A stretch of 47,780 nucleotides of DNA from a virus. Location of the stretch: positions 1-47,780 of IMG/VR virus record IMGVR_UViG_3300037313_000674. One strand, 5' to 3'. Positions within the stretch are counted from its first letter, which is position 1. Each line of letters opens with the position of its first letter. Below are positions 1-47,780 of this stretch, piece by piece. The notes beneath the pieces were generated by a model, which made no database searches, was not told where the DNA came from, and saw only the letters and a list, made by a program, of their open reading frames with translations. The translations under genes were made by a program, and so were the position numbers.

Positions 1-127
1 TGGGGCCGACCTGCGCGGGGCCAACCTGTACGGGGCCAACCTGCGCGGGGCCAACCTGCGCGGGGCCGACCTGCGCGGGGCCAACCTGTACGGGGCCAAC
101 CTGTACGGGGCCGACCTGTACGGGGCC
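1..127. repeat. Terminal direct repeat: 1-127 is identical to 47654-47780, implying a circular contig of about 47,653 bp
   Basis: I compared the two window ends base by base. Both read t + 8 units of the 15-bp array + ggggcc. A 127-bp overlap is typical of a k-mer assembly overlap. Confidence 0.93.
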
Positions 128-301
128 AACCTGCGCGGGGCCAACCTGCGCGGGGCCAACCTGTACGGGGCCAACCTGCGCGGGGCCAACCTGCGCGGGG
201 CCAACCTGTACGGGGCCGACCTGCGCGGGGCCAACCTGCGCGGGGCCGACCTGCGCGGGGCCAACCTGTACGGGGCCGACCTGTACGGGGCCGACCTCAA
301 A
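2..301 (+). repeat. 15-bp tandem array, ggggcc(a/g)acctg(cgc/tac), 19 near-identical units plus 1 degenerate unit
   Basis: Twelve of the 15 positions are invariant across 19 units. The only variation is A/G (Asn/Asp) and CG/TA (Arg/Tyr). The array is in frame with the pentapeptide CDS. Confidence 0.95.
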
Positions 302-676
302 GACGCAAAAAACGCCGATTTCATAATCGCGCAAACCCGCATTCTTTCCGAAGGCGACTTGATCGGCTGGAAAAAGTGCGCTTGCGGCGTCCTCGTAAAG
401 CTGAAGATCCCCGCCGATGCGAAGCGCTCACACGCCTTCGGACGCAAGTGCCGCGCTGAATTTGTCGATGTTCTGGAAATCCTCTCGCCTTCAATCGATG
501 CAGAGGGCGTCAAAACCTGGCAAGCCGCCGACGTGGCTATCAGCTCCCGCGACAACAAAACCGAATACCGCGTCGGGCAGCGGGTAACCCCAGATCGTTT
601 CGATGAAAACTGGCAGGAGGAATGCGCATCCGGAATCCATTTCTTCATCACCCGTATCGAAGCGGAAAATTACTGA
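2..676 (+). CDS. Pentapeptide-repeat protein, 3' part (continues from 47529-47780 across the circular junction; 266 aa in total)
   Basis: Frame 2 is open from the window start to TGA at 674-676. It encodes 19 G-A-[D/N]-L-[R/Y] units followed by a globular C-terminal domain (...[21 protein letters not shown]...[18 protein letters not shown]). That domain resembles one often fused to pentapeptide repeats in phage proteins (DUF5758-like, recalled from memory). Confidence 0.85.
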
Positions 677-807
677 TGCTTTCGCTGATCTCGCTCTTAG
701 GCCGATGGCTATCTATCCTACTCGCCATCGGCCTACTTCTCACCGCATCCACGCAACCCGGCCGGCATAGCATGTTGCCGAGCTTTCTACAGACAGAAGG
801 GAGGTAA
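676..807 (+). CDS. Small hydrophobic protein (43 aa), possibly translationally coupled
   Basis: ATG at 676 overlaps the TGA of the upstream gene (ATGA). The product is [22 protein letters not shown]..., with one predicted TM helix. The ORF-track start at 622 lies inside the upstream gene. Confidence 0.3.
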   Translation: MLSLISLLGRWLSILLAIGLLLTASTQPGRHSMLPSFLQTEGR

Positions 808-880
808 CACGCCGAAAAGCTCTAGCCTATTTTTCATGACCTAAGCCGCGTTTCACACAGCCCTTTTCATCCCCCAAGCA

Positions 881-920
881 AAGCCCTTCGAAGTCCCGCC
901 AGCTTCGAGGGGCTTTTCTA
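881..920. terminator. Bidirectional rho-independent terminator between convergent units
   Basis: A 13-bp stem pairs aagcccttcgaag with cttcgaggggctt (one G-U pair). It is followed by TTTTCTATT on the plus strand and by CTTTGCTT on the minus strand. Confidence 0.6.
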
Positions 921-1073
921 TTGCCTGAACCATCCTGCAACCTCGCCCCACGTCAATTGCGCAAGCTCGGCCTTGAACGCTTCGCTGCGCTTCTGATCCG
1001 CCGAGACGTACAACAGCCCCACGGCTATCGCCACGCCCACCCATCCGATTGCAAACCTGAATATCGCCGGCAT
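918..1073 (-). CDS. Small membrane protein (51 aa)
   Basis: The ATG is preceded by GGAGGG at 8 nt. The product is MPAIFRFAIGWVGVAIAVGLLYVSADQKR..., with one TM helix. It is too short to appear in the ORF track. Confidence 0.45.
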   Translation of the reverse strand: MPAIFRFAIGWVGVAIAVGLLYVSADQKRSEAFKAELAQLTWGEVAGWFRQ

Positions 1074-1128
1074 TTACGCTGCCCTCCACCGGGAGGATAA
1101 TCGCGCAAAAACAGCGATCACACAAGGT

Positions 1129-1159
1129 TGTAGAAACTAACGAATGCAATCGTTCAACA
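1129..1159 (-). promoter_or_regulatory. TGTTGAA-N17-TTCAACA element copy (13/14 match)
   Basis: The minus strand reads TGTTGAA-cgattgcattcgttagt-TTCTACA. It lies in the intergenic gap upstream of the 918-1073 ORF. Confidence 0.5.
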
Positions 1160-1191
1160 AAAACCGCCAAATTTGGCCGCTGACGCGCAAA

Positions 1192-1764
1192 CTACCCCTC
1201 CGGATATACCGACGTAGCCGCCGCCTCCTTCAAGCGCGCCCTAGCCCTGAATTCTGGCTGTTTTGCCCCTATCCGATACACATACCTCGATTGACTTGCC
1301 GCTTGACCGCGATCAGCATGCTTTTCGTCAAACAGCCATGGCCGGTCAGGATCCTCGATCAAAGCGCGCCGTTCGAGCATGCCGAGATCACGGGCCTTCT
1401 GGTAAACCGTGAACTTCAATCCGGCCTTGCCGGTCTCGGGCAGGAGCTTCTGGAGTTGCGCAAACGAATACCATTTGTCCGGATCGGTTCGCGCTACCAG
1501 GCGTTCGAACAAACTATACCCGCCGGCCGCCGGTATCTTCTTCCGCTTCATCGCCTTCCGCTTTTTGGCCAGTTCCAAAAAGTCGAAGCCTCTCCGGTCC
1601 TTTTTCGTCCGCTTGGCTTTCCGGGCCGTGATCTCCGCTCTGAGCTTCGCCACCGCGGGGCGCTTCTTCGTCTTTCGGGCCAACGCCTTTGCTTTCGCCG
1701 CCTCGGTCTGCTTCACCGCCAACAAGGCGTCAGCCCGTCGGCGCATTTCCTCTTCATCGGCCAT
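1192..1764 (-). CDS. Basic protein (190 aa) with a K/R-rich N-terminus and a winged-helix-like C-terminus; candidate iteron-binding initiator
   Basis: ATG at 1764 has GGAGAAAAATAGAA upstream. The longer ORF-track start at 1953 would read through the iteron repeats. The initiator role is inferred only from its position next to the iterons. Confidence 0.7.
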   Translation of the reverse strand: MADEEEMRRRADALLAVKQTEAAKAKALARKTKKRPAVAKLRAEITARKAKRTKKDRRGFDFLELAKKRKAMKRKKIPAAGGYSLFERLVARTDPDKWYSFAQLQKLLPETGKAGLKFTVYQKARDLGMLERRALIEDPDRPWLFDEKHADRGQAASQSRYVYRIGAKQPEFRARARLKEAAATSVYPEG

Positions 1765-1852
1765 TTCTATTTTTCTCCAGTTCCAAAAAGTTCGGTTCAA
1801 CCGCTGCAAACCACGGGGGGGGTACGTAGTACCCACCCCCGGTGGGATTTGC

Positions 1853-2016
1853 GTCCAAGTGGTCCAAGTGGTCCAAGTTTCGGTCCAAGTGGTCCAAGTT
1901 TGGCCGCAAGCTGTTGATATGCATGCATTTTCCTGTAAACGACCGCGGTCCAAGTTTTTGCGGTCATTTTCCCAACTTGGACCACTTGGACCGCCTGCTT
2001 TTCGCTAGGTCCAAGT
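1853..2016. repeat. Iteron array: 9 copies of GTCCAAGT (7 direct, 2 inverted) flanking an AT-rich stretch; putative replication origin
   Basis: Direct copies are at 1853, 1862, 1871, 1883, 1892, 1948 and 2009. Inverted copies are at 1975 and 1984. The AT-rich, palindromic ctgttgatatgcatgcattttcctgtaaac lies at 1911-1940. Confidence 0.65.
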
Positions 2017-4011
2017 TGGGCTGTAAGTCCTTCTATTTGTTGGACCTTTCTTCGAAACACGCAGGCGTTTCTCCTTGACCAGGCTGTCCAGCCATTTGTT
2101 CGCCATCCGCGCCCCAAGAGGCTGCCTCGCCCCCTCGCCGTGAACCGCCACCAGCGCCCTGTTGAACATGTTCTGCGCATCTTGCCGGGTAAAGTTTGTG
2201 CTCTTTCCTTCTGCGGAAGCGTCATCGGCCGCGTCCATGATCGCTCTTGCAAACAGATCGCGATCCGACAGCTCGCCCTCGTCTTCAGGCATGTCGTCCT
2301 CGAATTCCGAAGCCGCCGAGCCGTATTCCAGCACCGCTGTCTTCCACGGGTTGCCCTCCGCATCGGTGCCGGCCTCCGTTGGCACGAGTTCGTATTCCGC
2401 GAGCAGGTCGATCTGCTCCAGGTCGCGTTGCCATTCGGTTTTGAGCATGCCCTTGCCGCGTTCCGTCGTTTCCACCTTGATCACGGTGTCGACGCCGCCC
2501 AGGAGCTTCTGGCTGCCCATCATGCCCTTGGTCGGGTCTTTGCCCGAGTGGTGGACAACGATGGCCGCGGCGCCCGTCTCCGCCCGGATAAGATCGACGT
2601 TGGCGACGAAGGCCATCATTGGCTCGCTGCTGTTCTCGTCGCCGACGAAGGCGCGCGACAGCGTGTCGATGACGATCACCGACAGGTTGGGAATCCTCTT
2701 GGCGATCTTGACGATCTCTTTGGCGTCCTCGTGGTTGCTGACGAGATCGAGCGTGGCGGGCATGAGATAGAATGGCGTGTCTTCCGGAACGCCGTACTTG
2801 GCGAACGCGGCCTCACGGCGAGCATGGATGCCGAGCCCGCCTTCACCTGCCACATAGAGCACTGCGCCTTTCGTCGTTTCGTATTTGCCGGCCCACGGGA
2901 TGCCGGCGGCGATGCATGTGCACATATCGACGATATTGAACGTCTTGGCCGTCTTGGGGGCGCCGTACGCCACGGCAAAGCCGTTCTGGTTGATCACCCC
3001 CTTGACCAGCGGCCGGATGACCGTGCTGCGCAAAAGCTCGCGCGAGGCCGTCGGGCCGATGACCTTGAACTTCGCGCGGCGGCCTTTGTCGTCTGCCGCC
3101 TTCTTCACCTCCGCCGGCACCGCCCCCACGCGAGCGATCTCTTCGGCCGTCGGCGCTTCCTGAGAGTTATCCCCGATATCCACAGGCTCGAAATCCGCGT
3201 GCGGTGTCTTTCCGCCCCATGTCCCGCTCGCATACGCGAACGCATTGGCGACCTTTATGGCCAGGTCTTCGGCCGGCCATGGCGGCTCGCACATGTCGGC
3301 CCATGGCCCGAGCACTTCGAGCGCCATGCCCTCGCTCAGCCCGAAGTCGCGCATCCGTGCGGCTGTCTTGTAGGTGAGTTCGTCGCCGCCTTCGCCTTCG
3401 ATGGCGACCGGCGCCATGTTCAGCCACCGGATTGCCTTCTCGATATTGGCCGGCAGGTCAAGCTCGATCACAGGCGCGTCGGTCTTGGCCTGATGCCGTG
3501 GCCGCTTTCCAAGGATCTCCAAAAACTCGGACGGCATCTCGGCGATGCCGCCGTTCGCAAGAACGGAATATTCTCCGTTCGGAAGCACGCTGCCGGCGCC
3601 GAGCACATACCCGTTCTCGCCCCTGATATCGATGCCGGGGAAGCCGTCGATGCTGTTGGCGCGGTTGGCGATCTCCCGATCGGTCCTGAGCAGAAGATGC
3701 CTGCCGCCTGACGGCGTGGCCGTGAGGAAGGAATCGGGCAGCACGTCGAGCATCAGGTCGGCCAGGCTGTCGAGACCTGGTTTCCCGTCCTTCACGTCCG
3801 CGTCGACCGCAACTATGCCCTTGCCGGTGGCGATGCCGATATTGTGCGTTCCCTCTCGCCACCAGGTGCGTACCTGCTTTTCGTCCGTGGTGGCGAGGTT
3901 CGGCCAGTCGTCCACGGCCGGCTTCTTCGTCCCTTCGACCACCGGGAACACCCGGATGCCCATGCGCGCATAGTGGAGCGCGAAATCGAGTTTCGTTCTT
4001 GGTTGAGACAT
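2005..4011 (-). CDS. Bifunctional primase-polymerase (Prim-Pol) fused to a RecA-like AAA_25/RepA-type helicase domain
   Basis: The N-terminus carries GIRVFPV..GTKKP..VAVDADV..GGRHLLL..IDIRGENGYVL (Prim-Pol motifs). The C-terminus carries YGAPKTAKT (Walker A-like) and VIVIDTLS (Walker B). Confidence 0.88.
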   Translation of the reverse strand: MSQPRTKLDFALHYARMGIRVFPVVEGTKKPAVDDWPNLATTDEKQVRTWWREGTHNIGIATGKGIVAVDADVKDGKPGLDSLADLMLDVLPDSFLTATPSGGRHLLLRTDREIANRANSIDGFPGIDIRGENGYVLGAGSVLPNGEYSVLANGGIAEMPSEFLEILGKRPRHQAKTDAPVIELDLPANIEKAIRWLNMAPVAIEGEGGDELTYKTAARMRDFGLSEGMALEVLGPWADMCEPPWPAEDLAIKVANAFAYASGTWGGKTPHADFEPVDIGDNSQEAPTAEEIARVGAVPAEVKKAADDKGRRAKFKVIGPTASRELLRSTVIRPLVKGVINQNGFAVAYGAPKTAKTFNIVDMCTCIAAGIPWAGKYETTKGAVLYVAGEGGLGIHARREAAFAKYGVPEDTPFYLMPATLDLVSNHEDAKEIVKIAKRIPNLSVIVIDTLSRAFVGDENSSEPMMAFVANVDLIRAETGAAAIVVHHSGKDPTKGMMGSQKLLGGVDTVIKVETTERGKGMLKTEWQRDLEQIDLLAEYELVPTEAGTDAEGNPWKTAVLEYGSAASEFEDDMPEDEGELSDRDLFARAIMDAADDASAEGKSTNFTRQDAQNMFNRALVAVHGEGARQPLGARMANKWLDSLVKEKRLRVSKKGPTNRRTYSPTWT

Positions 4012-4038
4012 CCGCCATGCCTTCTTGCTTGCTGAATT

Positions 4039-4077
4039 TGTCGAAAGAAAAAGCCCGCAAAATTCAACATTGCGGGC
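4039..4077 (-). promoter_or_regulatory. Element copy (13/14) overlapping a terminator hairpin, upstream of the primase gene
   Basis: The minus strand reads GCCCGCAA-TGTTGAATT-TTGCGGGC-TTTTTCTT-TCGACA. The TGTTGAA half-site sits in the hairpin loop and the partner TTCGACA follows 17 nt after it. The 16-mer AATGTTGAATTTTGCG is identical to the one in the copy at 35135-35165. Confidence 0.55.
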
Positions 4078-4090
4078 AAATAAAAAGCGG

Positions 4091-4555
4091 TCACGCGAAA
4101 TAGGCTACCCTTTGCGCGTTCTTCGGCAGGTAGAGCGGGTGGCCGGGCGAGCCATCCGAAAGGATCTTTAGCGCTGCTAAATTGCAGAGATCGAGCATCG
4201 ACGCCACAGCTTTGCCTCGTTTTCGAAACGCGCCGTGTTTGCCCCACGCACAGATTACAGTTTCGCATTCCCAAGCGATGCGCAGCAGGTGCCCATCGTT
4301 GTCGGGGCCGACAGGGTCCGCCGCAGCGTAAAGAGCCTGCGGGTCGGTTGAGCGCAAGGCAAACAGATTGCCGACGATCAAGCCGCCGTAGCCCCAATCT
4401 TTCGCAAAGCCGATACATCGGCGAATTGTTGGGTCATCCGCAGTCTCGTCAGCCGTGGACGGATTGAGCATCAGGAAGCCAACGCGATTGCCGGGCGCCC
4501 AACTACGCTCAAGGCGGTAACGGTATTTGCGGCAAGGAGACAGCACCGCGGTCAT
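4091..4555 (-). CDS. DUF1643 family protein (154 aa)
   Basis: The sequence CRKYRYRLERSW...FLMLNPSTADETADDPTIRRCIGFAKDWGYGGLIVGNLFALRSTDP matches the DUF1643 signature as I recall it. The start is taken at the internal ATG that overlaps the upstream micro-ORF stop. Confidence 0.75.
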   Translation of the reverse strand: MTAVLSPCRKYRYRLERSWAPGNRVGFLMLNPSTADETADDPTIRRCIGFAKDWGYGGLIVGNLFALRSTDPQALYAAADPVGPDNDGHLLRIAWECETVICAWGKHGAFRKRGKAVASMLDLCNLAALKILSDGSPGHPLYLPKNAQRVAYFA

Positions 4556-4659
4556 CTGTCCCACCCCATCAAATGCGCCACGGCAGCCGCGACCAGCGCG
4601 GCTGGCGCGACGATCACGCAGATTTTCAGGATCAGTTCGGCTTGTCGGTGCGGGTTCAT
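4552..4659 (-). CDS. Micro-ORF (35 aa) encoding a single hydrophobic helix
   Basis: GGAGG lies upstream of the ATG. The product is MNPHRQAELILKICVIVAPAALVAAAVAHLMGWDR. There is an ATGA overlap with the DUF1643 start. Confidence 0.35.
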   Translation of the reverse strand: MNPHRQAELILKICVIVAPAALVAAAVAHLMGWDR

Positions 4660-4747
4660 GATGGCCTCCAGGTTTCACTAAACCTGCCGAGCACTTCGCC
4701 GCGGACCCCTGAGAACATCAAAAACTTAGGAATTTCAAGGGTTTGGA

Positions 4748-4792
4748 TGGTGGGCGTGACAGGGATCGAACCTGTGACCCCTTCGGTGTGAA
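4748..4792 (-). other. attP core candidate: the 3' half of a tRNA gene (anticodon loop to CCA) with no 5' half
   Basis: The minus strand reads TTCACAC-CGAAG-GGGTC-ACAGG-TTCGATC-CCTGT-CACGCCC-A-CCA. This gives a T-arm, acceptor 3' strand, discriminator and CCA. The loop TTCACAC would give anticodon CAC (Val, tentative). No D-arm or complementary GGGCGTG is found upstream. Confidence 0.7.
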
Positions 4793-4918
4793 GGAACTGG
4801 TTTGTCGGGCGCGCGGTGCGCTGCTCGACGGAAAGCACTTTTTCCAATGGGTTACAGTGTGGGTGTTCGGCGCGCTTATGCATGTTTCCCGCTTTCTCCA
4901 GGTTCAGCGAACTTATGA

Positions 4919-5356
4919 TCACTTCGTATTTTGCTCCACCCAAGACACGACGGCGCCTTCAAATCTGAACCATTCGAGGGCATGACGATACTCGGCGAAA
5001 CGTTGGTGCAATTCGCGTTCAAGCACATGCCCGTCGCCCTCGGTCAGCACCGTCAATAGCTCTAGCGGGTACGGATTCGCGGCTCTAAGCGAGTTTAAAC
5101 GCTTTTGAACATCGCCGGCCTTGCCAATTTTCACATAGTCGCCGCAACGGATTACATACACGTCGCATGGCTCGCGGCCAGGGGTATCGAAGTTTTCCTC
5201 AAACGCATTCGCATCTTCGGGACGGACGCGGACCATGGTCTTACCGATTGTGATTGCCGGCAATTCGCCGGTGCGGATCAAGGTCAGCACCATAGTCGCC
5301 GAACAATTCCACCTATCCGCCAACTGCGCCGGCGACAGTAAAGACGCCATTTTCAA
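4919..5356 (-). CDS. Excisionase-like HTH (HTH_17/MerR-type) fused to a T5orf172/MUG113 (GIY-YIG superfamily) domain
   Basis: The N-terminus reads LSPAQLADRWNCSATMVLTLIRTGELPAITIGKTMVRVR. The C-terminus reads VYVIRCGDYVKIGKAGDVQKRLNSLRAANPYPLELL...ERELHQRFAEYRHALEWFRF. There is an ATGA overlap with the int stop. Confidence 0.8.
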   Translation of the reverse strand: MKMASLLSPAQLADRWNCSATMVLTLIRTGELPAITIGKTMVRVRPEDANAFEENFDTPGREPCDVYVIRCGDYVKIGKAGDVQKRLNSLRAANPYPLELLTVLTEGDGHVLERELHQRFAEYRHALEWFRFEGAVVSWVEQNTK

Positions 5357-6363
5357 ATCTCCAAACTATCCGCCAAGTCCCGCAAATGGCCGGGGCTGTA
5401 GCGGGCGTAAACTTTCTCTGTGATTCTGCTGTCGGAATGCCCCAGGAACTGCGCGATCCTGGTCATCGTGTGGCCGTCTTCGGCCATCCACACCGCCGCG
5501 CTGTGGCGTAGCACGTGCGGTGTCACGCCTTCGAGCTTCGCCGACTTCGCCGCCGCCCGGATGCCCGTCTTGATCGATGCCACCTGCGCGCCGGCCCATT
5601 CGATCACATAGGGCGACAGCGCGGCCTGCTTGGCGAGTAGCAGCGCATCGCGCAGGCTGTTGTTCATCGGGACTGTCGCGCGGCGCTTGCGCTGCGTGAT
5701 GTCCTCCACATTGGTCAGCGAGATCGTGTTGCGGTCGAAGTCGACGCGCAGCCACGTCAGCTCGAGCGCGGCCGAGACACGGGCGCCGGTTCCGATCATC
5801 AGCCGGATCGCCAGCGCGATATGCGGCACCTTGGCGTGCTCTATCAGCTTGCGCACTTCGTCGCGCGTCAGGTAGCGGTCCTTCGGCGCCGGCTTCGATG
5901 GCCGCTCGATCTTCGGCGCATCGGTGATCAGCTTCGCGTCGCGTGCCCATACCAATATCGATCGGAGATGGCCGAGTTCGGTATGCACGGTTCCGACGCT
6001 CTTGCCGGTGCCGTACCGCTCGACGGCGTAGAGCCGGCAAAGGTCGGTCGTGATCTGGCCGGGATCGAGCTTGCCGAACGTTGGCGCGAGTGCCTTCCAT
6101 GTGTGGGCCATGGTTTGGAGTACGACCTTGCCGGCCTTGTCCTTCTGGTAGCCAGCCCACAGGTCTGCGACAGTCCGGCCTACCGGCCGCGTGAGTTCCG
6201 CGTATCGAGCCGCGGCAAGCGCTTTCGCTTCTCGGGCGTCGGAAGTTCCAAGACGGTAGCGCCGCCGTGTAGATCGTCCGTCGGGCTGCTCTTCGTCCCA
6301 GGCAACGCAGAATTCTCCGTTGAGCCTTGTGAGCCGCCATTCGAGTTCGTCGGATTTTTGCAT
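5353..6363 (-). CDS. int: Tyrosine integrase (phage integrase family)
   Basis: The sequence contains TGARVSAALELTW, HVLRHSAAVWMAEDG and LGHSDSRITEKVYARY (R...HxxR...Y catalytic pattern). The N-terminus is arm-binding-like. The gene is adjacent to the tRNA-fragment attP. Confidence 0.92.
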   Translation of the reverse strand: MQKSDELEWRLTRLNGEFCVAWDEEQPDGRSTRRRYRLGTSDAREAKALAAARYAELTRPVGRTVADLWAGYQKDKAGKVVLQTMAHTWKALAPTFGKLDPGQITTDLCRLYAVERYGTGKSVGTVHTELGHLRSILVWARDAKLITDAPKIERPSKPAPKDRYLTRDEVRKLIEHAKVPHIALAIRLMIGTGARVSAALELTWLRVDFDRNTISLTNVEDITQRKRRATVPMNNSLRDALLLAKQAALSPYVIEWAGAQVASIKTGIRAAAKSAKLEGVTPHVLRHSAAVWMAEDGHTMTRIAQFLGHSDSRITEKVYARYSPGHLRDLADSLEI

Positions 6364-6512
6364 TCGAATTCCTCCACCACATCAGCGCGAACGCGCAACA
6401 TCCGACCTATGCGGAAATAATTCAAGCGGCCTTCGGCCAATAGGTCGCGGACGTGCCTGGCGGAACAGCCCCAACGCTCGGCCAGGGTTTCGGGCGAGTA
6501 GACGTGCGTCAT
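6180..6512 (-). CDS. Xis/AlpA-like HTH_17 protein (110 aa as an open frame; the recognisable domain is the first ~50 aa)
   Basis: MTHVYSPETLAERWGCSARHVRDLLAEGRLNYFRIGRMLRVRADVVEEFE is paralogous to the N-terminus of 4919-5356. There is an ATGA overlap with the upstream gene. The frame stays open for 184 nt into int. Confidence 0.65.
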   Translation of the reverse strand: MTHVYSPETLAERWGCSARHVRDLLAEGRLNYFRIGRMLRVRADVVEEFECKNPTNSNGGSQGSTENSALPGTKSSPTDDLHGGATVLELPTPEKRKRLPRLDTRNSRGR

Positions 6513-6997
6513 TTCGGATCCATCTCCAAAGCGTCGAGCAGAAGGTCGGTGACCGCGCCGCAGACTTCCGGCCCGCTCAGATTCTCCCGCCGCAATTCGT
6601 TGACCTTGTCGAGCACGTCGATCAGCAAGCCTTTCGACGCCAGCCCGACCACCAGTCCCTGCGCCGCGGCGACGCGAACGACGTTGGCGAAGCTCGGCGC
6701 GCGCTTCGAGCTTTTCCAGTTCTCGACCGTGAACCGGCCGAGTTTGGCGTCGGTGGCGCGCTCTGCTTCGGAGCAGTTTTCCATCAAGGTCTTGATGACG
6801 GGATGCATGGTCGATTTCCTTGCCGCACGGGGGCGCAGTTGCTTGGAGTATGTGTAATTGGCGAGCGTGTCGTAGTTGACGCCGGCCAGTTCCGCGACAC
6901 GGGTAAGCGGCATGTTGGCCGGGTAGCGGGCGAGCAGGTTTACATAATAGGACCGCTTGCTCGGTCTTCCACTTGGCCGTCCAGTCGGTTTTGACAT
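6509..6997 (-). CDS. Hypothetical protein (162 aa) with an N-terminal HTH-like segment; first gene of the int operon
   Basis: The sequence begins MSKPTGRPSGRP...MPLTRVAELAGVNYDTLANY. It is divergent from the small regulator at 7110. Its start codon overlaps a TGTTGAA half-site. Confidence 0.65.
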   Translation of the reverse strand: MSKPTGRPSGRPSKRSYYVNLLARYPANMPLTRVAELAGVNYDTLANYTYSKQLRPRAARKSTMHPVIKTLMENCSEAERATDAKLGRFTVENWKSSKRAPSFANVVRVAAAQGLVVGLASKGLLIDVLDKVNELRRENLSGPEVCGAVTDLLLDALEMDPK

Positions 6998-7038
6998 GTT
7001 GAATTTGACCCTCATAAAAACTTCTACATTTTTCAACA
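6997..7038 (+). promoter_or_regulatory. Divergent control region with half-sites TGTTGAA (6997), TTCTACA (7022) and TTCAACA (7032)
   Basis: TGTTGAATTT...TTCAACA occurs with a 28-nt spacer, which is 17 + 11. A TTCTACA variant follows at an 18-nt spacer. The region lies between the 6997 (minus) and 7110 (plus) gene starts. Confidence 0.5.
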
Positions 7039-7044
7039 ATTACT

Positions 7045-7073
7045 CTTGCCTTTCGACAAAGACAAGCTATAAG
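7045..7073 (+). promoter_or_regulatory. Sigma-70-type promoter candidate for the rightward early operon
   Basis: CTTGCC-N16-CTATAAG resembles the rhizobial CTTGAC-N17-CTATAT consensus. It lies about 35 nt upstream of the ATG at 7110. Confidence 0.35.
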
Positions 7074-7109
7074 AGCGTTACACATCGACAAATTTTTCGG
7101 AGTTGGCGG

Positions 7110-7322
7110 ATGCCCGAAGATGTCAAGAAGCGCAAGCTCGGCACGGATGAAATGCTACCGCGCCTGGAGCAGGCGATAGAGAAAAGCGGGCTCAGCGCTA
7201 CGGCGTTCGGCTACATGTTCTTCAGCGATCCGACGATCATGAACAAGCTGCGCAACCGCGGCCGGCGGCTTTACAAGCTGCGCGAGGTCGCCGAGAAGGC
7301 TTGCCAGGAGTTCGGCGTATGA
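7110..7322 (+). CDS. Small regulator-like protein (70 aa), in a Cro-like position
   Basis: ATG at 7110 follows GGAGTTGGCGG. The product contains ...LSATAFGYMFFSDPTIMNKLRNRGRR.... It is divergent from the int operon. Confidence 0.6.
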   Translation: MPEDVKKRKLGTDEMLPRLEQAIEKSGLSATAFGYMFFSDPTIMNKLRNRGRRLYKLREVAEKACQEFGV

Positions 7323-7894
7323 CCAGCTATTCTTCAGGCGACCGGGTTCGCGTGCTTCGGGATTTCATGAGCGTTGCCAAGGGTGACATCGTCACTCTTC
7401 GCAGCTATGACGCATGGCACAAAGGTTGGTGGCTCGACGAAATAGCGTGTTGGCTCGCCGAGGAACATTTCGAACACGCTGATAAACCAGCCGTTGCGGT
7501 TGATCACGAAAAAGTGATCGACTATCCGGACGGCAATCCGAAGACGGTTTACGGAATGCAGAAGCCGGCAATGTCAGCGGTTCCGCCACTTGTACTTTTG
7601 CAACTCGGCGGGGTCATGTCGCTCGGCGCCCGCAAATACGGTCGTTTCAACTGGCGCGACAAGAGCGTCACGGCTTCCGTCTATACGGACGCGATCAATC
7701 GCCATTTGCTGCTTTGGGTTGACGGCGAGGAAAATGATCCTGAATCCCGCTGCTCGCATTTGGCGCACATCATGGCCTGCTGTGCCGTTTTGATCGACGC
7801 TGCGGCCAGCGGAAAACTCAACGACGACAGATCGAAAACTAATCAGGTGGCCGAATATATTGACGGCTATGAAGTTAACGCTAATATACCTTAA
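7319..7894 (+). CDS. DUF5664 / dATP-dGTP diphosphohydrolase N-terminal-like domain protein with an extra N-terminal domain
   Basis: KPAMSAVPPLVLLQLGGVMSLGARKYGRFNWRDK...RHLLLWVDGEENDPESRCSHLAHIMACCAVLID matches the family signature as I recall it. There is an ATGA overlap with the upstream gene. Confidence 0.7.
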   Translation: MTSYSSGDRVRVLRDFMSVAKGDIVTLRSYDAWHKGWWLDEIACWLAEEHFEHADKPAVAVDHEKVIDYPDGNPKTVYGMQKPAMSAVPPLVLLQLGGVMSLGARKYGRFNWRDKSVTASVYTDAINRHLLLWVDGEENDPESRCSHLAHIMACCAVLIDAAASGKLNDDRSKTNQVAEYIDGYEVNANIP

Positions 7895-8010
7895 TAGCGG
7901 TTAATTTTCTGATTTTTATCAAAAAATTGGTCTTGTCAAGGGGTTGGGGCGACAGTGGTTTGACTTTTGAAGCGGGTGGGTGTGCGGCGCATTTCGGGGC
8001 GGTATCCGTT

Positions 8011-8049
8011 TTATGCGTCGGTCGGGTGAAAATTATGCGTTGACGCATA
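8011..8049. promoter_or_regulatory. TTATGCGT direct repeat plus the 7-2-7 palindrome TATGCGT-TG-ACGCATA; candidate operator overlapping a TTGACG -35-like hexamer
   Basis: TTATGCGT occurs at 8011-8018 and 8033-8040. The inverted ACGCATA is at 8043-8049. All lie in the 206-nt AT-rich gap upstream of the RuvC gene. Confidence 0.4.
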
Positions 8050-8100
8050 GCATATACAGGTGTAGGAATTTGTTCCTGTAATGTTCTTATGAGGGATTTG

Positions 8101-8553
8101 ATGATGGCGACGATTTTGATGGTTGATCTTGGGACATTAAGCGGGTTCTGCGTCGGCACTGCCGACAATCACATCTCGGGCGTGTGGAATCTCAAGGGCG
8201 GCCGCTACGAAGGCGGCGGCATGAGGTTCGTCCATTTCCGCAAGTACCTCAACGACATCGCGGCGGCGTTCGCCATCGACCAGGTCTACTTCGAAGAAGT
8301 GCGCCGGCATAAGGGCGTCGACGCGGCCCATGTGTATGGCGGCTTGATGGCCGTGCTGACAAGCTGGTGCGAAGAGCGCGGCATTCCGTATAGCGGCCTG
8401 ACGGTCGGCAACATCAAGAAAAACTGGACCGGGCTCGGCAACGCATCGAAAGAAGCGATGATCGAGGTCGCCGAAGACCGGGGCTACCAGCCGAAGGACG
8501 ATAACGAAGCTGATGCCATCGCCGGCTTCCATCTTGGGCTGTCGAAGCTTTAA
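8101..8553 (+). CDS. RuvC-like Holliday junction resolvase (phage type)
   Basis: The acidic catalytic pattern is ILMVDLG...VYFEEV...GGLMAV...IKKNWTGLGNASKEAM...DDNEADAIA. GAGGGA lies upstream of the ATG at 8101/8104. Confidence 0.85.
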   Translation: MMATILMVDLGTLSGFCVGTADNHISGVWNLKGGRYEGGGMRFVHFRKYLNDIAAAFAIDQVYFEEVRRHKGVDAAHVYGGLMAVLTSWCEERGIPYSGLTVGNIKKNWTGLGNASKEAMIEVAEDRGYQPKDDNEADAIAGFHLGLSKL

Positions 8554-8559
8554 TCTCCG

Positions 8560-8590
8560 CGCTGAATTTAGCGAATGAAATTGATCAACA
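8560..8590 (+). promoter_or_regulatory. Degenerate element copy (11/14): CGCTGAATTTAGCGAA...ATCAACA
   Basis: It has the same 17-nt spacing and a TTTAxCGAA extension like the copies at 10453, 14062 and 46727. A further TGTTGAA at 8601-8607 abuts the ATG at 8608. Confidence 0.35.
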
Positions 8591-8607
8591 ATATAGGTGA
8601 TGTTGAA

Positions 8608-9156
8608 ATGAGCGCCGAAGTTTTAACATACGAAATCGCGGCAAAGCTGCTTCGGTACGAACCGGAAACCGGCAAATTATTTTGGCGGTGGCGCCCGGCA
8701 GAGATGTTTACCCGTCGGCGCTGCTGGCTCACCTGGAATACGCGGTACGCTGATCGGGAAGCGTTCACGTCGACAAATGTCCAAGGATATAGGCAAGGAA
8801 GAATTGCACCGATGATGCTGAAAGCTCATCGCGTCGCATGGCTGTTGACCTATGGAGAGTGGCCGGAAACCGGCATCGACCACGTCGACGGCAACCGCCT
8901 GAACAACCGCATTGAAAACCTTCGCCTAGCGCCGCAGCGCGTTAACGCCAAAAATGCAAAGCTCAGCCGCAGCAACACGAGCGGCTGCACGGGAGTGAAC
9001 TGGATCCAACGCGAGCGCAAGTGGCGCGCACACGCCAAGGTCGACGGCCACGATATCCATCTCGGCTATTTCAGTAATTTCGACGACGCGGTTGCCGCTC
9101 GCCGGGAAGCCAACATGCTTTATGGTTTTACCGAGCGCCACGGGACGGCAGCATGA
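8608..9156 (+). CDS. HNH endonuclease with a C-terminal AP2 DNA-binding domain (homing-endonuclease type)
   Basis: The sequence contains AHRVAWLLTYGEWPETGIDHVDGNRLNNRIENLR (HNH_3) and SGCTGVNWIQRERKWRAHAKVDGHDIHLGYFSNFDDAVAARREA (AP2). AGGTGA lies 8 nt before the ATG at 8608. Confidence 0.85.
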   Translation: MSAEVLTYEIAAKLLRYEPETGKLFWRWRPAEMFTRRRCWLTWNTRYADREAFTSTNVQGYRQGRIAPMMLKAHRVAWLLTYGEWPETGIDHVDGNRLNNRIENLRLAPQRVNAKNAKLSRSNTSGCTGVNWIQRERKWRAHAKVDGHDIHLGYFSNFDDAVAARREANMLYGFTERHGTAA

Positions 9157-10451
9157 GCGCGCTCTACCCCTACCAGGTCGAAGGTTCCGAATGGCTAGCC
9201 GAGCGAAAGCGGGCCATGTTGGCGGATGACATGGGCCTCGGGAAATCGGCGCAGTTGATCAGCGCCTGCGATCTCGTCTTCGCCGTCGACGTGCTGGTTA
9301 TATGCCCCGCATCGATCGTCGCCAATTGGCAGCGTGAGATCGAGATGTGGCGGGTCGGCCAATGGACGGCCACGGTCGTCAGCTATGAAGGCATGCGCGC
9401 CCGGCATGAAGAATTTATGGCCAAGCGCTGGAGCGTCCTTGCGGTGGACGAAGCTCATTACATGAAGAGCCCGACCGCCAAGCGCACGCTGGCCGTCTAC
9501 GGCGACACGACAGGCATTATTCGGGAGTTTGAAGGGCTCGTCGACCGGGCCGAATATGTTTGGGTTGCCACCGGGACGCCTCAGCCTAATTTTCCGAATG
9601 AGCTTTACACGCATTTCAAGGCCCTGCGGCCGGACTTGATCGTCGGGCCACGCTCGGGCCGGGTCTACACGCACGAGCAATTCAATTCGCATTTTTGTGA
9701 AATGAGGCCGGCCTTCCAGGGCATGAAGATCGTCGGTTCCAAGAACGAAACGGAGTTAGCCGTCAAGCTTTCGCGATTGGCCCTCCGGCGATTGAAGGAA
9801 AGCGTTCTGCCCGAGCTGCCCGAAGTCCGATTCAGCGAATTCGTCGTCGACGCCGACCTGACCGATGTCGATCTCGGCATCAATCCGATCGAGGCGAAGA
9901 TGATCAAGGTCGTGCTCGAGCGCGACGGCGTGGCCGGACTGAAGTCGGCCGTGACGCATCTGGCGTCGCTCCGCAGAGTGACGGGATTGGCCAAGGTCAA
10001 GGCCGTCGCCGAGTATATCAGGATGTTCCTCGAAACGACCGATCGCAAGATCGTGGTCTTCGCGCACCATACCGAAGTGATCGCCGCGCTGCGCAAGCAG
10101 CGTGGGCTGCAGGGCGCCGTGGCGCTGACCGGCGCGACGAAGATCGGGGAACGCGGCGAAGTCGTCAGGGAGTTTCAGTCCAACCCGAACATCCGGGTTT
10201 TCTTCGGCCAGATCCAGGCAGCGGGAACCGGCAACACATTGACCGCGGCGTCCGACCTGCTGTTCGTCGAATCTTCGTGGGTTCCGGCGGAGAATGCTCA
10301 AGCTGCCATGCGGATCCACCGGATCGGGCAGAAATCGCTGTGCAACGTCCGTTACGCCGTGCTGCCAAAGTCTGTCGACGGGCTGGTGATGCGCGCGGTC
10401 ATGCGTAAGAGCGAGAGTATCGCGAAAGTGATGGGCGAAGCTACGCCCTGA
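9153..10451 (+). CDS. SNF2/RAD54-family helicase
   Basis: Motifs seen are DDMGLGKS (I), AVDEAHYMK (II), IQAAGTGNTLTAAS (V) and RIHRIGQ (VI). Confidence 0.9.
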   Translation: MSALYPYQVEGSEWLAERKRAMLADDMGLGKSAQLISACDLVFAVDVLVICPASIVANWQREIEMWRVGQWTATVVSYEGMRARHEEFMAKRWSVLAVDEAHYMKSPTAKRTLAVYGDTTGIIREFEGLVDRAEYVWVATGTPQPNFPNELYTHFKALRPDLIVGPRSGRVYTHEQFNSHFCEMRPAFQGMKIVGSKNETELAVKLSRLALRRLKESVLPELPEVRFSEFVVDADLTDVDLGINPIEAKMIKVVLERDGVAGLKSAVTHLASLRRVTGLAKVKAVAEYIRMFLETTDRKIVVFAHHTEVIAALRKQRGLQGAVALTGATKIGERGEVVREFQSNPNIRVFFGQIQAAGTGNTLTAASDLLFVESSWVPAENAQAAMRIHRIGQKSLCNVRYAVLPKSVDGLVMRAVMRKSESIAKVMGEATP

Positions 10452-10452
10452 A

Positions 10453-10483
10453 TGTTGAATTTAACGAACCAAAATCTTCAACA
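10453..10483 (+). promoter_or_regulatory. Perfect element copy TGTTGAA-N17-TTCAACA
   Basis: The sequence is TGTTGAATTTAACGAACCAAAATCTTCAACA. It lies in the 50-nt gap upstream of the ATG at 10502. Confidence 0.6.
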
Positions 10484-10501
10484 AGAGAAAGGCCGACTAA
10501 A

Positions 10502-11122
10502 ATGAACATCAAGCTTGAAATCACCGCCGACAGTGCAGACCAAGTGCTCGAAACCCTTCGGGCGCTGTCGGCGACGACGGTCATCCAGGCCGCGCAGTAC
10601 CAGGGGGCCGTCGTCAACGCTACCGAAGCCGCGGCCAAGGCCGAAGCCGAGCAGCCCAAGTCGGCCCGTGGCCGCAAGGCCAGCAACGTCGTCTCGCTCG
10701 CCGACGCTAAGGTTGAGTCGAACCCCTCTTACAGAACGCCGGAACAGATCGGCAAGGACGCGATCGAGGCGGCTGATAAGTTCGTGGAAGCAGTCGAAGA
10801 CCCCAAGGCGGATGCCAAAGCCGCCGACCTCGCCGAGAGCCTGGAGGAAGAGTCCACGCCGCCGAAGCCCGAGCTGAGCGTCGACCTAGTACGCAAATAC
10901 GCGGTCAAGACGGTCAACGAACTAGCCAAGGCGTCCGGCGCCACCGACGCGGCGGGCATGCAGAGCAAGGCCCGCGAAGCCTTCAACGAGATGCTGAAGC
11001 ATTTCGGCAAGGAGAAGTTCACGGAGATCGACGCCGGCAAGATGGGCGAAGTCCACGATTGGCTGGTCGCCAAGCGCGCTTCGGCTTCTTTGCCGGCGCT
11101 CGACATCGCAACTCTGGTGTGA
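10502..11122 (+). CDS. Acidic, alanine-rich hypothetical protein (206 aa)
   Basis: The ORF is long and shows GC3-rich codon usage. It is preceded by AGAGAAAGG. No motif was recognised. Confidence 0.7.
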   Translation: MNIKLEITADSADQVLETLRALSATTVIQAAQYQGAVVNATEAAAKAEAEQPKSARGRKASNVVSLADAKVESNPSYRTPEQIGKDAIEAADKFVEAVEDPKADAKAADLAESLEEESTPPKPELSVDLVRKYAVKTVNELAKASGATDAAGMQSKAREAFNEMLKHFGKEKFTEIDAGKMGEVHDWLVAKRASASLPALDIATLV

Positions 11123-11132
11123 GGTGGCGGCT

Positions 11133-11342
11133 ATGTCCTATCTTTTTGGATATGCGTCGGTGCTGCTCAGGCTTCAGGATATCGATTTTTCGTTCCTAAC
11201 TCCGACGCGTCGTTACGGGCCAGGTCGCAAGGCGAACGTGATCAAGACAGGCAAGGTCTACCCGCATTCGTCGACCCGGCAGCGCGCCCATTACGCTCGC
11301 CAGATCGCGGCCGGCCAGTTGAAGATGGCGGGTACGCCATGA
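11133..11342 (+). CDS. Hypothetical protein (69 aa)
   Basis: ATG is at 11133, with an alternative GTG at 11124. There is an ATGA overlap with the next gene. Confidence 0.5.
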   Translation: MSYLFGYASVLLRLQDIDFSFLTPTRRYGPGRKANVIKTGKVYPHSSTRQRAHYARQIAAGQLKMAGTP

Positions 11343-11566
11343 GCAAGGAGGCTTTGAAGCGCGCATTTGATGCCGGCGTGCTCGTGGGAAAATGCCGGGT
11401 AACGGACGAAAGCGCGTCCTTTGAAAAATGGTGGCAGGAGCAGGTCGCCGCGTTCCAGAACAGTCGTCCGCCGGCAAGACGCGATGTATATCTAACCTTC
11501 GATGCGGATGTCGAGCGCTACATGACCGGGGGTGACAAGTATTATGACCAAGACCGCCCACTCTGA
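11339..11566 (+). CDS. Hypothetical protein (75 aa)
   Basis: The ORF is coupled to both neighbours. No motif was recognised. Confidence 0.55.
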   Translation: MSKEALKRAFDAGVLVGKCRVTDESASFEKWWQEQVAAFQNSRPPARRDVYLTFDADVERYMTGGDKYYDQDRPL

Positions 11567-12860
11567 CCGCGCCCACGCCACGCTCGCGCCATCTGCCGCC
11601 CATCGATGGATGGTCTGCCCCGGCTCGGTCGTGCTCGAACAGGGCTTTCCGAACACCACGTCGGTTTATGCCGCCGAAGGCACGGCTGCTCACGAACTGG
11701 CGGCGTGGTGTCTCTCAAACGACGAAGAGCCCGAAGAACATCTTGGGCTCTATGTCGACATCCGCGCCGAGCATGGCAACGTGCTGGTGGACCTCGGCGC
11801 GGATGACGAACAGGTGATGGAAGACAACCGCTATTTCGTCATCGACGACGACATGGTGGCCGCCGTCACCGTCTACACCGACTTCGTGCGCGGCTTGCTC
11901 AAGCAGTCGAAGGACTACGAGATGCATGTCGAACAGCGTCTCGACGGCACGCACCTGCATCCGGAGATATTCGGGACCGGCGACTTCACCGGCTATTCCG
12001 AAGAACTGCGGCTGCTCGACGTGGTCGACTACAAGCACGGCAAGGGCCACAGCGTCGATGTCAGCGAAAACCCGCAACTGATGCTCTACGGGGCTCTGAC
12101 GGTCCAGCGGTTCCACAATCGGCCGGTCGAGAAGATCCGGCTGCATATCGTGCAACCGCGGGCCGGCGGCAAGCAGATCAAGACCGCCGAATACGACCTT
12201 TTCGACGTGTACGAGTTCGAGAATGCGATCGTGGCGGCTGCTGGCCGCGTAGATGAAGCCGAAGCAGCATTGGATGAGTTTAACGTCAAGGAAACCCCTT
12301 GGCAAAACGCGTACCTGACTGCTGGCGAGCACTGCAAGTTCTGCCGTGCGCTCGCCACCTGCCCCGCTGCCCGAGCCAACGCCCTCGAAACCGCCAAGGC
12401 GGAATTCGATGTCGAAGGCGAAATGGCCCTGCCGGCCATCAGCAAGATGACCAGCGAAGAACTGGCCGACCTGCTGCTCAAGGCCGACACGATCCTGACA
12501 TGGGCGAAAGCCGTGCAGAAGCACGCCCACGAAGAAGCCTGTCTCGGCCGCATGCCGGTCGGCTTCAAGCTGGTGGCCAAGCGCGCCACCCGCAAATGGC
12601 GCGACGACGATCTCGCCGTCAAGCAGCTCGGCCAGGTGCTTCTCAGGAAAGACCTGTTCGAAGAGCCGAAGCTGAAGAGCCCGGCGAAGGTCGAAAAGCT
12701 GCTCAAGCCCAAGCCGTTCGCGGCGTGGGTCGAGAAGAACACGCACGACGGGGTCGGCCCCGTCGTCAGCCAATCGTCCGGCACGAACCTTGTGCCGGTC
12801 AGCGATCCGCGTCCGGCGGTCAAGGCGGACGCGGCGAGTGAATTCGAAGCGGTCGAATAG
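11544..12860 (+). CDS. DUF2800 / PD-(D/E)XK Cas4-like nuclease
   Basis: The sequence contains LAPSAAHRWMVCPGS, VVDYKHGKG, ENPQLMLYG and a C-terminal CKFCRALATCPA cysteine cluster. It shows synteny with DUF2815 and PolA. Confidence 0.85.
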   Translation: MTKTAHSDRAHATLAPSAAHRWMVCPGSVVLEQGFPNTTSVYAAEGTAAHELAAWCLSNDEEPEEHLGLYVDIRAEHGNVLVDLGADDEQVMEDNRYFVIDDDMVAAVTVYTDFVRGLLKQSKDYEMHVEQRLDGTHLHPEIFGTGDFTGYSEELRLLDVVDYKHGKGHSVDVSENPQLMLYGALTVQRFHNRPVEKIRLHIVQPRAGGKQIKTAEYDLFDVYEFENAIVAAAGRVDEAEAALDEFNVKETPWQNAYLTAGEHCKFCRALATCPAARANALETAKAEFDVEGEMALPAISKMTSEELADLLLKADTILTWAKAVQKHAHEEACLGRMPVGFKLVAKRATRKWRDDDLAVKQLGQVLLRKDLFEEPKLKSPAKVEKLLKPKPFAAWVEKNTHDGVGPVVSQSSGTNLVPVSDPRPAVKADAASEFEAVE

Positions 12861-12881
12861 GCCATAACCTGGAGAAGACTG

Positions 12882-13514
12882 ATGTCTGATGCATTGATGA
12901 AAGCCAAAATCTCGGAAAAGACGGGCAACGTCGTCATGTGCAAGATGCGCATGATGTACGCCAACCTGATCACGCCCGGCTTCCCGTCGAAGAACGAACG
13001 CCGGCCCGAGAAGAAGCAGTGGCAGGTGACGGGGCTCATTCCCGTCGGGTCCGACGTGAAGGTGCTCGAAGAAGAGATCGAGCGCGTGATCAAGGACAAC
13101 CTCACCCCGGCGCAGCGGGCGAAGACCAAGATCGAGAGCCCGATCAAGGAAACCGCCAAGAACGCGACCCTGGCGGCACTGGCGGAGGAATACCCCTATT
13201 TCATCCGCACGTCGGCGAAGTGCTTCGATCGCTCGGGCAAGCCCCGGCCGCGTCCCGATGTCGTCGACAACAAGGGCAATACCGTGCCCGAGATCGAGGA
13301 AGCCGACCAGCTTTACAATGGCCGGTGGTTCCGCCCGTCGCTGCAGCCATACTGGTACGACAACGAGAACCAGGGCGTCAGCCTCGGGCTCGCCAACGTC
13401 CAGCTTCTGGCCCATGCCGAGCCGTTGGCCGGCGGCAAGGCGTCGGCTTCCGCGGATTTCGAGCCGGTCGAGGACGAAGACCTCGCCGAGCTTGAAGATT
13501 CGGCTTTCGAGTGA
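12882..13514 (+). CDS. DUF2815 phage ssDNA-binding protein
   Basis: It lies between DUF2800 and PolA. The sequence has YANLITP... and an acidic SSB-like tail (EDEDLAELEDSAFE). Confidence 0.78.
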   Translation: MSDALMKAKISEKTGNVVMCKMRMMYANLITPGFPSKNERRPEKKQWQVTGLIPVGSDVKVLEEEIERVIKDNLTPAQRAKTKIESPIKETAKNATLAALAEEYPYFIRTSAKCFDRSGKPRPRPDVVDNKGNTVPEIEEADQLYNGRWFRPSLQPYWYDNENQGVSLGLANVQLLAHAEPLAGGKASASADFEPVEDEDLAELEDSAFE

Positions 13515-13524
13515 GGGCTGACCA

Positions 13525-13749
13525 ATGGCCTGTAACTGCATCGAAGTCGTCGACCAGAAGCTGAAGGAGCGGAACACGCGTCTTCAGGCCACGATCATCT
13601 TTTCCGATCCGATGCGGCACACCGTATCGCTCGGGACAGAACAACTCGAAAAGGGCCGCGGGAAGGCTAAGGCGGTGGCGATGCTACCAACCTTCTGCCC
13701 GTTCTGCGGCGTGCGTTATGTCGAAGCGGAGGCTAAAACCGATGGCTGA
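13525..13749 (+). CDS. Small Cys-containing protein (74 aa), zinc-ribbon-like
   Basis: The cysteines form the pattern CNC...CPFC. The ORF is coupled to the downstream gene. Confidence 0.55.
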   Translation: MACNCIEVVDQKLKERNTRLQATIIFSDPMRHTVSLGTEQLEKGRGKAKAVAMLPTFCPFCGVRYVEAEAKTDG

Positions 13750-14026
13750 CATCGATCCCGAAGCACCGACCTCGGACGGCAAGCCCCGCCCGAACAACAT
13801 CGCCGGCCAGGAACTGTCGCAGTTCATAGACCGTATCGAGCGCCTGGAGACGGAAATTCAGGGGCTCAAGGGCGACAAGTCCGATATCTACGGCGAAGCT
13901 AAGGGCTGCGGCTACGACACCCGCACGATCCGCAAGATCGTCGCCCTTCGCAAGAAGGACGCCGACGAGCGGCGCGAGGAAGAAGACCTGCTCGACGCCT
14001 ACCTGCATGCGATCGGCATGATCTGA
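13742..14026 (+). CDS. GapR-like / DUF2312 (UPF0335) DNA-binding protein
   Basis: LSQFIDRIERLETEIQGLKGDKSDIYGEAKGCGYDTRTIRKIVALRKKDADERREEEDLLDAYLHAIGM closely follows the GapR/DUF2312 pattern. Confidence 0.85.
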   Translation: MADIDPEAPTSDGKPRPNNIAGQELSQFIDRIERLETEIQGLKGDKSDIYGEAKGCGYDTRTIRKIVALRKKDADERREEEDLLDAYLHAIGMI

Positions 14027-14061
14027 ATCTGTCGCGGCCGGCGGTTCGCTGTCGGCCGCGA

Positions 14062-14092
14062 TGTTGAATTTAACGAAGGAGATTTATCGACA
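14062..14092 (+). promoter_or_regulatory. Element copy (12/14): TGTTGAATTTAACGAAGGAGATTTATCGACA
   Basis: The RBS GAAGGAG lies in the spacer. The right half-site ends on the A of the ATG at 14092. Confidence 0.5.
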
Positions 14093-14250
14093 TGAGCTAC
14101 GTTTCCGTTGGTATCGGCACAGTGATCGGCCATCTCGCTCTCGCATATTTCAATGGCCAGGATTGGCATCTTGCGACAGTCCATTCGATCGTTGGCGGCA
14201 CCGCGCTCATGGCGCACGCCATCGTGACGGCTACCGTGTTTCGCCGCTGA
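14092..14250 (+). CDS. Small hydrophobic protein (52 aa)
   Basis: GAAGGAG lies upstream. The product is MSYVSVGIGTVIGHLALAYF...GGTALMAHAIVTATVF. This call replaces the N-terminal part of ORF-track entry 14061-14447. Confidence 0.4.
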   Translation: MSYVSVGIGTVIGHLALAYFNGQDWHLATVHSIVGGTALMAHAIVTATVFRR

Positions 14251-14252
14251 AC

Positions 14253-14447
14253 ATGTTTCCCGTCCCCGCCAACCTCGCCGGCCTGACGCTCTATCCGACC
14301 CCTGACGGCCGGTGGCAGGCCGCCGTCACCGTCGACCGCATCGGCTGGCGCGTGGCGGTGGACGCCGACCCGTGGGCGGCTGTGACTGCCGCTTTGGGGC
14401 TGTTGATCGAGGATGCGGTCGACGTGGATTTGGAGGACTTGCTTTGA
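14253..14447 (+). CDS. Hypothetical protein (64 aa)
   Basis: The product begins [25 protein letters not shown].... Its stop overlaps the methyltransferase TTG start. Confidence 0.5.
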
Positions 14448-15427
14448 TTCTGATCGGCGACAGTCTGGAGACATTGAAGACGCTGCCAACCGAGAGCGTG
14501 CATTGCTGCGTCACTTCCCCGCCATATTGGGGGCTGCGCGATTATGATGTCGACGGCCAGATCGGGCTGGAGCCTTCGCTCGGGTTGCATCTTCAGGCAC
14601 TGGTCGACGTGTTCGAGGAAGTGCGGCGTGTGCTGCGCAAGGACGGCACGCTTTGGCTGAACTACGGTGACGCATACGCATCGGCGCCAAATGGCCGGTC
14701 GGCGGCCGACACGAAGGCCGCAGGCAATGACGATCGGACGTTCATGGACAAGCCCATTTCGACGGTCGGCGGGGTTTTGAAGCCGAAAGATCGGATGATG
14801 CTGCCGGCACGCGTGGCGATTGCGCTTCAGGAAAGCGGCTGGTGGCTGCGCGACGAAATCATTTGGCACAAGCCGAACCCAATGCCGAGCAGCGTGCGCG
14901 ACCGCACCACGCCAGCGCACGAGATGATCTATTTACTGAGCAAGTCGGCCAAGTATTTTTATGATTTTGAAGCCATTAGAGAGCCCGCCAGTTCTGCAAA
15001 ACCGTCGGGACCGAATTCGTATCTAAATGTCGATCACGTGCCGCGAAGCCGAAAACTAAAAGTGCCGGGCGGTTGGGACAAAGGCGATGGCGCGCACGGC
15101 ACCATTCATCGCGACGGACGCACTGAAGCGGAATACGTCGAAGCTGAAATCAGCCCGTGGAAGAACAAGCGCTCCGTTTGGACGATTGCGCCCAAGCCCT
15201 TTCCTGAAGCCCATTTCGCCACCTTCCCGCCAGACCTGATCGAGCCCTGCATCAAAGCGGGCTGCCCTGTCGGCGGCGTCGTTCTCGACCCATTCTTCGG
15301 CGCCGGCACGACCGGGCTCGTGGCGGCCAGGCTCGGCCGCCAATTCATCGGCATCGAACTGAACCCCAAATACGCGGCCATCGCCGAGCACCGCATTTTC
15401 GCCGATGCGTTGGGAGATTTGCTATGA
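14444..15427 (+). CDS. DNA methyltransferase, N-4/N-6 family (beta class) with an SPPY catalytic motif
   Basis: The sequence has [13 protein letters not shown] (motif IV) and then [12 protein letters not shown] (motif I). The start is a probable TTG at 14444, 6 nt after GGAGGA. Target base (m4C or m6A) is undetermined. Confidence 0.85.
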
Positions 15428-15669
15428 GAAACAATTTCGGCGGCACCTGCTACCGATGTCAAAAGTGGGTTGAGCCCGGCGACGGCCATTTCGAACGTTT
15501 CCGTGGCGGATGGCGCGTTCAGCATGCGATCTGCGCAATCGAATGCCGCGGCACGCCCGATCCGGAGCGAGAAGCCGACACACTGGCCCGGCGGCAGCGT
15601 CTGTCCAAAGGGACCGGCAGGACTGCGCAGCGCGCCCGCAAGCGCCTTCGTGACGAGGGCCTGCTATGA
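15424..15669 (+). CDS. Small Cys/His-containing basic protein (81 aa)
   Basis: The sequence contains CYRCQKW...HAICAIEC. The ORF is coupled to both neighbours. Confidence 0.55.
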
Positions 15670-17879
15670 AGCTCCACCGCGACTACGAAACCCGCTCGAC
15701 CGTCGACCTGAAGAAGACCGGCAGCCACGTCTACATGCGCCATCCGACAACGGATATCTGGTGCTGCAGTTACACCGTCGACGACGGGCCAGTGAAGATA
15801 CGGCTGCCGGGAATGCCTGTGCCGGCGGAATTCCTCGAAGCGGCCGAAGACCCGGAAGCCGAATGTTGGGCGCACAATTGCGCGTTCGAGCAGGATGTCG
15901 AGCGGCATATCGCCGGCCCAAGATACGGCTTCCCGGTGTTCGAGATCGAGAAGCAGCGCTGCACGATGGTGACGGGCTATGCGCTGTCGCTGCCGGGCTC
16001 GCTGGAGATGGCCGCGCCGGCTGTTGGCATGAAGGAAGGCAAGGACACGATCGGTGGCCGCCTGATGTTGCAATTGGCGAAGCCGCGGAAGGTCGAGCTT
16101 GCGCCAGGCTTCGACGCCATCCCCTTCACGGCCATCCGCGTCCAGGAAATGGATGCTGACGGCTGGGAGGTTTACGAAGTGGACGGTCGCCAATGCGCTC
16201 GCGTGCGCTGGTGGAACGACCCCGAGAAGCTGCAGCGGCTCTACGACTATTGCGGCCAGGATACCGTCGTCGAGCGCGAATACGAAAAGCGTTTAAGGAA
16301 GCTGAAGCAGTCCGAGTTGGAGCTATGGCATCTCGATCAGCGCATCAACCAGCGCGGCGTCTATATCGACCAGAAGCTCGCCGAAGCCGCCAAGCAGATC
16401 GTCGAAGCGGCGGAAGACGACCTCGATTCGCGCATGAAGGCACTGACCAAGGGTGAAGTGACCGGCTGCTCGAACCGCAACCAGATGCTGGCCTTCGTCC
16501 GTGCGCGGGGGCTCGATATCGACAGCCTGAACAAGGCCACGCTCGAAGAAGTCTATGACGACGGGGTTCTCGCCAGGATAAAGGAATTCGAAGAGCGGGC
16601 GGCCGAGAGTGACGACCCTCAACTGCTTGAATGGCTATGGACGCTGACAGGCTCGACGGAAGCACGAGCCGAGATCGTCGAGAAGGCCCTGGACCTATGG
16701 CGCATGGCGGCGCGCGCCAGCGTAGCCAAAATCGAGACGCTGTTGCGGGGCGCGGATCCGGACGATTTGCGTGTGCGCGGGCTGCTGCAGTTCAATGCTG
16801 CTTCGACCGGCCGGTGGGGCGGGCGGCGCTTTCAGCCGCAAAACCTCAAGCGGCCGGAAGAGAGCGATATCGACACGCTGATCGAAATCATCGCTGCCGG
16901 CGACTATGCGACTTTGGCCATGCTATACGACGACCCGCTCTCGGCGGTGTCGGACATCCTTCGCGGGCTGATCTGCGCCGAGCCGGGCAAGAAGATCGTG
17001 GCGGCCGACTATTCCAACATTGAAGGCCGCGTGCTCGCGTGGCTGGCCGGCGAAACATGGAAGCTGCAGGCGTTTCGCGACTTCGATAACGGCATCGGCC
17101 ACGATCTATACAAGATCACGGCCGGCGGCATCCTGCGCAAACGTCCGGAGGACGTGACCAAGTCCGAGCGTCAGAGCCACGGAAAGGTTCCCGAATTGGC
17201 CCTTGGCTACCAGGGCGGCGTCGGTGCGTTCAAGCAGATGGCGGCCGGCTATGGCGTCGACCTGCCGGACGAAGAGATAATCGAAATCAGGGATGGCTGG
17301 CGGGCCAAGCATCCGGCCATCAAGCAGTTTTGGTATGACATGGAAGAAGCGGCTATGGCCGCGGTCGCCAAAGGTGGAACCCATGTCGTCGCCAACGGCA
17401 AGATCGTCTTCAAAAAGGCGGGTAGTTTCCTGTTCATGCGGCTGCCGAGCGGCCGACTGCTGAGCTATCCCTATCCCAAGATCGAGTGGGTAAAGACGAA
17501 ATGGGAAGATGAAGATGGCAAGCCGATCTTCAAGCAGGCGCTGACCTACTTTTCGACGATCGACCCGTCGAAGAAGGCCAAGATCGTCTCGGACCCTGGC
17601 AACACGTCGACATGGGCGCGCATTTCGACATATGGCGGCATGCTGGCCGAGAACGCGACGCAGGCCGCGTCTCGGGACATCCTGGCCGACGCGATGCCGC
17701 GCCTCGAAGCTGCCGGCTATCCCTGCATTTTGACCGTTCATGACGAAATAGTAAGTGAGCCTTACGAAAATTTCGGATCGGTTGAAGAGTTCGAAAAGAT
17801 CATGACGACGCTGCCAAAATGGGCTGCCGGTCTACCGGTGGCGGCAGAAGGTTTTCAGGGAAACAGATATCGAAAGTGA
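15666..17879 (+). CDS. Family A DNA polymerase with an N-terminal 3'-5' exonuclease-like domain
   Basis: Motifs seen are DYETRS (exo I-like), ADYSNIEGRVLAW (motif A), KVPELALGYQGG (motif B) and LTVHDEIV (motif C). Confidence 0.92.
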   Translation: MKLHRDYETRSTVDLKKTGSHVYMRHPTTDIWCCSYTVDDGPVKIRLPGMPVPAEFLEAAEDPEAECWAHNCAFEQDVERHIAGPRYGFPVFEIEKQRCTMVTGYALSLPGSLEMAAPAVGMKEGKDTIGGRLMLQLAKPRKVELAPGFDAIPFTAIRVQEMDADGWEVYEVDGRQCARVRWWNDPEKLQRLYDYCGQDTVVEREYEKRLRKLKQSELELWHLDQRINQRGVYIDQKLAEAAKQIVEAAEDDLDSRMKALTKGEVTGCSNRNQMLAFVRARGLDIDSLNKATLEEVYDDGVLARIKEFEERAAESDDPQLLEWLWTLTGSTEARAEIVEKALDLWRMAARASVAKIETLLRGADPDDLRVRGLLQFNAASTGRWGGRRFQPQNLKRPEESDIDTLIEIIAAGDYATLAMLYDDPLSAVSDILRGLICAEPGKKIVAADYSNIEGRVLAWLAGETWKLQAFRDFDNGIGHDLYKITAGGILRKRPEDVTKSERQSHGKVPELALGYQGGVGAFKQMAAGYGVDLPDEEIIEIRDGWRAKHPAIKQFWYDMEEAAMAAVAKGGTHVVANGKIVFKKAGSFLFMRLPSGRLLSYPYPKIEWVKTKWEDEDGKPIFKQALTYFSTIDPSKKAKIVSDPGNTSTWARISTYGGMLAENATQAASRDILADAMPRLEAAGYPCILTVHDEIVSEPYENFGSVEEFEKIMTTLPKWAAGLPVAAEGFQGNRYRK

Positions 17880-17933
17880 GGTGATGCAATTGCCGAATAC
17901 CGGAGATCCGGTCCACAGACCACCGTTGTAGCT

Positions 17934-17953
17934 GGGCCGCTTTTGAGCGGCCC
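17934..17953. terminator. Hairpin between convergent PolA and recombinase genes
   Basis: The hairpin is GGGCCGC-ttttga-GCGGCCC. The flanking T-run is weak on either strand. Confidence 0.45.
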
Positions 17954-18946
17954 TTAATCGTCCAGCCGCTCGGCCAAACATGCCGCTGAGTGATGGCCGT
18001 ACACGCGCTCGACAGTCTGTATCGTGTCGCCGAGCAGTTTCGCCACATCGAACACTGATTTTCCCTCTTGGAGTAGGTGGGAAGCCCTGGTGTGCCGCAT
18101 GCAATGCGGATTGGCGCGATCAGCCATCCCAAGCCCTTCAAGAAGCTCACGATATGGGGCATAGAAATCGGCCCGCTGAAACAGCCGTTCGTTCGGGCTC
18201 GACAGCCACAGCGCATGCAATGGCGCTTCCATCTTCTTCAGGATAGGCACGATCGGCTGCCGCTTCTTGGTCGTGATCTTGCCGGGCAGTTGCAGGGTGA
18301 TTCGGCGCGTCTCCCAATTGACCTGCGACCGGCGCAGGTTCTCGATTGATGCGCGGCGCGCGCCCGTGTAATAGAGCAGCTTCACGAAATGCTCCAGTTC
18401 CCCGCCGCCCTGCGACGCCGCCCAAAAGATCCTGGCAAGCTCTTCCCGGCTGTAATAGGACGCTTCGTCGTCATAGCCGATCAGCTTCTCGTGCGGGTAT
18501 TCGATCGATGGCATGGCCAGAATGCGCTTCCAGCGCAGCGCATGCTTCGCTGCCGCGTGCAGCACGGCCAGTTCCCGTTTGATCGTGGCATCGCTGCCGG
18601 TCTTGTCTTTGCGCTTCGCGCCGCCACCGATCTTCCCGGAGCGTCGAACTTCTGCGTATTCTCTTGAATGAACTATATCGATATCTTCAACAGCGCGGCT
18701 GCCGAAAAACGCCTTCAGGTGCTTGACGATATTGTCCCTGCGCTCGGGGTCGGCAACGCGATGCTCAAGACAATACTGGTCGAGCATGTCGCTCACAGCA
18801 AGTCTTCGAGGCCCTTTTCGTCGATCGACGGTCGGCTCAAAAGTCGTGCTCGAAGGGACCGGGCGGCTTCGAGTCTTGCCGCTATCGTCTTTCCAGTAGA
18901 GCCGGAACGTGCCTTCTTCGGTTTGGCGGATTTCCTGGCCACGCAT
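17954..18946 (-). CDS. Second tyrosine recombinase (phage integrase family)
   Basis: The sequence contains LLYYTGARRASI, HCMRHTRASHLLQEG and LGDTIQTVERVYGHH. It lies immediately downstream of the XRE gene. Confidence 0.88.
   Translation of the reverse strand: MRGQEIRQTEEGTFRLYWKDDSGKTRSRPVPSSTTFEPTVDRRKGPRRLAVSDMLDQYCLEHRVADPERRDNIVKHLKAFFGSRAVEDIDIVHSREYAEVRRSGKIGGGAKRKDKTGSDATIKRELAVLHAAAKHALRWKRILAMPSIEYPHEKLIGYDDEASYYSREELARIFWAASQGGGELEHFVKLLYYTGARRASIENLRRSQVNWETRRITLQLPGKITTKKRQPIVPILKKMEAPLHALWLSSPNERLFQRADFYAPYRELLEGLGMADRANPHCMRHTRASHLLQEGKSVFDVAKLLGDTIQTVERVYGHHSAACLAERLDD
18662..18692. promoter_or_regulatory. Intragenic element copy (13/14) inside recombinase 2
   Basis: The sequence is TCTTGAA-tgaactatatcgatatc-TTCAACA. 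It sits in an AT-rich island within otherwise GC-rich coding sequence. Confidence 0.4.
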
Positions 18947-18949
18947 GGT

Positions 18950-19408
18950 TTAGCTCGCTTCTCCGGTAGGGATTGGTGCACTTTTCGCGCCTTTCAGCAG
19001 TTTCATGACTTCGATCGCCACCCCCCACGGCACACGTTGATTGACGCGCAAGAAAGCTTCGTCGTTCCCCGCATCCTGCACGTCGAGCGGCGGGGCCTGC
19101 ATCATCACCGATGATGGCGCGGCTTGCGGCGGCAGCAGGTCGGTGGTCTTGACGCCGAGCACATGCGCCAGCGCTTCGAGCACCGCGGCGCGTGGTATGA
19201 CCTTCCCGTTGATATAAATGGAGATCGAATCCCGGCTGATCTTGCTGTCTTTTCCCAAGTGCTGCTGCACTCGGCGGGCCAATTCCGCCTGGTTCCACCC
19301 CTTGGCGGCCATGGCATTATATAGATTTCTGGAAAATTCCAGACGAGCACGCTCTTTCGGGAGCAAAGCGACTTCCGATGTCGTTTGATTATGGAAATGA
19401 CGTGGCAT
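18950..19408 (-). CDS. XRE/Cro-CI family HTH repressor-like protein (152 aa, no S24 peptidase domain)
   Basis: NLYNAMAAKGWNQAELARRVQQHLG...SRDSISIYINGKVIPRAAVLEALAHVLGV is an HTH_3 segment. The ATG at 19408 has GAGGA 6 nt upstream. Confidence 0.85.
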   Translation of the reverse strand: MPRHFHNQTTSEVALLPKERARLEFSRNLYNAMAAKGWNQAELARRVQQHLGKDSKISRDSISIYINGKVIPRAAVLEALAHVLGVKTTDLLPPQAAPSSVMMQAPPLDVQDAGNDEAFLRVNQRVPWGVAIEVMKLLKGAKSAPIPTGEAS

Positions 19409-19415
19409 AAATATC

Positions 19416-19442
19416 CTCAACAAAAATCAACAATGTCCAACA
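19416..19442 (-). promoter_or_regulatory. Three direct TGTTG(G/A)N half-sites phased at exactly 10 bp, between promoter and RBS of the XRE gene
   Basis: The minus strand reads TGTTGGAcatTGTTGATtttTGTTGAGGATATTTATG. Plus-strand copies start at 19416, 19426 and 19436. Confidence 0.5.
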
Positions 19443-19469
19443 TCTAGTGGACAAAAGCTAATTTTGCAA
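19441..19469 (-). promoter_or_regulatory. Sigma-70-type promoter candidate for the XRE/recombinase operon
   Basis: On the minus strand the sequence is TTGCAA-N17-TAGATG. The -10 overlaps the first TGTTGGA half-site. Confidence 0.35.
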
Positions 19470-19500
19470 GAGGCTATTTTTCAGAACGACACCGTACAAT

Positions 19501-19776
19501 TTACGGTAAACGCATGCTTCCAGACAACAAAAACGCGACAAATCCGGAGCCGATACCGCCAACAATGAGCCACATGATCCTGGAGAGGATGCTCTTGATG
19601 CCCTGCAAATCAAGCTCAATTTGCTGAAATTTCACATCCTGGCGGGCGTTGAAAATATCGGCCTGACGCTGCCACGCTTCTACGACAAGCAATCGCTGCT
19701 CCTTTGCTGTTGAAGCGTGTTCCAGCGCCGCGACGCGGCCACGGAGGTCTTGATTTTCCATCGCCGTATCCGTCAC
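19501..19776 (-). CDS. Coiled-coil protein with a C-terminal TM helix (91 aa); last gene of the late operon
   Basis: The sequence contains ...RVAALEHASTAKEQRLLVVEAWQ...IMWLIVGGIGSGFVAFLLSG. The function (lysis or fibre-associated) is not resolved. Confidence 0.6.
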   Translation of the reverse strand: MTDTAMENQDLRGRVAALEHASTAKEQRLLVVEAWQRQADIFNARQDVKFQQIELDLQGIKSILSRIMWLIVGGIGSGFVAFLLSGSMRLP

Positions 19777-20192
19777 GCGACCCCCGAAACGTTGACCTGA
19801 GTGGCTCCCTGGTTGCCGAACCGGATCCAGAGCGATGCCGCCGTCGCCACGAATGTGACGGTGTTGGTGCCGAGCGCCAATACCGCGTAGTTTATAATGC
19901 TGCCGTCGCCTTGCGACGTGCCGACCGCCAGCGCGCCGAAAGCGTAGCCGCTCGCCGTATAGCTGAATGCATATTTCCGGCCGATCTCCAGCCCTGTCAC
20001 CTGCTGGTCGGCGAAAGCGGAATTGGTGCCGTCGCCGGTCAGATTGAGCGTGCCGGTCGGGCTGTTGGTGTGCACGGTCGTGCCTTCCGCTGGAAAGGCC
20101 GACATCGACCAGCCGGAGGGCGACAGCGGCAGCCGGCCGATCGCGCTCGTGGTCAGGTTGAGCGCCTTCTTGCGCCTGGTGAGCTGCGGCAT
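19773..20192 (-). CDS. Tail-fibre distal or receptor-binding-like protein (139 aa)
   Basis: The ATG at 20192 lies directly after the stop of the fibre gene. The sequence is beta-rich and G/T/S/N-rich. Confidence 0.55.
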   Translation of the reverse strand: MPQLTRRKKALNLTTSAIGRLPLSPSGWSMSAFPAEGTTVHTNSPTGTLNLTGDGTNSAFADQQVTGLEIGRKYAFSYTASGYAFGALAVGTSQGDGSIINYAVLALGTNTVTFVATAASLWIRFGNQGATQVNVSGVA

Positions 20193-20193
20193 G

Positions 20194-21408
20194 TCAGACC
20201 GCCTGCGCGTGGACGGTGAGCTTGTAGACTTCGCTGTTGGCGGCGGGCGTGAACGCGCCAACCGTCACTAGGTACGCAAACAGCCCTGTGCCAGAGAGTT
20301 TCAGTTGCTTGTTGATGTTGTTGACCTCGACGTAGAGCGTCGATCCAATATCGACCAGGGACGGAATGTCGATCTTGCCGAGCAGCGACGCGCGGTCGCC
20401 GGACGCAATGTCGAACGCGCCGTTGTCGGCGATGGCGGACGGCGGCGTGACGTTGTAGAGCCAAAGCTGCCAGGTCGTCTGCCCCGACGGGATGGCTGCG
20501 ATGTCGCCTTCGAGCTGCAGGCCGGTGATCATGATCGCGCCTGCGCTTGGACCGATGGAGGCGATCGATAGCGCGCCGCCCATCACGTCGTTTGCCGTGT
20601 ACGCCGTCGTGTTTGCTGGCCGCGTGATCGTCACGGCGACATCGTAGGCCGCCGTGACCTGGTTGACGTTCAGTGTCGACTGGTCGCTCGGCAGCACGAC
20701 TTTGAGAGACTGCGACATAGTGCCTTGGCCGAGCGCGGTCGGCAGAAGCGCGATCAACGAAGTCAACCGTTGGGCGATGCGCTGCAGGCGCCCGTTCAAA
20801 CCGCTGGAGGCGGTATCGCTTGCCGGCGCTGTTTCGGTCAGGGCGCCGATATTGGCGTCATCGGTGGCGATATTGACCGCGGGACTCTGCGCCACGGTGC
20901 GGGCGCCGAGCTGCGCCACCGCCCGGCTGGAGATGGTAGTGAGGTTCTGAGCAATGCGTTGTAGACGACCATTTAAACCGCTGCTGGCGGTATCGCTTGC
21001 CGGCGCAGTTTCTGTCAGCGCGCCAAGCTTGCCCTGCAGGTCGTCGTCGCTCGCGACTGTGACGGCCAATGACGCTGACTTGGTAGTCTGACCGAGTGCG
21101 GTGGGGAGAAGGGCGATCAACGAAGTCAATCGCTGGGCGATGCGCTGAAGCCGTCCATTCAAGCCACTGGAAGCCGTATCGGTCGCAGGCGCTGTTTCCG
21201 TGACGATGCCGAGTTTTGCTTGAATGTCGTCGTCGGATGCGAGCGTGACGGGCAGCGACGCAGTCTTGACACCCTGGCCGAAAGCCAGATCGGCCGCCGC
21301 GCCGTCGGCGCCGATGCCGACCTTGACGCGCTGATACATGACCCCGCCGACATCGTCGGCTGCGATTGTCGTGCCGGAGCCTGCGGTTATTGCAACGTTG
21401 TCGACCAT
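20194..21408 (-). CDS. Tail fibre protein with three internal repeats
   Basis: The motif TETAPA(T/S)DTASSGLNGRLQRIAQ(R/N)LT occurs three times. The gene sits at the distal end of the structural operon. Confidence 0.75.
   Translation of the reverse strand: MVDNVAITAGSGTTIAADDVGGVMYQRVKVGIGADGAAADLAFGQGVKTASLPVTLASDDDIQAKLGIVTETAPATDTASSGLNGRLQRIAQRLTSLIALLPTALGQTTKSASLAVTVASDDDLQGKLGALTETAPASDTASSGLNGRLQRIAQNLTTISSRAVAQLGARTVAQSPAVNIATDDANIGALTETAPASDTASSGLNGRLQRIAQRLTSLIALLPTALGQGTMSQSLKVVLPSDQSTLNVNQVTAAYDVAVTITRPANTTAYTANDVMGGALSIASIGPSAGAIMITGLQLEGDIAAIPSGQTTWQLWLYNVTPPSAIADNGAFDIASGDRASLLGKIDIPSLVDIGSTLYVEVNNINKQLKLSGTGLFAYLVTVGAFTPAANSEVYKLTVHAQAV
20725..21201 (-). repeat. Intragenic triplicated repeat in the fibre gene (units start at aa 70, 132 and 191)
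   Basis: Repeats 1 and 3 share 37 of 38 aa. Their DNA differs at many synonymous positions. Confidence 0.8.
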
Positions 21409-21552
21409 GTCATGACGCCTTTGTTAGAACCAGAAGAAGACCAGTGGGTTGGCCGGCCGTAGAAGGTACGGGAGGCGTGCCGCCTCCTTTGGCGGGAGAG
21501 CCTTTCGCGGGCGACAGCCCCAATCGCATTTGAAAAGCCATCGCCCAACCCC

Positions 21553-21861
21553 TTACGCGTCGAGGATGAGCGAAAGCGTCTTGCCGTTGGTCGCTTTGGC
21601 TTCCCAACGGGTTCCCGACTTCACCAGCCAGCCCGTCGACGTGGTGATCGCCGTTCCGCCGGAAGTGACTTCGAGCACGCGAATGTCGGCGTCGACCGGA
21701 AGGACGAACCAGAACTGGTCGTCTGCGTCAGCCGTAAGCCCGCTTTCGCTGGCAGTGCTGACGCTCTTCTTTTCCATATGGTCGTAGCCGGCATTCGGCA
21801 CAGGCATATCGGACGGGCCGGCCGCGCGCTTGGCGAGAATGATCGTCGTGTTGGTGGCCAT
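21553..21861 (-). CDS. Hypothetical virion-associated protein (102 aa)
   Basis: The ORF lies within the late operon. No motif was recognised. Confidence 0.55.
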   Translation of the reverse strand: MATNTTIILAKRAAGPSDMPVPNAGYDHMEKKSVSTASESGLTADADDQFWFVLPVDADIRVLEVTSGGTAITTSTGWLVKSGTRWEAKATNGKTLSLILDA

Positions 21862-21868
21862 CGCAGCC

Positions 21869-22087
21869 TCACTTCTGGACGGGCGGCTGCGGCGCCACCA
21901 GGCCGGTCAATCCGTCGCGGCTGATGTTGACGCCGAGTTTGATGACGCTGTTGGCTGCAAGCACGCCGCCTGCGATCTGCGCCGCGGTCGCCGGATTCAC
22001 GCCGAGCGTGGTCCAATCGTAGGTCACGAGCGAGCCGATGATCAGCGATGCGAAGTTCAGCAGATTGTGGAAGAGATTGGCGTTCAT
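21869..22087 (-). CDS. Holin-like small membrane protein (72 aa, two hydrophobic helices)
   Basis: The product is MNANLFHNLLNFASLIIGSLVTY...AAQIAGGVLAANSVIKLGV. There is an ATGA overlap with the GH19 gene. Confidence 0.55.
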   Translation of the reverse strand: MNANLFHNLLNFASLIIGSLVTYDWTTLGVNPATAAQIAGGVLAANSVIKLGVNISRDGLTGLVAPQPPVQK

Positions 22088-22635
22088 GCGCTTGCTCCTG
22101 TCAGGGCGGTGTTGAAATGGCTGGCGTAGCCGGCGATTTTGCCGGCGCAGTCGAGCCCGTTGATGATCTTGCGGGCATTGGTGAAATCGGTTTTCTTGCC
22201 GAGAAAGTCGGCGAGCCTCTTGCCGGTAAACCAGCCTTCCGTCATGCCCCGGATCATTATCTTGGCGGCGTTGCTGGGCTCCAGCACCTGTTCGGGGAAC
22301 CGGACGAAAGGCGCGCCAAGCTCGCGCTGCGCACGCTCGTAATTGTGAAGCCACGTCAGTTGCACGTAACCGCGGCCGTAATAGACCTTGTTGAACGGCC
22401 CCGACGGTATGCCGTACTTCCGGCCGCGGCCTTTGCCGAACTCCTCGATCGGCTGCATCGTGTGCGCCGTCTCGTGGAAAGCCGTGGCGAGCATGTATGC
22501 CAGCCAGCGCAGATCGGTCAGCCCGGCGGCCTGAAAAGCATCCATGATCGCTTCGCAGCCGCTGACCTGGTCGGGCAACAGGCGGCCACCGAAGATGCTT
22601 TCCCGGACTGCATTGAAAAAGACCGCTCTGTTCAT
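22084..22635 (-). CDS. Glycoside hydrolase family 19 (chitinase-like) peptidoglycan hydrolase
   Basis: The sequence contains LAYMLATAFHETAHTMQPIEEFGKG...YYGRGYVQLTWLHNYERA. Confidence 0.82.
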   Translation of the reverse strand: MNRAVFFNAVRESIFGGRLLPDQVSGCEAIMDAFQAAGLTDLRWLAYMLATAFHETAHTMQPIEEFGKGRGRKYGIPSGPFNKVYYGRGYVQLTWLHNYERAQRELGAPFVRFPEQVLEPSNAAKIMIRGMTEGWFTGKRLADFLGKKTDFTNARKIINGLDCAGKIAGYASHFNTALTGASA

Positions 22636-25600
22636 TTGCCGACCTCTGTCGAACGTTTTTGATCGTTATTTTCTACACTATCCGGTTGACGATTTCCAGA
22701 TGCGGCCGCGAGCAGTTTGTTGAGCCTGGCGTTCCATGCCGGCGTGCCGATTTCCTTGACGTTGCGGGTCAAGAGGTGCTGCGCCAAGTCAGGATTGAAC
22801 CACAGATCGGTCAGAATGTGCTCCACGTCCTGCGTTTTCGTGCTCATGCTGCCGATCGCGTCAGCAAACAGGCGAAGCGTGCGCGTGACACCGCCGCCCT
22901 TCAGGACGCCGTAATGGGCCTTGGTTGCGGCCTCGATCATCCGCCACCGCTTCGACGACGTATCTTTGGCCGCAGAAAGAAAGTTCTGGAACGTGTCGGA
23001 TCCGCCCGTCACCTTCACGTCCAGGTTGGCGGCCACGTCGAGCAGCTTGTGCGCCTGCCGGAGGCTGTTCATTTCCTCCGGCGTGTAGACCTTGGCCAGC
23101 GTCTGCTCGTGCTTGGCAAACAGGCGATCGAGCGCCGCACGGCTGAACTTTTCGGTATCGGGGAAGCCGACATTCTTGCCGGTCGTCGACGCCCTGCCGG
23201 TGATCCAGTCGCGCACGGCGGCCTTCAGGCCATCGGTCGCTTTCTGGTCGCCGCTGAGCCGCGCCACGAGATCGCCCATCTTCTTCGCCGGATCGCCAGA
23301 GCCCATAATGCTGGCGATGGTGTTTTCCGGGTCGTTGCCGATGGCGTGTTGCAATGCCGATCGGCGCAGCGTGTCTTCGGTCATGCCGAGATTCTGCTGC
23401 GCATACTGGACATCCATGGCCAATTGCCGCGATAGACGGCCGCCTTGATCGGCACGGGCCAATTCCTGATCGACGCGCTGCCGAAGGGCCGGAAACTGGT
23501 CGATCACCGCCTGCCGGTCACGCGCCCATTGGCGCATCCGGTCATAGCGAAGCTCGCCATTGCCGTTGAGCACGTTCGATTTGGCCAAATCACCGAGCAT
23601 CCATTCGGTTGCGTTTTGCGCCGTCACCGGGTTGCCGTTGACATCGATGGCGCGCTGCAGGGAATTGGCGTCTTCGGGCTTGGCCAGGAACTTCTGCGCA
23701 AACTCGCTCGGGCGCGTGGCGCTGCTTTCGTCGCCGGTCTTCACGGCACGTTTTAGCTGCTGGCTGTATTCGCCGGCCTTGCCGGTGCGGAACCGGGGCG
23801 CGAAATTGTTGGCGTAGTTGGCCGCCGCTTGCGGATTGACGGCATCGATGCGGTCGGCCAGCATGGCGTTCAGCTTGTCGATCTGCGTCACGTCCCGGCC
23901 GGCGGCGACTGCGTCCTTGCGCATCGCGCCAACGTCAGTCTTGAGCACCTTGAGATCGCCATATGTCAAATCCCGGAAGGTCATTTCGCCGGTCTCGGGG
24001 TCGACCTGCTGCACCAGCCCGCGAATGCGGCCGAGCGCATTGGCGTAGTCGGTTCCTTGCTGCGCGGCCCGTGGCACGGTGGCATTGATGTCGTCGAGAG
24101 CTGCGCTGATGTCGGCGCCATCGATGGCCGTGTTTTGAGGAACGGCGTCGTAGAGCGCGTTCTTCTCGGCGGTGGCGGCTTCGTTCTGATTGCGAAATTC
24201 GGTGTCAAGAGCGGTCGACCGTTCCGGCTGCCGGCGGCGCGCTTCCTCTAGCATCGCATTCTGCGCGTTGATGTCCTGCGTGCCTTGCGCTTCAGCCACG
24301 CGCGCCGTTTCGAGCTTGTTCCGGGCTGCGCCAAGGGTGTCGTCATACTGCCGGGTCATGGCGTTGACCATGTCCTGGCTCTCGGCCTGCGCCGGCACGG
24401 TTGATTTGATCTTGTCGGATGCGAGCGCGTTGCGCGCTGCGTCGCTCTCGGCGAAGCGCTGCGGATTCTTGGTCCGCGCCACCTTCTCGTTCAGGGACAT
24501 GCCGATGTCGTTGGCGAGCATGCCGGTCGTCGGCATCTGGTCGGCGTTGGCGAACTGGCCAAAATCCTGCTTGGCGGCTTCAAGGTTGGCGACGGTCTTG
24601 CCGGTGTCGGTCGGCATGTTCTGCGCGATGCGCGCAGCCATGTCCATTTCGGACGGCTTGAACGCCTTGTTCGTCGCCGGGTTGACTGGCGTGCTCGGGT
24701 CCGTGAACATGCCGAACTTGTCCGCGGCGAAGTCTCTCGCGTTGGAAATCGTGCTGTCGACCAAGGCGTGGCCGGCTGAATTGATCGTCGCGCCGGCATG
24801 CGCGCCCATCAGCGCAGCGGCGATCTGACCGAGCGGACCAAGCTTCTCTTTCAGCCAATCCGGGACATATTCGTTGTAGCCTTCCGACGTGACGCCGGCC
24901 GTCGTCCCTGCCAATGCGTCTCCCATCAGCGCCTTCGACGGATTGACGGCATATGGTGCTTCCATCGTCGCCAGGATTCCGCTTTCGGCCGGAGCCGCGG
25001 CGTTCTTGGCGGCCAATGCGCCACCAGCGAGCAACGCCCCGGTGCCGAACCGCAAGCCGGTGCCGAGCAGCCGGTCCTGCGCCGACACATCGTTCGGGCT
25101 GATCTGCATCGACTGGTCTTCCGGCACAGCGCCGGTCATGTGCCCGATGGCGTCTTCGGCGGAAATGCGCTTCTGGTTGAGCCAATCGGACGAGCCCGGC
25201 AGCGACGCCGGGATGCGGGTGTCGACATTGCCGCCGAACAGATTGGCGACCTTGTCCGCGCCCCAAAGAGCGGTATTGCCGAGCAGGCTCGACAAATCCA
25301 CTGGCGCGCCAACAATGTCGAGCGGCGCCTTGGCCATCTGCTGCAGCTTGTAGGTAGCCGGGTCGTTGAGGTCGTTGCGTTCGCGATAATTCTGGTTGAC
25401 CATGTCCTTCAGGGACTGGTCGGTGATCTCGGCTTTCGGCACTTCCGCGCCGATCGATGCAGGTGCATCGAACATCCCGGCCGTCGGCGTGACCGAATTG
25501 ATGGCGTTGTGCTCAGATTGCTTGGCGACTTCCTGTTGGCCAATCGTATTGAAGATGTGCTCGGCTTCAATAGCCTGCTGGTCCGGAGAGAGGGCCAAAA

Positions 25601-25649
25601 ACTCCGGGCCGACTTCGACGCGCTTGCCTGCGATCTCAAGGATTGCCAT
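22632..25649 (-). CDS. Large internal virion / ejection protein (1005 aa; T7 gp16-like by position)
   Basis: The call rests on size, alpha-helical A/Q/D-rich composition and position after the smaller core proteins. No enzymatic motif was recognised. Confidence 0.6.
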   Translation of the reverse strand: MAILEIAGKRVEVGPEFLALSPDQQAIEAEHIFNTIGQQEVAKQSEHNAINSVTPTAGMFDAPASIGAEVPKAEITDQSLKDMVNQNYRERNDLNDPATYKLQQMAKAPLDIVGAPVDLSSLLGNTALWGADKVANLFGGNVDTRIPASLPGSSDWLNQKRISAEDAIGHMTGAVPEDQSMQISPNDVSAQDRLLGTGLRFGTGALLAGGALAAKNAAAPAESGILATMEAPYAVNPSKALMGDALAGTTAGVTSEGYNEYVPDWLKEKLGPLGQIAAALMGAHAGATINSAGHALVDSTISNARDFAADKFGMFTDPSTPVNPATNKAFKPSEMDMAARIAQNMPTDTGKTVANLEAAKQDFGQFANADQMPTTGMLANDIGMSLNEKVARTKNPQRFAESDAARNALASDKIKSTVPAQAESQDMVNAMTRQYDDTLGAARNKLETARVAEAQGTQDINAQNAMLEEARRRQPERSTALDTEFRNQNEAATAEKNALYDAVPQNTAIDGADISAALDDINATVPRAAQQGTDYANALGRIRGLVQQVDPETGEMTFRDLTYGDLKVLKTDVGAMRKDAVAAGRDVTQIDKLNAMLADRIDAVNPQAAANYANNFAPRFRTGKAGEYSQQLKRAVKTGDESSATRPSEFAQKFLAKPEDANSLQRAIDVNGNPVTAQNATEWMLGDLAKSNVLNGNGELRYDRMRQWARDRQAVIDQFPALRQRVDQELARADQGGRLSRQLAMDVQYAQQNLGMTEDTLRRSALQHAIGNDPENTIASIMGSGDPAKKMGDLVARLSGDQKATDGLKAAVRDWITGRASTTGKNVGFPDTEKFSRAALDRLFAKHEQTLAKVYTPEEMNSLRQAHKLLDVAANLDVKVTGGSDTFQNFLSAAKDTSSKRWRMIEAATKAHYGVLKGGGVTRTLRLFADAIGSMSTKTQDVEHILTDLWFNPDLAQHLLTRNVKEIGTPAWNARLNKLLAAASGNRQPDSVENNDQKRSTEVGK
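22647..22677 (-). promoter_or_regulatory. Element copy (12/14) embedded in the last codons of the 1005-aa gene, 12 nt upstream of the GH19 start
   Basis: The minus strand reads TGTAGAA-aataacgatcaaaaacg-TTCGACA-GAGG-tcggcaa-ATG. Confidence 0.45.
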
Positions 25650-27147
25650 CGGGGAGAATCCTGAATGGGATGCCGGTCGGCGTCTTCATGACCGGCGTAT
25701 CGGCCACCGGCTTTTTCTCGACTTCTGCCCTTGGCGGCACGATTGTTGTTTCGGTCGGCGTCTTTCCAAGCGCCTCCTGATTGACCTTGTCGTAGCCGTG
25801 CACGATATCGATCGCGTTCTGCAGCCGAGTTTGCATGTCCTGCTGGCTTGTAAAGATCGAATGCGGATCGCCCATGATGCGGGTGAAGAACTTCACATCC
25901 TTGTCGGATAGCTTCGAACCAGTCTGTGCGGCAGCAGCAGCCGCCATCTGGTACGTCAGCAACGCCCAATCCTGCGACACTTGCGGCAAGCGGCGATCGT
26001 ACAGCGCGGGCAGAGTGTTGGGATCGATGCCCGCCGCCGCAGCGTCGGCGCGCGCTTCGTCGAGCATGGCCTGTGTTGCTTTTGCATCGCCGAAGATCGA
26101 GAGCATGCCCTTTGCGCCCTGCAAAGCTTCCTGGCCGTAATACCGTGCGAGACCTTGCGCACCGAACAGCTCCGGATGCTTGGTAAGCTCCATGGCCCGC
26201 GACGCGAGCACATCGAATTTCTTGACCTCGATCGAGTTGTTCTGCAGACCGGTCTTGACGGCGTTCGTCACGCCGGTATCGGTGGCCGAGCCCTGGACCG
26301 TGCCGATGTAGCCGCCGGGAGGCAAAGGATTGCCGTTGACATCGGTCCGGCCGTCGTAGGTCAACACGGTCTTGCCGCCGGGCATGATATAGTTCCGCGG
26401 CGTGAGCGCCCTCGAATTGGCCGGCAAGTTCGCGCCGAGCACCTGCCGCTGCTCCGGCGACAGCCCGGCCAAATCCGCCCAATTCTTGTCAAGCAGGATG
26501 CTCTTTTGCTGCGATTCCGTCGTCAACGGCTGGATCGACATGGCCTGATCCGATGGCACGAATACCGGCTGCCCGGTGTTCGGATCGAACCCGGCGATAG
26601 GCTTTGTCCGCAGAGTCTCCTGCGACTGGTCGACACTATACCGGCGGTCGGCACTCTGCTGCTGATCGGCCGCAGAAATATTGTCATGCGCATAGCGCTT
26701 GAACCCGACATTCTGATCAACGTTATACCGGCGATCGCCACTTTCGAGATTGTGCGCCCTGGTCGTCTCGGCCAGCGTCTGCGCAAAAGCGGGCTGCGTG
26801 GCCGAATAGGGGTCGCCGGCCGCGATCTGCCAGTTCGCCGTCCGCGGGTCCGAAGCGCCGTATTCCGTCGCCGCGCCCATGCGGCCAAGCTCAGCAAACT
26901 TTGCCGGGTCGTAGCCGGCGCCGATGATCATGGCCTGCGCGAGCGGGCTGTTGCCGAGTTCCTGCGCCTTCTTCGCGGCCACCAGCTTCATCAGGTTGTC
27001 TGTTTCGCGATTGTCGCGCTGCATCGCATAGAGCTTTTCGCTGTTCAGCTCACGCTCCAGGTTGTTGCCCCAAAGCGACTGCCCAAGGCGCGACATTGTG
27101 TCGGCCAGGTCGCTGTTGCCGGTGAAGGTCGAAATGATCTTGACCAT
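25636..27147 (-). CDS. Internal virion protein (503 aa; gp15-like by position)
   Basis: Called from its position in the late operon only. Confidence 0.55.
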   Translation of the reverse strand: MVKIISTFTGNSDLADTMSRLGQSLWGNNLERELNSEKLYAMQRDNRETDNLMKLVAAKKAQELGNSPLAQAMIIGAGYDPAKFAELGRMGAATEYGASDPRTANWQIAAGDPYSATQPAFAQTLAETTRAHNLESGDRRYNVDQNVGFKRYAHDNISAADQQQSADRRYSVDQSQETLRTKPIAGFDPNTGQPVFVPSDQAMSIQPLTTESQQKSILLDKNWADLAGLSPEQRQVLGANLPANSRALTPRNYIMPGGKTVLTYDGRTDVNGNPLPPGGYIGTVQGSATDTGVTNAVKTGLQNNSIEVKKFDVLASRAMELTKHPELFGAQGLARYYGQEALQGAKGMLSIFGDAKATQAMLDEARADAAAAGIDPNTLPALYDRRLPQVSQDWALLTYQMAAAAAAQTGSKLSDKDVKFFTRIMGDPHSIFTSQQDMQTRLQNAIDIVHGYDKVNQEALGKTPTETTIVPPRAEVEKKPVADTPVMKTPTGIPFRILPDGNP

Positions 27148-27156
27148 CGCCCCGCC

Positions 27157-27861
27157 TTACTGAATGAAGGCCTGGCGGCGCATGCCGTACCAGGGGTCTG
27201 CCGAAGCCGCCGTCGTTGGCGCGCCGCCATAATGCGAGCCCGCCCACGATCCATACATGTTGCCGACACCGCTGATGATAGCGCCGAGCGGCGAAATCGG
27301 CTCCGTGGCCTTCCATTCGGCGATGTCCTGCGCATATGGCAGGATGGCGGAATTGCCGGCGGCCTTGTTCGTCGTGACGCCGATATCCCTGCCGGCCTGC
27401 GCGTCCATGAATCCCTGCTTGAGCCAGCTATCGCCATAGCCGCCGAGCTTGCTCAACGCCTTGGCGCGGTCTTTGCCTTCGGCGATGACGGACTTCATGC
27501 GCGACGCGAGATCGCTATCGACGATATCGGGCGCCGACCCGCTGATCGACGCGCCTTCGTTCTTCTGGATTTCGGGCGTCTTTTCGACGGCCTTGTTCAG
27601 GACATCCTGCCGGCTTTTGGATGCTTTTTGCTGCTGGTCCTGCGTTTTGTTGGCATCGGCGACGCGCTGCGCGAACGTGTCTCGGGACTGTTGCGCCAGC
27701 GTGTCGTTCTTCGCCATCGTCGCCTGCAACACGCGATTGCGGGCTTCCGCCTGCCGTTCAGCGTTCTGCTGCATTTCGTTTTGCGTGATCATCGTACCGG
27801 CCACGCCTGCGCCGGATGCGATCAGTGGCGCTAGCCACGCGAGTTCAGCCCCGAAGCACAT
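27157..27861 (-). CDS. Internal virion protein with an N-terminal TM segment (234 aa; gp14-like by position)
   Basis: The sequence begins MCFGAELAWLAPLIASGAGVAGTMI and continues as a Q/A/K-rich helix. Confidence 0.55.
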   Translation of the reverse strand: MCFGAELAWLAPLIASGAGVAGTMITQNEMQQNAERQAEARNRVLQATMAKNDTLAQQSRDTFAQRVADANKTQDQQQKASKSRQDVLNKAVEKTPEIQKNEGASISGSAPDIVDSDLASRMKSVIAEGKDRAKALSKLGGYGDSWLKQGFMDAQAGRDIGVTTNKAAGNSAILPYAQDIAEWKATEPISPLGAIISGVGNMYGSWAGSHYGGAPTTAASADPWYGMRRQAFIQ

Positions 27862-28625
27862 CAGTAAATCACCTTTCCGGAACCGTCGACATTGTTATAC
27901 GGGCTCACATACGTGCGCATCGGCGTGTTCTGCGCCGCGTTCGTGTAGCTGAGCCACGGGTTGAGCGCCGATGTGAACAATTGGCCGAGCGGTGAATATG
28001 TCGGCGGCTGCACCAGCGCCGTGGCCGAGCCGACGGCCTGGGCGTTGACACCCATCGGGTCCGCCGAAGCTTCGTTGAGGCTGTAGAGATTGCTCTTGGC
28101 GCTCTGCACGTTGCTGCGCAGCTTGTTCGCGGCGTCGAGCGCTTCGTTGGAGATGTTGGTCTTCGCCTCGCCGAGCTTCTTGAACAGGTCCGCTTGCGCC
28201 GAGTTTCCGACCGAGCTTTCCAGCATGCCGCGGTCGGCGAGCGAACCGACCAGCTTGTCGTTCGTCTGGTGATACTGATCCTGGACCTGCGGATCGTAGT
28301 AGTTGGTGTAGTCTTTGCGGTAGTCTTTGTAGTAACCGTTGTCGAACTGGTTGAAATTCTTGTCGATGGCGATCTTGCCGAGATCGATTGAGTGCTGACG
28401 GATCATCTCGCGGATATTCATATCGGCTTGCGGGTCGCGGCTCAAACCGGCGATGCGATGCTTGAAATTGGCGTAGTTCTCGTAATCGTTCAGGTCGCCG
28501 AAGTCGGCCCCGTGGCGCGCGTCTTTCAGATCCTGGCGTGCCCATTGGCCCCAGTTCTTCGTGAACTGGTCGTATCCGTGGTTCCAGGCATCGTATTGGT
28601 GATTTCCGCCGCTGCCGAAGCACAT
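27861..28625 (-). CDS. Virion protein (254 aa), N/Y/D/Q-rich
   Basis: The sequence begins MCFGSGGNHQYDAWNHG.... It shares the first 11 nt (ATGTGCTTCGG) with the next gene. Confidence 0.55.
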   Translation of the reverse strand: MCFGSGGNHQYDAWNHGYDQFTKNWGQWARQDLKDARHGADFGDLNDYENYANFKHRIAGLSRDPQADMNIREMIRQHSIDLGKIAIDKNFNQFDNGYYKDYRKDYTNYYDPQVQDQYHQTNDKLVGSLADRGMLESSVGNSAQADLFKKLGEAKTNISNEALDAANKLRSNVQSAKSNLYSLNEASADPMGVNAQAVGSATALVQPPTYSPLGQLFTSALNPWLSYTNAAQNTPMRTYVSPYNNVDGSGKVIY

Positions 28626-28717
28626 TGCGCAGGCACCCTCTAAAGGGAACCGGTGCGGCGAGCCCCGGCGTCATTACGCCCGCAATGGCCGAAAGATATC
28701 AAAACCGGCGGCGGTTG

Positions 28718-29155
28718 TCACCCCCACCGGTAAACCTTCTCATTCTTGCCCGCGCTCGGGTATTCGACGGCGCCGAGCAGTTTCATCCACCGGCCGACTT
28801 CGGGATGCGGCGACTTGGAATATGTGTAGACGGCACCGAATTTCTTGCCCATCCACGCCATGAATTGGCGATAGGCGCGTGCGTTCTTGACGCTGTGTTC
28901 GAAGAAGCCGGTGGCGGCCACCAGGAAAGTGGTGGCGACGCCCTCATGCTCGGCAACGGCCAATACCGCCAGAACTTCGTCACGGTCGTCGAGAAAGGCG
29001 TAGCCCTGCGCCATGGTGGCCGACATCATGAACCTGAGAAACCGCGGCAGAAGCTCTTCCTCTCCCCATCCGTTGGCCGCCAGTTCGGCCTGCGTCTGGT
29101 CCGACAAATCCGCCAAAACCTCGTGGATGTGCTCCGGAAAGAGGTTGGTGATCAC
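28718..29155 (-). CDS. Hypothetical protein (145 aa; gp13-like position after the nozzle gene)
   Basis: There is a coupled overlap with the upstream gene. No motif was recognised. Confidence 0.5.
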   Translation of the reverse strand: MITNLFPEHIHEVLADLSDQTQAELAANGWGEEELLPRFLRFMMSATMAQGYAFLDDRDEVLAVLAVAEHEGVATTFLVAATGFFEHSVKNARAYRQFMAWMGKKFGAVYTYSKSPHPEVGRWMKLLGAVEYPSAGKNEKVYRWG

Positions 29156-31254
29156 TGCTTTTCGCCCTTCTCGAAGTGCTGCGCCAGTGACGACAGCGAC
29201 GCGAAGCCGGCCTGGTCACAGGTGAAACGGAGCGCGAAAAAGGCGCTGTAACCGGGCAATTTTGCCGCCATGTTGCTGAATGTGTTGCTGGTTAGCCTGC
29301 CGATCGTGATCGACTTCGACGTGTCGTTCTGGTCGGGCAGCAACTCGACCAGCCATTCCCCGGTGGCGGTCTGATCGAAGCCCTCCCACGCCTTGAACGC
29401 CGCCGGGTCGCTCGCGGACATGAACGGCGTTTCGACGACTGTCTCATACTCGCCCGCGTCGGGGTATTCCGTGCCGTCCTCGCCGCCGTAGGCGTAAATG
29501 GCGTTGTTGCATCGGACGTAAATCGTATCGCCGCAACGGACCATGTTGTCGATGTCGTGGTCGAACTGGATATAGCTCCAGGCCGTGATTTTCGACATCG
29601 GGAAATAGCTGAGCACGATGATCTTTTGCTTCAGCGCCATGAAGAAGCGCCCGTCTTCCGTCTCGATCACGCTGATTGCCTTGTACGCGTCTGACCGCGC
29701 GGTGCCGTTCAGCAGTGAACGAATGAACGGGTCGATGGCGCTGCCGATGTCGCTGGTGAAAGCGCCATCGTAGCCTTCCCGGCTTTTCAGGGAGCGAATG
29801 CCGGTTTTATCGAGATAGAAGGTGTCGCTCGCGCCGTAGGATATCATGGATTTCGGCGCGAACGTGCCGGTGTTCTTCAGCGGTTGCGCGATTGTAATGT
29901 TCTGCGCATCCGCAGCCAGCGTATAAAGCACAACATTCGATTCCGCGAAGATCGCAGCTTTGCCATTGTAATCCTCGACGCCATAAAGCTCCTGCGCGCC
30001 TTCCGATTGGCTGGAAATGTTGATGAAGCCGGCTCCGGTCGACGCATCCGTGTCCGTCCAGTCGGTCGGACCGTTCAGCTTGCAATACTGCAGCAGCCCG
30101 CCGCGCGTCGACCAGACGCGCTGCTTGGCGATGTAAAGGGAATCGCCGGTATTTGATGCCAGCCCGGTCGTCCAGAACCAATCGCCACCGTTGATCTGGA
30201 CCGCCCACGCGGACGGACCGTAATAGACATCGGCGTCGACCGTCAGCTTGACGATCTTGGCCACTGGTGCCCGGTAGTCGACGCCGCCGCTGACATTGAC
30301 CGTGCTGATGTCGATGATGCCGGACGTGGTGACACTGATGACGTCGCCGTTGCGGCTCGCGCCGATGCCTGGATTGGCCGTCAGGGTGATGAGCCCGCCG
30401 ACCGAAATCGCGGTGTAGCCGTAGGTGTCGGAATGGCTGTTGATCTCTTCGACGACGGCGTGCGCCGTGTCGTCGACATCGTTTTCCCAAAAGATCGGAT
30501 TGCCCGCCAGGAGATCGACGCCATCGGCGAGAACTTCGATAATGGCGGCGTTGTTGACGCCGCTGTTGATCGTAAGCGAGGCGGTCGCCTGCACTTCTGC
30601 GATCTCGGTCACGTTGGCCTGAACCGTCGTCGCCGCCAGGCTCGGATTGTACGCGCCTGGCGTGTCGGAATTCTCGGCCACATCCGTGCTAACCGTAAAG
30701 TTCTCGCCCGGCGTCACGGCCTTGACGATGACCTTGTTGTTGGAAACCTTGGCCGTGACGACGCCGAGCCCGCGAATGAACTTGGCGAGCCGTTTGGCCA
30801 CCGTGCGCTTGGAATCGCCATCGTCGGCCAGCGTCGTCCAATCGTCAATCAGGGTGGTGTTGTAGAAGTGCATCAGGCCGCCGTCGTCGTAAGTGGCGAT
30901 GACATACATCTTGCCGTCGAACGGCTTTGCGTCGACGACACCGGTCATATCATAGGTCATGCCGGCTGTGCCGCCGGGGATAGGCGAAAGCAGTTGCTGG
31001 TATTCGATGTCCTCGGGCATGCTGCCCGGCTCGTTGTCGCTGCCGAAGACATAAAGACGGTTGTCGAGCACGCCGAGCCCGAACGTGCCGGACGGGAGCG
31101 TGTGCGTCTGAATGAATTTCTTGGCACGCTCGACATCGCCGCCGCGGGAGACGACGCCGTTCTTCAGTGTCCAGAGCGTGCCGGGGATGCCCACCGCCTG
31201 CTTGCGACGGCGGTCCATGCCATATTTGAAATCGTTTATGGCAAGATAGGCCAT
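29152..31254 (-). CDS. Tail tubular / nozzle-like protein (700 aa; beta-propeller-like repeats)
   Basis: The call rests on size and position after the adaptor-like gene. Repeated strand motifs such as LYVFGSD, YVIATYDDGG and IYAYGGEDG are present. Confidence 0.55.
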   Translation of the reverse strand: MAYLAINDFKYGMDRRRKQAVGIPGTLWTLKNGVVSRGGDVERAKKFIQTHTLPSGTFGLGVLDNRLYVFGSDNEPGSMPEDIEYQQLLSPIPGGTAGMTYDMTGVVDAKPFDGKMYVIATYDDGGLMHFYNTTLIDDWTTLADDGDSKRTVAKRLAKFIRGLGVVTAKVSNNKVIVKAVTPGENFTVSTDVAENSDTPGAYNPSLAATTVQANVTEIAEVQATASLTINSGVNNAAIIEVLADGVDLLAGNPIFWENDVDDTAHAVVEEINSHSDTYGYTAISVGGLITLTANPGIGASRNGDVISVTTSGIIDISTVNVSGGVDYRAPVAKIVKLTVDADVYYGPSAWAVQINGGDWFWTTGLASNTGDSLYIAKQRVWSTRGGLLQYCKLNGPTDWTDTDASTGAGFINISSQSEGAQELYGVEDYNGKAAIFAESNVVLYTLAADAQNITIAQPLKNTGTFAPKSMISYGASDTFYLDKTGIRSLKSREGYDGAFTSDIGSAIDPFIRSLLNGTARSDAYKAISVIETEDGRFFMALKQKIIVLSYFPMSKITAWSYIQFDHDIDNMVRCGDTIYVRCNNAIYAYGGEDGTEYPDAGEYETVVETPFMSASDPAAFKAWEGFDQTATGEWLVELLPDQNDTSKSITIGRLTSNTFSNMAAKLPGYSAFFALRFTCDQAGFASLSSLAQHFEKGEKQ

Positions 31255-31962
31255 TTAGGTTCCCGTGATGCGAATGACCGCCCGGCCGGTATCGAACTGC
31301 TCGACGCCTGTGCCGACACCGATCTGTACCGGCGCACTGGCGTTGCGGGCGCCCCGCACGGCCTTCTGGTTCAGGAGATCGTTGGCGAGATCACGCTTGG
31401 CCGCCGCTTCTTCCTTGTTGACGGAAAGCATCAGCTCGGCGGCGGCGAACAGGACAACGACCGCGTCATCCAGGGGGCAGACATCGTCATCGTTCACGAG
31501 CGGATCGACCGTCTGATAGCCTTCGAGATACAGGTACTGCTCGCTCGCCGGCAGCGGCCAGACTTCGATCTGCGTGGCCCCATCGACATCGACGAAATCG
31601 AATTTCAGGACCGGGTCGGCGCGTTCGTCGTCTTCCGGATCCCAAATCTGATAGTCGTCGAATTCGACGCCCTGGCGCAGCTCGTAGAAACTGCCGCCGT
31701 ATTTCAGCTTGAAAAAGGTGACGCGCTCTTGGTCAAGCCCGTCCGGCAGGTCATAATACCGCTGGCCGGCGTTGAGCGTGACGCGCGGGAACTTGCGGTG
31801 CAGGAACGGCCAATCCCGCTTGTGCGCGACGATCTGGCAAATGTGGTTGATCGTCTGCTTGAGTGATGCGAGGTCTTCGACACCGACGGCCGGGTCTTGC
31901 GATCGCCGAAGCTCGGCGCGCAACTGCAGCACCAATTCGCTGAAAGCCACATTGCGCGCCAT
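31255..31962 (-). CDS. Head-tail adaptor-like protein (235 aa; T7 gp11-like by position)
   Basis: Called from position. The N-terminal ...LKQTINHICQIVAHKRDWPF... resembles adaptor N-termini. Confidence 0.45.
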   Translation of the reverse strand: MARNVAFSELVLQLRAELRRSQDPAVGVEDLASLKQTINHICQIVAHKRDWPFLHRKFPRVTLNAGQRYYDLPDGLDQERVTFFKLKYGGSFYELRQGVEFDDYQIWDPEDDERADPVLKFDFVDVDGATQIEVWPLPASEQYLYLEGYQTVDPLVNDDDVCPLDDAVVVLFAAAELMLSVNKEEAAAKRDLANDLLNQKAVRGARNASAPVQIGVGTGVEQFDTGRAVIRITGT

Positions 31963-31967
31963 GGGGC

Positions 31968-32378
31968 TTACGCCTCTTCGAGTTCGGGGATAACCAGATC
32001 GTCGTCGGTGGCCAAGTTGAGGTCATCGTCGACCATGGGCTCGGGAGCTTTCGCAGGCCCCGGCTTCTTCGCCCCGGCCTTGAGCAGCGGGACGCCCGGC
32101 ATCGCCTCCGGCAGCGCGCCGGCCACGCCGAAGACGCCGTTGACCGACTTTACGCCGTCGATCGTCGAAAGGCCCTCGCCGTAGAGATTGTGGAGCCTGT
32201 TGCGCTCCTGCGTGTCGCTGAGCTTGGATTTCAAGCCGGTGTGCTCGATATCCGCGATGGCGTCTTCGCCGCCGTGGATCGTGCGCAGCACATAGATTTC
32301 GGCCGCGGTAACTTTTTCCTTGCGCACTTCGTGCAGGAGCGAGCCGTGAAGCCGAACCTTGCAGTTATAGAGCTGCAT
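31968..32378 (-). CDS. Hypothetical structural-module protein (136 aa) with an acidic C-terminus
   Basis: GAGGAAACAAC lies upstream of the ATG. No motif was recognised. Confidence 0.55.
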   Translation of the reverse strand: MQLYNCKVRLHGSLLHEVRKEKVTAAEIYVLRTIHGGEDAIADIEHTGLKSKLSDTQERNRLHNLYGEGLSTIDGVKSVNGVFGVAGALPEAMPGVPLLKAGAKKPGPAKAPEPMVDDDLNLATDDDLVIPELEEA

Positions 32379-32434
32379 GTTGTTTCCTCGTGTTGAAAGG
32401 GGCGGCAGTCGCCCGTCGCCCCTTCAATCTAGCG

Positions 32435-32465
32435 TGTTGAACAACATTTGTCGATAGTTTCAACA
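32435..32465 (-). promoter_or_regulatory. Perfect element copy inside the late operon
   Basis: The minus strand reads TGTTGAA-actatcgacaaatgttg-TTCAACA. An 11-12 bp hairpin (32393-32427) and a third TTCAACA just before the RBS follow. Confidence 0.6.
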
Positions 32466-32466
32466 C

Positions 32467-32937
32467 TCACGGAATCATGTTCTGGTCGTTCATCAGCGTT
32501 TCAACCTTGTTGGCGCGCGCGACCAGTTCGTTGATCTTGGCGGCCAACGATGCGATCTGATTGGCCAGGGTTGCTTCGGTGTAGGTGCCGGGAACATCGG
32601 CCAGCGTGTTCGACGCGGTGCCGCCGGAATTGTCGGTCAGCGCCGTGATGGTATTGTACTCGGCCAGCGGCAACTGCAGCACGATTTCGTCGAACGCCGG
32701 AACCGTGGTCGCGTCCTTGTAGGTCAGCGTCGCAGTGGTCGAGGTGCCGTAGGCGATCGTAAACGTGTCGGAAGCCTGATCCAGTGAATTACCGAGATCA
32801 GGGATTTCCATATGCTCGCCGGACTGCGCGTAAGCGGCGCCGACGCGGCTGTTCGGGTAGGTGAAGACGATCGTGTCATTGGTCGCGAGCGCGGTCGACT
32901 TCTGAAGGGTAACAAGGTCGAAAGTGGGGGCCGTCAT
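32467..32937 (-). CDS. Capsid-associated protein (156 aa; decoration or head-fibre position)
   Basis: It lies immediately downstream of the capsid terminator. The sequence is T/S/A-rich with a C-terminal coiled segment. Confidence 0.55.
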   Translation of the reverse strand: MTAPTFDLVTLQKSTALATNDTIVFTYPNSRVGAAYAQSGEHMEIPDLGNSLDQASDTFTIAYGTSTTATLTYKDATTVPAFDEIVLQLPLAEYNTITALTDNSGGTASNTLADVPGTYTEATLANQIASLAAKINELVARANKVETLMNDQNMIP

Positions 32938-32965
32938 CGGCTTAAACTCCAGTTTGGTTCAAGGG

Positions 32966-32990
32966 TGAAAAGCGCGACCGAAGCCGCGCT
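32966..32990 (-). terminator. Rho-independent terminator after the major capsid gene
   Basis: The minus strand reads AGCGCG-gcttcggt-CGCGCT-TTTTC. Confidence 0.65.
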
Positions 32991-32999
32991 ATTCCGCCA

Positions 33000-34043
33000 T
33001 CAGGCCAGGGCGTAAACGCCGTTGGCGTTACGCTGGTCGCAGATCAGGCCGCCAACCCAAGTCATCGCCCGGTAGAACACATACTTGCTCTCGGGGCGGG
33101 CCGGGTTGTGCTTCTTCATGCTCTCGCCCTCGATCGCCATCGGCTGGATCGTGCGGCTGTCGAGCACGTAGCAGTAATCGGCCAGGCTCATGTCGTCGAG
33201 CGTCGGGTCGTACTGGAACTTGACGCCCTTGAAGCTGATATCAGCCATGGACCCGTCGGTGTTCTTGGTCGCGGTCCAGCCGTCGAGCGTGAAGTTGCCC
33301 TTGGAGAACAGTTCCGCTTCCATGGCCTCGATCCAGTCGGAACCGCAAAGAACGGTGTCCGGCCGGCCGCCGTAGCGGCGAAGCTGGCGCCATTCCTTCT
33401 GCAGGCCCTTGCAGATGGCGAGGTCCGAAGGCGTGGTGTGCGCGAAGTCGAGCTTCGCACGGTTCCGCCACCAAGTGTTCGCCGACTGGTCGATGCCGCC
33501 GACGATCGTCGCCGAAGTCGGGTCGTCCAGGATGAAGGAGCGAATGCCCGGCACCTGCTTGGAATCCTGCGTGCCGTCCTTCCAAAACATGTTGTTCATG
33601 CCCCGGTCGAAGCCTTCCATCATGTCCTCGACCTTGTCCTTCATCAGGTCGGCGAGCTGGATCTTCTCGGAATCGGAATGGCGGGTTTCGTTCTTGCCGG
33701 TCGTGGTGTCGGTGATCGAGATGCCGTTCTTCAGCAGCTCGTGCATCGTGATTTCAAGGCCGGCATGCACCAGTTTCCACTGATACTTGGCTTCCTTGAT
33801 GTTGGCCGGGTTGCCGTAGGAGACGGTGTCGTTGTGCTCGAAGCCCTGAATGGTCGTCGAGTACACGCCCTTGACGCGGCGGGTGATGTAGTCCTTGCCA
33901 CCGGGGAACGACTTTTCCTTGGCCATCATGGCCTTCAGGAGCGGCTTTTCCTGCAGGGTCTGCGACCGGACATCCGGGGTCTGGTAGTGATATTCGAGAG
34001 ACGCATTTGCGACGTTCTCGATTTCCTGTGCGGTAAACGGCAT
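33000..34043 (-). CDS. Major capsid protein (347 aa)
   Basis: It follows the scaffold-like gene and is itself followed by a terminator. Its size is typical of HK97-fold capsid proteins of T7-like podoviruses. Confidence 0.75.
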   Translation of the reverse strand: MPFTAQEIENVANASLEYHYQTPDVRSQTLQEKPLLKAMMAKEKSFPGGKDYITRRVKGVYSTTIQGFEHNDTVSYGNPANIKEAKYQWKLVHAGLEITMHELLKNGISITDTTTGKNETRHSDSEKIQLADLMKDKVEDMMEGFDRGMNNMFWKDGTQDSKQVPGIRSFILDDPTSATIVGGIDQSANTWWRNRAKLDFAHTTPSDLAICKGLQKEWRQLRRYGGRPDTVLCGSDWIEAMEAELFSKGNFTLDGWTATKNTDGSMADISFKGVKFQYDPTLDDMSLADYCYVLDSRTIQPMAIEGESMKKHNPARPESKYVFYRAMTWVGGLICDQRNANGVYALA

Positions 34044-34075
34044 TAGCTTCGCCCTTTCTAGGGTTTAGCCAGCGC

Positions 34076-35101
34076 TCATTCTCCCAAAGCCTGATTGATC
34101 GCGTCCATATAGCTCGCGGGCTTGGTCTTGGCGCCGGCAGAAGCAGGACGGCCTGTCTCGTGATCCTTGGATGTCGCCTTTGGTCGAAAGACCTTGATCT
34201 TGTCTTCGACATGCTTGAGAACGTCGTCGAGAAACGCGTGGACCGCTTTCGGGGTCGATGGCAGTTTCGTCGGGTCCGTCATCCGCAAGCGGTGCAGTTC
34301 GGCTTCCATCCGGTCAGCAACAAGCGGCTGCTTCGTTGACCAGTCAGGGTCCGATGATTTCTTCGCGTTTTCCCATGTCGTTGCGGTCTGGCCGTACATT
34401 TGGCCGCGATCCTTTGCGAAACGCTCGTGCTGTTCCGCGTCGCGCCGCTCGTTCTGCTGCCGTTCCCGATCCTGCGCATTCTTGTTCGCCATCCGCTCGC
34501 GCTGGAGTTCGATCGCCCGATTGGCCGTGATATAGCCGGCGTCGACTTCCTGCTTGAGGTCGTCCGAAAGCACGTTGCCGGTGCGCACCAGGAGTTCCTG
34601 GTAGATCGGCGCAATAGCTTTCAGCGCGTCTGCGTACCGCCCGGAAGACACCAGCGCCGTGATGGCCATGCTGTTGTCGAGTTCCTGCGGCTGGATCTGA
34701 TTCTGCTGCATGAAAGACGTGATGCGATCGTACTGCTCGGCTTTCGGCCGAAACTGCTCGATCTCCTGCGTCTTCGCCGCCAGCTCGCCTTCGGTTTCCT
34801 TCCGGCGTTGAACCAGTTCGCGGATGCGGGTCTGCGCATTCAGGGAATACTGCTTCAGCTCGTCGTCGGACGGATCGGTCGAGCCTTGCGGCTTTTCCGC
34901 GTCAACGGGGGGCTGCTTGGAAGCATCTTCACCCGGTTTGTCAGAGGCCGGTGATTTCTCTGGCTCATCGAGAACGGCAAGAACCGTATCGCGATAAGAT
35001 TTTACACCTTCGGGCTCGGCGGTGGATGGGGCCGCCTGATTGACATCCGGGGTAGGCGCGCCATCGGTTTCGATGGCAGTTTCCGCTGACGGGTCGGACA
35101 T
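34076..35101 (-). CDS. Scaffolding protein (341 aa)
   Basis: It lies between portal and capsid. It is acidic, Q/E/K/A-rich and predicted helical. Confidence 0.65.
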   Translation of the reverse strand: MSDPSAETAIETDGAPTPDVNQAAPSTAEPEGVKSYRDTVLAVLDEPEKSPASDKPGEDASKQPPVDAEKPQGSTDPSDDELKQYSLNAQTRIRELVQRRKETEGELAAKTQEIEQFRPKAEQYDRITSFMQQNQIQPQELDNSMAITALVSSGRYADALKAIAPIYQELLVRTGNVLSDDLKQEVDAGYITANRAIELQRERMANKNAQDRERQQNERRDAEQHERFAKDRGQMYGQTATTWENAKKSSDPDWSTKQPLVADRMEAELHRLRMTDPTKLPSTPKAVHAFLDDVLKHVEDKIKVFRPKATSKDHETGRPASAGAKTKPASYMDAINQALGE

Positions 35102-35134
35102 ACGTCAAAATCTCCTGACAGCGTTCATGATCGC

Positions 35135-35165
35135 TGTTGAACAACATTCTTCGCAAAATTCAACA
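35135..35165 (-). promoter_or_regulatory. Perfect element copy between portal and scaffold genes
   Basis: The minus strand reads TGTTGAATTTTGCGAAGAATGTTGTTCAACA. It is followed by the hairpin ACAGCG...CGCTGT and the RBS AGGAG. Confidence 0.6.
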
Positions 35166-35171
35166 TTAAAG

Positions 35172-37226
35172 TCAAGCAGGGTACGCCGGTTGCGGCCCCG
35201 GTTCGTTGCGCTGCGTGGACGGCGCGTTCTGCGCCCCCTGCGGACCCTGGCTCTGCGCTTCGGGGGCGCCGCCACCGGGACCGACACCGGCAGGCGCGCC
35301 AGCCATCTTGGCCATTATGGCGTTGAGCGCGGTCATGGACGGCATGCTGCCTGCCCAAAGCTCTTCCGGATCGATGTCGAGCAAAGGCGCATACTTCTTG
35401 ATCAGGGGCTCGGGATTGACGCCGGGAACCTGCTGCAGATACGGCATGGCGCGTTCGAGGTTGGCCAGTTCGGACGCCCTGTTCGGCCGACCGGAAGACC
35501 CCGCCTTCATGTCGAGATAGATTTCCTTGGCGGCCTCGCTGCGCGTCTCGGGCGTGTCGGGCCATACGGCGCCGGGACCGACGATGTCGACCACTGTCTG
35601 TTTCGTCAGATTCAGCAGCATCAACTGGCCGCCAGCGCGAAACACGTCGGTTAGCACTTCGTCGAGATCGTCGACATTGTCGGATTTCTGGACCGCCAAC
35701 GACTGGTCGGCGATCGACGATTCCGTTGCCGTGCCGCCGGACGTGCCGCCGATCTGCGCGTCGTTGGTGCCGACCGAACGAAGCAGGTCGTTGAACACGC
35801 CTTCGACCTCATAGAGGTTCGGGTCGATATTGGCCACCGGGCCGCGCTGGATCAGGTCTTCGACCTTCTGGCCGCTGGCCAAGGTCGGCATCTCGATCAG
35901 CTCGTGGTCGGCGTGATTGGCCAGTTTCCGCTTCTCGTGTTCATCGAGCCCCTTGGCCGTGACATAGTACGGCCGGGCGGCGACGCGGTGCTGCCGCAGC
36001 GCTTCGCGAGCCCGGTTATACTCCTTCTGGATATGCTCGCCATGCTCGACATCGGACTGCGGGTATATGTCCTTGTCGTCCTCCGGCTCGTTGAAAACGA
36101 TGGGGAAATACGGCCAGAACCGTTCCAGCCAATCCTGCGGCGTCGACGGTTCCTTCAGGTAGCCCGGATAGCCTTCGCAGATCGTGAAAACCTGCAGGTT
36201 TTCCTGGTCCCACACCTGATAGACGCGCGCCGAACACTCTTCCGGCTTCTTGTCGTAGGGGTTGCCGTCCGGCGAATACTGCTTGAAGTTCGCGCCAACA
36301 TCGATCTTATAGATTTTCTCGATATCGCACGTATCCATCTCGAACTCTTCGGCCATCCACCGCGCGCCGGCCAGTGTCTTCAACTGCGTGCATGCTGGAT
36401 CGACGATCACCTGGTTCGCCTTCGGGAACGACAGGACCGGGCCTTCGCGGACGACCATTTCCGGGTCGTTCTGCAGGTCGGCCATGTTGGTCCGAAGCTG
36501 CTCGCTCTCGGGTCCGTTCTTGTCGTATTCACCATCTTCGATGTCGGTCAGCGTGTATTCGACATTGGCGATCTTGCTGGTCACGTCGTTGATCTGCGCC
36601 GACACGTCGGGCCGCGGCTCCAACGCTCGCTGGAACCCGAGCTTCACCCACGCCACCTTGCAGACCTTCGAGCGGCGCACGGCGGCCTTGAGTTGCTGTT
36701 TGTAGTTCGTGCCCTGCTCGTCCATAAAATACTGCCACAGGATCGACATCGTGCGGCCCATGCGGTCGTACATCAAATTCATCTGCTGCGCCGCGACGAC
36801 TTCCTGGATGATGGCGAGCGCATTTGGATCGCCGAGCGGAGCCATCTGCATGGCGGCCTGAAGCGAATCCTGCCGGCCATCCCAAGTCTTATACATCATG
36901 CGTTCGCGCCGGCTTGCGATGGCTTTCGGATTGCGCGCGTAGAGGCTGGCGACGACCTGGTTGATGTGCCTGGCCAGGATCGGCACGGTGTAATTGCCGC
37001 CGTCACGCCACGCCTTGTCAGCACCAAAGCGCGCGAACTCCTGGTTCTTGCGCATCTGCTTGAAAACCGGTTCATAGTGCTTTTTGGCCGAAACGATCTT
37101 TTCGGTCCATTTCTTGATCAGCGCCTTCTGCGCATCGGTCGCTTCCGGCTTTTCGTCGGACGATTTCGGCGCCTGCACAGTCGGTGCAGCAGGCGTCATC
37201 GCCGTTTGGTCGTACATATCAGCCAT
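35172..37226 (-). CDS. Portal protein (684 aa)
   Basis: The call rests on size and its position between TerL and the scaffold gene. Confidence 0.75.
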   Translation of the reverse strand: MADMYDQTAMTPAAPTVQAPKSSDEKPEATDAQKALIKKWTEKIVSAKKHYEPVFKQMRKNQEFARFGADKAWRDGGNYTVPILARHINQVVASLYARNPKAIASRRERMMYKTWDGRQDSLQAAMQMAPLGDPNALAIIQEVVAAQQMNLMYDRMGRTMSILWQYFMDEQGTNYKQQLKAAVRRSKVCKVAWVKLGFQRALEPRPDVSAQINDVTSKIANVEYTLTDIEDGEYDKNGPESEQLRTNMADLQNDPEMVVREGPVLSFPKANQVIVDPACTQLKTLAGARWMAEEFEMDTCDIEKIYKIDVGANFKQYSPDGNPYDKKPEECSARVYQVWDQENLQVFTICEGYPGYLKEPSTPQDWLERFWPYFPIVFNEPEDDKDIYPQSDVEHGEHIQKEYNRAREALRQHRVAARPYYVTAKGLDEHEKRKLANHADHELIEMPTLASGQKVEDLIQRGPVANIDPNLYEVEGVFNDLLRSVGTNDAQIGGTSGGTATESSIADQSLAVQKSDNVDDLDEVLTDVFRAGGQLMLLNLTKQTVVDIVGPGAVWPDTPETRSEAAKEIYLDMKAGSSGRPNRASELANLERAMPYLQQVPGVNPEPLIKKYAPLLDIDPEELWAGSMPSMTALNAIMAKMAGAPAGVGPGGGAPEAQSQGPQGAQNAPSTQRNEPGPQPAYPA

Positions 37227-37227
37227 T

Positions 37228-37452
37228 TCATGTCACCTTTTCCGGCGGAAGGTCCTCGATCATGTGCCTGACCAGCGCTTCAGCCTGCGTGGCGTCGAGT
37301 AAGTTGGTGCCAGAAGGCTGGTGCCGGTACTCGTATTTCGTACCGGCGTTCCCGAATGGCTCGAACTTGACACCGCCATCCGGATTAAACGTCTCGGGCA
37401 GCCTCCACGTTAGAAAGCGGTTGACCATGTGCTTAATCTGGTCGTCAGTCAT
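37228..37452 (-). CDS. Hypothetical protein (74 aa)
   Basis: The ATG at 37452 has GGAGAAG 8 nt upstream. An alternative GTG at 37470 overlaps the terL stop. Confidence 0.5.
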   Translation of the reverse strand: MTDDQIKHMVNRFLTWRLPETFNPDGGVKFEPFGNAGTKYEYRHQPSGTNLLDATQAEALVRHMIEDLPPEKVT

Positions 37453-37466
37453 CGCGCTTCTCCATT

Positions 37467-39125
37467 TCACCAGCCCTCGCTAACCTTTTCTTTTTTCTCG
37501 CGTTCGGCCTTCAGTTTGGCCGACCGCAGAATCCATTCCACCGACCCGATCTGAACGACATTGTCGATCGCGCGCTCCTTGGTCGGCCCGTGCTCGCGCA
37601 AAATGCCCTGTCCGATATGCGCCAACCAGTCGACAAAGTCGTCGTTGGCGCCGTAGGGAAAGCTGAGCAACTGCGCCTTCGCGTCCTGCCACCACGGCGC
37701 AAACCGGGGGAACTTGATCTGCTTGAGCGACATCCGGCCCTGAATGGCGCGGGCTCGTGTTGGCTTGTCCTTCGATACGATGACCGGATCGAGCGTGGTA
37801 TACGCCTTCATCTCGATCATCCGTTTCTTCAGGAACGGGCCGAACGACTTCGAGATCAGTTCGCTTTCCAGCCACCACAGATGCGGCCGGTGGATCTTGA
37901 TCTGCTGGACGATCTCCTCCACCGTGCGGTCGGTCTGCATGCGGTCGATCACCACGTCGGGCATCACCCAAACGTGGTCGTCCTTGCAGATGCCGACGCA
38001 GCCGAGAACGGTATAGTCCCGATGCTGCGCCGTGCTCACGGCATGGTCGGACGCGCCGTATTTGGTCAATTCCGCCGGCAGTTCGTGGGCGTCATACTCG
38101 ACGATCCAATCGCTCTTGAAATACTCGCCTTCGTCGGCCGACGGCTTGCCCATATAGAGCGCGTTGAAGGTGCGCGCGTCCTGCCTTTTGGCCTCTGCGA
38201 GCAAAGGCAGGCTTTTCCGGCCCGGCCACAGCGATGACATCGGCTTCTTGCCGAACTGTTTGACGACTCGTTCGTCCTGCTGCTCTTCGAGCGTCAGGCC
38301 AAGCTGGAACGCCAGTTCGGGGTCGTCGACCACCGCCGGCAGGTTGATGTGAAGCCAGTCCTGCGCGATGCCGGCATATTGCTTGTTCCGCTCCGGATGG
38401 TTCGGATCGCACAGCCGGCCGATCAGGTCGTCCAGGTTCCATCGGGTATGAACGATGACGATACGCGTGCCGTCATGGGCGCGCGAAAAGACAACGGCGT
38501 TGTACCATTTCCACAGCCGTTCGCGGTAAAGCGCGCTCTGCGCATCTTCGTCGCTCTTGATCGGGTCGTCGACGATGAAGAAGTCCGCGGGCTTGCCGGT
38601 GCCGGAACCGCCAACACCGACGAAGGCCGACTTGCCGCCTTCGGCCGTCATTAGCGCGTCGGTCGCTTTCTTGTCGAGCACGTGGTTCGGAAAGATCGCC
38701 TGGTGCACCGGGCTTTCGATACGATTGCGCACGTCGATGCCGAGAGAATCTGCGTTCGGCTGATTGTACGAGCCAAGGATGAAGTGGGCGTAGGGATTGC
38801 GCGCGGACGCCCACGCCGGAAAGGCGCGGCTGATAATGTCCGTCTTGCCGAACTGCGGTCCGACCGACACGGCCACGCGGTTATAGCCCGGCTCGCCGCG
38901 CTCGACCTTTTCCATGATCTGGCAAAGCAGCACGGCGAGCGGCGTCGTCACGTAGCGGGTCGCGCGCACATCGTCCGGATTATTGGGGTCCGGCATTTGC
39001 AATTGCAGATAGCGCAGCAAATTATCCTTGGCTTCGAGATACGCCTTTTGCGCTCGAAGTTGCTGCAGCAGCCGGTCGGTCGAGTCGAAATCCATCAGGC
39101 GAGGCCCCATTTGGGCTTCAGGCAA
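37467..39125 (-). CDS. terL: Terminase large subunit
   Basis: The sequence contains VSVGPQFGKTD (Walker A-like), ADFFIVDDPIKS (Walker B) and IVIVHTRWNLDDL, with a nuclease half at the C-terminus. An alternative start at 39095 gives a TGATG overlap with the tailspike stop. Confidence 0.88.
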   Translation of the reverse strand: MPEAQMGPRLMDFDSTDRLLQQLRAQKAYLEAKDNLLRYLQLQMPDPNNPDDVRATRYVTTPLAVLLCQIMEKVERGEPGYNRVAVSVGPQFGKTDIISRAFPAWASARNPYAHFILGSYNQPNADSLGIDVRNRIESPVHQAIFPNHVLDKKATDALMTAEGGKSAFVGVGGSGTGKPADFFIVDDPIKSDEDAQSALYRERLWKWYNAVVFSRAHDGTRIVIVHTRWNLDDLIGRLCDPNHPERNKQYAGIAQDWLHINLPAVVDDPELAFQLGLTLEEQQDERVVKQFGKKPMSSLWPGRKSLPLLAEAKRQDARTFNALYMGKPSADEGEYFKSDWIVEYDAHELPAELTKYGASDHAVSTAQHRDYTVLGCVGICKDDHVWVMPDVVIDRMQTDRTVEEIVQQIKIHRPHLWWLESELISKSFGPFLKKRMIEMKAYTTLDPVIVSKDKPTRARAIQGRMSLKQIKFPRFAPWWQDAKAQLLSFPYGANDDFVDWLAHIGQGILREHGPTKERAIDNVVQIGSVEWILRSAKLKAEREKKEKVSEGW

Positions 39126-41884
39126 TCGTCGCGCAGCGATGCGCGCTCGCCGGCAGTGAGTGCGCGCGGCGCGGTAATGGCTTCGAAAACGTAGCCCGCC
39201 AGCGGCGCATAGACATTCCCGATGGCCGGTTCGGAGACATGCGCGACGTTCTCGCTCGCCGCCCCGGTCGCCCAGCTTGCGCTTTGCGTCTCGACCGTTC
39301 CGTCGATCTGGATCACAACGTCGCCGCTCGAATAATCGACCGTGCAGCAGACGTAATGCGCGGCGCCGGCAGTCAGGGTGGCGGCGGAGTACAGACCGCT
39401 CTGCGTGTCTGCGGCAACCCTGCGCGTGTTGCAGGAAATCGACCCGGACGTGGCATTGACCTGGACGTTGAACAGCAGGCCGTATGCGCTGTCGAGCACC
39501 GTGAACAGATAATAGTCAGTGGTGAAGGCCGGTATTTTGACCACGCCGGCAAACGAGAATCCCGGTTTGTTGCGGTCGAGAGCGGTCGCCCCGGCCAGCA
39601 GCAGCGCGTCGCTGTTGGCTGCGGAAAACAAAATGCCGTTGAGCCCATTCTGTGCCGCCGTGACATAGGCCGGCTGCAGGCCCGCCGTCGCTTGCGCGGC
39701 GTCGAACCCATTGCCAGACTTGTCGGCGATCGATGCGACATCGGAGCCGTTCAGGGTGACGCTGCCCGAATCCGACGCATCGATCCACCAGTTGAGGTCT
39801 GGCACGATATCGTCGGCCGCGGCCGATCCAGGCGGTATAGGCGGCGGAATCAGTCGTGTCACGCGCGGCGCGCCGATCACCACGGTCTGCACCTTGTCGG
39901 TCACGTCGCCGACGCCAAAGGTGAATTCGAGATAAATCTGGCCGGCGACATTGTCGACGCTGCCGCCGCCATCCAGCTCAAAATCGCCGGATAGCCGCGA
40001 GAACGAGTTGAACAGGTCGGTGTTCAACTGCGCCCCGATGATATGCGATTTGACCAGCGCCGAGCCGTTTAGCTCCAGCAGCGTCAGCGACGTGCCGGAG
40101 AGCACCAGCGCGTCCTCGCGCGCCATATAGCCGCGGATGCGCCATGTCTCGCCGTCGAAAGCCGATGACCCTGGAATACCGTATGGGAAATAGATGCTGA
40201 CCGGCGTCGTGCCGACGACCGGGCTTGCTGTAACTTTCAGTCTCAGGCACCAAAGCGGGTGGATATAGACCACCTCCAGCACTTCGATCGTCACGTTGCC
40301 GGGCGTGCCCGGATCGAGCTGCCAATAGGTCGGCAGCGCGCCGCCGGAGCCGATCACGCCTTCGACAGCCCCGGCGAACAGCCCGACGCCGACGGGCAGG
40401 ATGGGGTTGATGACCACCGGCAGCGACCGGTCAAGATGGTTGCCGCGCGAGCCCGTCGCCCGGATCGGGATTTCTTCGATGGCGAAATCGTCCCACACAT
40501 ATCGATCGGCGACGGTGCGGATCTTGTGCCCGGCGAAAATCTCGAACCGGTCGTAGCCGCCCTCGGAAAACGACCAGGTGAATGTTTCAGCCGGGTCGTG
40601 GCTTTCTGCGCGTAGCTCGCCGACGAATGTGTTGTCGGCGATCGTTTCGTCGATATCGGGCTCGAACTCGGCCGGGCCGATATTGAGAGCCGCCATGAAC
40701 GGCCCGCCGGTCCAGTCGTCCCATGGGAAGGTCAGCGGCGCCCACTGCCGCGGCGTGAAATCTTCCTCGGTAATGTCGGCCTCAAGCACGCAATTCGGCT
40801 GATTGTCCTGCAAAAGCACATTCGGCAGGATCGACATCACCGATGTCGGTTCGAATGGCGAGGCGCCAGCATCCGGATCGATGTTGAAATACCGGCAGTC
40901 CTGGAAACGGATGTTGTATGCGCCGCCAAGCGCATGGAATGCCGCGCCCGCCGCCGGACGGCCGCGAAGCGTGCCGCCGTTCGGACTGTCGGCAAACACA
41001 TGCGTGTCGCGCACCCTGACGCGCCGAAAGGTGTTGTCGTGCGAGACGACTTCCGGAGCACCGTTGCCAAGATCGAAGAAGCCATAGGTGGAGGCGCCGC
41101 CATTGCCGGATCGGATAATGTCGATGTCCTCGGCCAGGCAGTAGCGCGAACTCTCGAACATCGAACATACGCCGAGCGGCGCGTTGTTTCCGTCGATCAG
41201 GCCGCGCCGAACCGTGACATAGTCGCTGTAATAGATCGAATTGTTGTCCTCGACGAAACTGTCGTTCAGGTCGTTCTTGAAGTAGAAATCCTCCAACAGG
41301 CCATACGGGCTGTTATTGGCCTGGAAAGCATGGCCGCGGTAGAACGGTCCGCGCTGCGCAAACGCCTCGTAGCGGCTGACATGCCAGTTGGTGCAGCGCG
41401 TCAGCGCCAGGCCGGTGGCGCCGTTGGTGCAGCGGATGCCATGAAAGCGCAGCCCGTCGCAATCGGCCGCCTCGATATTGTCCTCGGTCTTGAAGTCGAC
41501 AATTTCGCCGAAGCCGCCGACGCCGACCGGCGGTGGCAGATGGCTTTCGAGATAGTCGTCAAGCGTCACCGGGTTCGGCGTCGAAAAACCGGTCAGGTCA
41601 TTCGGCGGCGAGGCGTGGCCGATGTCGATATATCTGAAGATCGAATTGTCGGCGCCGCTGACGATATAGAGACCTTTACCGTCCCGGTGACGGATACGGC
41701 AATGCATCATCAACACGCGGTGCGAGATCAGCACCGGATTCCTGTCACACCAAATGTCCTTGCCGAAAATGACCTGGCCGTCGTGGGACGACTGGAAGCC
41801 GTCGACGCGCTCGAGCGTCTTCGCGACACCTGGCTTGCCCGGATTGGCGATCATCGCCCGAACAAAGGACGGGATGACGCTCAT
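39095..41884 (-). CDS. Tailspike-like protein: right-handed parallel beta-helix N-terminal half plus a C-terminal LamG/ConA-like jelly-roll
   Basis: Beta-helix-type repeats occur in the N-terminal half (...GIRCTNGATGLALTRCTNWHV...). The C-terminal WWIDASDSGSVTLNGSDVASIADKSGNGFDAAQATAGLQPAYV...NGLNGILFSAANSDALLL is typical of Laminin_G_3 domains. Confidence 0.7.
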   Translation of the reverse strand: MSVIPSFVRAMIANPGKPGVAKTLERVDGFQSSHDGQVIFGKDIWCDRNPVLISHRVLMMHCRIRHRDGKGLYIVSGADNSIFRYIDIGHASPPNDLTGFSTPNPVTLDDYLESHLPPPVGVGGFGEIVDFKTEDNIEAADCDGLRFHGIRCTNGATGLALTRCTNWHVSRYEAFAQRGPFYRGHAFQANNSPYGLLEDFYFKNDLNDSFVEDNNSIYYSDYVTVRRGLIDGNNAPLGVCSMFESSRYCLAEDIDIIRSGNGGASTYGFFDLGNGAPEVVSHDNTFRRVRVRDTHVFADSPNGGTLRGRPAAGAAFHALGGAYNIRFQDCRYFNIDPDAGASPFEPTSVMSILPNVLLQDNQPNCVLEADITEEDFTPRQWAPLTFPWDDWTGGPFMAALNIGPAEFEPDIDETIADNTFVGELRAESHDPAETFTWSFSEGGYDRFEIFAGHKIRTVADRYVWDDFAIEEIPIRATGSRGNHLDRSLPVVINPILPVGVGLFAGAVEGVIGSGGALPTYWQLDPGTPGNVTIEVLEVVYIHPLWCLRLKVTASPVVGTTPVSIYFPYGIPGSSAFDGETWRIRGYMAREDALVLSGTSLTLLELNGSALVKSHIIGAQLNTDLFNSFSRLSGDFELDGGGSVDNVAGQIYLEFTFGVGDVTDKVQTVVIGAPRVTRLIPPPIPPGSAAADDIVPDLNWWIDASDSGSVTLNGSDVASIADKSGNGFDAAQATAGLQPAYVTAAQNGLNGILFSAANSDALLLAGATALDRNKPGFSFAGVVKIPAFTTDYYLFTVLDSAYGLLFNVQVNATSGSISCNTRRVAADTQSGLYSAATLTAGAAHYVCCTVDYSSGDVVIQIDGTVETQSASWATGAASENVAHVSEPAIGNVYAPLAGYVFEAITAPRALTAGERASLRDDCLKPKWGLA

Positions 41885-42432
41885 GGGCTGACATCGCCGT
41901 TGATCTGCCAGACAGCCGACACATCGTCGTCGTTGGCGCGCACGATGGCCGTGATCGATGCGTCCTGGCCTTCCGAAGCGTACCAGTCGTATTTGTTCTT
42001 GAGGCTGGCGCCGGAGCCGGCCGCGAGCGTGAACGAACCGGCGCCCACCTGCACCAGGACGACATTGGTCGATACCGGCAGCGTTCCGGGCAGCGTGACC
42101 GTCACCGGGGTCGCGCTGTCGACCAGAACCCAGCCGCCAGACATCGCCGCCGTGACGGTGAAATCGTCAGTTTCGGTAATAAACGACGGGGAATAGCCAC
42201 CGCCGATCAGGTTTTGAAGCTCTTCCGACAGCGCGTCGAAAGTGACGATGTGATTGGCGAGCGCGCCGTCGTCCCGCTGGATCAGCGCCAGTTTCGCCCG
42301 GATCTGATCGAGCGTGCGCTTGACGCGGTTATATTCCGCGTCGACATGCGCGGCCGGAAGCGGGTTATTGGGGTGGTTGGACTGATAATTCGTGAAATTG
42401 TATTCACGATTGTATGCCACCGGTTGCGCCAT
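41881..42432 (-). CDS. Tail fibre N-terminal-type protein (183 aa)
   Basis: The start is taken at MAQPVAYNREYNFTNYQSNHPNNPLPAAHVDAEYNRVKRTLDQIRAKLALIQRDDGALAN. This is a pattern common at fibre N-termini. It is the first gene of the late operon. Confidence 0.6.
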   Translation of the reverse strand: MAQPVAYNREYNFTNYQSNHPNNPLPAAHVDAEYNRVKRTLDQIRAKLALIQRDDGALANHIVTFDALSEELQNLIGGGYSPSFITETDDFTVTAAMSGGWVLVDSATPVTVTLPGTLPVSTNVVLVQVGAGSFTLAAGSGASLKNKYDWYASEGQDASITAIVRANDDDVSAVWQINGDVSP

Positions 42433-42508
42433 GGTTTTCCCCGAGGAAGAAAACCGTTCGCGACACGGCATAACGACGAAATTCGGCTCAAAATACAGTG
42501 TCGTCTTT

Positions 42509-42539
42509 TGTTGGTCAATCTCTTGCGTTATATTCAACA
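42509..42539 (-). promoter_or_regulatory. Element copy (12/14) at the head of the late operon, in the divergent gap with the M15 gene
   Basis: The minus strand reads TGTTGAATATAACGCAAGAGATTGACCAACA. The left arm closely resembles the TGTTGAATTTAACGAAGGAG copies. Confidence 0.45.
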
Positions 42540-42564
42540 TCAAACCGCAACGAAGGGCAGCGAA

Positions 42565-43275
42565 ATGGCCGATCTTTACAGCATTCTCGCCAAAGGACAG
42601 CCAACGTCCTACATTTCCGACCTCAACCCGGCTTTTTCGTCGGAGATGTCACGCATGCTCGACGCGATGCCCGAAAATCTGCGCGGCCAGGTGTCTATTT
42701 TCTCCGGCGCGCGGTCGAACGAAAAGCAGGCCCAACTTTGGCAAGCGGCGCTGGCCAAATACGGTTCTCCGGGGGCCGCGCGGCATTGGGTAGCCCCTCC
42801 GGGACACAGCCGCCACAACGAAGGGCTCGCGAGCGACCTTCGTTTCGCGTCTCCGGACGCCGAAAAATGGGTTCACGCCAACGCCACAAATTACGGGCTT
42901 ACCTTTCCGATGGCGCATGAGCCGTGGCACATCGAACCTGTCGGCGCGCGAGATGGAACCCTCGCCAAAAGCATGCAAAACGCACTGGCCGACCCGACAA
43001 TGCAGCCGGTTTCGCCGATGGGAATGCCGCAACAGCCGATGAACGATGTTGTTCAGCAAAAACCGGAAATTTCACCGCTCGGCGGCGTGCTTGCGGGCTT
43101 CATGAACGGCATGAACCAGCCATCGGGCGGGCCGACCGTCACCAAGGACACGAGCCCGCAAACGGCGATGCTCGCAGCCGGGCTTGCCGACCGTGGCCGG
43201 CAACTGAACACGGCGTTCCTGCCGAATGTCGATAACCTGCTAGCCATGCCGAAACGGCCGGCGGTGCTTAGCTAA
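42565..43275 (+). CDS. Peptidase M15 (VanY / L-Ala-D-Glu peptidase type) endolysin candidate with a low-complexity C-terminal half
   Basis: The sequence contains SGARSNEKQAQLW, PGHSRHNEGLASDL and HEPWHIEP, giving an H..D..H zinc-ligand pattern. Confidence 0.8.
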   Translation: MADLYSILAKGQPTSYISDLNPAFSSEMSRMLDAMPENLRGQVSIFSGARSNEKQAQLWQAALAKYGSPGAARHWVAPPGHSRHNEGLASDLRFASPDAEKWVHANATNYGLTFPMAHEPWHIEPVGARDGTLAKSMQNALADPTMQPVSPMGMPQQPMNDVVQQKPEISPLGGVLAGFMNGMNQPSGGPTVTKDTSPQTAMLAAGLADRGRQLNTAFLPNVDNLLAMPKRPAVLS

Positions 43276-43468
43276 AGAAACCGGTCTTCTTCCAGAAAAT
43301 CACGCTGTCGACGGCGTCATTCATCAGCTTCTGCGCGCGAGCCTGCCGGCGCGCTGCCGCACGGTAATTGCCCCAAATCGAATCTATCAGCGCGCGGTAC
43401 ACCAGCCGATTTGCCTCTTGGACCGACTGCTCCAGTTGCTCGCGCCAGAACTCGCCTAATTTCACCAT
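43268..43468 (-). CDS. Hypothetical helical protein (66 aa)
   Basis: The ORF is coupled to the upstream gene. Its 3' end overlaps the convergent M15 gene by 8 nt. Confidence 0.45.
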   Translation of the reverse strand: MVKLGEFWREQLEQSVQEANRLVYRALIDSIWGNYRAAARRQARAQKLMNDAVDSVIFWKKTGFFS

Positions 43469-43776
43469 GGGAACGGCCGATTAAGCTTGACGTTTTTCTG
43501 AACGCGCAGCGGCCATAGCGACTTTGGACTAATTTTCCCGATCCGGCAACGCCGGACCCATCGGTTTATCACCTCTTCGGGAGCACAGCACTCCCGCAAC
43601 GCGCCAGTTTGCACGTCGGCAATTTCCTTGATCGTAAAACCCATCTGAAAATCTCCATCGAAAAGTGCCAGTTTTGCGTCCTTTTCCGGATCATATGACG
43701 ACGCATACCAGATACGCCGCGCGGCGGGACCGGAGGGTTCTTCACCCGCGAGGAAATCGCCTTGTGCCCGGACCAC
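43462..43776 (-). CDS. Hypothetical protein, possibly HTH-containing (104 aa; alternative 60-aa form from ATG 43644)
   Basis: The sequence contains MGFTIKEIADVQTGALRE.... GGAGA lies 8 nt upstream of the internal ATG. Confidence 0.45.
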   Translation of the reverse strand: MVRAQGDFLAGEEPSGPAARRIWYASSYDPEKDAKLALFDGDFQMGFTIKEIADVQTGALRECCAPEEVINRWVRRCRIGKISPKSLWPLRVQKNVKLNRPFPW

Positions 43777-43839
43777 CGGCCGACACCCACACTGGCGAGA
43801 GGCGCCGGGGAATATCCCCGCCGCTTGAATTTGGTTGTT

Positions 43840-44097
43840 TCAGCACCTCACCCTGCGCTGCGACAGGAACGACAGCGGCACCACCTGCCCGTCCGGCGTG
43901 ACCAGCAGTATCAGCGACGGCATTTCGAGCTTGCCGGTCGTGCATTTAGGCTCGCGCGTCGTGCTGTTCGGCAGTTTCTCGAACACCTGCGGCTTGACGG
44001 GCGCGGTCGCGGCGTGCGCCAAAAGCGCTATGCCGAACAGCCACACCAGCAGGGAAAACGTGATTATTCCAATCCAGGCCCACACTTTCGATCGCAT
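43840..44097 (-). CDS. Small N-terminally anchored membrane or periplasmic protein (85 aa) downstream of the sigma gene
   Basis: The sequence begins MRSKVWAWIGIITFSLLVWLFGIALLAHA and continues with a roughly 55-aa soluble part. It starts 3 nt after the sigma stop. Confidence 0.6.
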   Translation of the reverse strand: MRSKVWAWIGIITFSLLVWLFGIALLAHAATAPVKPQVFEKLPNSTTREPKCTTGKLEMPSLILLVTPDGQVVPLSFLSQRRVRC

Positions 44098-44100
44098 GTT

Positions 44101-44580
44101 TCACCCCTCATAGCCGGTCAGTTCGGCCAATCTCTTCTGACCCCGGTGGACGCGGCTCTTGATCGTGCCGACCGGAACGGCCTGCAGCGCGGCCATTTCT
44201 TCATATTCATGCCCGAGCCCGTAAAGCACGAGCGTGTCGCGCATGGGCGCCGGCAAGTCGTTCAGCCGGACGAAGACCTGCTTGGCTGCGAGCGCGGCTT
44301 CCGGGTCGTCTTTCGCCGGCAGCATTTCGATCACGAGATCGTCCGGCTCGGCCATCAGGTGGCGCTTGCGCGTCGTCTGCGTGATGAATTCGTTTCGGCA
44401 GATCGTCGTCAGCCAACCGGCCATGTTCGACCCCGTCTGAAACTGATGCTGGCGCTCAAGGGCCCTGGCGAGCACGTCCTGCATGAGGTCGTCGGCGCGG
44501 TCGGCGTTCCGGGTCAGCCGGAGCGCGTAGCTGCGGAGTTTCTTAGCGTGATGCAGCAGTTCGTCCGCGAAATCGGCCAC
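44101..44580 (-). CDS. ECF-type sigma-70 family RNA polymerase sigma factor (159 aa)
   Basis: Region 2 reads DLMQDVLARALERQHQFQTGSNMAGWLTTICRNEFI. Region 4 reads LPAPMRDTLVLYGLGHEYEEMAALQAVPVGTIKSRVHRGQKRLAEL. The GTG start follows AAGGGGA. Confidence 0.88.
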   Translation of the reverse strand: MADFADELLHHAKKLRSYALRLTRNADRADDLMQDVLARALERQHQFQTGSNMAGWLTTICRNEFITQTTRKRHLMAEPDDLVIEMLPAKDDPEAALAAKQVFVRLNDLPAPMRDTLVLYGLGHEYEEMAALQAVPVGTIKSRVHRGQKRLAELTGYEG

Positions 44581-44681
44581 CTGGAAATCCCCTTCTATCG
44601 ATCGGCGGGGCCGATGCCGTGAGGTTTGCCACCGGCCCCGCTTCCATCAGCCCGTCCCGTGCGGCGGCGACCGGGCTGGTT

Positions 44682-44833
44682 CGTGATTTCGAAGCTGCGC
44701 GGCGCGTTCGGGATCGAACCGGGACACCCTCACTATCGCCAAACTCAAGACCTACCCGCCCTTGTCGGGTCGTCGGTCACGGGGTTCACTGATACCCCCG
44801 CCAAGCAAGCGGCCGCGCAGCCACGAAATCACG
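44682..44833. repeat. Long-range inverted repeat, 22 nt per arm (20/22), enclosing 108 nt of hairpin-rich sequence
   Basis: The arm cgtgatttcgaagctgcgcggc (44682-44703) pairs with the reverse complement of gccgcgcagccacgaaatcacg (44812-44833). The only mismatches are the central 2 nt. Confidence 0.75.
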
Positions 44834-44843
44834 CTGTTCAAAG

Positions 44844-44939
44844 AGACCGGCCCGCCATCCGTGTACGGGGGAGGAGGGGACTTTTGGCAGGCCGGTCTTA
44901 GCTTCCAGTTTGCGCGGGAGGAGGTGCGCGGTCTGGAAG
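44844..44939 (-). ncRNA. Candidate sRNA module with two hairpins each carrying CCUCCUCCC (cuckoo / CcsR / alpha-r14-like)
   Basis: Minus-strand RNA hairpin 1 (44902-44939) is CUUCCAG..GCGC-A-CCUCCUCCC-GCGC..CUGGAAG. Hairpin 2 (44844-44898) is AGACCGGCC...CCCCUCCUCCCCC...GGCCGGUCU. No plausible ORF is present in the 370-nt gap. Confidence 0.45.
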
Positions 44940-44950
44940 AAACTTGTGTT

Positions 44951-45259
44951 TTACGCTGCGTGCGCAGCAAGGTTCTGCCGAAGCAGGTAGCCTTCGAGCG
45001 CCCAAATCTTGTTGCGTGCATTCTCCCGTGCGATCTTGCGGCCGATGTCGGCGTCGAAATTCTCGAGGCTTGCCGCGGCGCTCTCGCCGGTCACGATATA
45101 GCCGTTGCGCAAAGTGAGCGCGCAGACCGTCATCGTCGTTCCGGGGAACACATGGTACTGCTCGGACTTGATCGCCTGGTCGATCAGGGTCGGCGTGAGG
45201 CGGGGCGCGTTGAGCCCTTTGGCCTGGATTTCGTTTTCGATCTGCTCTTCGTCTTTCAT
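44951..45259 (-). CDS. Gp49-like protein (Phage_gp49_66 family)
   Basis: The sequence is MKDEEQIENEIQAKGLNAPRLTPTLIDQAIKSEQYHVFPGTTMTVCALTLRNGYIVTGESAAASLENFDADIGRKIARENARNKIWALEGYLL. Confidence 0.75.
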   Translation of the reverse strand: MKDEEQIENEIQAKGLNAPRLTPTLIDQAIKSEQYHVFPGTTMTVCALTLRNGYIVTGESAAASLENFDADIGRKIARENARNKIWALEGYLLRQNLAAHAA

Positions 45260-45310
45260 CGGTCTTGCTTTCTGTCTCGTTGAACGTTTTGTTGATCGAA
45301 TGTCGATCAA

Positions 45311-45341
45311 TGTTGAAATGTGTAGAACAGAAAATTCAACA
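45311..45341 (-). promoter_or_regulatory. Perfect element copy upstream of the gp49-like / sRNA / sigma unit
   Basis: The minus strand reads TGTTGAATTTTCTGTTCTACACATTTCAACA. Confidence 0.6.
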
Positions 45342-45498
45342 AAGCAATAGGGTTTTTTAGTTTCAGAAAATAAAAAATTAGTGCGTCAGGGCTGCAGGCT
45401 GTAGCTACTCGGCCGGCGGCCACCCCCAGGGGGCGGGGGCCGGCCCACTGGCCGACCTGGCGGCGGATTGCGCATTACCGCCTGAGACAGGCTGTATT

Positions 45499-46071
45499 TC
45501 ATTCAAGTAAATCAGATAGATAGTCGTCGATGATCTGCGTTTGGCCACGGTTTTGGCCGCGTTTTGCGGCCTTTTCGGGCTCTATGTCCACTATACTGGA
45601 CATCGCTTCGGCCTTTTTCCGCTCTAAATCGACTATCAGGCGATCGATCGCGTCAACGTCGAGCGCGCCGTTGCCCCTCCGCATTGATTCCCGGAAGCGA
45701 TCGACGGCCAGATTTGCATGCTCCTGCAGCCTGGCAGCCGCCTGGACGCGCGCGGCCGGCGGCGCTGATGCCTTCTGAACGATCTGCATTTGGGCCTTGA
45801 TCGCCGCCGGGAAAGCCACCGCGTTAAGGTACTGCATGCCCATAATCTGCATGGCGCGGGCAAAGCTTGGGGCCGCTTGAATCGTAGATAGGTCAGCATT
45901 GCTGACGTATCCGGAACGGATTAATGCAGTTGCATCTAATTCGTTTTGTAAAAGCTGCCATGCCAGTATCGCCTCGCGCACGGAAATGCCCAACGCTGCG
46001 CATTCATCCTCACTCCAAGGAAAAACGCTGTTGGTTGGCAGCGCGATTGATTTAGCTGCGTTATTTTTCAT
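45499..46071 (-). CDS. Hypothetical protein (190 aa; alternative start 46116); first leftward gene from the four-half-site hub
   Basis: The ORF is long and predicted helical. The function is not recognised. It could be a regulator or a small terminase, but there is no evidence for either. Confidence 0.6.
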   Translation of the reverse strand: MKNNAAKSIALPTNSVFPWSEDECAALGISVREAILAWQLLQNELDATALIRSGYVSNADLSTIQAAPSFARAMQIMGMQYLNAVAFPAAIKAQMQIVQKASAPPAARVQAAARLQEHANLAVDRFRESMRRGNGALDVDAIDRLIVDLERKKAEAMSSIVDIEPEKAAKRGQNRGQTQIIDDYLSDLLE

Positions 46072-46089
46072 AAAAAGCCTATTGCCTTT

Positions 46090-46140
46090 TGTTGAACATT
46101 GTTGAATACTGACCATGCATCGTAATTCAACATTTCAACA
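46090..46140. promoter_or_regulatory. Hub of four perfect half-sites: TGTTGAA x2 (46090, 46100) and TTCAACA x2 (46126, 46134) in the divergent control region
   Basis: The sequence is TGTTGAAcatTGTTGAAtactgaccatgcatcgtaaTTCAACAtTTCAACA-GGAGcaacgactATG. Confidence 0.65.
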
Positions 46141-46152
46141 GGAGCAACGACT

Positions 46153-46482
46153 ATGCAAACCCTCGCCACCATTTACGAATTCCGCACCGCCAATTTCATC
46201 GTCCGCGTCGACGCGCTTGAGGAGATCGACCTCGATCTCCCTTGGGACGATACCGGCGAAGTTGCCGAGAAGCTCGACAACGGTCAGCTTGTGGCGTTCT
46301 GCGCCAAAGCCGCCGTGCTGTTCCGCGGCACTGAGATCGGCGCCGACTATCTCGGTAACTGCATCTATGAGAGCTTCGACGGCTTCCGCCACGATAGCGG
46401 CTATTTCCACGATATGGTCAGCCTCGCCATCCGCTCGGCACGCGATCATTTCAAAGACCTGCCTGCCTTGCGGGCTGCATAG
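46153..46482 (+). CDS. Hypothetical acidic protein (109 aa); first rightward gene from the hub
   Basis: AGGAG lies 8 nt upstream of the ATG. No motif was recognised. Confidence 0.65.
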   Translation: MQTLATIYEFRTANFIVRVDALEEIDLDLPWDDTGEVAEKLDNGQLVAFCAKAAVLFRGTEIGADYLGNCIYESFDGFRHDSGYFHDMVSLAIRSARDHFKDLPALRAA

Positions 46483-46496
46483 GCGAGTTAGCCGCC

Positions 46497-46724
46497 ATGA
46501 CCTTCAAAGCCCGCCTCAAACACCTGCAACAAAGGTTCCCCAACCTGCAAATCGTCCTCCGCAATCCGTCCGACAAGGCCGCCCGTATAACCTACGCCAG
46601 CGCGGGCTGTCACATCGAAGGCTGGCTCTATGAAAATGGCTCTTGCCGCTTCGAGCTGGTCGCCATCAACAGCGCTGAATGCGCTGAGCAATTGCTTGAA
46701 ATTGTTCACGCTATTCAGGGCTAA
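46497..46724 (+). CDS. Hypothetical protein (75 aa)
   Basis: The ORF shows coding-like codon usage. No motif was recognised. Confidence 0.55.
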   Translation: MTFKARLKHLQQRFPNLQIVLRNPSDKAARITYASAGCHIEGWLYENGSCRFELVAINSAECAEQLLEIVHAIQG

Positions 46725-46726
46725 CG

Positions 46727-46757
46727 TGTTGAATTTAACGAAAGGAGTTCTTCAATG
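46727..46757 (+). promoter_or_regulatory. Element copy (12/14): TGTTGAATTTAACGAAAGGAGTTCTTCAATG
   Basis: The RBS AAAGGAG lies in the spacer. The right half-site contains the ATG at 46755. Confidence 0.5.
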
Positions 46758-47417
46758 TTTCGCGAACCACAAGCATCTGATGTCAATTTGCAGATGGCCA
46801 TTCGCGCCCATGCCGGCACTAGCCATATGCCGGAGCGCCGCGGTGAAAGCGAAGTCGCTGATTATGTTCACACCATTCGGACTTTCAACGAAGCTCTCGC
46901 CGAGGCTGCGGATACTAACGAACGTATGACGGAAGCCCTCGCGCAGTCCGAACGCTTTCGTGAAGGCTATATCAAGCGCCTGACCGAGATTTGGTCGACG
47001 CGCAGCCGCATGATGTCCACCATGATTACCGGCCCGGCAAACTTCCCTGTCCGCCAGCAGGAAAAGGTCTGGCGTTCATACGACAAGAAGATGTCCGAAT
47101 TCATCGGCTGGCAGCAGCGCGCTCAAAGGGCTGCGTTCAAGTCCGTCGCATCGGTCGGCGTCATTCCTGAGCCAAAACCTGCCGGCGCGAAAACTGGAAC
47201 GGAAACGAAGACAATCGGCTCCGTTGAGATCGTCACAAACCACGATATCGAGCGAATCCAGATCGTGTTCGACGGCAAGCCATCGGCTGACATCATCGCC
47301 GAACTCAAAGGCGCAGCTTGGAACTGGTCGCCCCGCAACTCGGCATGGCAGCGGAAAATCACCAACAACGCAATGTGGTCGGCTGAGCGGATCGCCGCAA
47401 AGGCGGCCACGCTATGA
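46755..47417 (+). CDS. Hypothetical protein (220 aa)
   Basis: The RBS is strong. The C-terminal ...IQIVFDGKPSADIIAELKGAAWNWSPRNSAWQRKITNNA... resembles a small domain seen in plasmid and phage proteins (possibly DUF3560-like, low certainty). Confidence 0.65.
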   Translation: MFREPQASDVNLQMAIRAHAGTSHMPERRGESEVADYVHTIRTFNEALAEAADTNERMTEALAQSERFREGYIKRLTEIWSTRSRMMSTMITGPANFPVRQQEKVWRSYDKKMSEFIGWQQRAQRAAFKSVASVGVIPEPKPAGAKTGTETKTIGSVEIVTNHDIERIQIVFDGKPSADIIAELKGAAWNWSPRNSAWQRKITNNAMWSAERIAAKAATL

Positions 47418-47497
47418 AACCCCTCGCAGAAGCCGCCGCCCTCACCCTGCTAACCGCCGCAATTCTCACCTGGGCGCCGTTCCTGGCGCACTTGTGA
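47414..47497 (+). CDS. Micro-ORF (27 aa) encoding a hydrophobic peptide
   Basis: The product is [27 protein letters not shown]. There is an ATGA overlap with the upstream stop. Confidence 0.25.
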
Positions 47498-47528
47498 GGC
47501 TAAAGCTAACGATCGACTGGAGAAAACA

Positions 47529-47780
47529 ATGATCGACCACGAAATCCGGCACAACGAAACCGACGCGATCCTGTTCACCGCGAAAATCGAGTGCAAAACG
47601 ACAGTTTCGACGGGCGTGAAACTCGGCATGGCTGTTCTCGCCGCGCTCGCCGCTGGGGCCGACCTGCGCGGGGCCAACCTGTACGGGGCCAACCTGCGCG
47701 GGGCCAACCTGCGCGGGGCCGACCTGCGCGGGGCCAACCTGTACGGGGCCAACCTGTACGGGGCCGACCTGTACGGGGCC
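47529..47780 (+). CDS. Pentapeptide-repeat protein, 5' part (runs off the window end and continues at 128-676)
   Basis: GGAGAA lies 6 nt upstream of the ATG. The product begins [52 protein letters not shown].... Its frame matches frame 2 at the window start after removing the 127-bp overlap. Confidence 0.85.
47654..47780. repeat. Second copy of the 127-bp terminal overlap
   Basis: It is identical to 1-127. Confidence 0.93.

Follow-up and report, generated by a model that had tools for sequence, protein, structure and literature searches.

The window analysed here, 47,780 nucleotides in full, is a circularly assembled temperate-phage genome that carries genes for an integrase, a DNA polymerase, a primase, a major head protein, a portal and a large terminase. 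Its two ends are identical over 127 bp; this match is the assembler's circular overlap, and the molecule is a 47,653-bp circle. The gene under study wraps the window ends (47529..47780 joined to 128..676) and, read as a single ORF across the junction, encodes a 266-aa pentapeptide-repeat protein (PRP) with a C-terminal DUF5758 domain (Table 1). The repeats at 47655..47780 and those at 2..127 are one and the same DNA and must not be counted twice. The PRP gene is the penultimate ORF of a plus-strand block of unknown genes, and it does not lie within a lambdoid repressor-integrase block in this window. The block is closed by a terminator-like hairpin that faces convergent minus-strand genes and that none of 200 shuffled sequences matched in folding. 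Small hydrophobic micro-ORFs had been noted on both sides of the gene in the preliminary description, and both exist. The upstream one starts in an ATGA overlap with the stop codon of the gene before it, and its end falls 31 nt short of the PRP start codon; its GC3 is 0.75 in frame versus 0.67 and 0.56 out of frame. The ATG of the downstream one overlaps the PRP stop codon (TGATG) and its GC3 is 0.64 in frame versus 0.56 and 0.49 out of frame; the genes found downstream of PRP in Agrobacterium and Rhizobium relatives are unrelated to this micro-ORF and are not hydrophobic. No close annotated relative was recovered when 24 kb of the window was compared by megablast with 50,697 phage records, and the gene upstream of PRP is a singleton cluster in the protein collection. 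The 266-aa protein was absent from that collection by exact look-up because the source contig splits the gene, and scans of metagenome and viral contigs with the exact 32-nt 3' flank returned no match.

Table 1. Features of the PRP-DUF5758 locus, in window coordinates.
Feature	Position	Strand	Basis or remark
Terminal redundancy of contig	1..127		exact match to 47654..47780; contig break inside array
Upstream micro-ORF, 27 aa, single hydrophobic helix	47414..47497	+	GC3
Shine-Dalgarno-like GGAG, 6 nt before ATG 47529	47519..47522	+	read from sequence
5' part of PRP-DUF5758 gene, aa 1-84; continues at 128	47529..47780	+	translation across junction
N-terminal cap, aa 1-41	47529..47651	+	AlphaFold2
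Perfect units, GA(N/D)L(R/Y), aa 43-137	2..286	+	units 1-8.4 also at 47655..47780
20th unit, degenerate, GGGGCCGACCTCAAA, GADLK; closes helix	287..301	+	sequence
Short helix and low-confidence linker, aa 143-157	302..346	+	AlphaFold2
DUF5758 domain, aa 158-263, beta-rich	347..664	+	Pfam PF19062
Stop codon of PRP-DUF5758 gene	674..676	+	translation
Downstream micro-ORF, 43 aa, hydrophobic; gene status uncertain	676..807	+	GC3
Intrinsic-terminator-like hairpin, then UUUUCU	880..919	+	RNA fold -24.9 kcal/mol, z = -5.5

The array consists of 19 head-to-tail 15-bp units that read GGGGCC(A/G)ACCTG(CGC/TAC), and Tandem Repeats Finder (TRF) reported a period of 15 with 19.7 copies and a score of 431. 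Across the 19 units 12 of the 15 positions are invariant. The variable ones are position 7, where AAC or GAC encodes Asn or Asp, and positions 13 and 14, where CGC or TAC encodes Arg or Tyr and which vary only jointly, never singly. The unit count and TRF thus confirm that the near-perfect array, its two alternatives and the linked two-position switch are real, as first read from the sequence. Gly is encoded by GGG in all 19 units, a codon that accounts for 12% of Gly codons genome-wide and is a minor one. The array is followed by a degenerate twentieth unit whose terminal '…DLKDAKNAD' recurs in Agrobacterium homologues. All 20 contiguous units carry Ala at i-2, Asn/Asp at i-1 and Leu at i, and the protein matched PF00805 far above the cut-off (143.7 bits versus 20.2; E 1e-42), which bears out the earlier reading that the units fit the A(D/N)LXX consensus.

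AlphaFold2 predicted a soluble protein of four parts: an N-terminal cap, a five-coil beta-helix, a linker and the DUF5758 domain. The N-terminal segment had been described as hydrophobic; the model instead places a conserved beta-hairpin and amphipathic helix there (strands 2-8 and 14-20, helix 28-41; pLDDT 95-97), and on this confident prediction membrane anchoring through the N-terminus was rejected. No signal peptide or membrane segment was found anywhere in the protein in the AlphaFold2-based reading. The array is predicted to form the body of a rigid right-handed quadrilateral beta-helix with four units per coil, in which a beta bridge recurs every 5 residues and pLDDT declines from 97 to about 82 over aa 42-145. 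Foldseek matched this part to Np275/276 at E 7e-9, as well as to HetL, the synthetic beta1 and other PRP structures. The linker (helix 147-153; pLDDT below 50 for residues 148-155) is probably flexible, and pTM is 0.55 for the whole chain versus 0.78 for the C-terminal domain alone. The C-terminal part had been called a GIHFF-type domain of unknown function, but it is already catalogued in Pfam as DUF5758 (81.5 bits versus a gathering threshold of 26.9) and was modelled with a pLDDT of 86.8. It displays the conserved motifs GWKK, KLxIP, AxRS..GRKCRAE and ECxxGIHFF…EAE; GWKK, RKCRAE and ECxxGIHF are invariant or nearly so in three homologue alignments, in which invariant Lys/Arg residues, the two Cys C192 and C250 and the His H255 also stand out. 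The domain differs from its DUF5758 relatives in a 13-residue insertion and in an Arg in place of the near-invariant His of the S-H-D motif. Its fold matched nothing in the PDB (Foldseek best E 0.43, TM <0.3), its profile reached at best E 0.48 against PDB sequences, neither comparison gave a functional lead, and the literature search found no paper mentioning DUF5758. Structure matches in BFVD came from giant viruses and phages.

A homologue search returned 7,825 matches, and the best 120 listed share the pentapeptide plus DUF5758 architecture, with 61-73% identity to the best homologues. The DUF5758 profile matches 6,046 representatives of 50%-identity clusters, and the domain is nearly always C-terminal among the 150 listed. 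Members were found in phages of Rhizobium, Ralstonia, Thiohalocapsa and Synechococcus, in 152 Mycobacterium phage records and in many prophages. The protein of Rhizobium phage RHph_TM3_3_14B (QIG68681.1), which is 64% identical, gp58 of Mycobacterium phage Cjw1 and the copies in Agrobacterium prophages all share both the architecture and the motifs GWKK, RKCRAE and ECxxGIHFF. These data show that the gene is a natural, complete phage gene of a large uncharacterised pentapeptide-repeat plus DUF5758 family. The protein had been called designed-looking, and the best PDB sequence matches are indeed the synthetic solenoids beta1/6beta1 (4yc5, 4yfo, 5dzb; E 3e-38 to 1e-34), which resemble it in their near-perfect consensus A(D/N)LXX repeats and regular beta-helix. 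Those proteins are man-made, whereas this one is natural, with natural homologues, a distinct N-terminal cap and DUF5758, and neither uniqueness nor design is supported, given that natural homologues are equally regular in more than 100 cases at the protein level and about 60 at the DNA level. The related statement that natural pentapeptide proteins such as Qnr and MfpA are more degenerate applies outside this subfamily but not within it: Np275/Np276, HetL, Rfr23/Rfr32, MfpA, QnrB1 and AlbG form the same right-handed quadrilateral beta-helix with four units per coil but are degenerate at both the DNA and the protein level.

Regularity of the array is a trait of the subfamily of closest relatives, which have the same array regularity and almost no synonymous differences between units. 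Homologue arrays contain 10-33 units, with 3-13 distinct units in those inspected. At the IMG/VR loci an array almost always has as many distinct peptide units as distinct DNA units, and typically 9-13 of the 15 positions are invariant. Within an array, only 29 of 642 residue types use more than one codon. In the exposed codons, positions 1-2 differ between units in 63-95% of arrays (21% for the second position of the Asn/Asp codon), compared with 8-11% for the four-fold sites of the Ala and Leu codons. In the wider DUF5758 family highly regular arrays make up only 18 of 74 long arrays. The mycobacteriophage members, unlike the protein studied here, have degenerate arrays of apparently constant length, as in Cjw1, and the tblastn matches were equal in length in every record listed; their degeneracy implies that regularity is not required for the family's function.

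Arrays turn over faster than the sequence around them, for they differ between copies whose flanks are nearly or completely identical. Two prophages in one finished Agrobacterium pusense chromosome (CP050898.1) show no differences over 459 nt of flank, and their arrays read ABCCCCCDBCCDEBDBDF and BCDBCCDBCCDEBDBDF, each letter denoting a unit. Two Agrobacterium strains with 3 flank differences in 459 nt carry 21 units dominated by GANLH and 13 SADLR/SANLY units, respectively. In 11 further near-identical homologue pairs the arrays differed beyond any single block indel, which rejects single-block indels as the sole difference in 11 of 11 pairs; assembly error is a possible cause of such differences in the metagenome-derived pairs, where short-read arrays may be mis-ordered, and only the Agrobacterium comparisons use megabase-scale contigs. 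The preliminary description had proposed a locus variable in length by in-frame 15-bp steps, and at the family level this was borne out between near-identical relatives; the refuting condition named in that description, homologues just as regular yet constant in length, came out in favour of variability. This is no contingency locus in the on/off sense, in which length changes would switch expression by frameshift or altered promoter spacing, as 15-bp units inside an ORF keep the frame whatever their number. Unit number modulo 4 is uniform across homologues, which rejects a constraint to whole coils, and a rod could do without a fixed unit number because the linker can absorb the 90° rotation per added unit.

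We consider it reasonably probable that the regularity of the array reflects concerted evolution of a coding minisatellite, a grading that covers the explanation as a whole, with family membership, architecture, minisatellite and a putative role in conflict taken together. Whole 15-bp units would be duplicated, deleted and recombined by slippage or unequal exchange, with a turnover quick enough to erase synonymous differences and to fix the minor codon GGG, and the unit types retained would differ only at exposed residues, namely i-1 (Asn/Asp), i+1 (Arg/Tyr) and, in relatives, i+2. Copying of entire units would account for the coupled CGC/TAC switch; the single-step intermediates His (CAC) and Cys (TGC) are present at the Arg/Tyr position in relatives. 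Since no close relative of the phage was found, the turnover is documented in members of the family and inferred for this phage lineage.

Genomic context offers some indication of function. In RHph_TM3_3_14B and in six prophages with a repressor-like gene upstream, the PRP gene lies between a CI-like repressor and an integrase and shares the repressor's strand, and in Cjw1 it is the third gene of an operon adjoining the integrase. The position between repressor and integrase in prophages suggests an early or immunity-region accessory role. A hydrophobic micro-ORF lies 28-38 nt upstream of PRP in this phage, in RHph_TM3_3_14B (…VAIWLPYVAQHH) and in several Agrobacterium prophages, and Cjw1 gp57 is similar. 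Together with the place of the PRP gene just downstream of the repressor, on the same strand, in the six prophages that show one, this arrangement could be read as a two-gene exclusion or defence cassette, expressed from the prophage, in which an upstream membrane peptide and PRP-DUF5758 would act at the membrane as RexAB or Sie systems do. We regard this analogy as doubtful, given that most loci are without the micro-ORF (7 of 49 family loci have one), that neither the whole protein nor its C-terminal domain matched a PADLOC-DB v2 family at E ≤ 0.01, and that the PRP protein itself is without a signal peptide or membrane segment. As a family-wide partner the micro-ORF was rejected, being confined to Rhizobiales-type relatives plus the analogous ORF of Cjw1.

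Short-read de Bruijn collapse or mis-threading might have set the unit number, the unit order or even the perfection of the array. The circular overlap of this contig falls within the array, and a contig end truncates at least 14 of the roughly 69 related IMG/VR arrays, so assemblers do fail at such loci. Within the array, though, no exact internal repeat is longer than 59 nt and all 77-, 99- and 127-mers are unique, which makes the array self-consistent and the assembled path unambiguous at larger k, and the reading frame runs through it intact. Arrays just as regular, of 13-21 units, are present in Agrobacterium chromosomes assembled in contigs of 2.5-3.1 Mb, and another in an isolated Rhizobium phage. 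An assembly artefact is accordingly improbable, but such arrays do break short-read assemblies, this contig included, and unit counts from metagenomes are not to be trusted without long reads.

In phage lambda, ral and gam are early-region genes, and the early-region position of PRP genes resembles theirs. A DNA mimic of the Qnr/MfpA type, which would protect or inhibit gyrase or block restriction or RecBCD, would suit such a position and a pentapeptide beta-helix, for which Foldseek also returned MfpA, QnrB1, AlbG and EfsQnr at E 1e-5 to 3e-3; phage-encoded gyrase inhibitors are known (review PMC10886550). Qnr and MfpA form anionic dimers whose topoisomerase targets are known, in contrast to the cationic array described here. 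Its net charge is +5, and the family mean of about -0.08 per unit is not strongly anionic. The protein stayed well below every Qnr and MfpA cut-off in NCBIfam (MfpA, 57.9 bits versus 360; Qnr, 36.1 versus 240; Qnr subfamilies, 26-39 versus 425-500), its uninterrupted array is without the Qnr loops, and beyond the beta-helix come a linker and a separate DUF5758 domain in place of the MfpA/Qnr dimerisation helix. These results disfavour the DNA-mimic or gyrase-protecting role raised for testing at the outset and make Qnr/MfpA-type mimicry plainly unlikely.

The preliminary description had also noted that, read four units per coil, face 1 is Arg in 5 of 5 coils and face 2 Tyr in 4 of 5, and had taken this for selection on the surface. 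The counts are correct. If Arg and Tyr were selected face by face, they would build an all-Arg face and a Tyr face as a specific flat binding surface, and the restriction of unit heterogeneity to exposed, non-synonymous positions across the family does imply some surface selection. When the 19 labels were permuted, however, period-4 homogeneity reached only p=0.077, and the presence of one or more uniform faces p=0.22. Among 109 homologues only 2% reached p<0.05 for period 4, a share that is expected by chance and does not exceed those for periods 2, 3, 5, 6 or 8. The uniform unit number modulo 4 tells against fixed faces as well, and single-unit changes in near-identical copies shift all downstream faces. 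We therefore give selection for a specific patterned surface a very slim chance. A diversity-generating retroelement or similar copy-choice system targeting AAC codons, superficially suggested by the A/G change in AAC behind the Asn/Asp alternation, is effectively refuted, with no second unit copy and hence no template repeat within the window at ≤2 mismatches, no reverse transcriptase among the ORFs covered by a non-systematic scan of the window, and an Arg/Tyr switch that is not adenine-specific.

Concerted evolution of a coding minisatellite, the reading we prefer, has parallels elsewhere. The PRDM9 zinc-finger array (PMC3890296) and the staphylococcal SD repeats (PMC3324548) are coding minisatellites under concerted evolution, and the unit differences of the PRDM9 array are reported to lie mainly at ligand-facing residues (PMC3890296). 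Both resemble the present family in their tandem coding units, homogenised at the DNA level, and in the rapid change of unit number and order; the protein studied here differs from them in fold, in its 15-bp unit size and in its phage host. The only relevant item found in the literature on phage pentapeptide proteins concerns phages L and ST64T, which are >99.9% identical and differ by a 15-bp, one-repeat deletion in the PRP gene orf232 of the early-left operon (PMC8022706). Like the gene described here, orf232 is a phage pentapeptide-repeat gene with a change of one 15-bp unit, but it does not encode a DUF5758 protein, and no Salmonella phage matched the DUF5758 C-terminal domain.

The protein may be an accessory factor in conflicts between phage and host or between phages, with expression either early or from the immunity region; in it, DUF5758 could serve as a constant binding or effector module and the rod as a fast-evolving surface or spacer. 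A broader version of this idea, which we put forward only tentatively, is that PRP-DUF5758 is a widespread viral conflict module that combines a hypervariable rod with a constant DUF5758 effector or anchor. The domain is common to phages and giant viruses, and in the latter it occurs in fusions with MORN, HEAT, RING or LRR-like repeats; in such a module unit order and exposed residues would be reshuffled while the flanks diverge by <1%.

The designed-protein reading should be dropped, and taken alone the gene is another member of a catalogued, unstudied family. The interest lies in how the family behaves: its arrays are homogenised at the DNA level in a subfamily of more than 100 homologues, with units varying only at exposed residues, and they are rebuilt between copies with identical flanks while joined to a conserved domain without a PDB relative that also occurs in giant viruses. 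This array pattern is the one expected of an arms-race protein, and Agrobacterium and Rhizobium prophages and cluster E mycobacteriophages provide a tractable system. If the conflict-module idea is true, reshuffling of the rod would retune binding or evasion, and the family would be a phage counterpart of PRDM9-type arrays.

The 15-bp array of the phage PRP gene consists of 19 units GGGGCC(A/G)ACCTG(CGC/TAC), set head-to-tail at window positions 2..286, and Tandem Repeats Finder scores it at 431 with 19.7 copies of period 15. Sequence and program together confirm the preliminary description: 12 of the 15 unit positions are invariant, position 7 alternates between Asn and Asp, and positions 13 and 14 change jointly between CGC (Arg) and TAC (Tyr). 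Positions 1..127 repeat 47654..47780 exactly, which shows the contig to be a circle of 47,653 bp assembled with a 127-bp overlap; the array copies at the far window end are therefore the same DNA and add no units. Since the contig is cut within the tandem array, a linear gene caller breaks the PRP gene in two, and the protein collection accordingly lacks the full-length product. Because the longest exact internal repeat of the array is 59 nt, all its 77-, 99- and 127-mers are unique, and the assembled array is consistent internally. GGGG opens each unit, giving 20 G4 tracts at 11-nt spacing on the coding strand (47655-47780 / 2-286, +). These could in principle form long-loop G-quadruplexes; relatives mostly encode that Gly by GGC or GGT, so the tracts are no family feature.

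Features of the phage genome, in window coordinates
Feature	Position	Strand	Remark
Degenerate 20th unit, GADLK	287..301	+	directly 3' of the 19 perfect units
PRP gene	ATG 47529, past window end, on from 128, stop at 676	+	266 aa; GGAG before start
Upstream micro-ORF, small hydrophobic	47414..47497		28-38 nt 5' of PRP gene in window and Rhizobiales-type relatives
Terminator-like hairpin, strong	880..919		closes PRP gene block
GGTCCAAGT copies	1852-1900; 1948-1956; ~1974-1995; 2009-2018		five tandem direct; one; inverted; one
Primase/helicase gene	2005..4011	-	
Tyrosine-recombinase-like ORF 1	5353-6363	-	integrase by PHROG
Tyrosine-recombinase-like ORF 2	17954-18946	-	by-eye sequence judgement only
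ECF-type sigma factor (Sigma70_r2 + r4_2) adjoining N4 gp49 / Sf6 gene 66 family protein	44101-44580 and 44951-45310	- and -	

The window is the genome of a temperate phage of 47,653 bp, with a G+C content of 60% and PHROG matches to primase/helicase, DNA polymerase, major head protein, portal, large terminase and tyrosine integrase. Megablast of 24 kb of the window against 50,697 phage records found no relative, the gene preceding the PRP gene forms a singleton cluster in the protein collection, and no tRNA genes were found in the window. Two tyrosine-recombinase-like ORFs occur in this one 47.6-kb genome. The sigma factor suggests that part of the phage transcription programme may be run by the phage's own factor. 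Copies of the iteron-like 9-mer GGTCCAAGT cluster at 1852-2018, immediately beyond the 3' end of the primase/helicase gene, which makes this stretch a candidate origin of replication or array of operators; the odd 'TWTTWT' repeat of the mechanical ORF 1192..1953 stems from this cluster.

Pfam searches of the 266-aa protein identified pentapeptide repeats (PF00805, E 1e-42), as had been proposed, and DUF5758 (PF19062) at aa 158-263, with 81.5 bits against a cut-off of 26.9. The C-terminal part, described earlier as a GIHFF-type domain of unknown function, thus belongs to a catalogued family, DUF5758. In a full-chain structure model (mean pLDDT 90), the N-terminal cap is predicted to comprise a beta-hairpin (residues 2-20) and a helix (28-41). 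The rod (aa 42-145) is modelled as a beta-helix with one beta bridge per five residues and thus five coils, residues 148-155 as a low-confidence linker (pLDDT <50), and the C-terminal domain as beta-rich. The hydrophobic N-terminal segment noted earlier corresponds in the model to the amphipathic cap helix 28-41 and is not a membrane anchor. The best PDB sequence matches of the rod are the synthetic consensus solenoids beta1/6beta1 (E 3e-38 to 1e-34), with HetL and Np275/276 ranking behind, so 'designed-looking' is an apt description.

The regularity of the array had been taken as unusual for a natural protein, a claim that did not survive comparison, since homologues are equally regular at the protein and DNA levels and the array is unexceptional within its own subfamily. 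The best 120 homologues share the architecture of the query (61-73% identity among the best) and carry 10-33 units, with only 3-13 distinct pentapeptides per array in those inspected; several, such as the homologous proteins P0021, P0018 and P0037, equal or exceed the query in regularity. At about 60 IMG/VR loci the DNA arrays are as homogeneous as that of the query (9-13 invariant positions), and distinct DNA units nearly always equal distinct peptide units in number. In a set of 63 arrays, use of more than one codon inside a single array was limited to 29 of 642 residue types. Variation at codon positions 1-2 of exposed residues is seen in 63-95% of these arrays (in 21% at position 2 of the Asn/Asp codon), against only 8-11% at four-fold sites in codons for the buried Ala and Leu. 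Since neutral drift should mark synonymous sites no less often, these figures indicate that strong homogenisation of DNA acts together with selection maintaining surface amino-acid heterogeneity. All three variable positions of the query array are non-synonymous. Its Gly codons are GGG in 19 of 19 cases, a minor codon making up 12% of Gly codons genome-wide, which marks amplification of one ancestral unit and not codon optimisation. Copying of entire units explains why CGC and TAC differ by two linked changes, and relatives show the one-step intermediates His (CAC) and Cys (TGC) at the Arg/Tyr position. Unlike the query, gp58 of Mycobacteriophage Cjw1 carries a degenerate array; the tblastn matches of cluster E records among those listed are all of one length, and in the wider DUF5758 family high regularity is confined to 18 of 74 long arrays. 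Regularity therefore reflects evolutionary dynamics and no functional requirement.

Length variability in 15-bp steps, anticipated in the preliminary description, is borne out by relatives with near-identical flanks that differ in unit number. The finished chromosome of Agrobacterium pusense CP050898.1 contains two prophage copies with coding flanks identical over 459 nt and arrays of 18 (ABCCCCCDBCCDEBDBDF) and 17 units (BCDBCCDBCCDEBDBDF; letters are unit types). Two Agrobacterium strains with flanks differing at 3 of 459 nt carry 21 units, mostly GANLH, and 13 units of SADLR/SANLY type, respectively. Eleven more near-identical pairs show changes in the number or order of their units that one block indel alone does not account for, although assembler errors are possible in the metagenome-derived pairs. 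In phages L and ST64T, which are >99.9% identical, a 15-bp deletion removes one pentapeptide repeat from an early-left operon gene (PMC8022706); unlike the window's PRP protein, that gene product is without DUF5758.

The Agrobacterium prophage loci L088 (3001-3774) and L089 (3001-3654) have 99.3% flank identity. In one of them, 14 of the 21 units are of a His type (…AACCTTCAC) that its sister lacks; a transposed dinucleotide (CT→TC) sets this type apart from the Tyr-type unit (…AACCTCTAC), and it looks as if a new variant had swept the array. As in the window, a contig end cuts at least 14 of about 69 related arrays, the viral contigs ending inside the array being L004, L005, L010, L011, L018, L020, L024, L025, L049, L053, L056, L062, L065 and L066 (IMG/VR). 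Pentapeptide arrays are thus a recurrent short-read assembly breakpoint, and metagenome unit counts are unreliable.

The preliminary description also proposed that individual faces of the beta-helix are selected. The counts behind this proposal stand, with Arg on face 1 in 5 of 5 coils and Tyr on face 2 in 4 of 5, but label shuffling of the window array gave p=0.077 (p=0.22 for at least one uniform face), and a period-4 signal reached p<0.05 in only 2% of 109 homologues, the chance level. Unit number modulo 4 is uniform among homologues, and in the identical-flank copies a one-unit change moves all downstream faces. Selection does act on the rod surface, but without distinguishing single faces; the 90° rotation per unit is plausibly taken up by the linker.

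A DUF5758 profile search returned 6,046 50%-identity cluster representatives. Among the 150 listed, the domain is nearly always C-terminal, pentapeptide repeats are present in 117 of 149 examined, and a few bear a different N-terminal module, the LRR-like P0158 being one example. P0158, P0136 and P0183 are bacterial or metagenomic DUF5758 proteins with LRR-like or other N-termini. BFVD matches to the structure model m87dae07d9367 place the fold in the giant viruses Klosneuvirinae, mimivirus and pithovirus, fused to MORN, HEAT, pentapeptide or RING modules, and in several paralogues of Acidovorax phage ACP17. DUF5758 looks like a mobile C-terminal module joined to differing repeat scaffolds. 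A PDB fold search with the C-terminal domain gave no match (best E 0.43), the DUF5758 profile found none among PDB sequences, and a search for literature on DUF5758 found none. Invariant residues include W165, K166, R184, R190, K191, C192, R193, Y231, C250, H255 and E262; the basic cluster with Cys/Cys/His suggests a possible nucleic-acid, phosphate, metal or catalytic site. The query domain has a 13-residue insertion relative to most homologues (aa 202-222; window 302-673), resembled by one in P0040, and Arg in place of a near-invariant His, in an S-H-D motif.

DNA mimicry and gyrase protection of the Qnr/MfpA type, suggested earlier, are unlikely: all Qnr and MfpA model scores fall far under their cut-offs, the array has a net charge of +5 in a family that is about neutral, and the C-terminus is a separate domain. 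A PADLOC search gave zero matches, and genomic context is the sole positive clue to function. In the six examined prophages with an upstream repressor-like gene, and in Rhizobium phage RHph_TM3_3_14B, the PRP gene lies on the strand of the CI-like repressor, two or three small genes past it and ahead of the integrase; in Cjw1 the gene comes third in an operon adjoining the integrase. In lambdoid phages such as lambda and P22, immunity-region or early-left accessory genes occupy this position. The upstream micro-ORF shares its C-terminal W-x-P-[FY]-[LV]-A-[HQ] with the Rhizobium phage ORF and is lacking at most loci; the downstream micro-ORF showed no conservation.

We propose with modest confidence that the PRP protein may be a viral-conflict accessory protein expressed early or from the immunity region, in which DUF5758 would be the constant module and the pentapeptide rod a fast-evolving surface or spacer. 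The interpretation in the preliminary description is, overall, partly supported. The window's PRP gene adds a member to the known, uncharacterised PRP-DUF5758 family, and the hypervariable-minisatellite behaviour of this family is the part worth follow-up.

Follow-up and report, generated by a model that had tools for sequence, protein, structure and literature searches.

The element analysed here has counterparts in the stoperators of mycobacteriophage L5, which are oriented, dispersed along the genome and also present in early regulatory regions. Other comparisons come from phages phi29 and Nf, which carry and use boxes of the host regulator Spo0A (PMC2731898), and from the targets of T4 RegA and the start-associated sequences of Cluster K mycobacteriophages, which bear on a possible action in mRNA. 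In a stretch of 47,780 nucleotides from a temperate alphaproteobacterial phage (IMG/VR record IMGVR_UViG_3300037313_000674; hereafter the window), a 31-bp element, TGTTGAA-N17-TTCAACA, is likewise oriented, dispersed and found in early regulatory regions. The stoperator-like layout proposed in a preliminary description thus stands, and related phages add support to it. With moderate confidence, we propose that a single sequence-specific DNA-binding regulator, probably encoded by the phage, recognises the element and would exert genome-wide control.

Four perfect copies (10453, 32435, 35135 and 45311) occur in the window and none in 100 shuffles, in agreement with the earlier estimate that far less than one would be expected by chance. 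Copies with the exact N17 spacing and at most three mismatches number twelve (shuffles: mean 1.23, maximum 4), so that all coordinates previously given for four perfect and eight mismatched copies are confirmed (Table 1). The heptamer TGTTGAA is found 27 times versus 4.2 expected, and 21 of the 27 fall in the non-coding fraction, only 8% of the window. An identical 16-mer is common to three copies; N17 matches with at most one mismatch number seven in the 47.8-kb window versus five in 2.64 Mb of other loci, all five lying in loci chosen for carrying the 16-mer. In a spacing histogram built from boxes with at most one mismatch, convergent pairs peak sharply at N17 (eight pairs, each other spacing having one or two) and direct repeats at 9-10 bp, while N3 palindromes also occur, as do the variant-spacing clusters noted before at 6997-7038 (N18) and 46090-46140 (N19, four perfect boxes). 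Judged from these geometries, what is recognised seems to be one 7-bp box that occurs in several layouts, the 31-bp palindrome being one of them. The centres of the partner boxes in an N17 element are separated by 24 bp, which puts the boxes on different helix faces; this is unusual for a simple dimer and counts against a regulator.

Table 1. N17 elements, box clusters, predicted promoters and candidate binders in the window.
Feature	Position	Strand	Details
N17 element, 1 mismatch	1129-1159	+	Between two minus-strand genes; extension ACTAACGAA on + strand
N17 element, 1 mismatch	4039-4069	-	Precedes primase/helicase gene (start 4011); left arm is loop of terminator-like hairpin GCCCGCAA-TGTTGAATT-TTGCGGGC, then TTTTTCTTT
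Early divergent control region	6997-7090		Boxes TGTTGAA 6997, TTCTACA 7022, TTCAACA 7032, TTCGACA 7052, ATCGACA 7084
Predicted P_R	7046-7073		TTGCCT 7046-7051, 16 nt, TATAAG 7068-7073; five boxes around
N17 element, degenerate (3 mismatches)	8560-8590	+	Between RuvC-like and HNH endonuclease genes; extra box 8601-8607 abuts ATG at 8608
N17 element, perfect	10453-10483	+	TGTTGAATTTAACGAA...TTCAACA; fills gap between helicase gene (stop 10451) and gene 10502-11122
N17 element	14062-14092	+	Directly 3' of 15-bp GC-rich hairpin (14030-14061), downstream of GapR-like gene; GGAG in spacer; final A is A of ATG, gene 14092-14250
N17 match, 1 mismatch	18662-18692	-	Within integrase coding sequence 17954-18946; contains N3 near-palindrome TGTTGAAGATATCGATA
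Candidate 1, 152-aa Cro/CI-type HTH protein	18950-19408	-	Adjoins integrase
Three direct boxes 10 bp apart	19416-19470 region	-	TGTTGGA 19442-19436, TGTTGAT 19432-19426, TGTTGAG 19422-19416
Predicted promoter before HTH_3 gene	19470-19442	-	CTTGCA 19470-19465, 17 nt, CTAGAT 19447-19442
N17 element, 2 mismatches	22647-22677	-	Last codons of 1005-aa gene; ATG of 22084-22635 11 nt on
N17 element, perfect	32435-32465	-	After gene 32467-32937, two genes downstream of major capsid gene; holds N3 palindrome TGTTGAA-ACT-ATCGACA, then GC-rich hairpin before gene 31968-32378
N17 element, perfect	35135-35165	-	Between portal gene and gene 34076-35101, which precedes major capsid gene; left box in spacer of predicted sigma-70-type promoter TTGACT (35175-35170), 18 nt, AAGAAT (35151-35146)
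N17 element, 2 mismatches	42509-42539	-	Divergent gap, 41881-42432 (-) / VanY-like gene 42565-43275 (+)
N17 element, perfect, within box run 45278-45341	45311-45341	-	Phased + strand boxes CGTTGAA 45278, TGTTGAT 45290, TGTCGAT ~45301, TGTTGAA 45311, TGTAGAA 45321; upstream of gp49/66-family gene and sigma-factor operon, downstream of terminator-like hairpin
Candidate 2, 190-aa all-helical protein	45499-46071	-	Leftward transcription from four-box cluster
Second divergent control region	46082-46140		Perfect boxes 46090 and 46100 forward, 46126 and 46134 reverse
Predicted rightward promoter	46082-46110	+	TTGCCT 46082-46087, 17 nt, AATACT 46105-46110; two forward boxes fill spacer
N17 element	46727-46757	+	Occupies 30-bp gap preceding gene 46755-47417; AGGAG in spacer; ATG within right arm (TTCAATG)

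The element is asymmetric. Its inner extension, ttTA.CGAa, gives positions 8-16 an information content of 9.0 bits versus 4.0 for positions 17-24, and in 11 of the 12 copies the extension runs with transcription, the more informative side facing the downstream gene. About ten short intergenic gaps are filled by a composite form (box, N2-3, a weaker box xxCGAA, ~8 nt, inverted box) that is likewise oriented with transcription. The preliminary description had set down an orientation rule and had taken the copies at 32465 and 1159 to lack the extension. Both carry one (ACTATCGAC and ACTAACGAA, respectively), in the variant that is standard in a Mycoplana relative, and the rule applies to 11 of 12 copies rather than all because the extension at 1129, the one copy oriented against transcription, opposes the local genes; the case of 6997 is ambiguous. 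Placement in short gaps upstream of genes describes most copies but fails for 18662, inside the integrase gene, and for 22647, at the end of a coding sequence; nor is the element the genome-wide mark of gene starts once supposed, because it precedes only about a dozen of ~62 genes. The orientation of 1129 and the intragenic position of 18662, a match whose function is doubtful, count against a regulator.

Boxes also lie within early control regions, whose promoters, like all those cited here, are consensus predictions. At P_R, one box abuts the -35 on its upstream side and another sits inside the spacer, and the three direct boxes at 19416-19442 extend from the predicted -10 as far as the start codon of the HTH_3 repressor-like gene. 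Direct arrays are phased at 10-12 bp (45278-45327 and 19416-19442) and, together with the N3 palindromes, fit a protein box and not a promoter. That the elements are themselves promoters, read by the phage ECF sigma factor (44101-44580) or with an activator replacing the -35, and restart transcription for each cassette, seems distinctly unlikely, even though they lie upstream of and oriented with genes, their N17 (rarely N18 or N19) resembles a -35/-10 spacer, and an A-rich hexamer (AAGAAT, CAAAAT) often stands 3' of the inner box. Three copies (4069, 14062 and 45341) moreover follow terminator-like hairpins, an arrangement that leads one to expect a fresh promoter, and this too counts against a regulator. 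The hexamer, however, is just 7-10 nt from the left box; the arms are exact reverse complements, unlike a -35 plus -10, and would not fit a sigma-70 -10, as they would read TCAACA, lacking A2 and T6; and among composites a usable -35 distance is found only at 35165 and, weakly, at 45341. At 14062, 46727 and the minus-strand gene starting at 6997, as well as in orthologues, the RBS lies in the spacer or the start codon lies in or abuts the right arm, as previously described, so that transcription initiated 7 nt beyond that arm would miss the gene; the claim that the element is not the promoter of the gene it precedes is thereby upheld. Boxes occurring as direct arrays and within spacers of ordinary promoters also speak against this reading. 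In the Mycoplana relative, the elements are present although gp49 and VanY have no sigma gene between them; the available sequence of the related loci yielded no sigma homologue, and a scan for ECF-type motifs gave nothing convincing.

About ten related phages or prophages, including one in Mycoplana, were compared, with loci labelled L002, L100 and so on. The element is kept at orthologous junctions, although the downstream genes differ, and early-promoter and intercistronic sites within a phage share one box variant, which is TGTTGAA, TGTCGAA, TGTYGGA or TGTCGCC depending on the phage. The window has TTCAACA at P_R and TGTTGAA between genes (21 T-type versus 2 C-type in non-coding DNA), the Mycoplana prophage TTCGACA twice and TGTCGAA (9 C-type versus 1 T-type), L101 TCCAACA and TGTCGGA, and L184/L185 GGCGACA and AGCGACA with TGTCGCC. 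At least 10 related phage contigs contain the promoter core ACAAWTACTCTTGC...CAA, and in relatives the same element occupies the spacer and the upstream edge of this conserved early promoter; P_R is conserved in the Mycoplana prophage, with identical box positions and spacings (10 and 19 bp). The Mycoplana orthologue of the 10453 element (L100:3003), which follows the helicase gene, reads TGTCGAAACTATCGAA...ATCGACA. The post-GapR junction keeps its hairpin, an RBS in the spacer and an ATG 3' of the right arm in four phages (the window, Mycoplana L100:6699, L101:8593 and L185), each with a different variant. In L181, the orthologue of the 46727 element, TGTCGAAACTATCGAAAACAGAGGATCTACAAATG, lies at the high-coordinate end, at about 2949-2979. 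At the counterpart of the 35135 region, Mycoplana, L002 and L003 have all conserved CTTGAC, TGTCGAA and an AATAAA-like hexamer, and the 32435 position reads TGTCGAAGGTATCGACA in Mycoplana. A box cluster precedes the gp49 homologue at L003:293, L004:779 holds a stretch orthologous to the 42509 region, and the orthologous 82-bp gap of the 46082-46140 region in Mycoplana contains TGTCGAA...TTCTACA...CGACA. Junctions ahead of the post-portal gene, of gp49 and of the primase-like gene have likewise kept the element.

Homology between the window and Mycoplana breaks at the elements at 8560, 10453, 14062 and 42509, and longer flanks are common to some copies, such as TTTTTATTTGCC, found upstream of the 4039-4069 element and of the L101 post-GapR element. 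Together with the shared 16-mer, these would suit repeats that serve as recombination linkers or mark a small mobile cassette and do not themselves regulate anything, a very improbable reading that leaves unexplained the fixed box positions within conserved promoters, the strict N17 geometry and the use of one variant per phage at all sites; moreover, neither terminal repeats nor target duplications accompany the copies.

Since the elements overlap RBSs and start codons or immediately precede them, action at the level of mRNA may apply, the element being an operator of translation, a standby site for ribosomes or an RNase target extending over the Shine-Dalgarno region. The retained sense orientation, a left arm 29-88 nt from the ATG, the RBS embedded in three copies and in orthologues from three other phages, and an AU-rich sequence in a genome of 60% G+C all agree with this. 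Nevertheless, we consider it quite improbable: at P_R the same box variant stands, in both orientations, ahead of the -35 and within the spacer, in DNA that is not transcribed; the arms form a hairpin of little stability (about -4 to -5 kcal/mol versus -2 to -4 for shuffles); mismatched copies show no compensating changes; and a search of Rfam returned no match. Co-variation of the boxes, together with their presence in untranscribed promoter DNA, argues against an ECF sigma promoter, an RNA hairpin or chance, and points to a regulator that binds DNA and whose specificity evolves.

Two gene products are candidate regulators of the boxes. The 18950-19408 product belongs to Pfam HTH_3 and the PHROG category 'transcriptional repressor', with weak RstR/DicA-like matches; its homologue in L121 (39% identity) has an integrase homologue beside it, and ahead of its gene lie TGTCGAA boxes followed by a homologous promoter, CTTGCA-N17-CTATCT. 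The 45499-46071 product has a homologue at the same position in Mycoplana (34% identity), and family, PDB and fold searches gave no match. Two others proposed earlier are unlikely binders, namely the Cro-like protein (7110-7322), which is conserved yet has a recognition helix that does not follow the box variant, and the product of the P_R neighbour (6509-6997), a gene that differs in every phage while the boxes persist. An iteron-linked protein was also judged unlikely, and 46153-46482 has no homologue in the compared loci, which cover the Mycoplana relative incompletely.

Across the phages compared, no candidate binder's sequence follows the box variant. This, and the behaviour of the Cro-like protein and the P_R neighbour, would be expected if the boxes were sites of a host global regulator through which the phage reads the state of its host, the variants reflecting different hosts; a specificity that differs among hosts would produce identical co-variation. 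TGTCGAA matches the Spo0A 0A box in every letter, and phi29 and Nf provide precedents for such a strategy. To our knowledge, Spo0A is confined to Firmicutes, whereas these phages are alphaproteobacterial, as the Mycoplana prophage indicates. We know of no alphaproteobacterial regulator with this box, nor did a literature search find one, and changes at three of the seven box positions among closely related phages exceed what would be expected of an orthologous host factor. A host regulator thus appears unlikely.

The most likely binder of the dispersed boxes, as far as their sequence and distribution indicate, would be a phage regulator of the whole genome. When present, for example in a lysogen, it would occupy the promoter boxes and shut off initiation, and we infer, with good support, repression at box-bearing promoters. 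Such boxes lie at P_R, at the rightward promoter (46082-46110), where transcription of the HTH_3 gene would begin, and in the post-portal internal promoter. At intercistronic copies, a block to elongation is plausible: on the composites, the regulator may obstruct polymerase arriving from upstream or silence weak internal starts, and those at 14062 and 4069, placed after or within a GC-rich hairpin, may act as protein-dependent terminators.

The composite element TGTTGAA-N17-TTCAACA, in which two inverted 7-bp boxes lie 17 bases apart, has four perfect copies in the window (10453, 32435, 35135 and 45311; copies are named by their first coordinate or, on the minus strand, also by their high end, 32435 thus being 32465 and 18662 being 18692), and none arose in 100 dinucleotide-preserving shuffles. 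With up to three mismatches, 12 N17 copies are present against 1.2 expected, the four perfect and eight mismatched ones lying exactly where the preliminary description had placed them. The heptamer TGTTGAA itself occurs 27 times in the window, compared with 4.2 expected, and non-coding DNA, delimited by a gene map built on codon-position G+C and codon usage, amounts to 8% of the window yet contains 21 of the 27, a comparison for which that description had called and which places the element predominantly outside genes. When one mismatch per box is tolerated, convergent pairs form one sharp peak at N17 (8 pairs, all other spacings being represented by 1 or 2), while direct repeats peak at a spacing of 9-10 bp. 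N17 matches with up to one mismatch number seven in the window and five across 2.64 Mb of other fetched DNA, all five coming from loci selected because the 16-mer was present; searched for in IMG/VR, the exact 16-mer TGTTGAATTTAACGAA gave 83 single matches, none of them in a related phage. The observation of a dispersed repeat above chance stands.

Oriented by the local genes, the 12 N17 copies yield the consensus TGTTGAAttTA.CGAa..A.aTt.TTCAACA, with 10.9 bits of information in the left arm, 9.0 in positions 8-16, 4.0 in positions 17-24 and 9.4 in the right arm, and its inner block resembles a further box, weaker (xxCGAA) and 9 bp past the first. This asymmetric block faces downstream in 11 of the 12 copies, so that the orientation rule proposed earlier holds for all save 1129, which opposes the local minus-strand gene, clearly a real one. 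The claim that 1129 and 32435 lack the extension has to be dropped, both carrying a variant of it, ACTAWCGA, that is the standard form in the related prophage of Mycoplana. Ten composites either sit in gaps 30-132 bp long or extend over the end of a gene, in keeping with the placement first described, from which 18662, inside an integrase gene, departs. The composites take up most of their gap, those at 10453, 32465, 46727, 8560 and 35165 beginning 2-7 nt past the upstream stop codon. Counting from the base that opens the left arm, the ATG is 29 to 88 nt away. The spacer holds the Shine-Dalgarno sequence, and the ATG is in contact with the right arm, at 14062, at 46727 and in front of the minus-strand gene that starts at 6997.

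Coordinates of box clusters, genes and other features in the window
Feature	Coordinates	Observations
Pentapeptide-repeat gene	1-358, 47529-47780	contains both window ends
190-aa basic protein gene	1192-1764	minus strand
Iteron-like repeats	1765-2004	GGTCCAAGT, ~8 copies, direct and inverted
tRNA-like segment	4734-4794	in gap 4660-4918; probably attP
Tyrosine integrase	5353-6363	in inserted module
162-aa protein gene	6509-6997	in inserted integrase module
Box cluster	6997-7090	five boxes around predicted promoter
Inverted repeat CTTGC-N13-GCAAG	7045-7070	window form CTTGCC...GACAAG (alignment A3)
P_R, predicted early rightward promoter	7046-7073	
Cro-like 70-aa protein gene	7110-7322	
HNH_3 homing-type endonuclease gene	8608-9156	N17 element at upstream edge
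GapR-like nucleoid protein gene	13742-14026	Pfam GapR_DNA-bd, E = 7e-28
Tyrosine integrase	17954-18946	paired with HTH_3 gene
HTH_3 protein gene	18950-19408	
Phased direct box array	19416-19442	
929-aa ORF	39095-41884	
183-aa protein gene	41881-42432	
Sigma block	43469-44950	absent at syntenic place in Mycoplana prophage
Small membrane-protein gene	43840-44097	
ECF sigma factor gene	44101-44580	
Phased direct box array	45278-45327	
190-aa helical protein gene	45499-46071	
Predicted rightward promoter	46082-46110	boxes in spacer
Box cluster	46090-46140	four perfect boxes
Protein gene	46153-46482	

The window is a temperate phage genome. Its two ends fall in one pentapeptide-repeat gene of ~40 fifteen-base units (GGGGCCRACCTGYRC) and share overlapping sequence; the contig is therefore probably circular and was opened within the repeat. 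An identical copy is present in another sequencing run. Caulobacter phages BL94, RapA and Jess A carry a pentapeptide-repeat gene to which positions 2-297 are 87-89% identical, this being the strongest among several short DNA matches to these phages and the only strong one to BL94. Encoded replication functions include a primase/helicase, a helicase, an exonuclease, an SSB and a DNA polymerase, accompanied by two integrases, a Cro/CI-type HTH protein, a GapR-like protein with homologues in most related phages and BL94, an ECF sigma factor and a head-and-packaging module. The nearest relative with usable sequence is a Mycoplana azooxidifex prophage (NZ_JACIEE010000015.1; capsid protein 72%, DNA polymerase 75% identity), the closest capsid match in a cultured phage being 41% identical, and a literature search with the box sequences returned no paper on this kind of phage, which belongs to a group of uncultured alphaproteobacterial temperate phages. 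One tyrosine integrase, following the DNA polymerase gene, is common to the related loci L121 and L103; the other came, together with T5orf172, DUF1643 and 162-aa protein genes, in a module inserted between the primase gene and P_R. Near the latter integrase is a segment resembling the 3' half of a tRNA, with 87% identity to L121:1365-1425, which adjoins the L121 integrase module; the identical contig from the other run stops at window position 4763, and no complete tRNA was found in the window. For the 929-aa ORF, which separates the 183-aa gene from the large terminase gene, the relatives offer no homologue (the corresponding Mycoplana DNA is unrelated), and its only matches are a weak beta-helix one and a virion-protein one in its last 235 residues.

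Conservation of the element in related phages, a check advised in the preliminary description, is borne out at orthologous gaps, with a variant box. Scanning the relatives for the window's own heptamer TGTTGAA found nothing because they use TGTCGAA, as alignment of these gaps showed: non-coding TGTTGAA and TGTCGAA number 21 versus 2 in the window and 1 versus 9 in Mycoplana. There the element follows the helicase gene (TGTCGAAACTATCGAAAAGAATCTATCGACA) and the GapR gene (hairpin, TGTCGAAAGAAACGATCACTGGAGACCTACA, ATG) and precedes both the primase-like gene (TGTCGAAACTATCGAAAACAGAGGATCTACAAATG) and the gene after the portal gene, and boxes are present in the gap adjoining the homologue of the 190-aa helical protein. 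In four phages the post-GapR junction consists of hairpin, box, inner box, RBS, inverted box and ATG, with unrelated genes downstream. Homology between window and Mycoplana breaks at or within a few bases of N17 elements in four places (8553/8560, 10441/10453, 14026/14062 and 42519/42509), so that the elements coincide with mosaic joints, which suggests that they may also mark the joints of exchangeable cassettes. The HNH_3 gene is inserted between RuvC-like and helicase genes; it is absent from the Mycoplana prophage, where these are 38 bp apart.

The same boxes occur at the predicted early promoter. In the window, the sequence preceding the Cro-like gene is TTCTACA-TTT-TTCAACA-ATTACT-CTTGCC-T-TTCGACA-AAGACAAGC-TATAAG, and the Mycoplana P_R has the same layout and box spacings; a search with the core ACAAWTACTCTTGC-N8-AA-N3-CAA retrieved the promoter, among chance matches, in ~10 related phage contigs, in every one of which the Cro-like gene follows. 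One box lies against the -35 hexamer of the predicted P_R and one in its spacer, neither position being transcribed, and a protein bound there would exclude RNA polymerase. The variant found at these two positions is the one in the same phage's intercistronic elements: TTCAACA accompanies TGTTGAA in the window, and TTCGACA accompanies TGTCGAA in Mycoplana, L186, L187 and L223; L101 combines TCCAACA with TGTCGGA after its GapR gene, and L184/L185 combine GGCGACA and AGCGACA with TGTCGCC-RTY-TGYAGC...ACGACA-ATG. L182 and L189 have TTTTTWAAAA in the P_R spacer instead, and a related sequence recurs after the L182 helicase gene. Coherence within genomes and divergence between them are as expected of a regulator and its sites, and the match of variants within each phage ties the intercistronic copies to the promoter operators.

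Could the element instead be a promoter? Read with TTGAAT as the -35 hexamer of a sigma-70 promoter, its -10 would be TCAACA, in which the two key bases A2 and T6 are missing; the sole copy with a conserved CTTGAC 5 nt upstream and a suitably spaced hexamer (AAGAAT or AATAAA) is 35165, where the box sits within the spacer of the promoter so predicted. Recognition by an ECF sigma factor has in its favour that the phage encodes one. The arms are, however, exact reverse complements with no distinct -35/-10, and at 14062, 46727 and 6997(-), as well as in orthologues, the element encloses either the RBS or the start codon, which upholds the earlier argument that the element is not the promoter of the gene it precedes. 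No sigma homologue was found by tblastn in any of the related loci (the Mycoplana prophage minus ~6 kb), and in Mycoplana the ~380 bp from the gp49 homologue to the VanY-like gene hold no sigma gene, with the elements present. An ECF promoter is rejected on the anatomy of the element and the absence of the sigma gene from the available sequence of the relatives. The sigma gene and the neighbouring small membrane-protein gene are flanked by gene-free stretches of ~370 bp, and the block containing them may be an acquired module; a scan for ECF-type motifs found no convincing target promoters.

An RNA structure fits no better: the arm hairpin has ~-4 to -5 kcal/mol, against -2 to -4 in shuffles and within ~1-2 sd of them, mismatched copies show no compensating changes, an Rfam search with the element gave no match, and the GC-rich hairpins flanking some copies are separate from it. 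As replication iterons the boxes would be tandem at one origin beside an initiator gene, but they are dispersed. Another repeat, iteron-like, lies between the primase/helicase gene and that of the 190-aa basic protein, and is probably the replication origin, with that protein its initiator; in the L003-type phage the equivalent place is occupied by another iteron, CCCCCACTT. Classical dimeric operators (lambda, 434, P22) are 14-18 bp palindromes whose half-sites are separated by about one turn of the helix, and they cluster at divergent immunity promoters. Box clusters do occur here at two divergent regions, the dominant half-site distance being 24 bp and N3 palindromes numbering only three (32465, 18692 and the Mycoplana orthologue). 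Compared by eye with known alphaproteobacterial motifs, the element fits neither CtrA TTAA-N7-TTAA nor LexA GAAC-N7-GAAC, nor sites for sigma-54 or sigma-32, the DnaA box, IHF, the Irr ICE box, parS or CcrM GANTC.

Two of the binders put forward in the preliminary description, the Cro-like and 162-aa proteins, now appear unlikely. The Cro-like protein, conserved in all relatives, keeps an almost identical recognition helix among phages whose boxes differ, including L182 and L189, whose spacer box is missing. Its likely, putative operator is the inverted repeat CTTGC-N13-GCAAG bracketing the P_R spacer, which is invariant in ~10 related phages irrespective of box variant, always with a 67-80-aa Cro-like gene next, and is a likelier target than the box. 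The gene left of P_R, here that of the 162-aa protein, encodes a different, unrelated protein in every phage. Also unlikely is the 190-aa basic protein (C-terminus winged-helix-like by eye), homologues of which adjoin phage-specific iterons. Possible binders are the HTH_3 protein (a 39% homologue adjoins an integrase in L121, with boxes before both genes), the 190-aa helical protein (a 34% homologue lies at the equivalent Mycoplana position) or a host factor. Pfam, PHROG and NCBIfam returned only a generic HTH_3 in the first of these, with no homology to the mycobacteriophage repressor gp71 evident, and a PDB sequence search (E up to 1) found no match for the 190-aa helical protein, the product of 46153-46482 or the 162-aa protein. 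For the 190-aa helical and 162-aa proteins sequence, family, PDB and fold searches were uninformative; single-sequence AlphaFold models were of low confidence (pLDDT 63 and 57, respectively), and Foldseek with the former model returned nothing below E = 0.7. Searching for homologues of the sigma factor, the 70-aa protein and the 190-aa helical protein yielded almost nothing usable, an exhaustive search for the 70-aa protein giving 8 representatives.

The best-supported reading is that one DNA-binding regulator would recognise the 7-bp box. From the position of the boxes at predicted promoters, it would repress the two early rightward promoters and the HTH_3 gene. At the intercistronic composites, protein bound in a short gap would be oriented relative to the polymerase, which fits the stoperator idea. 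The composites at 14062 and 4069 lie directly after or within a GC-rich hairpin, and the post-GapR hairpin of Mycoplana has no U tract; as speculation, a roadblock just beyond such a hairpin would make termination protein-dependent. A more elaborate and rather improbable version makes the composites protein-dependent intercistronic switches. A regulator spanning the inverted boxes 24 bp apart, across the RBS and at some sites directly past a GC-rich hairpin lacking a U tract, would as one DNA-bound protein both stop transcription arriving from upstream and determine the set of cassettes expressed; the binder, for example the 190-aa helical protein, would belong to a family with no recognisable DNA-binding signature, and the element, lying at mosaic-module breakpoints, would also be a joint for the exchange of gene cassettes between phages.

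The layout of the boxes has a close parallel in the Cluster A mycobacteriophages. Their stoperators are bound by the phage immunity repressor of the gp71 family, a monomer with HTH and stirrup domains that stops elongation, and number roughly 24 or more in L5; composites here, ~12, are fewer. In L5 and D29 relatives many asymmetric, oriented sites are dispersed in short gaps, share their sequence with the operator of the early lytic promoter and vary among heteroimmune relatives (PMC9283540, PMC6550527). The likeness drawn in the preliminary description survives in that a short asymmetric site is dispersed genome-wide, mostly in short gaps and oriented with respect to transcription, with boxes at the predicted early promoter and variants differing between related phages. 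It does not extend to architecture, a 7-bp box, usually paired in inverted orientation at 17 bp and accompanied by an inner half-box, as against a single 13-14 bp site in Cluster A, nor to host phylum or phage group, which are unrelated, nor to the binder, no gp71-like protein having been found among the proteins searched. On these grounds the system may be said to work like a stoperator network without being a member of that family.

Other systems offer partial analogies. P1 C1 repressor silences many separate transcription units through numerous dispersed operators, a number of which are single asymmetric sites; a single regulator with dispersed sites is the putative arrangement here too, but P1 operators accompany the promoters of separate operons instead of lying between the cistrons of long ones, and their sequences and the protein are unrelated. 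Cluster K mycobacteriophages (Pope et al. 2011) reportedly have start-associated and extended start-associated sequences of unproven function, said to lie immediately upstream of many start codons, to include the RBS and sometimes to follow an imperfect inverted repeat; here, in contrast, the RBS is outside the conserved core, the distance to the start codon varies and the box also occurs in untranscribed promoter DNA. The p4 sites of phi29 are inverted repeats ~15 bp apart, bent by the bound dimer; the short inverted repeats more than one helical turn apart are similar, whereas p4 sites are few and all at promoters, and the protein is unrelated. The p4 protein itself is a small dimer acting at several promoters (PMC3100819). 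The relatives' box TGTCGAA is, letter for letter, the Spo0A 0A box, found in single or varied arrangements in early promoters of the Bacillus phages phi29 and Nf (PMC2731898). This identity is almost certainly a coincidence and the analogy serves only the host-factor alternative; Spo0A is not known outside endospore-forming Firmicutes.

Genome-wide prophage-silencing networks that go beyond promoter repression are well documented only in Cluster A and, in a different form, in P1. If the reading proposed here is true, uncultured alphaproteobacterial temperate phages would possess an independent silencing network with a different site architecture. The natural variant series TGTTGAA, TGTCGAA, TGTYGGA and TGTCGCC makes the co-evolution of repressor and operator, and the origin of heteroimmunity, directly testable, and the elements can serve as landmarks for transcription-unit boundaries and mosaic joints in the annotation of these phages.

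Follow-up and report, generated by a model that had tools for sequence, protein, structure and literature searches.

A divergent two-hairpin cuckoo/CcsR-like RNA predicted in a temperate phage, next to a member of a family of tRNA-like phage RNAs

Two adjacent hairpins, each exposing the same pyrimidine nonamer in its loop, lie in a 370-nt gap (44581-44950) between a gp49-like gene and an ECF-type sigma factor gene of a phage genome. With a probability that we put at about 0.55, they form a divergent two-hairpin (HP2-type) cuckoo/CcsR-like RNA, an accessory element in a temperate phage, which would be released from the gp49-like gene's 3'UTR and would act through its anti-Shine-Dalgarno motifs. 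An initial annotation of the sequence had described the gap as beginning with two hairpins; so it does, but its middle is taken up by a separate tRNA-like RNA.

The genome corresponds to the whole stretch of DNA analysed (47.78 kb, hereafter the window), has a G+C content of 60% and is rich in inverted repeats. It encodes a large terminase, a portal protein, a major head protein, a DNA polymerase, a primase, a helicase, an exonuclease, a methyltransferase and two tyrosine integrases, a gene set that bears out the earlier statement that the hairpins are carried by a phage. The carrier phage is temperate. Since a pentapeptide-repeat gene is split over both ends of the window, the record is taken to be a circularly permuted assembly. 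The same contig also occurs in SRR35147159. The presence of a GapR-like gene and the best DNA match of the gp49 gene, to Rhizobium phage RHph_N65, suggest that the host is probably an alphaproteobacterium. DNA similarity was found to rhizobial, Caulobacter and Sulfitobacter phages, the phage matches being limited to gp49, the pentapeptide-repeat gene and the core of the tRNA-like RNA, and the search for a host by DNA similarity gave no plasmid match. To our knowledge, the Alphaproteobacteria (Rhizobiales, Rhodobacteraceae) are the only group with cuckoo RNAs.

The gap is part of a run of minus-strand genes that extends from about 46116 down to 43268 and comprises a 205-aa ORF, the Phage_gp49_66 family gene, the gap, the sigma gene and two small ORFs of 85 and 66 aa. 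The gp49-like protein (44951-45310, minus strand, 119 aa) matches Pfam PF13876 (E = 2.7e-32) and phrog_322; an independent gene call on an identical Logan contig begins this gene at an internal start at 45259, giving 102 aa. The sigma factor (44101-44580, minus strand, 159 aa, GTG start) contains the Pfam domains Sigma70_r2 and r4_2, belongs to phrog_1740 and scores 53.7 bits against NCBIfam TIGR02937 (cutoff 42.9). Its ribosome binding site (RBS), GAAGGGGA, is located at 44588-44595 on the same strand. Positions 44581-44950 were said to hold no credible ORF, and this was confirmed, as the independent call placed no gene there and the GC-frame filter picked no ORF. Consensus scans of the gap for sigma70-type promoters and for terminators found nothing. 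Two more G+C-rich hairpins (44648-44678 and 44605-44641, together 44605-44678, minus strand), seen in the fold and as inverted repeat I6, are located between the tRNA-like element and the sigma RBS.

The minus strand carries the nonamer CCTCCTCCC at 44916-44924 and at 44869-44877, with no other copy in the 47.8 kb of the window, where 0.42 copies are expected by chance and where two or more were present anywhere in 7 of 100 shuffles. Both copies are exact, on the same strand and 47 nt apart; given one, the probability of a second same-strand copy within 60 nt is about 5e-4, as derived from the motif rate of the window. For 44835-44950 (minus strand), the minimum free energy and centroid structures are the same and consist of exactly two hairpins (-45.6 kcal/mol, z = -4.97), and none of 200 shuffles was as stable. 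When the motifs were held fixed and the other bases permuted, only 7 of 2000 shuffles had both motifs in the loops of hairpins with a closing helix of 6 bp or more. The motif-preserving shuffles and the low probability of a second copy lead us to regard the two-hairpin observation as real and not as a product of chance.

Hairpin 1 (44902-44939, minus strand, inverted repeat I7) is 38 nt long and consists of a 7-bp helix CUUCCAG/CUGGAAG, a 3x3 internal loop, a 4-bp helix GCGC/GCGC and a 10-nt loop ACCUCCUCCC, in which the first motif CCUCCUCCC, an anti-Shine-Dalgarno sequence, is unpaired (44916-44924). A linker of 3 nt separates it from hairpin 2 (44844-44898, minus strand, inverted repeat I3), which is 55 nt long, with a helix of 14 bp that includes one G-U pair, a 4-nt bulge, 3 further bp and a 17-nt loop CCUCCUCCCCCGUACAC. 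This loop opens with the second CCUCCUCCC (44869-44877), unpaired on its 5' side. Motif scan and fold thus agree with the two adjacent motif-bearing hairpins described in the initial annotation, and the loop and both helices of hairpin 1 are identical to those it proposed. For hairpin 2 it correctly placed the motif within a perfect stem, but understated that stem, which runs to 14 bp and not 9.

Hairpin 1 follows the gp49-like stop codon at a distance of 11 nt and has a GUUUC (44939-44943, minus strand) at its 5' edge, within GUUUCUUCCAG (44943-44933). This GUUUC is identical to the first bases of the CcsR1 consensus in Rfam (GUUUCuu), is similar to the RNase E site GUUUCC, and may be a processing site. 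On the 3' side, the tail CUUUGAACA (44835-44843, minus strand) gives, together with the last stem base, a short UCUUU run. The terminator scan detected nothing at this tail; hairpin 2 followed by UCUUU would be a weak intrinsic terminator at best, and read-through is likely.

The plus strand of the hairpin region folds more stably (-51.7 kcal/mol) than the minus strand, so folding energy cannot choose the strand. The element was assigned to the minus strand because of the motif's identity, the direction in which the flanking genes run and the strand on which the Rfam models matched.

In a permissive Rfam search of positions 44400-45100 (701 nt), CcsR1 and ar14 were the top two matches and the only families that aligned over their full length, both on the minus strand. 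CcsR1 (RF02791) scored 21.7 bits over model positions 1-83, the full length, against a gathering threshold of 65.3 bits, with an E-value of 0.0077 for the 701-nt search that becomes about 0.5 when scaled to the whole window, and much of this score is contributed by the very motif that had led to the search. The ar14 model (RF02344) scored 17.9 bits against a threshold of 58.8 bits, with its middle 37 positions deleted and its three-hairpin architecture absent. At the Rfam gathering thresholds there was no match at all in the whole window, so the covariance-model check suggested with the initial annotation came out negative. The element belongs to neither Rfam family as curated, and the CcsR1 and ar14 scores are corroboration, not proof. 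The CcsR1 consensus has the same loop context, CACCUCCUCCCG, and the same 5' flank, GUUUCUU. The proposed assignment to the cuckoo/CcsR family is supported by the two-hairpin architecture and by the full-length alignments on the predicted strand, but not by scores at Rfam thresholds. According to the authors of the family, covariance models are inadequate for cuckoo RNAs, as the stems diverge freely (PMC3927594).

A thermodynamic matcher for the cuckoo family (Reinkensmeier & Giegerich 2015, PMC4615179) describes two to four adjacent hairpins without multiloop and with the motif in each loop; a hairpin may measure 24-50 nt and its loop 9-27 nt, a helix needs 6 bp or more, and interruptions and linkers may reach 6 nt and 10 nt, respectively. 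The element agrees with this description in having two adjacent hairpins, no multiloop and an exact, unpaired motif in both loops, and its dimensions are within the limits for loops (10 and 17 nt), helices (7+4 and 14+3 bp), internal loop (3+3), bulge (4) and linker (3 nt). Hairpin 1 is also within the size range, at 38 nt, whereas hairpin 2 exceeds the upper limit by 5 nt. All 321 cuckoo members described in the same paper are on alphaproteobacterial chromosomes, chromids or plasmids, and the word "phage" does not occur in it (PMC4615179).

Among the described RNAs, CcsR1-4 (RSs0680a-d, RF02791) of Rhodobacter/Cereibacter sphaeroides share with the element two adjacent hairpins of similar size, CCUCCUCCC in each loop with the same context, and the 5' GUUUC. 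They also share a position directly downstream of a small protein gene, from whose 3'UTR the CcsR RNAs are released by RNase E. In contrast, the element is a single, phage-borne unit and not a tandem cluster of four, hairpin 2 is longer with its 17-nt loop, and the upstream gene is of the Phage_gp49_66 family, whereas CcsR/CIN1 RNAs adjoin a DUF1127 (CcaF1-type) gene, the setting that has been studied best; none of the 140 small ORFs in the window matched DUF1127 in Pfam. A promoter for RpoHI/HII is a trait of the CcsR RNAs, and the sigma70-type scan of the gap was empty. With alpha-r14/NfeR1/SmelC397 of the Rhizobiales (RF02344) the element has in common the identical anti-Shine-Dalgarno loop motif, highly variable stems and modular hairpins. 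It differs in having two hairpins where these RNAs have three (some four), in scoring 17.9 bits against 58.8, and in that independent sigma70-type or stress promoters have been described for some of their members and none was seen here.

Among phage relatives the element is sporadic; it is located in a variable region, and the sigma gene is not a conserved neighbour of it. Searches of viral contigs yielded no sigma homologue, and the nearest sigma relatives are at most 41% identical among genome representatives, 38% in metagenomes and 44% in a search of 5.8 billion proteins, the window itself aside. None of these four sources contained a close homologous sigma locus, and exact-protein look-ups returned the same Logan contig alone. 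In a scan of the 37 genome loci, none had a CCTCCTCC motif in the corresponding position upstream of the sigma gene; one locus (L133) has a single CCTCCTCC motif about 330 nt upstream of its sigma gene, on the opposite strand. The whole segment from gp49 to VanY, which contains the sigma gene and the small ORFs, has no close relatives. The co-location with a sigma gene pointed out in the initial annotation is therefore real in this phage, but the pairing does not hold among the relatives checked.

None of 80 loci encoding gp49 relatives (62-89% identical) has a tandem motif-in-loop element downstream of gp49, and the closest gp49/TerL relative, L159, is also without it. Among 15 phages with related large terminases (TerL, 54-72% identical), a clean counterpart is present only in L160 (TerL 72% identical). 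This counterpart has two hairpins, with loop 1 ACCUCCUCCC and loop 2 CCUCUUCCUCCC, and its stems are entirely different; it scores 27.3 bits with CcsR1 and 25.9 bits with ar14. Its neighbours are an HNH endonuclease gene on one side and the gp49 homologue on the other, which places it upstream of gp49, opposite to the side it occupies in the window, and no sigma homologue was found at the locus. Conservation in homologous regions, proposed earlier as a test of the claim, is thus partial in this single homologue: the loop 1 motif and the two-hairpin geometry are kept, but motif 2 is degenerate. C-rich hairpins near VanY in L164 and L173 were considered as further counterparts and could not be equated with the element. 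A motif scan of the distant relative L037 pointed to three CCUCC-type motifs, which turned out to lie in an unstructured, C-rich divergent intergenic region and not in a cuckoo fold.

Cuckoo-type RNAs were also found in other phage contigs. When IMG/VR was scanned for pairs of motifs separated by 30-60 nt, at least 120 loci were obtained, and about 22 of the 120 matches listed fold as clean two-hairpin elements. The ar14 model of Rfam scored above its gathering threshold in at least 14 loci among the matches listed: at 79-82 bits in L005, L100, L106, L110 and L113, at 71-81 bits in L010, L013, L050, L069, L088, L097, L102 and L107, and at 108-109 bits in L119, which carries two copies. About 10 further two-hairpin elements among the matches listed are below this threshold, and scores of 32-50 bits, likewise below it, were obtained for L068, L111, L014, L011 and L089. 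In the main group, represented by L097, L100 and L005, the flanking genes tested encode a phage DNA helicase, an exonuclease and Mu Gam-like proteins; the elements in L111, L014 and L089 neighbour a Mu-type major head protein gene, a CII-like regulator gene and a RecE-like exonuclease gene, respectively. L119 looks host-like, as inspection of its sequence revealed a DUF1127-like ORF downstream.

The IMG/VR copies resemble the element in being cuckoo-type RNAs embedded among phage genes. They differ from it in that their stems are unrelated, that most are three-hairpin ar14 types, situated between a helicase gene and an exonuclease/Gam gene, downstream of a Mu-like head gene or close to cI/cII-like genes, and that none adjoins a sigma gene or a tRNA-like RNA. 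A BLAST search with a viral ar14 copy gave no match in GenBank phages, and a literature search returned no paper linking phages with cuckoo, CcsR or NfeR1 RNAs. Mobile elements beside cuckoo loci were noted in a 2011 survey (PMC3927594). Carriage of cuckoo-type RNAs by phages thus appears to be recurrent in sequence data and is apparently undescribed. The initial annotation had called a phage-borne copy unusual; this does not stand, since most of the loci above the ar14 threshold are between phage genes with roles in replication, recombination or the head. Because carriage recurs, the single locus is less surprising and the general phenomenon is the more useful point.

If the element acts as its likeness to CcsR suggests, it would be transcribed on the minus strand together with the gp49-like gene, which we propose because no promoter-like site was found upstream of it. 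Cleavage at GUUUC, the U-rich site 5' of hairpin 1, would then probably free the RNA from the gp49 3'UTR. Hairpin 2 would provide a stable 3' end with at most weak termination, so that some transcripts would continue into the tRNA-like RNA and the sigma gene. Both loops would offer a single-stranded CCUCCUCCC, and these redundant seeds could pair with purine-rich RBSs in mRNAs of the host (or the phage) and so prevent these mRNAs from being translated. Transcription, processing, action in trans and targets are all inferred here, by analogy to studied members of the family. CcsR1-4 are cut from the ccaF1 3'UTR by RNase E, with the 5' end of CcsR1 at GUUUCC (PMC8034643), and the anti-Shine-Dalgarno seeds of NfeR1 are redundant and occlude the RBSs of its targets (PMC10746234). 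A duplex scan of 51 phage translation-initiation regions against the loops revealed no outlier against the background: the best duplex, with the integrase gene 5353-6363, has -15.9 kcal/mol, where the 5% quantile of the random background is -14.8, and loop 2 with the sigma RBS region has -12.5 kcal/mol (rank 12 of 51). Targets, if any, are more likely host mRNAs than phage mRNAs.

A structure that works in cis only would protect the 3' end of the gp49 mRNA, serve as a leaky terminator or attenuator that meters read-through into the sigma gene, or sequester the sigma RBS with its loops, without any trans-acting RNA. Such a role would suit an element that begins 11 nt after the gp49 stop, within the leader of the sigma gene, that ends in a long G+C-rich stem followed by UCUUU, that showed no promoter of its own in the consensus scan and whose loops are able to pair with the sigma RBS region. 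That pairing is unexceptional against the background quantile, however, and about 250 nt of independently folded RNA separates the loops from the sigma RBS. A plain terminator would need neither two identical 9-nt loop motifs nor CcsR-like flanks, and the L160 counterpart lies upstream of gp49 and without a sigma gene; we regard a purely cis-acting structure as unlikely. The element might instead be a non-functional passenger, a piece of a host's cuckoo locus or of the copy in another phage, which entered a variable, moron-type region by illegitimate recombination. Its sporadic occurrence among relatives, the lack of close relatives for the whole gp49-to-VanY segment and the mobile elements reported beside cuckoo loci (PMC3927594) are in line with this. 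Decay would be expected to strike loops and stems alike, whereas both nonamers are intact, the stems are nearly perfect and the geometry is kept; moreover, intact copies have been kept by many independent phage lineages. We consider a mere passenger quite improbable.

Far less credible is a function of the plus strand, where an antisense transcript with two very strong Shine-Dalgarno-like GGGAGGAGG boxes would load or sponge ribosomes or drive a tiny ORF. The plus-strand fold is at least as stable, but neither box is followed at 5-12 nt by the start of an ORF of 30 aa or more, the neighbouring genes from 46116 to 43268 and the Rfam matches are all on the minus strand, and no promoter-like site was found there on the plus strand. 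Chance, by which two ordinary G+C-rich hairpins would share one pyrimidine nonamer in their loops, is the reading to which we give almost no weight. A genome of 60% G+C with many inverted repeats favours it somewhat, as do the 7 of 100 window shuffles with two or more motif copies, but a second copy so close by is improbable (about 5e-4), both copies lie in loops of a significantly stable fold and the flanks match the CcsR1 consensus. The cuckoo/CcsR-like RNA remains the reading that we prefer.

The tRNA-like structured RNA (44682-44833, minus strand, 152 nt) starts 10 nt after hairpin 2 and folds with -80.9 kcal/mol (z = -5.2). Its closing stem of 22 bp (44812-44833 with 44682-44703) encloses a hairpin at 44781-44799, a second hairpin CCCG-ACAAGGG-CGGG at 44755-44769 and a T-arm-like CCCGG-UUCGAUC-CCGAA at 44707-44723, all on the minus strand. 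The sequence GGTTCGATCC was considered as a tRNA gene or a tRNA-derived attP; ARAGORN detected no tRNA or tmRNA in the window, and the sequence is the T-arm of this larger RNA. In the N4-like Sulfitobacter phage vB_SupP_AX, an intergenic sequence that carries no annotation matches the core (79% identity, E = 5e-6). An invariant 20-mer, GGTGTCCCGGTTCGATCCCG, retrieves 25 viral loci, and 17 sequences align as a family in which the closing helix varies in sequence, CCACUAG is conserved, and a hairpin CCG-ACAAGGG-CGG and a canonical T-arm-like CCCGG-UUCGAUC-CCGAG are present. At the annotated pairs of this alignment 94.3% of the cells are paired, compared with 66.3% in shuffles and 35-51% with slid partners, and there are 96 double-change cells against 27.6 expected, for stem boundaries that were chosen by complementarity. 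The covariance model built from the alignment gives 117 bits for the copy in the window and 20 members in all, and a looser pattern scan added one extra member only. ARAGORN called no member a tRNA, and Rfam returned no match at E <= 10 for the window region or at E <= 1 for 10 member loci. The predicted RNA is thus a covariation-supported phage family of about 20 without an Rfam match. Among 195 loci searched (L001-L100 and L159-L253, with L101-L120 left out), none had a tRNA-like RNA together with a cuckoo element or in a relative of this phage.

The cuckoo/CcsR/NfeR1 group ranks with the most widespread of the regulatory RNAs found in rhizobia, Brucella and Rhodobacterales and influences stress resistance, nitrogen signalling and symbiosis. 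If phage copies work, they would supply lysogens or infected cells with additional anti-Shine-Dalgarno seeds that could reshape these regulons, and would constitute a route both for phage-host interference and for horizontal spread of the family, of which we found no mention in the searchable literature. A bolder and rather doubtful proposal is that the gap and the sigma gene form an RNA-based take-over cassette on one transcript. The cuckoo RNA would mimic the anti-Shine-Dalgarno tail of 16S rRNA and damp host mRNAs with strong Shine-Dalgarno sequences, the tRNA mimic would interact with a factor of the host that binds tRNA or Ro, or supply the processing signal that releases the small RNA, and the ECF sigma factor would redirect transcription. 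If this were true, alphaproteobacterial phages would have a general strategy, not described so far, of capturing cuckoo RNAs. The gain from the locus in the window is modest, as it is one divergent predicted copy; the broader and checkable point is the recurrence of intact ar14-type RNAs in phage gene neighbourhoods.

The tRNA-like RNA family may be more novel than the hairpins and merits separate study. Closing stems inspected by eye did not contain the Ro-binding motif GNCGAAN0-1G, and the order of domains is not that of YrlA. A likeness to the bacterial Y RNAs, which mimic tRNA (PMC4201824), is seen in the proximity of the element to Ro60/TROVE genes in two contigs: in L256 it directly follows a TROVE/Ro60 gene (Pfam E = 3.7e-13), and in L270 a Ro60 homologue is located 1 kb downstream of it.

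The likeness between the two hairpin modules of the cuckoo-like element goes beyond the anti-Shine-Dalgarno 9-mer. The plus-strand sequences GTGTACGGGGGAGGAGG and GTTTGCGCGGGAGGAGG (44861-44877 and 44908-44924) are 82% identical over 17 nt, which is consistent with an origin of the element by duplication of a single hairpin module.

A two-hairpin cuckoo-like element was also identified at 5711-5805 (+) of locus L160 (IMGVR_UViG_3300006790_000004), a phage related to the window phage with a TerL identity of 72%. This element is flanked by an HNH endonuclease gene on one side and a gp49 homologue on the other, whereas the element of the window is located on the opposite side of gp49. The difference in position suggests an insertion hot spot on either side of gp49. 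In L037, a more distant relative whose structural genes are approximately 30–42% identical, three CCUCC-type motifs are found at 1385-1450 (+), just upstream of a homologue of the window gene at 41881-42543. They lie in a C-rich, divergent intergenic region without structure, and a cuckoo-type hairpin fold was rejected for this region.

Bona fide Rfam ar14 RNAs are present within predicted viral contigs of IMG/VR, scoring 71–109 bits against a gathering threshold of 58.8 (L005, L010, L013, L050, L069, L088, L097, L100, L102, L106, L107, L110, L113 and L119). In the main group, PHROG scans of L097, L100 and L005 identified the tested neighbours as genes for a phage helicase, an exonuclease and a Mu Gam-like protein; the flanking ORFs of these three loci were found again, by sequence, in related loci. 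L119 carries two ar14 copies followed by a DUF1127-like ORF downstream, and may represent a host flank. In L068 a cuckoo-like element is accompanied by a Phage_DGR RNA (883-1007, -; 69.4 bits). No description of cuckoo RNAs carried by phages turned up in our literature search.

The intergenic gap of the window also encodes a tRNA-like structured RNA (44682-44833, -), belonging to a family of approximately 20 members, all from phages (L254-L257, L259, L262-L264, L267, L269-L272, L275, L276, L279 and L366; L254:1446-1582, for example). Its members are closed by a long stem that shows covariation, and they share a conserved CCACUAG, a CCG-ACAAGGG-CGG hairpin and an invariant T-arm-like GGUGUCCCGGUUCGAUCCCG. 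The family gave no match in Rfam, and no tRNA was called by ARAGORN. In N4-like roseophages the RNA follows a gp43-like gene. A TROVE/Ro60 gene adjoins it in two loci, L256 and L270, which suggests that it is a Y-RNA-like tRNA mimic. In L256 the tRNA-like element is located downstream of the Ro60 gene, and a sub-threshold YrlA-like match (504-570, +; 34.5 bits) is found upstream.

Two further G+C-rich hairpins, at 44648-44678 (-) and 44605-44641 (-), occupy the stretch from the tRNA-like RNA to the sigma RBS (44605-44678, -); no homologues were found for them. The entire 370-nt gap consists of five folded modules in a chain (z = -3.9 for the whole gap).

For the ECF sigma gene (44101-44580, -) there is a further match, to the model of the PhyR sigma-like domain (PF22029; E = 3.7e-8), and its product is possibly of the EcfG-like type. 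Because no relative exceeding 44% identity was found among 5.8 billion proteins, it is classified as an orphan sigma.

Both ends of the record (1-297 and 47656-47780) match one pentapeptide-repeat gene of Caulobacter phages with 87–91% identity, indicating a circularly permuted complete genome in which one gene is divided between the two ends. A clue to the host comes from the gene for a GapR-like nucleoid-associated protein (13718-14026, +; PF10073, E = 8.5e-28), a family typically found in alphaproteobacteria and their phages. This single 47.8-kb genome carries two separate tyrosine integrase genes, at 5353-6363 (-) and 17954-18946 (-).

Follow-up and report, generated by a model that had tools for sequence, protein, structure and literature searches.

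The junction between two divergent accessory transcription units at 46090–46140 of a viral DNA of 47 780 nucleotides (the whole stretch analysed, referred to below as the window) carries a real and highly non-random cluster of four perfect heptamer half-sites. With a probability of about one half, this cluster is an operator for a phage-encoded sequence-specific regulator that would shut both divergent units, while related sites elsewhere in the genome would serve as promoter operators or directional roadblocks.

Layout of the junction

The junction was read directly from the window as TGTTGAAcatTGTTGAA-tactgaccatgcatcgtaa-TTCAACAtTTCAACA. Re-reading of the sequence recovered the four perfect half-sites that had been given in a preliminary description of this DNA, namely TGTTGAA on the plus strand at 46090–46096 and 46100–46106 (half-sites 1 and 2) and its complement TTCAACA at 46126–46132 and 46134–46140 (half-sites 3 and 4, minus strand). 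Half-site 1 extends into the 9 bp mini-palindrome TGTTGAACA and is directly repeated by half-site 2 with a 10 bp period (family D4). Half-site 3 is the inverted partner of half-site 2 across an N19 spacer and is followed on the minus strand by TTACGA, a shortened directional core; half-site 4 stands at an 8 bp period to half-site 3. The resulting order is one of two inward-facing tandem pairs (→ → ← ←), with spacings of N19 for the inner pair, N27 and N29 for the mixed pairs and N37 for the outer pair; the N17 spacing that is dominant among the other sites of the window does not occur here. Four copies of the heptamer within 51 bp were obtained in none of 300 shuffles of the local composition (shuffle maximum two, reached once). 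The junction had been called the densest cluster of the motif, and for perfect copies this is correct; when one mismatch is allowed the rank is lost to 45278–45341, with six copies, and to 6997–7058, with five.

As described earlier, the half-sites lie between divergent genes, in an 81 bp region (46072–46152) bounded by gene A (45499–46071, minus strand, leftward) and gene B (46153–46482, plus strand, rightward); both divergent promoters would be expected here. The right-most half-site touches the ribosome-binding site (RBS) of gene B (GGAG, 46141–46144, 8 nt before the ATG at 46153), again as described. The leftward start at 46116 does fall within the central spacer (minus-strand ATG, 46116–46114) and is the start chosen for gene A by the JGI gene call, giving a product of 205 residues. 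From the alternative start at 46071, which has a weak AGG 7 nt upstream, the product has 190 residues and 46072–46152 is wholly intergenic. The operator-like anatomy that had been proposed is borne out, in that multiple sites are placed over the region in which both divergent promoters and the gene B RBS must lie.

Flanking genes and candidate promoters

Gene A is an ORFan. It has no relative in viral contigs, its sole match among 5.8 billion proteins was gene A itself, family searches gave no match and the PDB neighbours of its structure model (pLDDT 62.7) included none better than E = 0.77. Gene B (109 residues) opens the rightward unit, in which it is followed by genes C and D and then by a pentapeptide-repeat gene that spans the contig ends. 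Its relatives (44–49% identity) were found at four loci in unrelated low-GC phages, all without the motif, and it received no DNA-binding family or fold assignment; gene B is a mobile accessory gene. Neither gene A nor gene B looks like a regulator. The junction had been interpreted as a master operator or genetic switch, an interpretation to which an ORFan and a mobile accessory gene as flanking genes lend no support, and the label is unproven.

The leftward unit had been drawn as running from gene A through to a gene for an ECF sigma factor. The sigma gene (44101–44580) is indeed downstream on the leftward strand, but the path to it is interrupted by a GC-rich inverted repeat (45404–45452) and by the array at 45278–45341. 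Since this inverted repeat and second array precede the gp49-like gene, the ECF sigma gene has its own checkpoint. The GC hairpin that separates gene A from the gp49-like gene is strong, but with its U-run some 30 nt distant and a fold z-score of −1.6 it was rejected as a canonical terminator. The 370 bp gap upstream of the sigma gene contains no perfect half-site. The best homologue of the sigma factor anywhere is 44% identical, with no match on a contig of related-phage size.

The four half-sites fill the 81 bp gap, and hexamers that could serve as promoter elements there match the sigma-70 consensus at 7–8 of 12 positions. The candidate rightward promoter is TTGCCT-N17-AATACT (46082–46110, plus strand, 8/12 matches), with half-sites 1 and 2 filling its spacer, and the candidate leftward promoter is TTGCTC-N17-TACGAT (46119–46147, minus strand, 7/12 matches), with half-sites 4 and 3 filling its spacer and its −35 hexamer overlapping the gene B RBS. 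Neither candidate was reported by the consensus scans. Scans of the window with the E. coli consensus and with the alphaproteobacterial pattern CTTGAC-N16–18-CTATAT each returned as many matches as shuffled sequence, so that the junction promoters are not callable by consensus. Among 17 sigma-70-type consensus matches in the window, four lie on elements or arrays of the motif family, all on the gene strand. The best-scoring promoter of the window is CTTGCC-N16-CTATAA (7045–7072), in the divergent region near the integrase gene, and it contains the half-site TTCGACA (7052) within its spacer. A 'CTCTTGC' −35 box was not enriched (7 copies against 7.1 expected), and TTGC-N5-TGTTGAA was absent from the window as a fixed grammar.

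The half-site across the window

That the motif is genome-wide, as had been claimed, was upheld by counting: 27 perfect heptamers were found on both strands, compared with 4.24 ± 1.94 expected from 100 shuffles (shuffle maximum 10). Of these, 21 are non-coding, although only 12.5% of the window lies outside the gene map, and the heptamer family is the sole motif common to the intergenic gaps of the window. The half-sites occur as direct repeats with an 8–12 bp period, as inverted pairs at an offset of 24 and as single copies adjoining start codons. N17 palindromes with up to three mismatches number 12, against 1.2 expected. Twelve 31 bp elements, TGTTGAA-ttTAaCGAa-N8-TTCAACA, are built from the same half-site as the junction; each consists of two symmetric 7 bp arms, 24 bp apart, and an asymmetric core, which is oriented along the gene strand in all ten unambiguous contexts (p about 0.001). 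The elements are AT-rich islands in a genome of 60% GC, stand 0 to 57 nt from an ATG and are present in all parts of the genome, whether early, late, accessory or lysogeny-related. Together with four arrays (6997–7058, 19416–19442, 45278–45341 and 46090–46140) they bring the directional regulatory sites of the genome to about 16, which most likely form a repressor network.

On the plus strand, elements are located at 1129–1159 (one mismatch; in the convergent gap past the rightward unit, core directed plus), at 8560–8607 (three mismatches, together with a perfect half-site at 8601 that adjoins the ATG of an HNH endonuclease gene), at 10453–10483 (perfect; after the helicase gene), at 14062–14092 (RBS in the spacer, right arm ending at the ATG; preceded by a 15 bp GC hairpin at 14030–14063) and at 46727–46757 (TGTTGAATTTAACGAAAGGAGTTCTTCAATG; RBS inside the spacer, right arm overlapping the gene D ATG). 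Those on the minus strand are at 4039–4069 (one mismatch; upstream of the primase gene, with the TGTTGAA arm in the loop of a terminator-like hairpin), at 18662–18692 (one mismatch; within the second integrase gene and co-oriented with it), at 22647–22677 (two mismatches; directly upstream of the endolysin gene), at 32435–32465 (perfect; followed by a GC hairpin), at 35135–35165 (perfect; in the portal/scaffold gap, overlapping promoter-like TTGACT-N18-AAGAAT) and at 42509–42539 (two mismatches; heading the structural operon, overlapping promoter-like TTGACC-N17-TATTTT on the gene strand).

The array upstream of the gp49-like gene (45278–45341, minus strand) comprises phased direct half-sites at 45278, 45290, 45301, 45311 and 45321 and an inverted TTCAACA at 45335, and contains a perfect N17 palindrome at 45311–45341. 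In the int-proximal divergent region (6997–7072), TGTTGAA at 6997 overlaps the ATG of a gene for a 162-residue HTH-like protein and is followed by TTCTACA (7022), TTCAACA (7032) and TTCGACA (7052). The leader of the XRE gene (19416–19442, minus strand) has three phased half-sites, TGTTGGA, TGTTGAT and TGTTGAG, with a 10 bp period; they lie between a predicted promoter, CTTGCA-N17-CTAGAT, and the XRE ATG, and the last overlaps the RBS. The junction had been set apart from the int-proximal region. This separation does not stand: the half-site is common to the int-proximal region (6997, 7032 and 7052), the XRE leader and the twelve 31 bp elements, and the junction thus belongs, as one of several nodes, to a single regulon.

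Searching the literature for the heptamer gave primer-type matches only. The motifs of FNR/FixK, alphaproteobacterial LexA, CtrA, IHF, Pho boxes and the phage 16-3 C operators were compared with the sites and rejected for misfits of spacing or sequence.

Conservation in related phages

The closest relative is a prophage of the cultured Mycoplana azooxidifex DSM 100211 (Rhizobiaceae), which has the same architecture at orthologous positions with the half-site TGTCGAA. Its elements, TGTCGAA...TCGACA, keep the 31 bp frame with both arms changed; they follow the helicase gene, a GapR-like gene and the capsid region and also occupy the portal/scaffold gap. Such symmetric co-variation of the arms is the pattern expected from co-evolution of an operator with its protein. 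The orthologue of the 10453 element is L147:3003 (TGTCGAA-N17-ATCGACA) and that of the 14062 element is L147:6699; the 35135 element has an orthologue in L005, L006 and L007 that uses TGTCGAA. The element–hairpin arrangement at 32435 recurs in L007 and L006, and the 7045–7072 promoter is kept in L147 and L148. The conserved part is the motif family at core-genome positions; the junction at 46090–46140 was found in none of the available relatives.

In the capsid relatives, related elements were recognized by inspecting orthologous gaps, and neither exact-arm search nor word enrichment yielded an equivalent palindrome of other sequence. Among the matches listed for the bare N17 palindrome in viral contigs there were single, chance-level matches only, and the 19-base directional pattern gave 12 single matches in viral and metagenome collections, all on contigs of 31–44% GC. 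A search for relatives of the 162-residue HTH-like protein (6509–6997) found none; that for the primase gave one match (35% identity). PDB sequence searches yielded no significant match: none for the 162-residue protein or, at E ≤ 0.1, for the XRE protein, and only E > 0.4 for cro70 (7110–7322), of which the structure model was poor (pLDDT 56.7).

Proposed reader and mode of action

Under the operator reading, the four heptamers would form a multi-site operator for a protein recognizing TGTYGAA, most likely the prophage repressor. Foremost among the candidates is the XRE/HTH_3 repressor-type protein encoded beside integrase 2 (18950–19408, minus strand), proposed as reader because its own leader carries three phased half-sites; its family and these leader sites are what point to it. 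When bound, the protein would cover the 51 bp core of the 81 bp gap. Within that core lie the DNA beside the gene B RBS and, for each of the overlapping divergent candidate promoters, the spacer and −10 region. Lying over both promoters, the protein would shut both accessory transcription units together, an effect that we take to be repressive rather than activating. The same protein would occupy about a dozen 31 bp elements and the three other arrays, and at elements on promoter-like sequences or in short co-directional gaps initiation or elongation would be blocked, as by stoperators. Two integrases and the XRE protein mark the phage as temperate, and no RNA polymerase family was matched by any of its large ORFs; in a lysogen, silencing of all modules would therefore be expected to act at host-polymerase promoters.

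Several observations do not sit easily with the XRE protein or with a single mode of binding. The L168 orthologue of the XRE protein is 39% identical and has no similar leader array, which speaks against the XRE protein as reader. Half-sites centred 24 bp apart would be widely spaced for a simple HTH dimer and, with junction spacings of 26, 34, 36 and 44 bp compared with 24 bp elsewhere, no single binding geometry fits all sites. If genes A and B were morons expressed in lysogeny, their silencing by the prophage repressor would be unexpected.

Were the operator reading correct, a whole T7-like genome would be silenced via one short DNA word at every transcription-unit boundary, and the phage would provide a second, independently evolved case of dispersed operators or roadblocks besides mycobacteriophage L5 and P1. 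TGTTGAA or TGTCGAA could then be used as a sequence handle for predicting immunity groups of Rhizobiales prophages. The import of the junction itself would be modest: it would mark the accessory genes A and B as being under tight common control, and would gain importance only if its transcription reaches the ECF sigma gene. An extension of the operator reading places the junction at the top of a lytic cascade, with one TGTYGAA repressor gating overlapping immediate-early promoters, one of them toward sigma, and acting as a directional roadblock genome-wide in a stoperator-like system that arose independently in Rhizobiales podoviruses. We consider this extension unlikely. It would concern a temperate T7-like phage that has an ECF sigma factor and in which no phage RNA polymerase was detected, and a site architecture that is palindromic plus directional.

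Alternative explanations

RpoE-type promoters have the form GGAACTT-N16-TCAAA, which the TGAATTT and TCAAC of the element, 15 nt apart, loosely resemble. The element might be a promoter, read by the phage ECF sigma factor or by a host polymerase in modified form, and the junction would then be two promoters placed back to back and not an operator. The motif is the sole one conserved in the intergenic gaps, no second ECF-like motif exists, an ECF sigma factor is encoded while the large ORFs lack an RNA polymerase family match, and the element is directional, points with the genes and often follows GC hairpins, i.e. stands at unit boundaries. The arms make this explanation doubtful: their symmetry is retained in the relative, where both have changed alike, as separate −35 and −10 boxes would not be expected to do, and they match sigma-70 hexamers poorly. 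ECF-dependent promoters would have an AAC-containing −35 box and a CGT-like −10 box 16–17 bp apart, also in front of the sigma gene; no AAC-N16/17-CGT motif is common to the gaps, and the gap before the sigma gene is the one without a perfect half-site described above. Relatives that have the element appear to be without this sigma factor (best homologue 44%), and the element is spread over early, late, accessory and lysogeny regions. Furthermore, the RBS is inside the spacer and the right arm reaches as far as the ATG at 14062, 46727 and L147:6699, so that a start downstream of the arm could not express the adjacent gene. The divergent geometry and the four perfect sites would also suit a local autoregulatory switch, in which the product of gene A or gene B binds the sites and balances the two units and hence expression of the ECF sigma factor, whose gene follows farther along the leftward strand. 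The gene A product has an N-terminus that reads like an HTH, and its model shows a small helical bundle at residues 20–80 (pLDDT 75–83), but DNA binding by either product has no family or fold support; the motif family occurs in relatives that, in the parts compared, are without the ORFan gene A. With the second array and the GC-rich inverted repeat separating gene A from the gp49-like and sigma genes, and with a half-site used genome-wide that makes a junction-specific reader unnecessary, such a switch is improbable.

GapR occupies AT-rich DNA close to where transcription starts and ends (PMC13408042), and the phage encodes a GapR-like DNA-binding protein (13718–14026) that is conserved in the relative; this protein, host GapR, IHF or a MucR-type silencer might favour the elements as AT-rich islands in a 60% GC genome. 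However, no motif is sufficient to explain GapR binding (PMC13408042), while conservation of 7/7 positions in 27 copies, the defined spacing and the T-to-C switch between phages indicate base-specific recognition, and a nucleoid-associated or architectural protein is very unlikely to account for the sites. An RNA-level element for processing, translational control or antitermination would agree with the co-orientation with transcription, with the copies that enclose an RBS or adjoin an AUG, with the base-pairing retained by TGTCGAA/TCGACA in the relative and with the folding of the whole junction as one long hairpin (−18.6 kcal mol−1, z = −4.2). The divergent junction would, however, never be crossed by a single transcript, tandem direct half-sites cannot pair and single elements fold to −4 to −10 kcal mol−1 with z-scores of −0.35 to −1.6 and a 17 nt loop, no better than shuffled sequence. 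Mismatches in an arm are uncompensated in the opposite arm in every case within the window and, as the half-sites also occur independently, protein half-sites are a better fit than a stem in RNA. No match came from scans for Rfam families or tRNAs, and we regard the RNA explanation as highly improbable. No more credible is the view that the repeats are mainly mobile regulatory cassettes or recombination boundaries by which accessory genes pass between phages, resembling the PeSL cassettes of T4-type phages, with the junction as a by-product of two insertions. Elements border every one of the accessory genes A to D, and both in the window and in L006 they flank an inserted HNH gene; hairpin-plus-element arrangements are present too. 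Against this, the elements are kept at orthologous core-genome positions and gene B homologues elsewhere lack the motif; mobility would account for spread, not function, and is compatible with a regulatory role.

Comparison with known systems

The orientation of the stoperators of mycobacteriophage L5 correlates strikingly with the direction of transcription, which is their defining property (PMC9283540). The present sites resemble the L5/cluster A gp71 system (>20 sites) in that one short site is dispersed genome-wide over promoters and short intergenic gaps, here as 12 elements and four arrays with 10/10 co-oriented. They differ from it in the site, which in L5 is a 13 bp asymmetric sequence read by a two-domain monomer (HTH plus stoperator domain) and here is a symmetric-armed 31 bp element accompanied by tandem arrays; in the host, an alphaproteobacterium, and the phage, a podovirus with T7-like replication; and in the candidate XRE protein, a plain HTH_3 protein with no similarity detected to solved structures. 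The likeness to stoperators is one of site layout, and binding and roadblock activity are putative. Stoperator-like silencing has so far been described for cluster A mycobacteriophages.

In phage P1, one repressor, C1, reads many scattered operators, some of them single and asymmetric and some inverted pairs that form stronger 'bivalent' operators. The four sites of the junction would correspond to such a multivalent operator, although the P1 site is of different sequence, a 17 bp asymmetric consensus. To our knowledge, P1 operators have not been described as co-oriented with transcription in intergenic gaps. Repeated inverted-repeat or start-proximal motifs of temperate phages are also represented by the conserved inverted repeats (CIRs) of the Streptomyces phage phiC31, which are bound by the c repressor, and by the start-associated sequences of cluster K mycobacteriophages. 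Like these, the present motif has copies beside terminators or over RBSs (14062, 46727 and 4039), but the sequences and the host phylum are different, and start-associated sequences keep a fixed distance where the distance here varies from 0 to 57 nt. The PeSL of T4-type phages are sigma-70 early promoters of lytic phages and have no operator function. They share with the present elements the form of a repeated intergenic cassette, in which a stem-loop and promoter-like sequence flank small accessory or ORFan genes; unlike in PeSL, the repeated core here is a symmetric half-site that co-varies between phages.

The arrangement of adjacent operator sub-sites in a short divergent region, with occupancy setting both directions, recalls lambda OR (PRM/PR; CI and Cro). 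In lambda, however, the flanking genes are regulators and the region is the immunity locus, whereas the present junction is flanked by an ORFan and a mobile accessory gene; better candidates than the junction for an immunity region are 6997–7110 and the XRE/integrase-2 locus.

The A/B junction

On re-reading, positions 46090–46140 are TGTTGAAcatTGTTGAA-N19-TTCAACAtTTCAACA, as the preliminary description had it. This cluster lies between the divergent genes A (45499–46071, minus strand, 190 aa) and B (46153–46482, plus strand, 109 aa) and consists of two tandem pairs of half-sites facing inward across the core of the gap. The pair spacings are N19, N27, N29 and N37; the N17 spacing is not used there. 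The window (47 780 bases) holds 27 copies of the heptamer TGTTGAA or its complement TTCAACA (4.24 ± 1.94 expected from dinucleotide-preserving shuffles), and 21 of these copies fall in the 12.5% of the window outside the gene map. Four copies of the heptamer inside 51 bp were seen in none of 300 local-composition shuffles.

Both contacts with the neighbouring genes that had been described were found again. The right-most half-site directly adjoins the GGAG ribosome-binding site of gene B, 8 nt 5′ of the ATG at 46153, and the central spacer contains an ATG on the minus strand at 46116; the JGI gene call for gene A uses this start, giving 205 aa, while the other start at 46071 leaves an 81-bp intergenic gap (46072–46152). 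Promoter-like sequences face in both directions, TTGCCT-N17-AATACT rightward (8 of 12 matches) and TTGCTC-N17-TACGAT leftward (7 of 12), each with two heptamers filling the spacer. Because consensus scans performed no better than shuffles and the matches are this partial, both promoter positions are putative.

Genome-wide elements and arrays

The half-site motif is the sole motif common to the intergenic gaps of the window. It is arranged most often as a 31-bp element, TGTTGAA-N17-TTCAACA, present in four perfect copies (10453, 32435, 35135 and 45311) and eight copies with 1–3 mismatches, a total of 12 against 1.2 expected. Aligned by the strand of their neighbouring genes, the elements have in common a core that is asymmetric, TGTTGAAttTAaCGAa..A.aTtgTTCAACA, and identical 16-mers occur in three copies. 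Blind scoring of both orientations placed the core direction on the gene strand in all ten unambiguous contexts (p about 0.001).

Phased arrays of half-sites, with a period of 8–12 bp, occur as well. Besides the four at the junction, several lie in the int-proximal divergent region (6997–7058), three lie between the predicted promoter and the ATG of the XRE gene (19416–19442), and five direct and one inverted copies lie upstream of the gp49-like gene (45278–45341). Of 17 sigma-70-type consensus matches in the window, four overlap elements or arrays, all on the gene strand. The early promoter CTCTTGCC-N16-CTATAA (7043–7072) carries one half-site in its spacer and a second just upstream; the promoter is conserved in the related loci L147 and L148.

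The phage and its relatives

The window spans an entire JGI contig whose first and last 127 bp (1–127 and 47654–47780) are identical. This overlap falls within the pentapeptide-repeat gene, and the assembly is therefore taken to be complete and circular, at about 47.65 kb (about 47 653 bp). That gene runs across the contig ends (about 47.63 kb to 676) and has a DUF5758 C-terminus. Replication genes form a T7-like module (helicase, exonuclease, gp2.5-like SSB, family-A DNA polymerase and primase), and the structural genes, on the minus strand, form a podovirus-like one. Other encoded products are two tyrosine integrases, an XRE/HTH_3 protein, an ECF sigma factor, a gp49-like protein and a GapR-like DNA-binding protein. 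Integrase 1 (5353–6363, minus strand) lies beside an HTH-like ORFan of 162 aa, the ATG of which overlaps a half-site; integrase 2 (17954–18946, minus strand) is paired with the XRE gene, likewise in contig L005 (locus L168). The early operon includes a dATP/dGTP diphosphohydrolase N-terminal domain protein (PF18909; 7319–7894, plus strand), which is kept in L147.

No close relative was found among GenBank phages. The nearest relatives are the IMG/VR contigs L005, L006 and L007/L147, with 72–74% capsid and 75% DNA polymerase identity. L227 is a prophage locus from Mycoplana azooxidifex DSM 100211 (Rhizobiaceae); it equals L007 in capsid identity and locus length, and the two are very likely one prophage. 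The junction is absent from every relative found; gene A is an ORFan for which searches returned no relatives, and those of gene B (44–49% identity) are in low-GC phages that are unrelated and lack the motif. The closest homologue of the ECF sigma factor anywhere is only 44% identical.

Pattern scans of viral and metagenome collections gave no other contig using the element among the matches listed. The closest relatives have this same architecture, built from TGTCGAA, at orthologous core positions, the T-to-C change appearing in both arms alike. Examples are TGTCGAA-N17-ATCGACA 3′ of the helicase gene (L147:3003), an element ending in CCTACA-ATG 3′ of the GapR-like gene (L147:6699), its spacer containing the ribosome-binding site, like elements 14062 and 46727 of the window, elements between portal and scaffold at about 8870 in L005, L006 and L007, and elements 5′ of a conserved GC hairpin (L007:11569 and L006:11551).

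Proposed function

The TGTYGAA half-sites are most likely read by a base-specific DNA-binding protein, since they are independent and occur in several arrangements, arm mismatches are uncompensated within the window, arms co-vary symmetrically between phages, promoter-like sequences are overlapped on the gene strand and half-sites occur in the XRE leader. The XRE protein (18950–19408, minus strand) is the leading candidate reader. In the most economical model the junction would be a multivalent operator shutting both accessory units together. As had been proposed, it very probably serves as a regulatory operator between divergent units, and it would be one node of a genome-wide regulon instead of the separate master switch also suggested. 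Its weight hinges on whether leftward transcription gets to the ECF sigma gene beyond the second array.

Promoters for the ECF sigma factor would be a doubtful account of the elements: the arms are symmetric, relatives with the element apparently lack the sigma factor, and the right arm of some sites ends at an ATG. A local switch operated by gene A or gene B is unlikely, as neither product has family or fold support. Sites for a nucleoid protein, for instance the GapR-like protein of the phage, are less probable still, and would leave the base-specific conservation unexplained; no motif alone explains GapR binding (PMC13408042). Action at the RNA level is very improbable, the hairpins being weak, the arm mismatches uncompensated, half-sites also arranged as tandem direct repeats and Rfam matches lacking. 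Origin from a mobile cassette, to which the HNH gene flanked by elements in the window and in L006 would point, is given an equally slim chance; it would fit with a regulatory role and may account for the spread of the elements.

L5 stoperators are dispersed sites in short gaps between co-directional genes, co-oriented with transcription (PMC9283540). The window elements share these features but differ in site architecture. They appear to belong with the dispersed phage operators already known, the unusual feature being palindromic arms combined with a directional core. A limited literature search found no published description of such sites in Rhizobiales-type podoviruses.

Accessory loci and nearby structures

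GapR is an alphaproteobacterial nucleoid protein, and the window gene (PF10073, E = 8.5e-28; 13718–14026, plus strand), directly 5′ of element 14062, is therefore regarded as a phage-borne copy; conservation between its protein and the counterpart in the Mycoplana prophage relative (L147 6432–6662) is 61%. The ECF-type sigma factor gene (44101–44580, minus strand; TIGR02937 cut-off passed) sits in a temperate T7-like phage whose large ORFs gave no match to phage RNA polymerase families. The next ORF (85 aa, 43840–44097, minus strand) could encode an anti-sigma factor. The 370-bp gap 5′ of the sigma gene (44581–44950), previously called an sRNA region, contains no Rfam family, tRNA or perfect half-site. 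The stretch separating gene A from the gp49-like gene holds a 24-nt GC-rich inverted repeat (45404–45452), which was ruled out as a canonical terminator because the U-run is about 30 nt away.

The HNH endonuclease gene (8608–9156, plus strand) is an insertion that separates the RuvC gene from the helicase gene, and it is missing from L147. Its homologue in L006 (338–832) has another genomic context, with CCCTCTTGCA boxes on both sides, each followed by a TGTCGAA-type half-site.

GC-rich hairpins directly adjoin several elements (4043–4085, 10433–10448, 14030–14063, 32398–32425 and 32950–32975); in some cases a T-rich left arm would act as a U-tract, and one arm of element 4039 lies within the hairpin loop. 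A T7-Tphi-like hairpin lies 3′ of the capsid gene. Just 3′ of the DNA polymerase/integrase module, relatives carry a tRNA-like sequence (L147 12640–12715; L168 1375–1430), probably the attachment site in a tRNA gene of the host.
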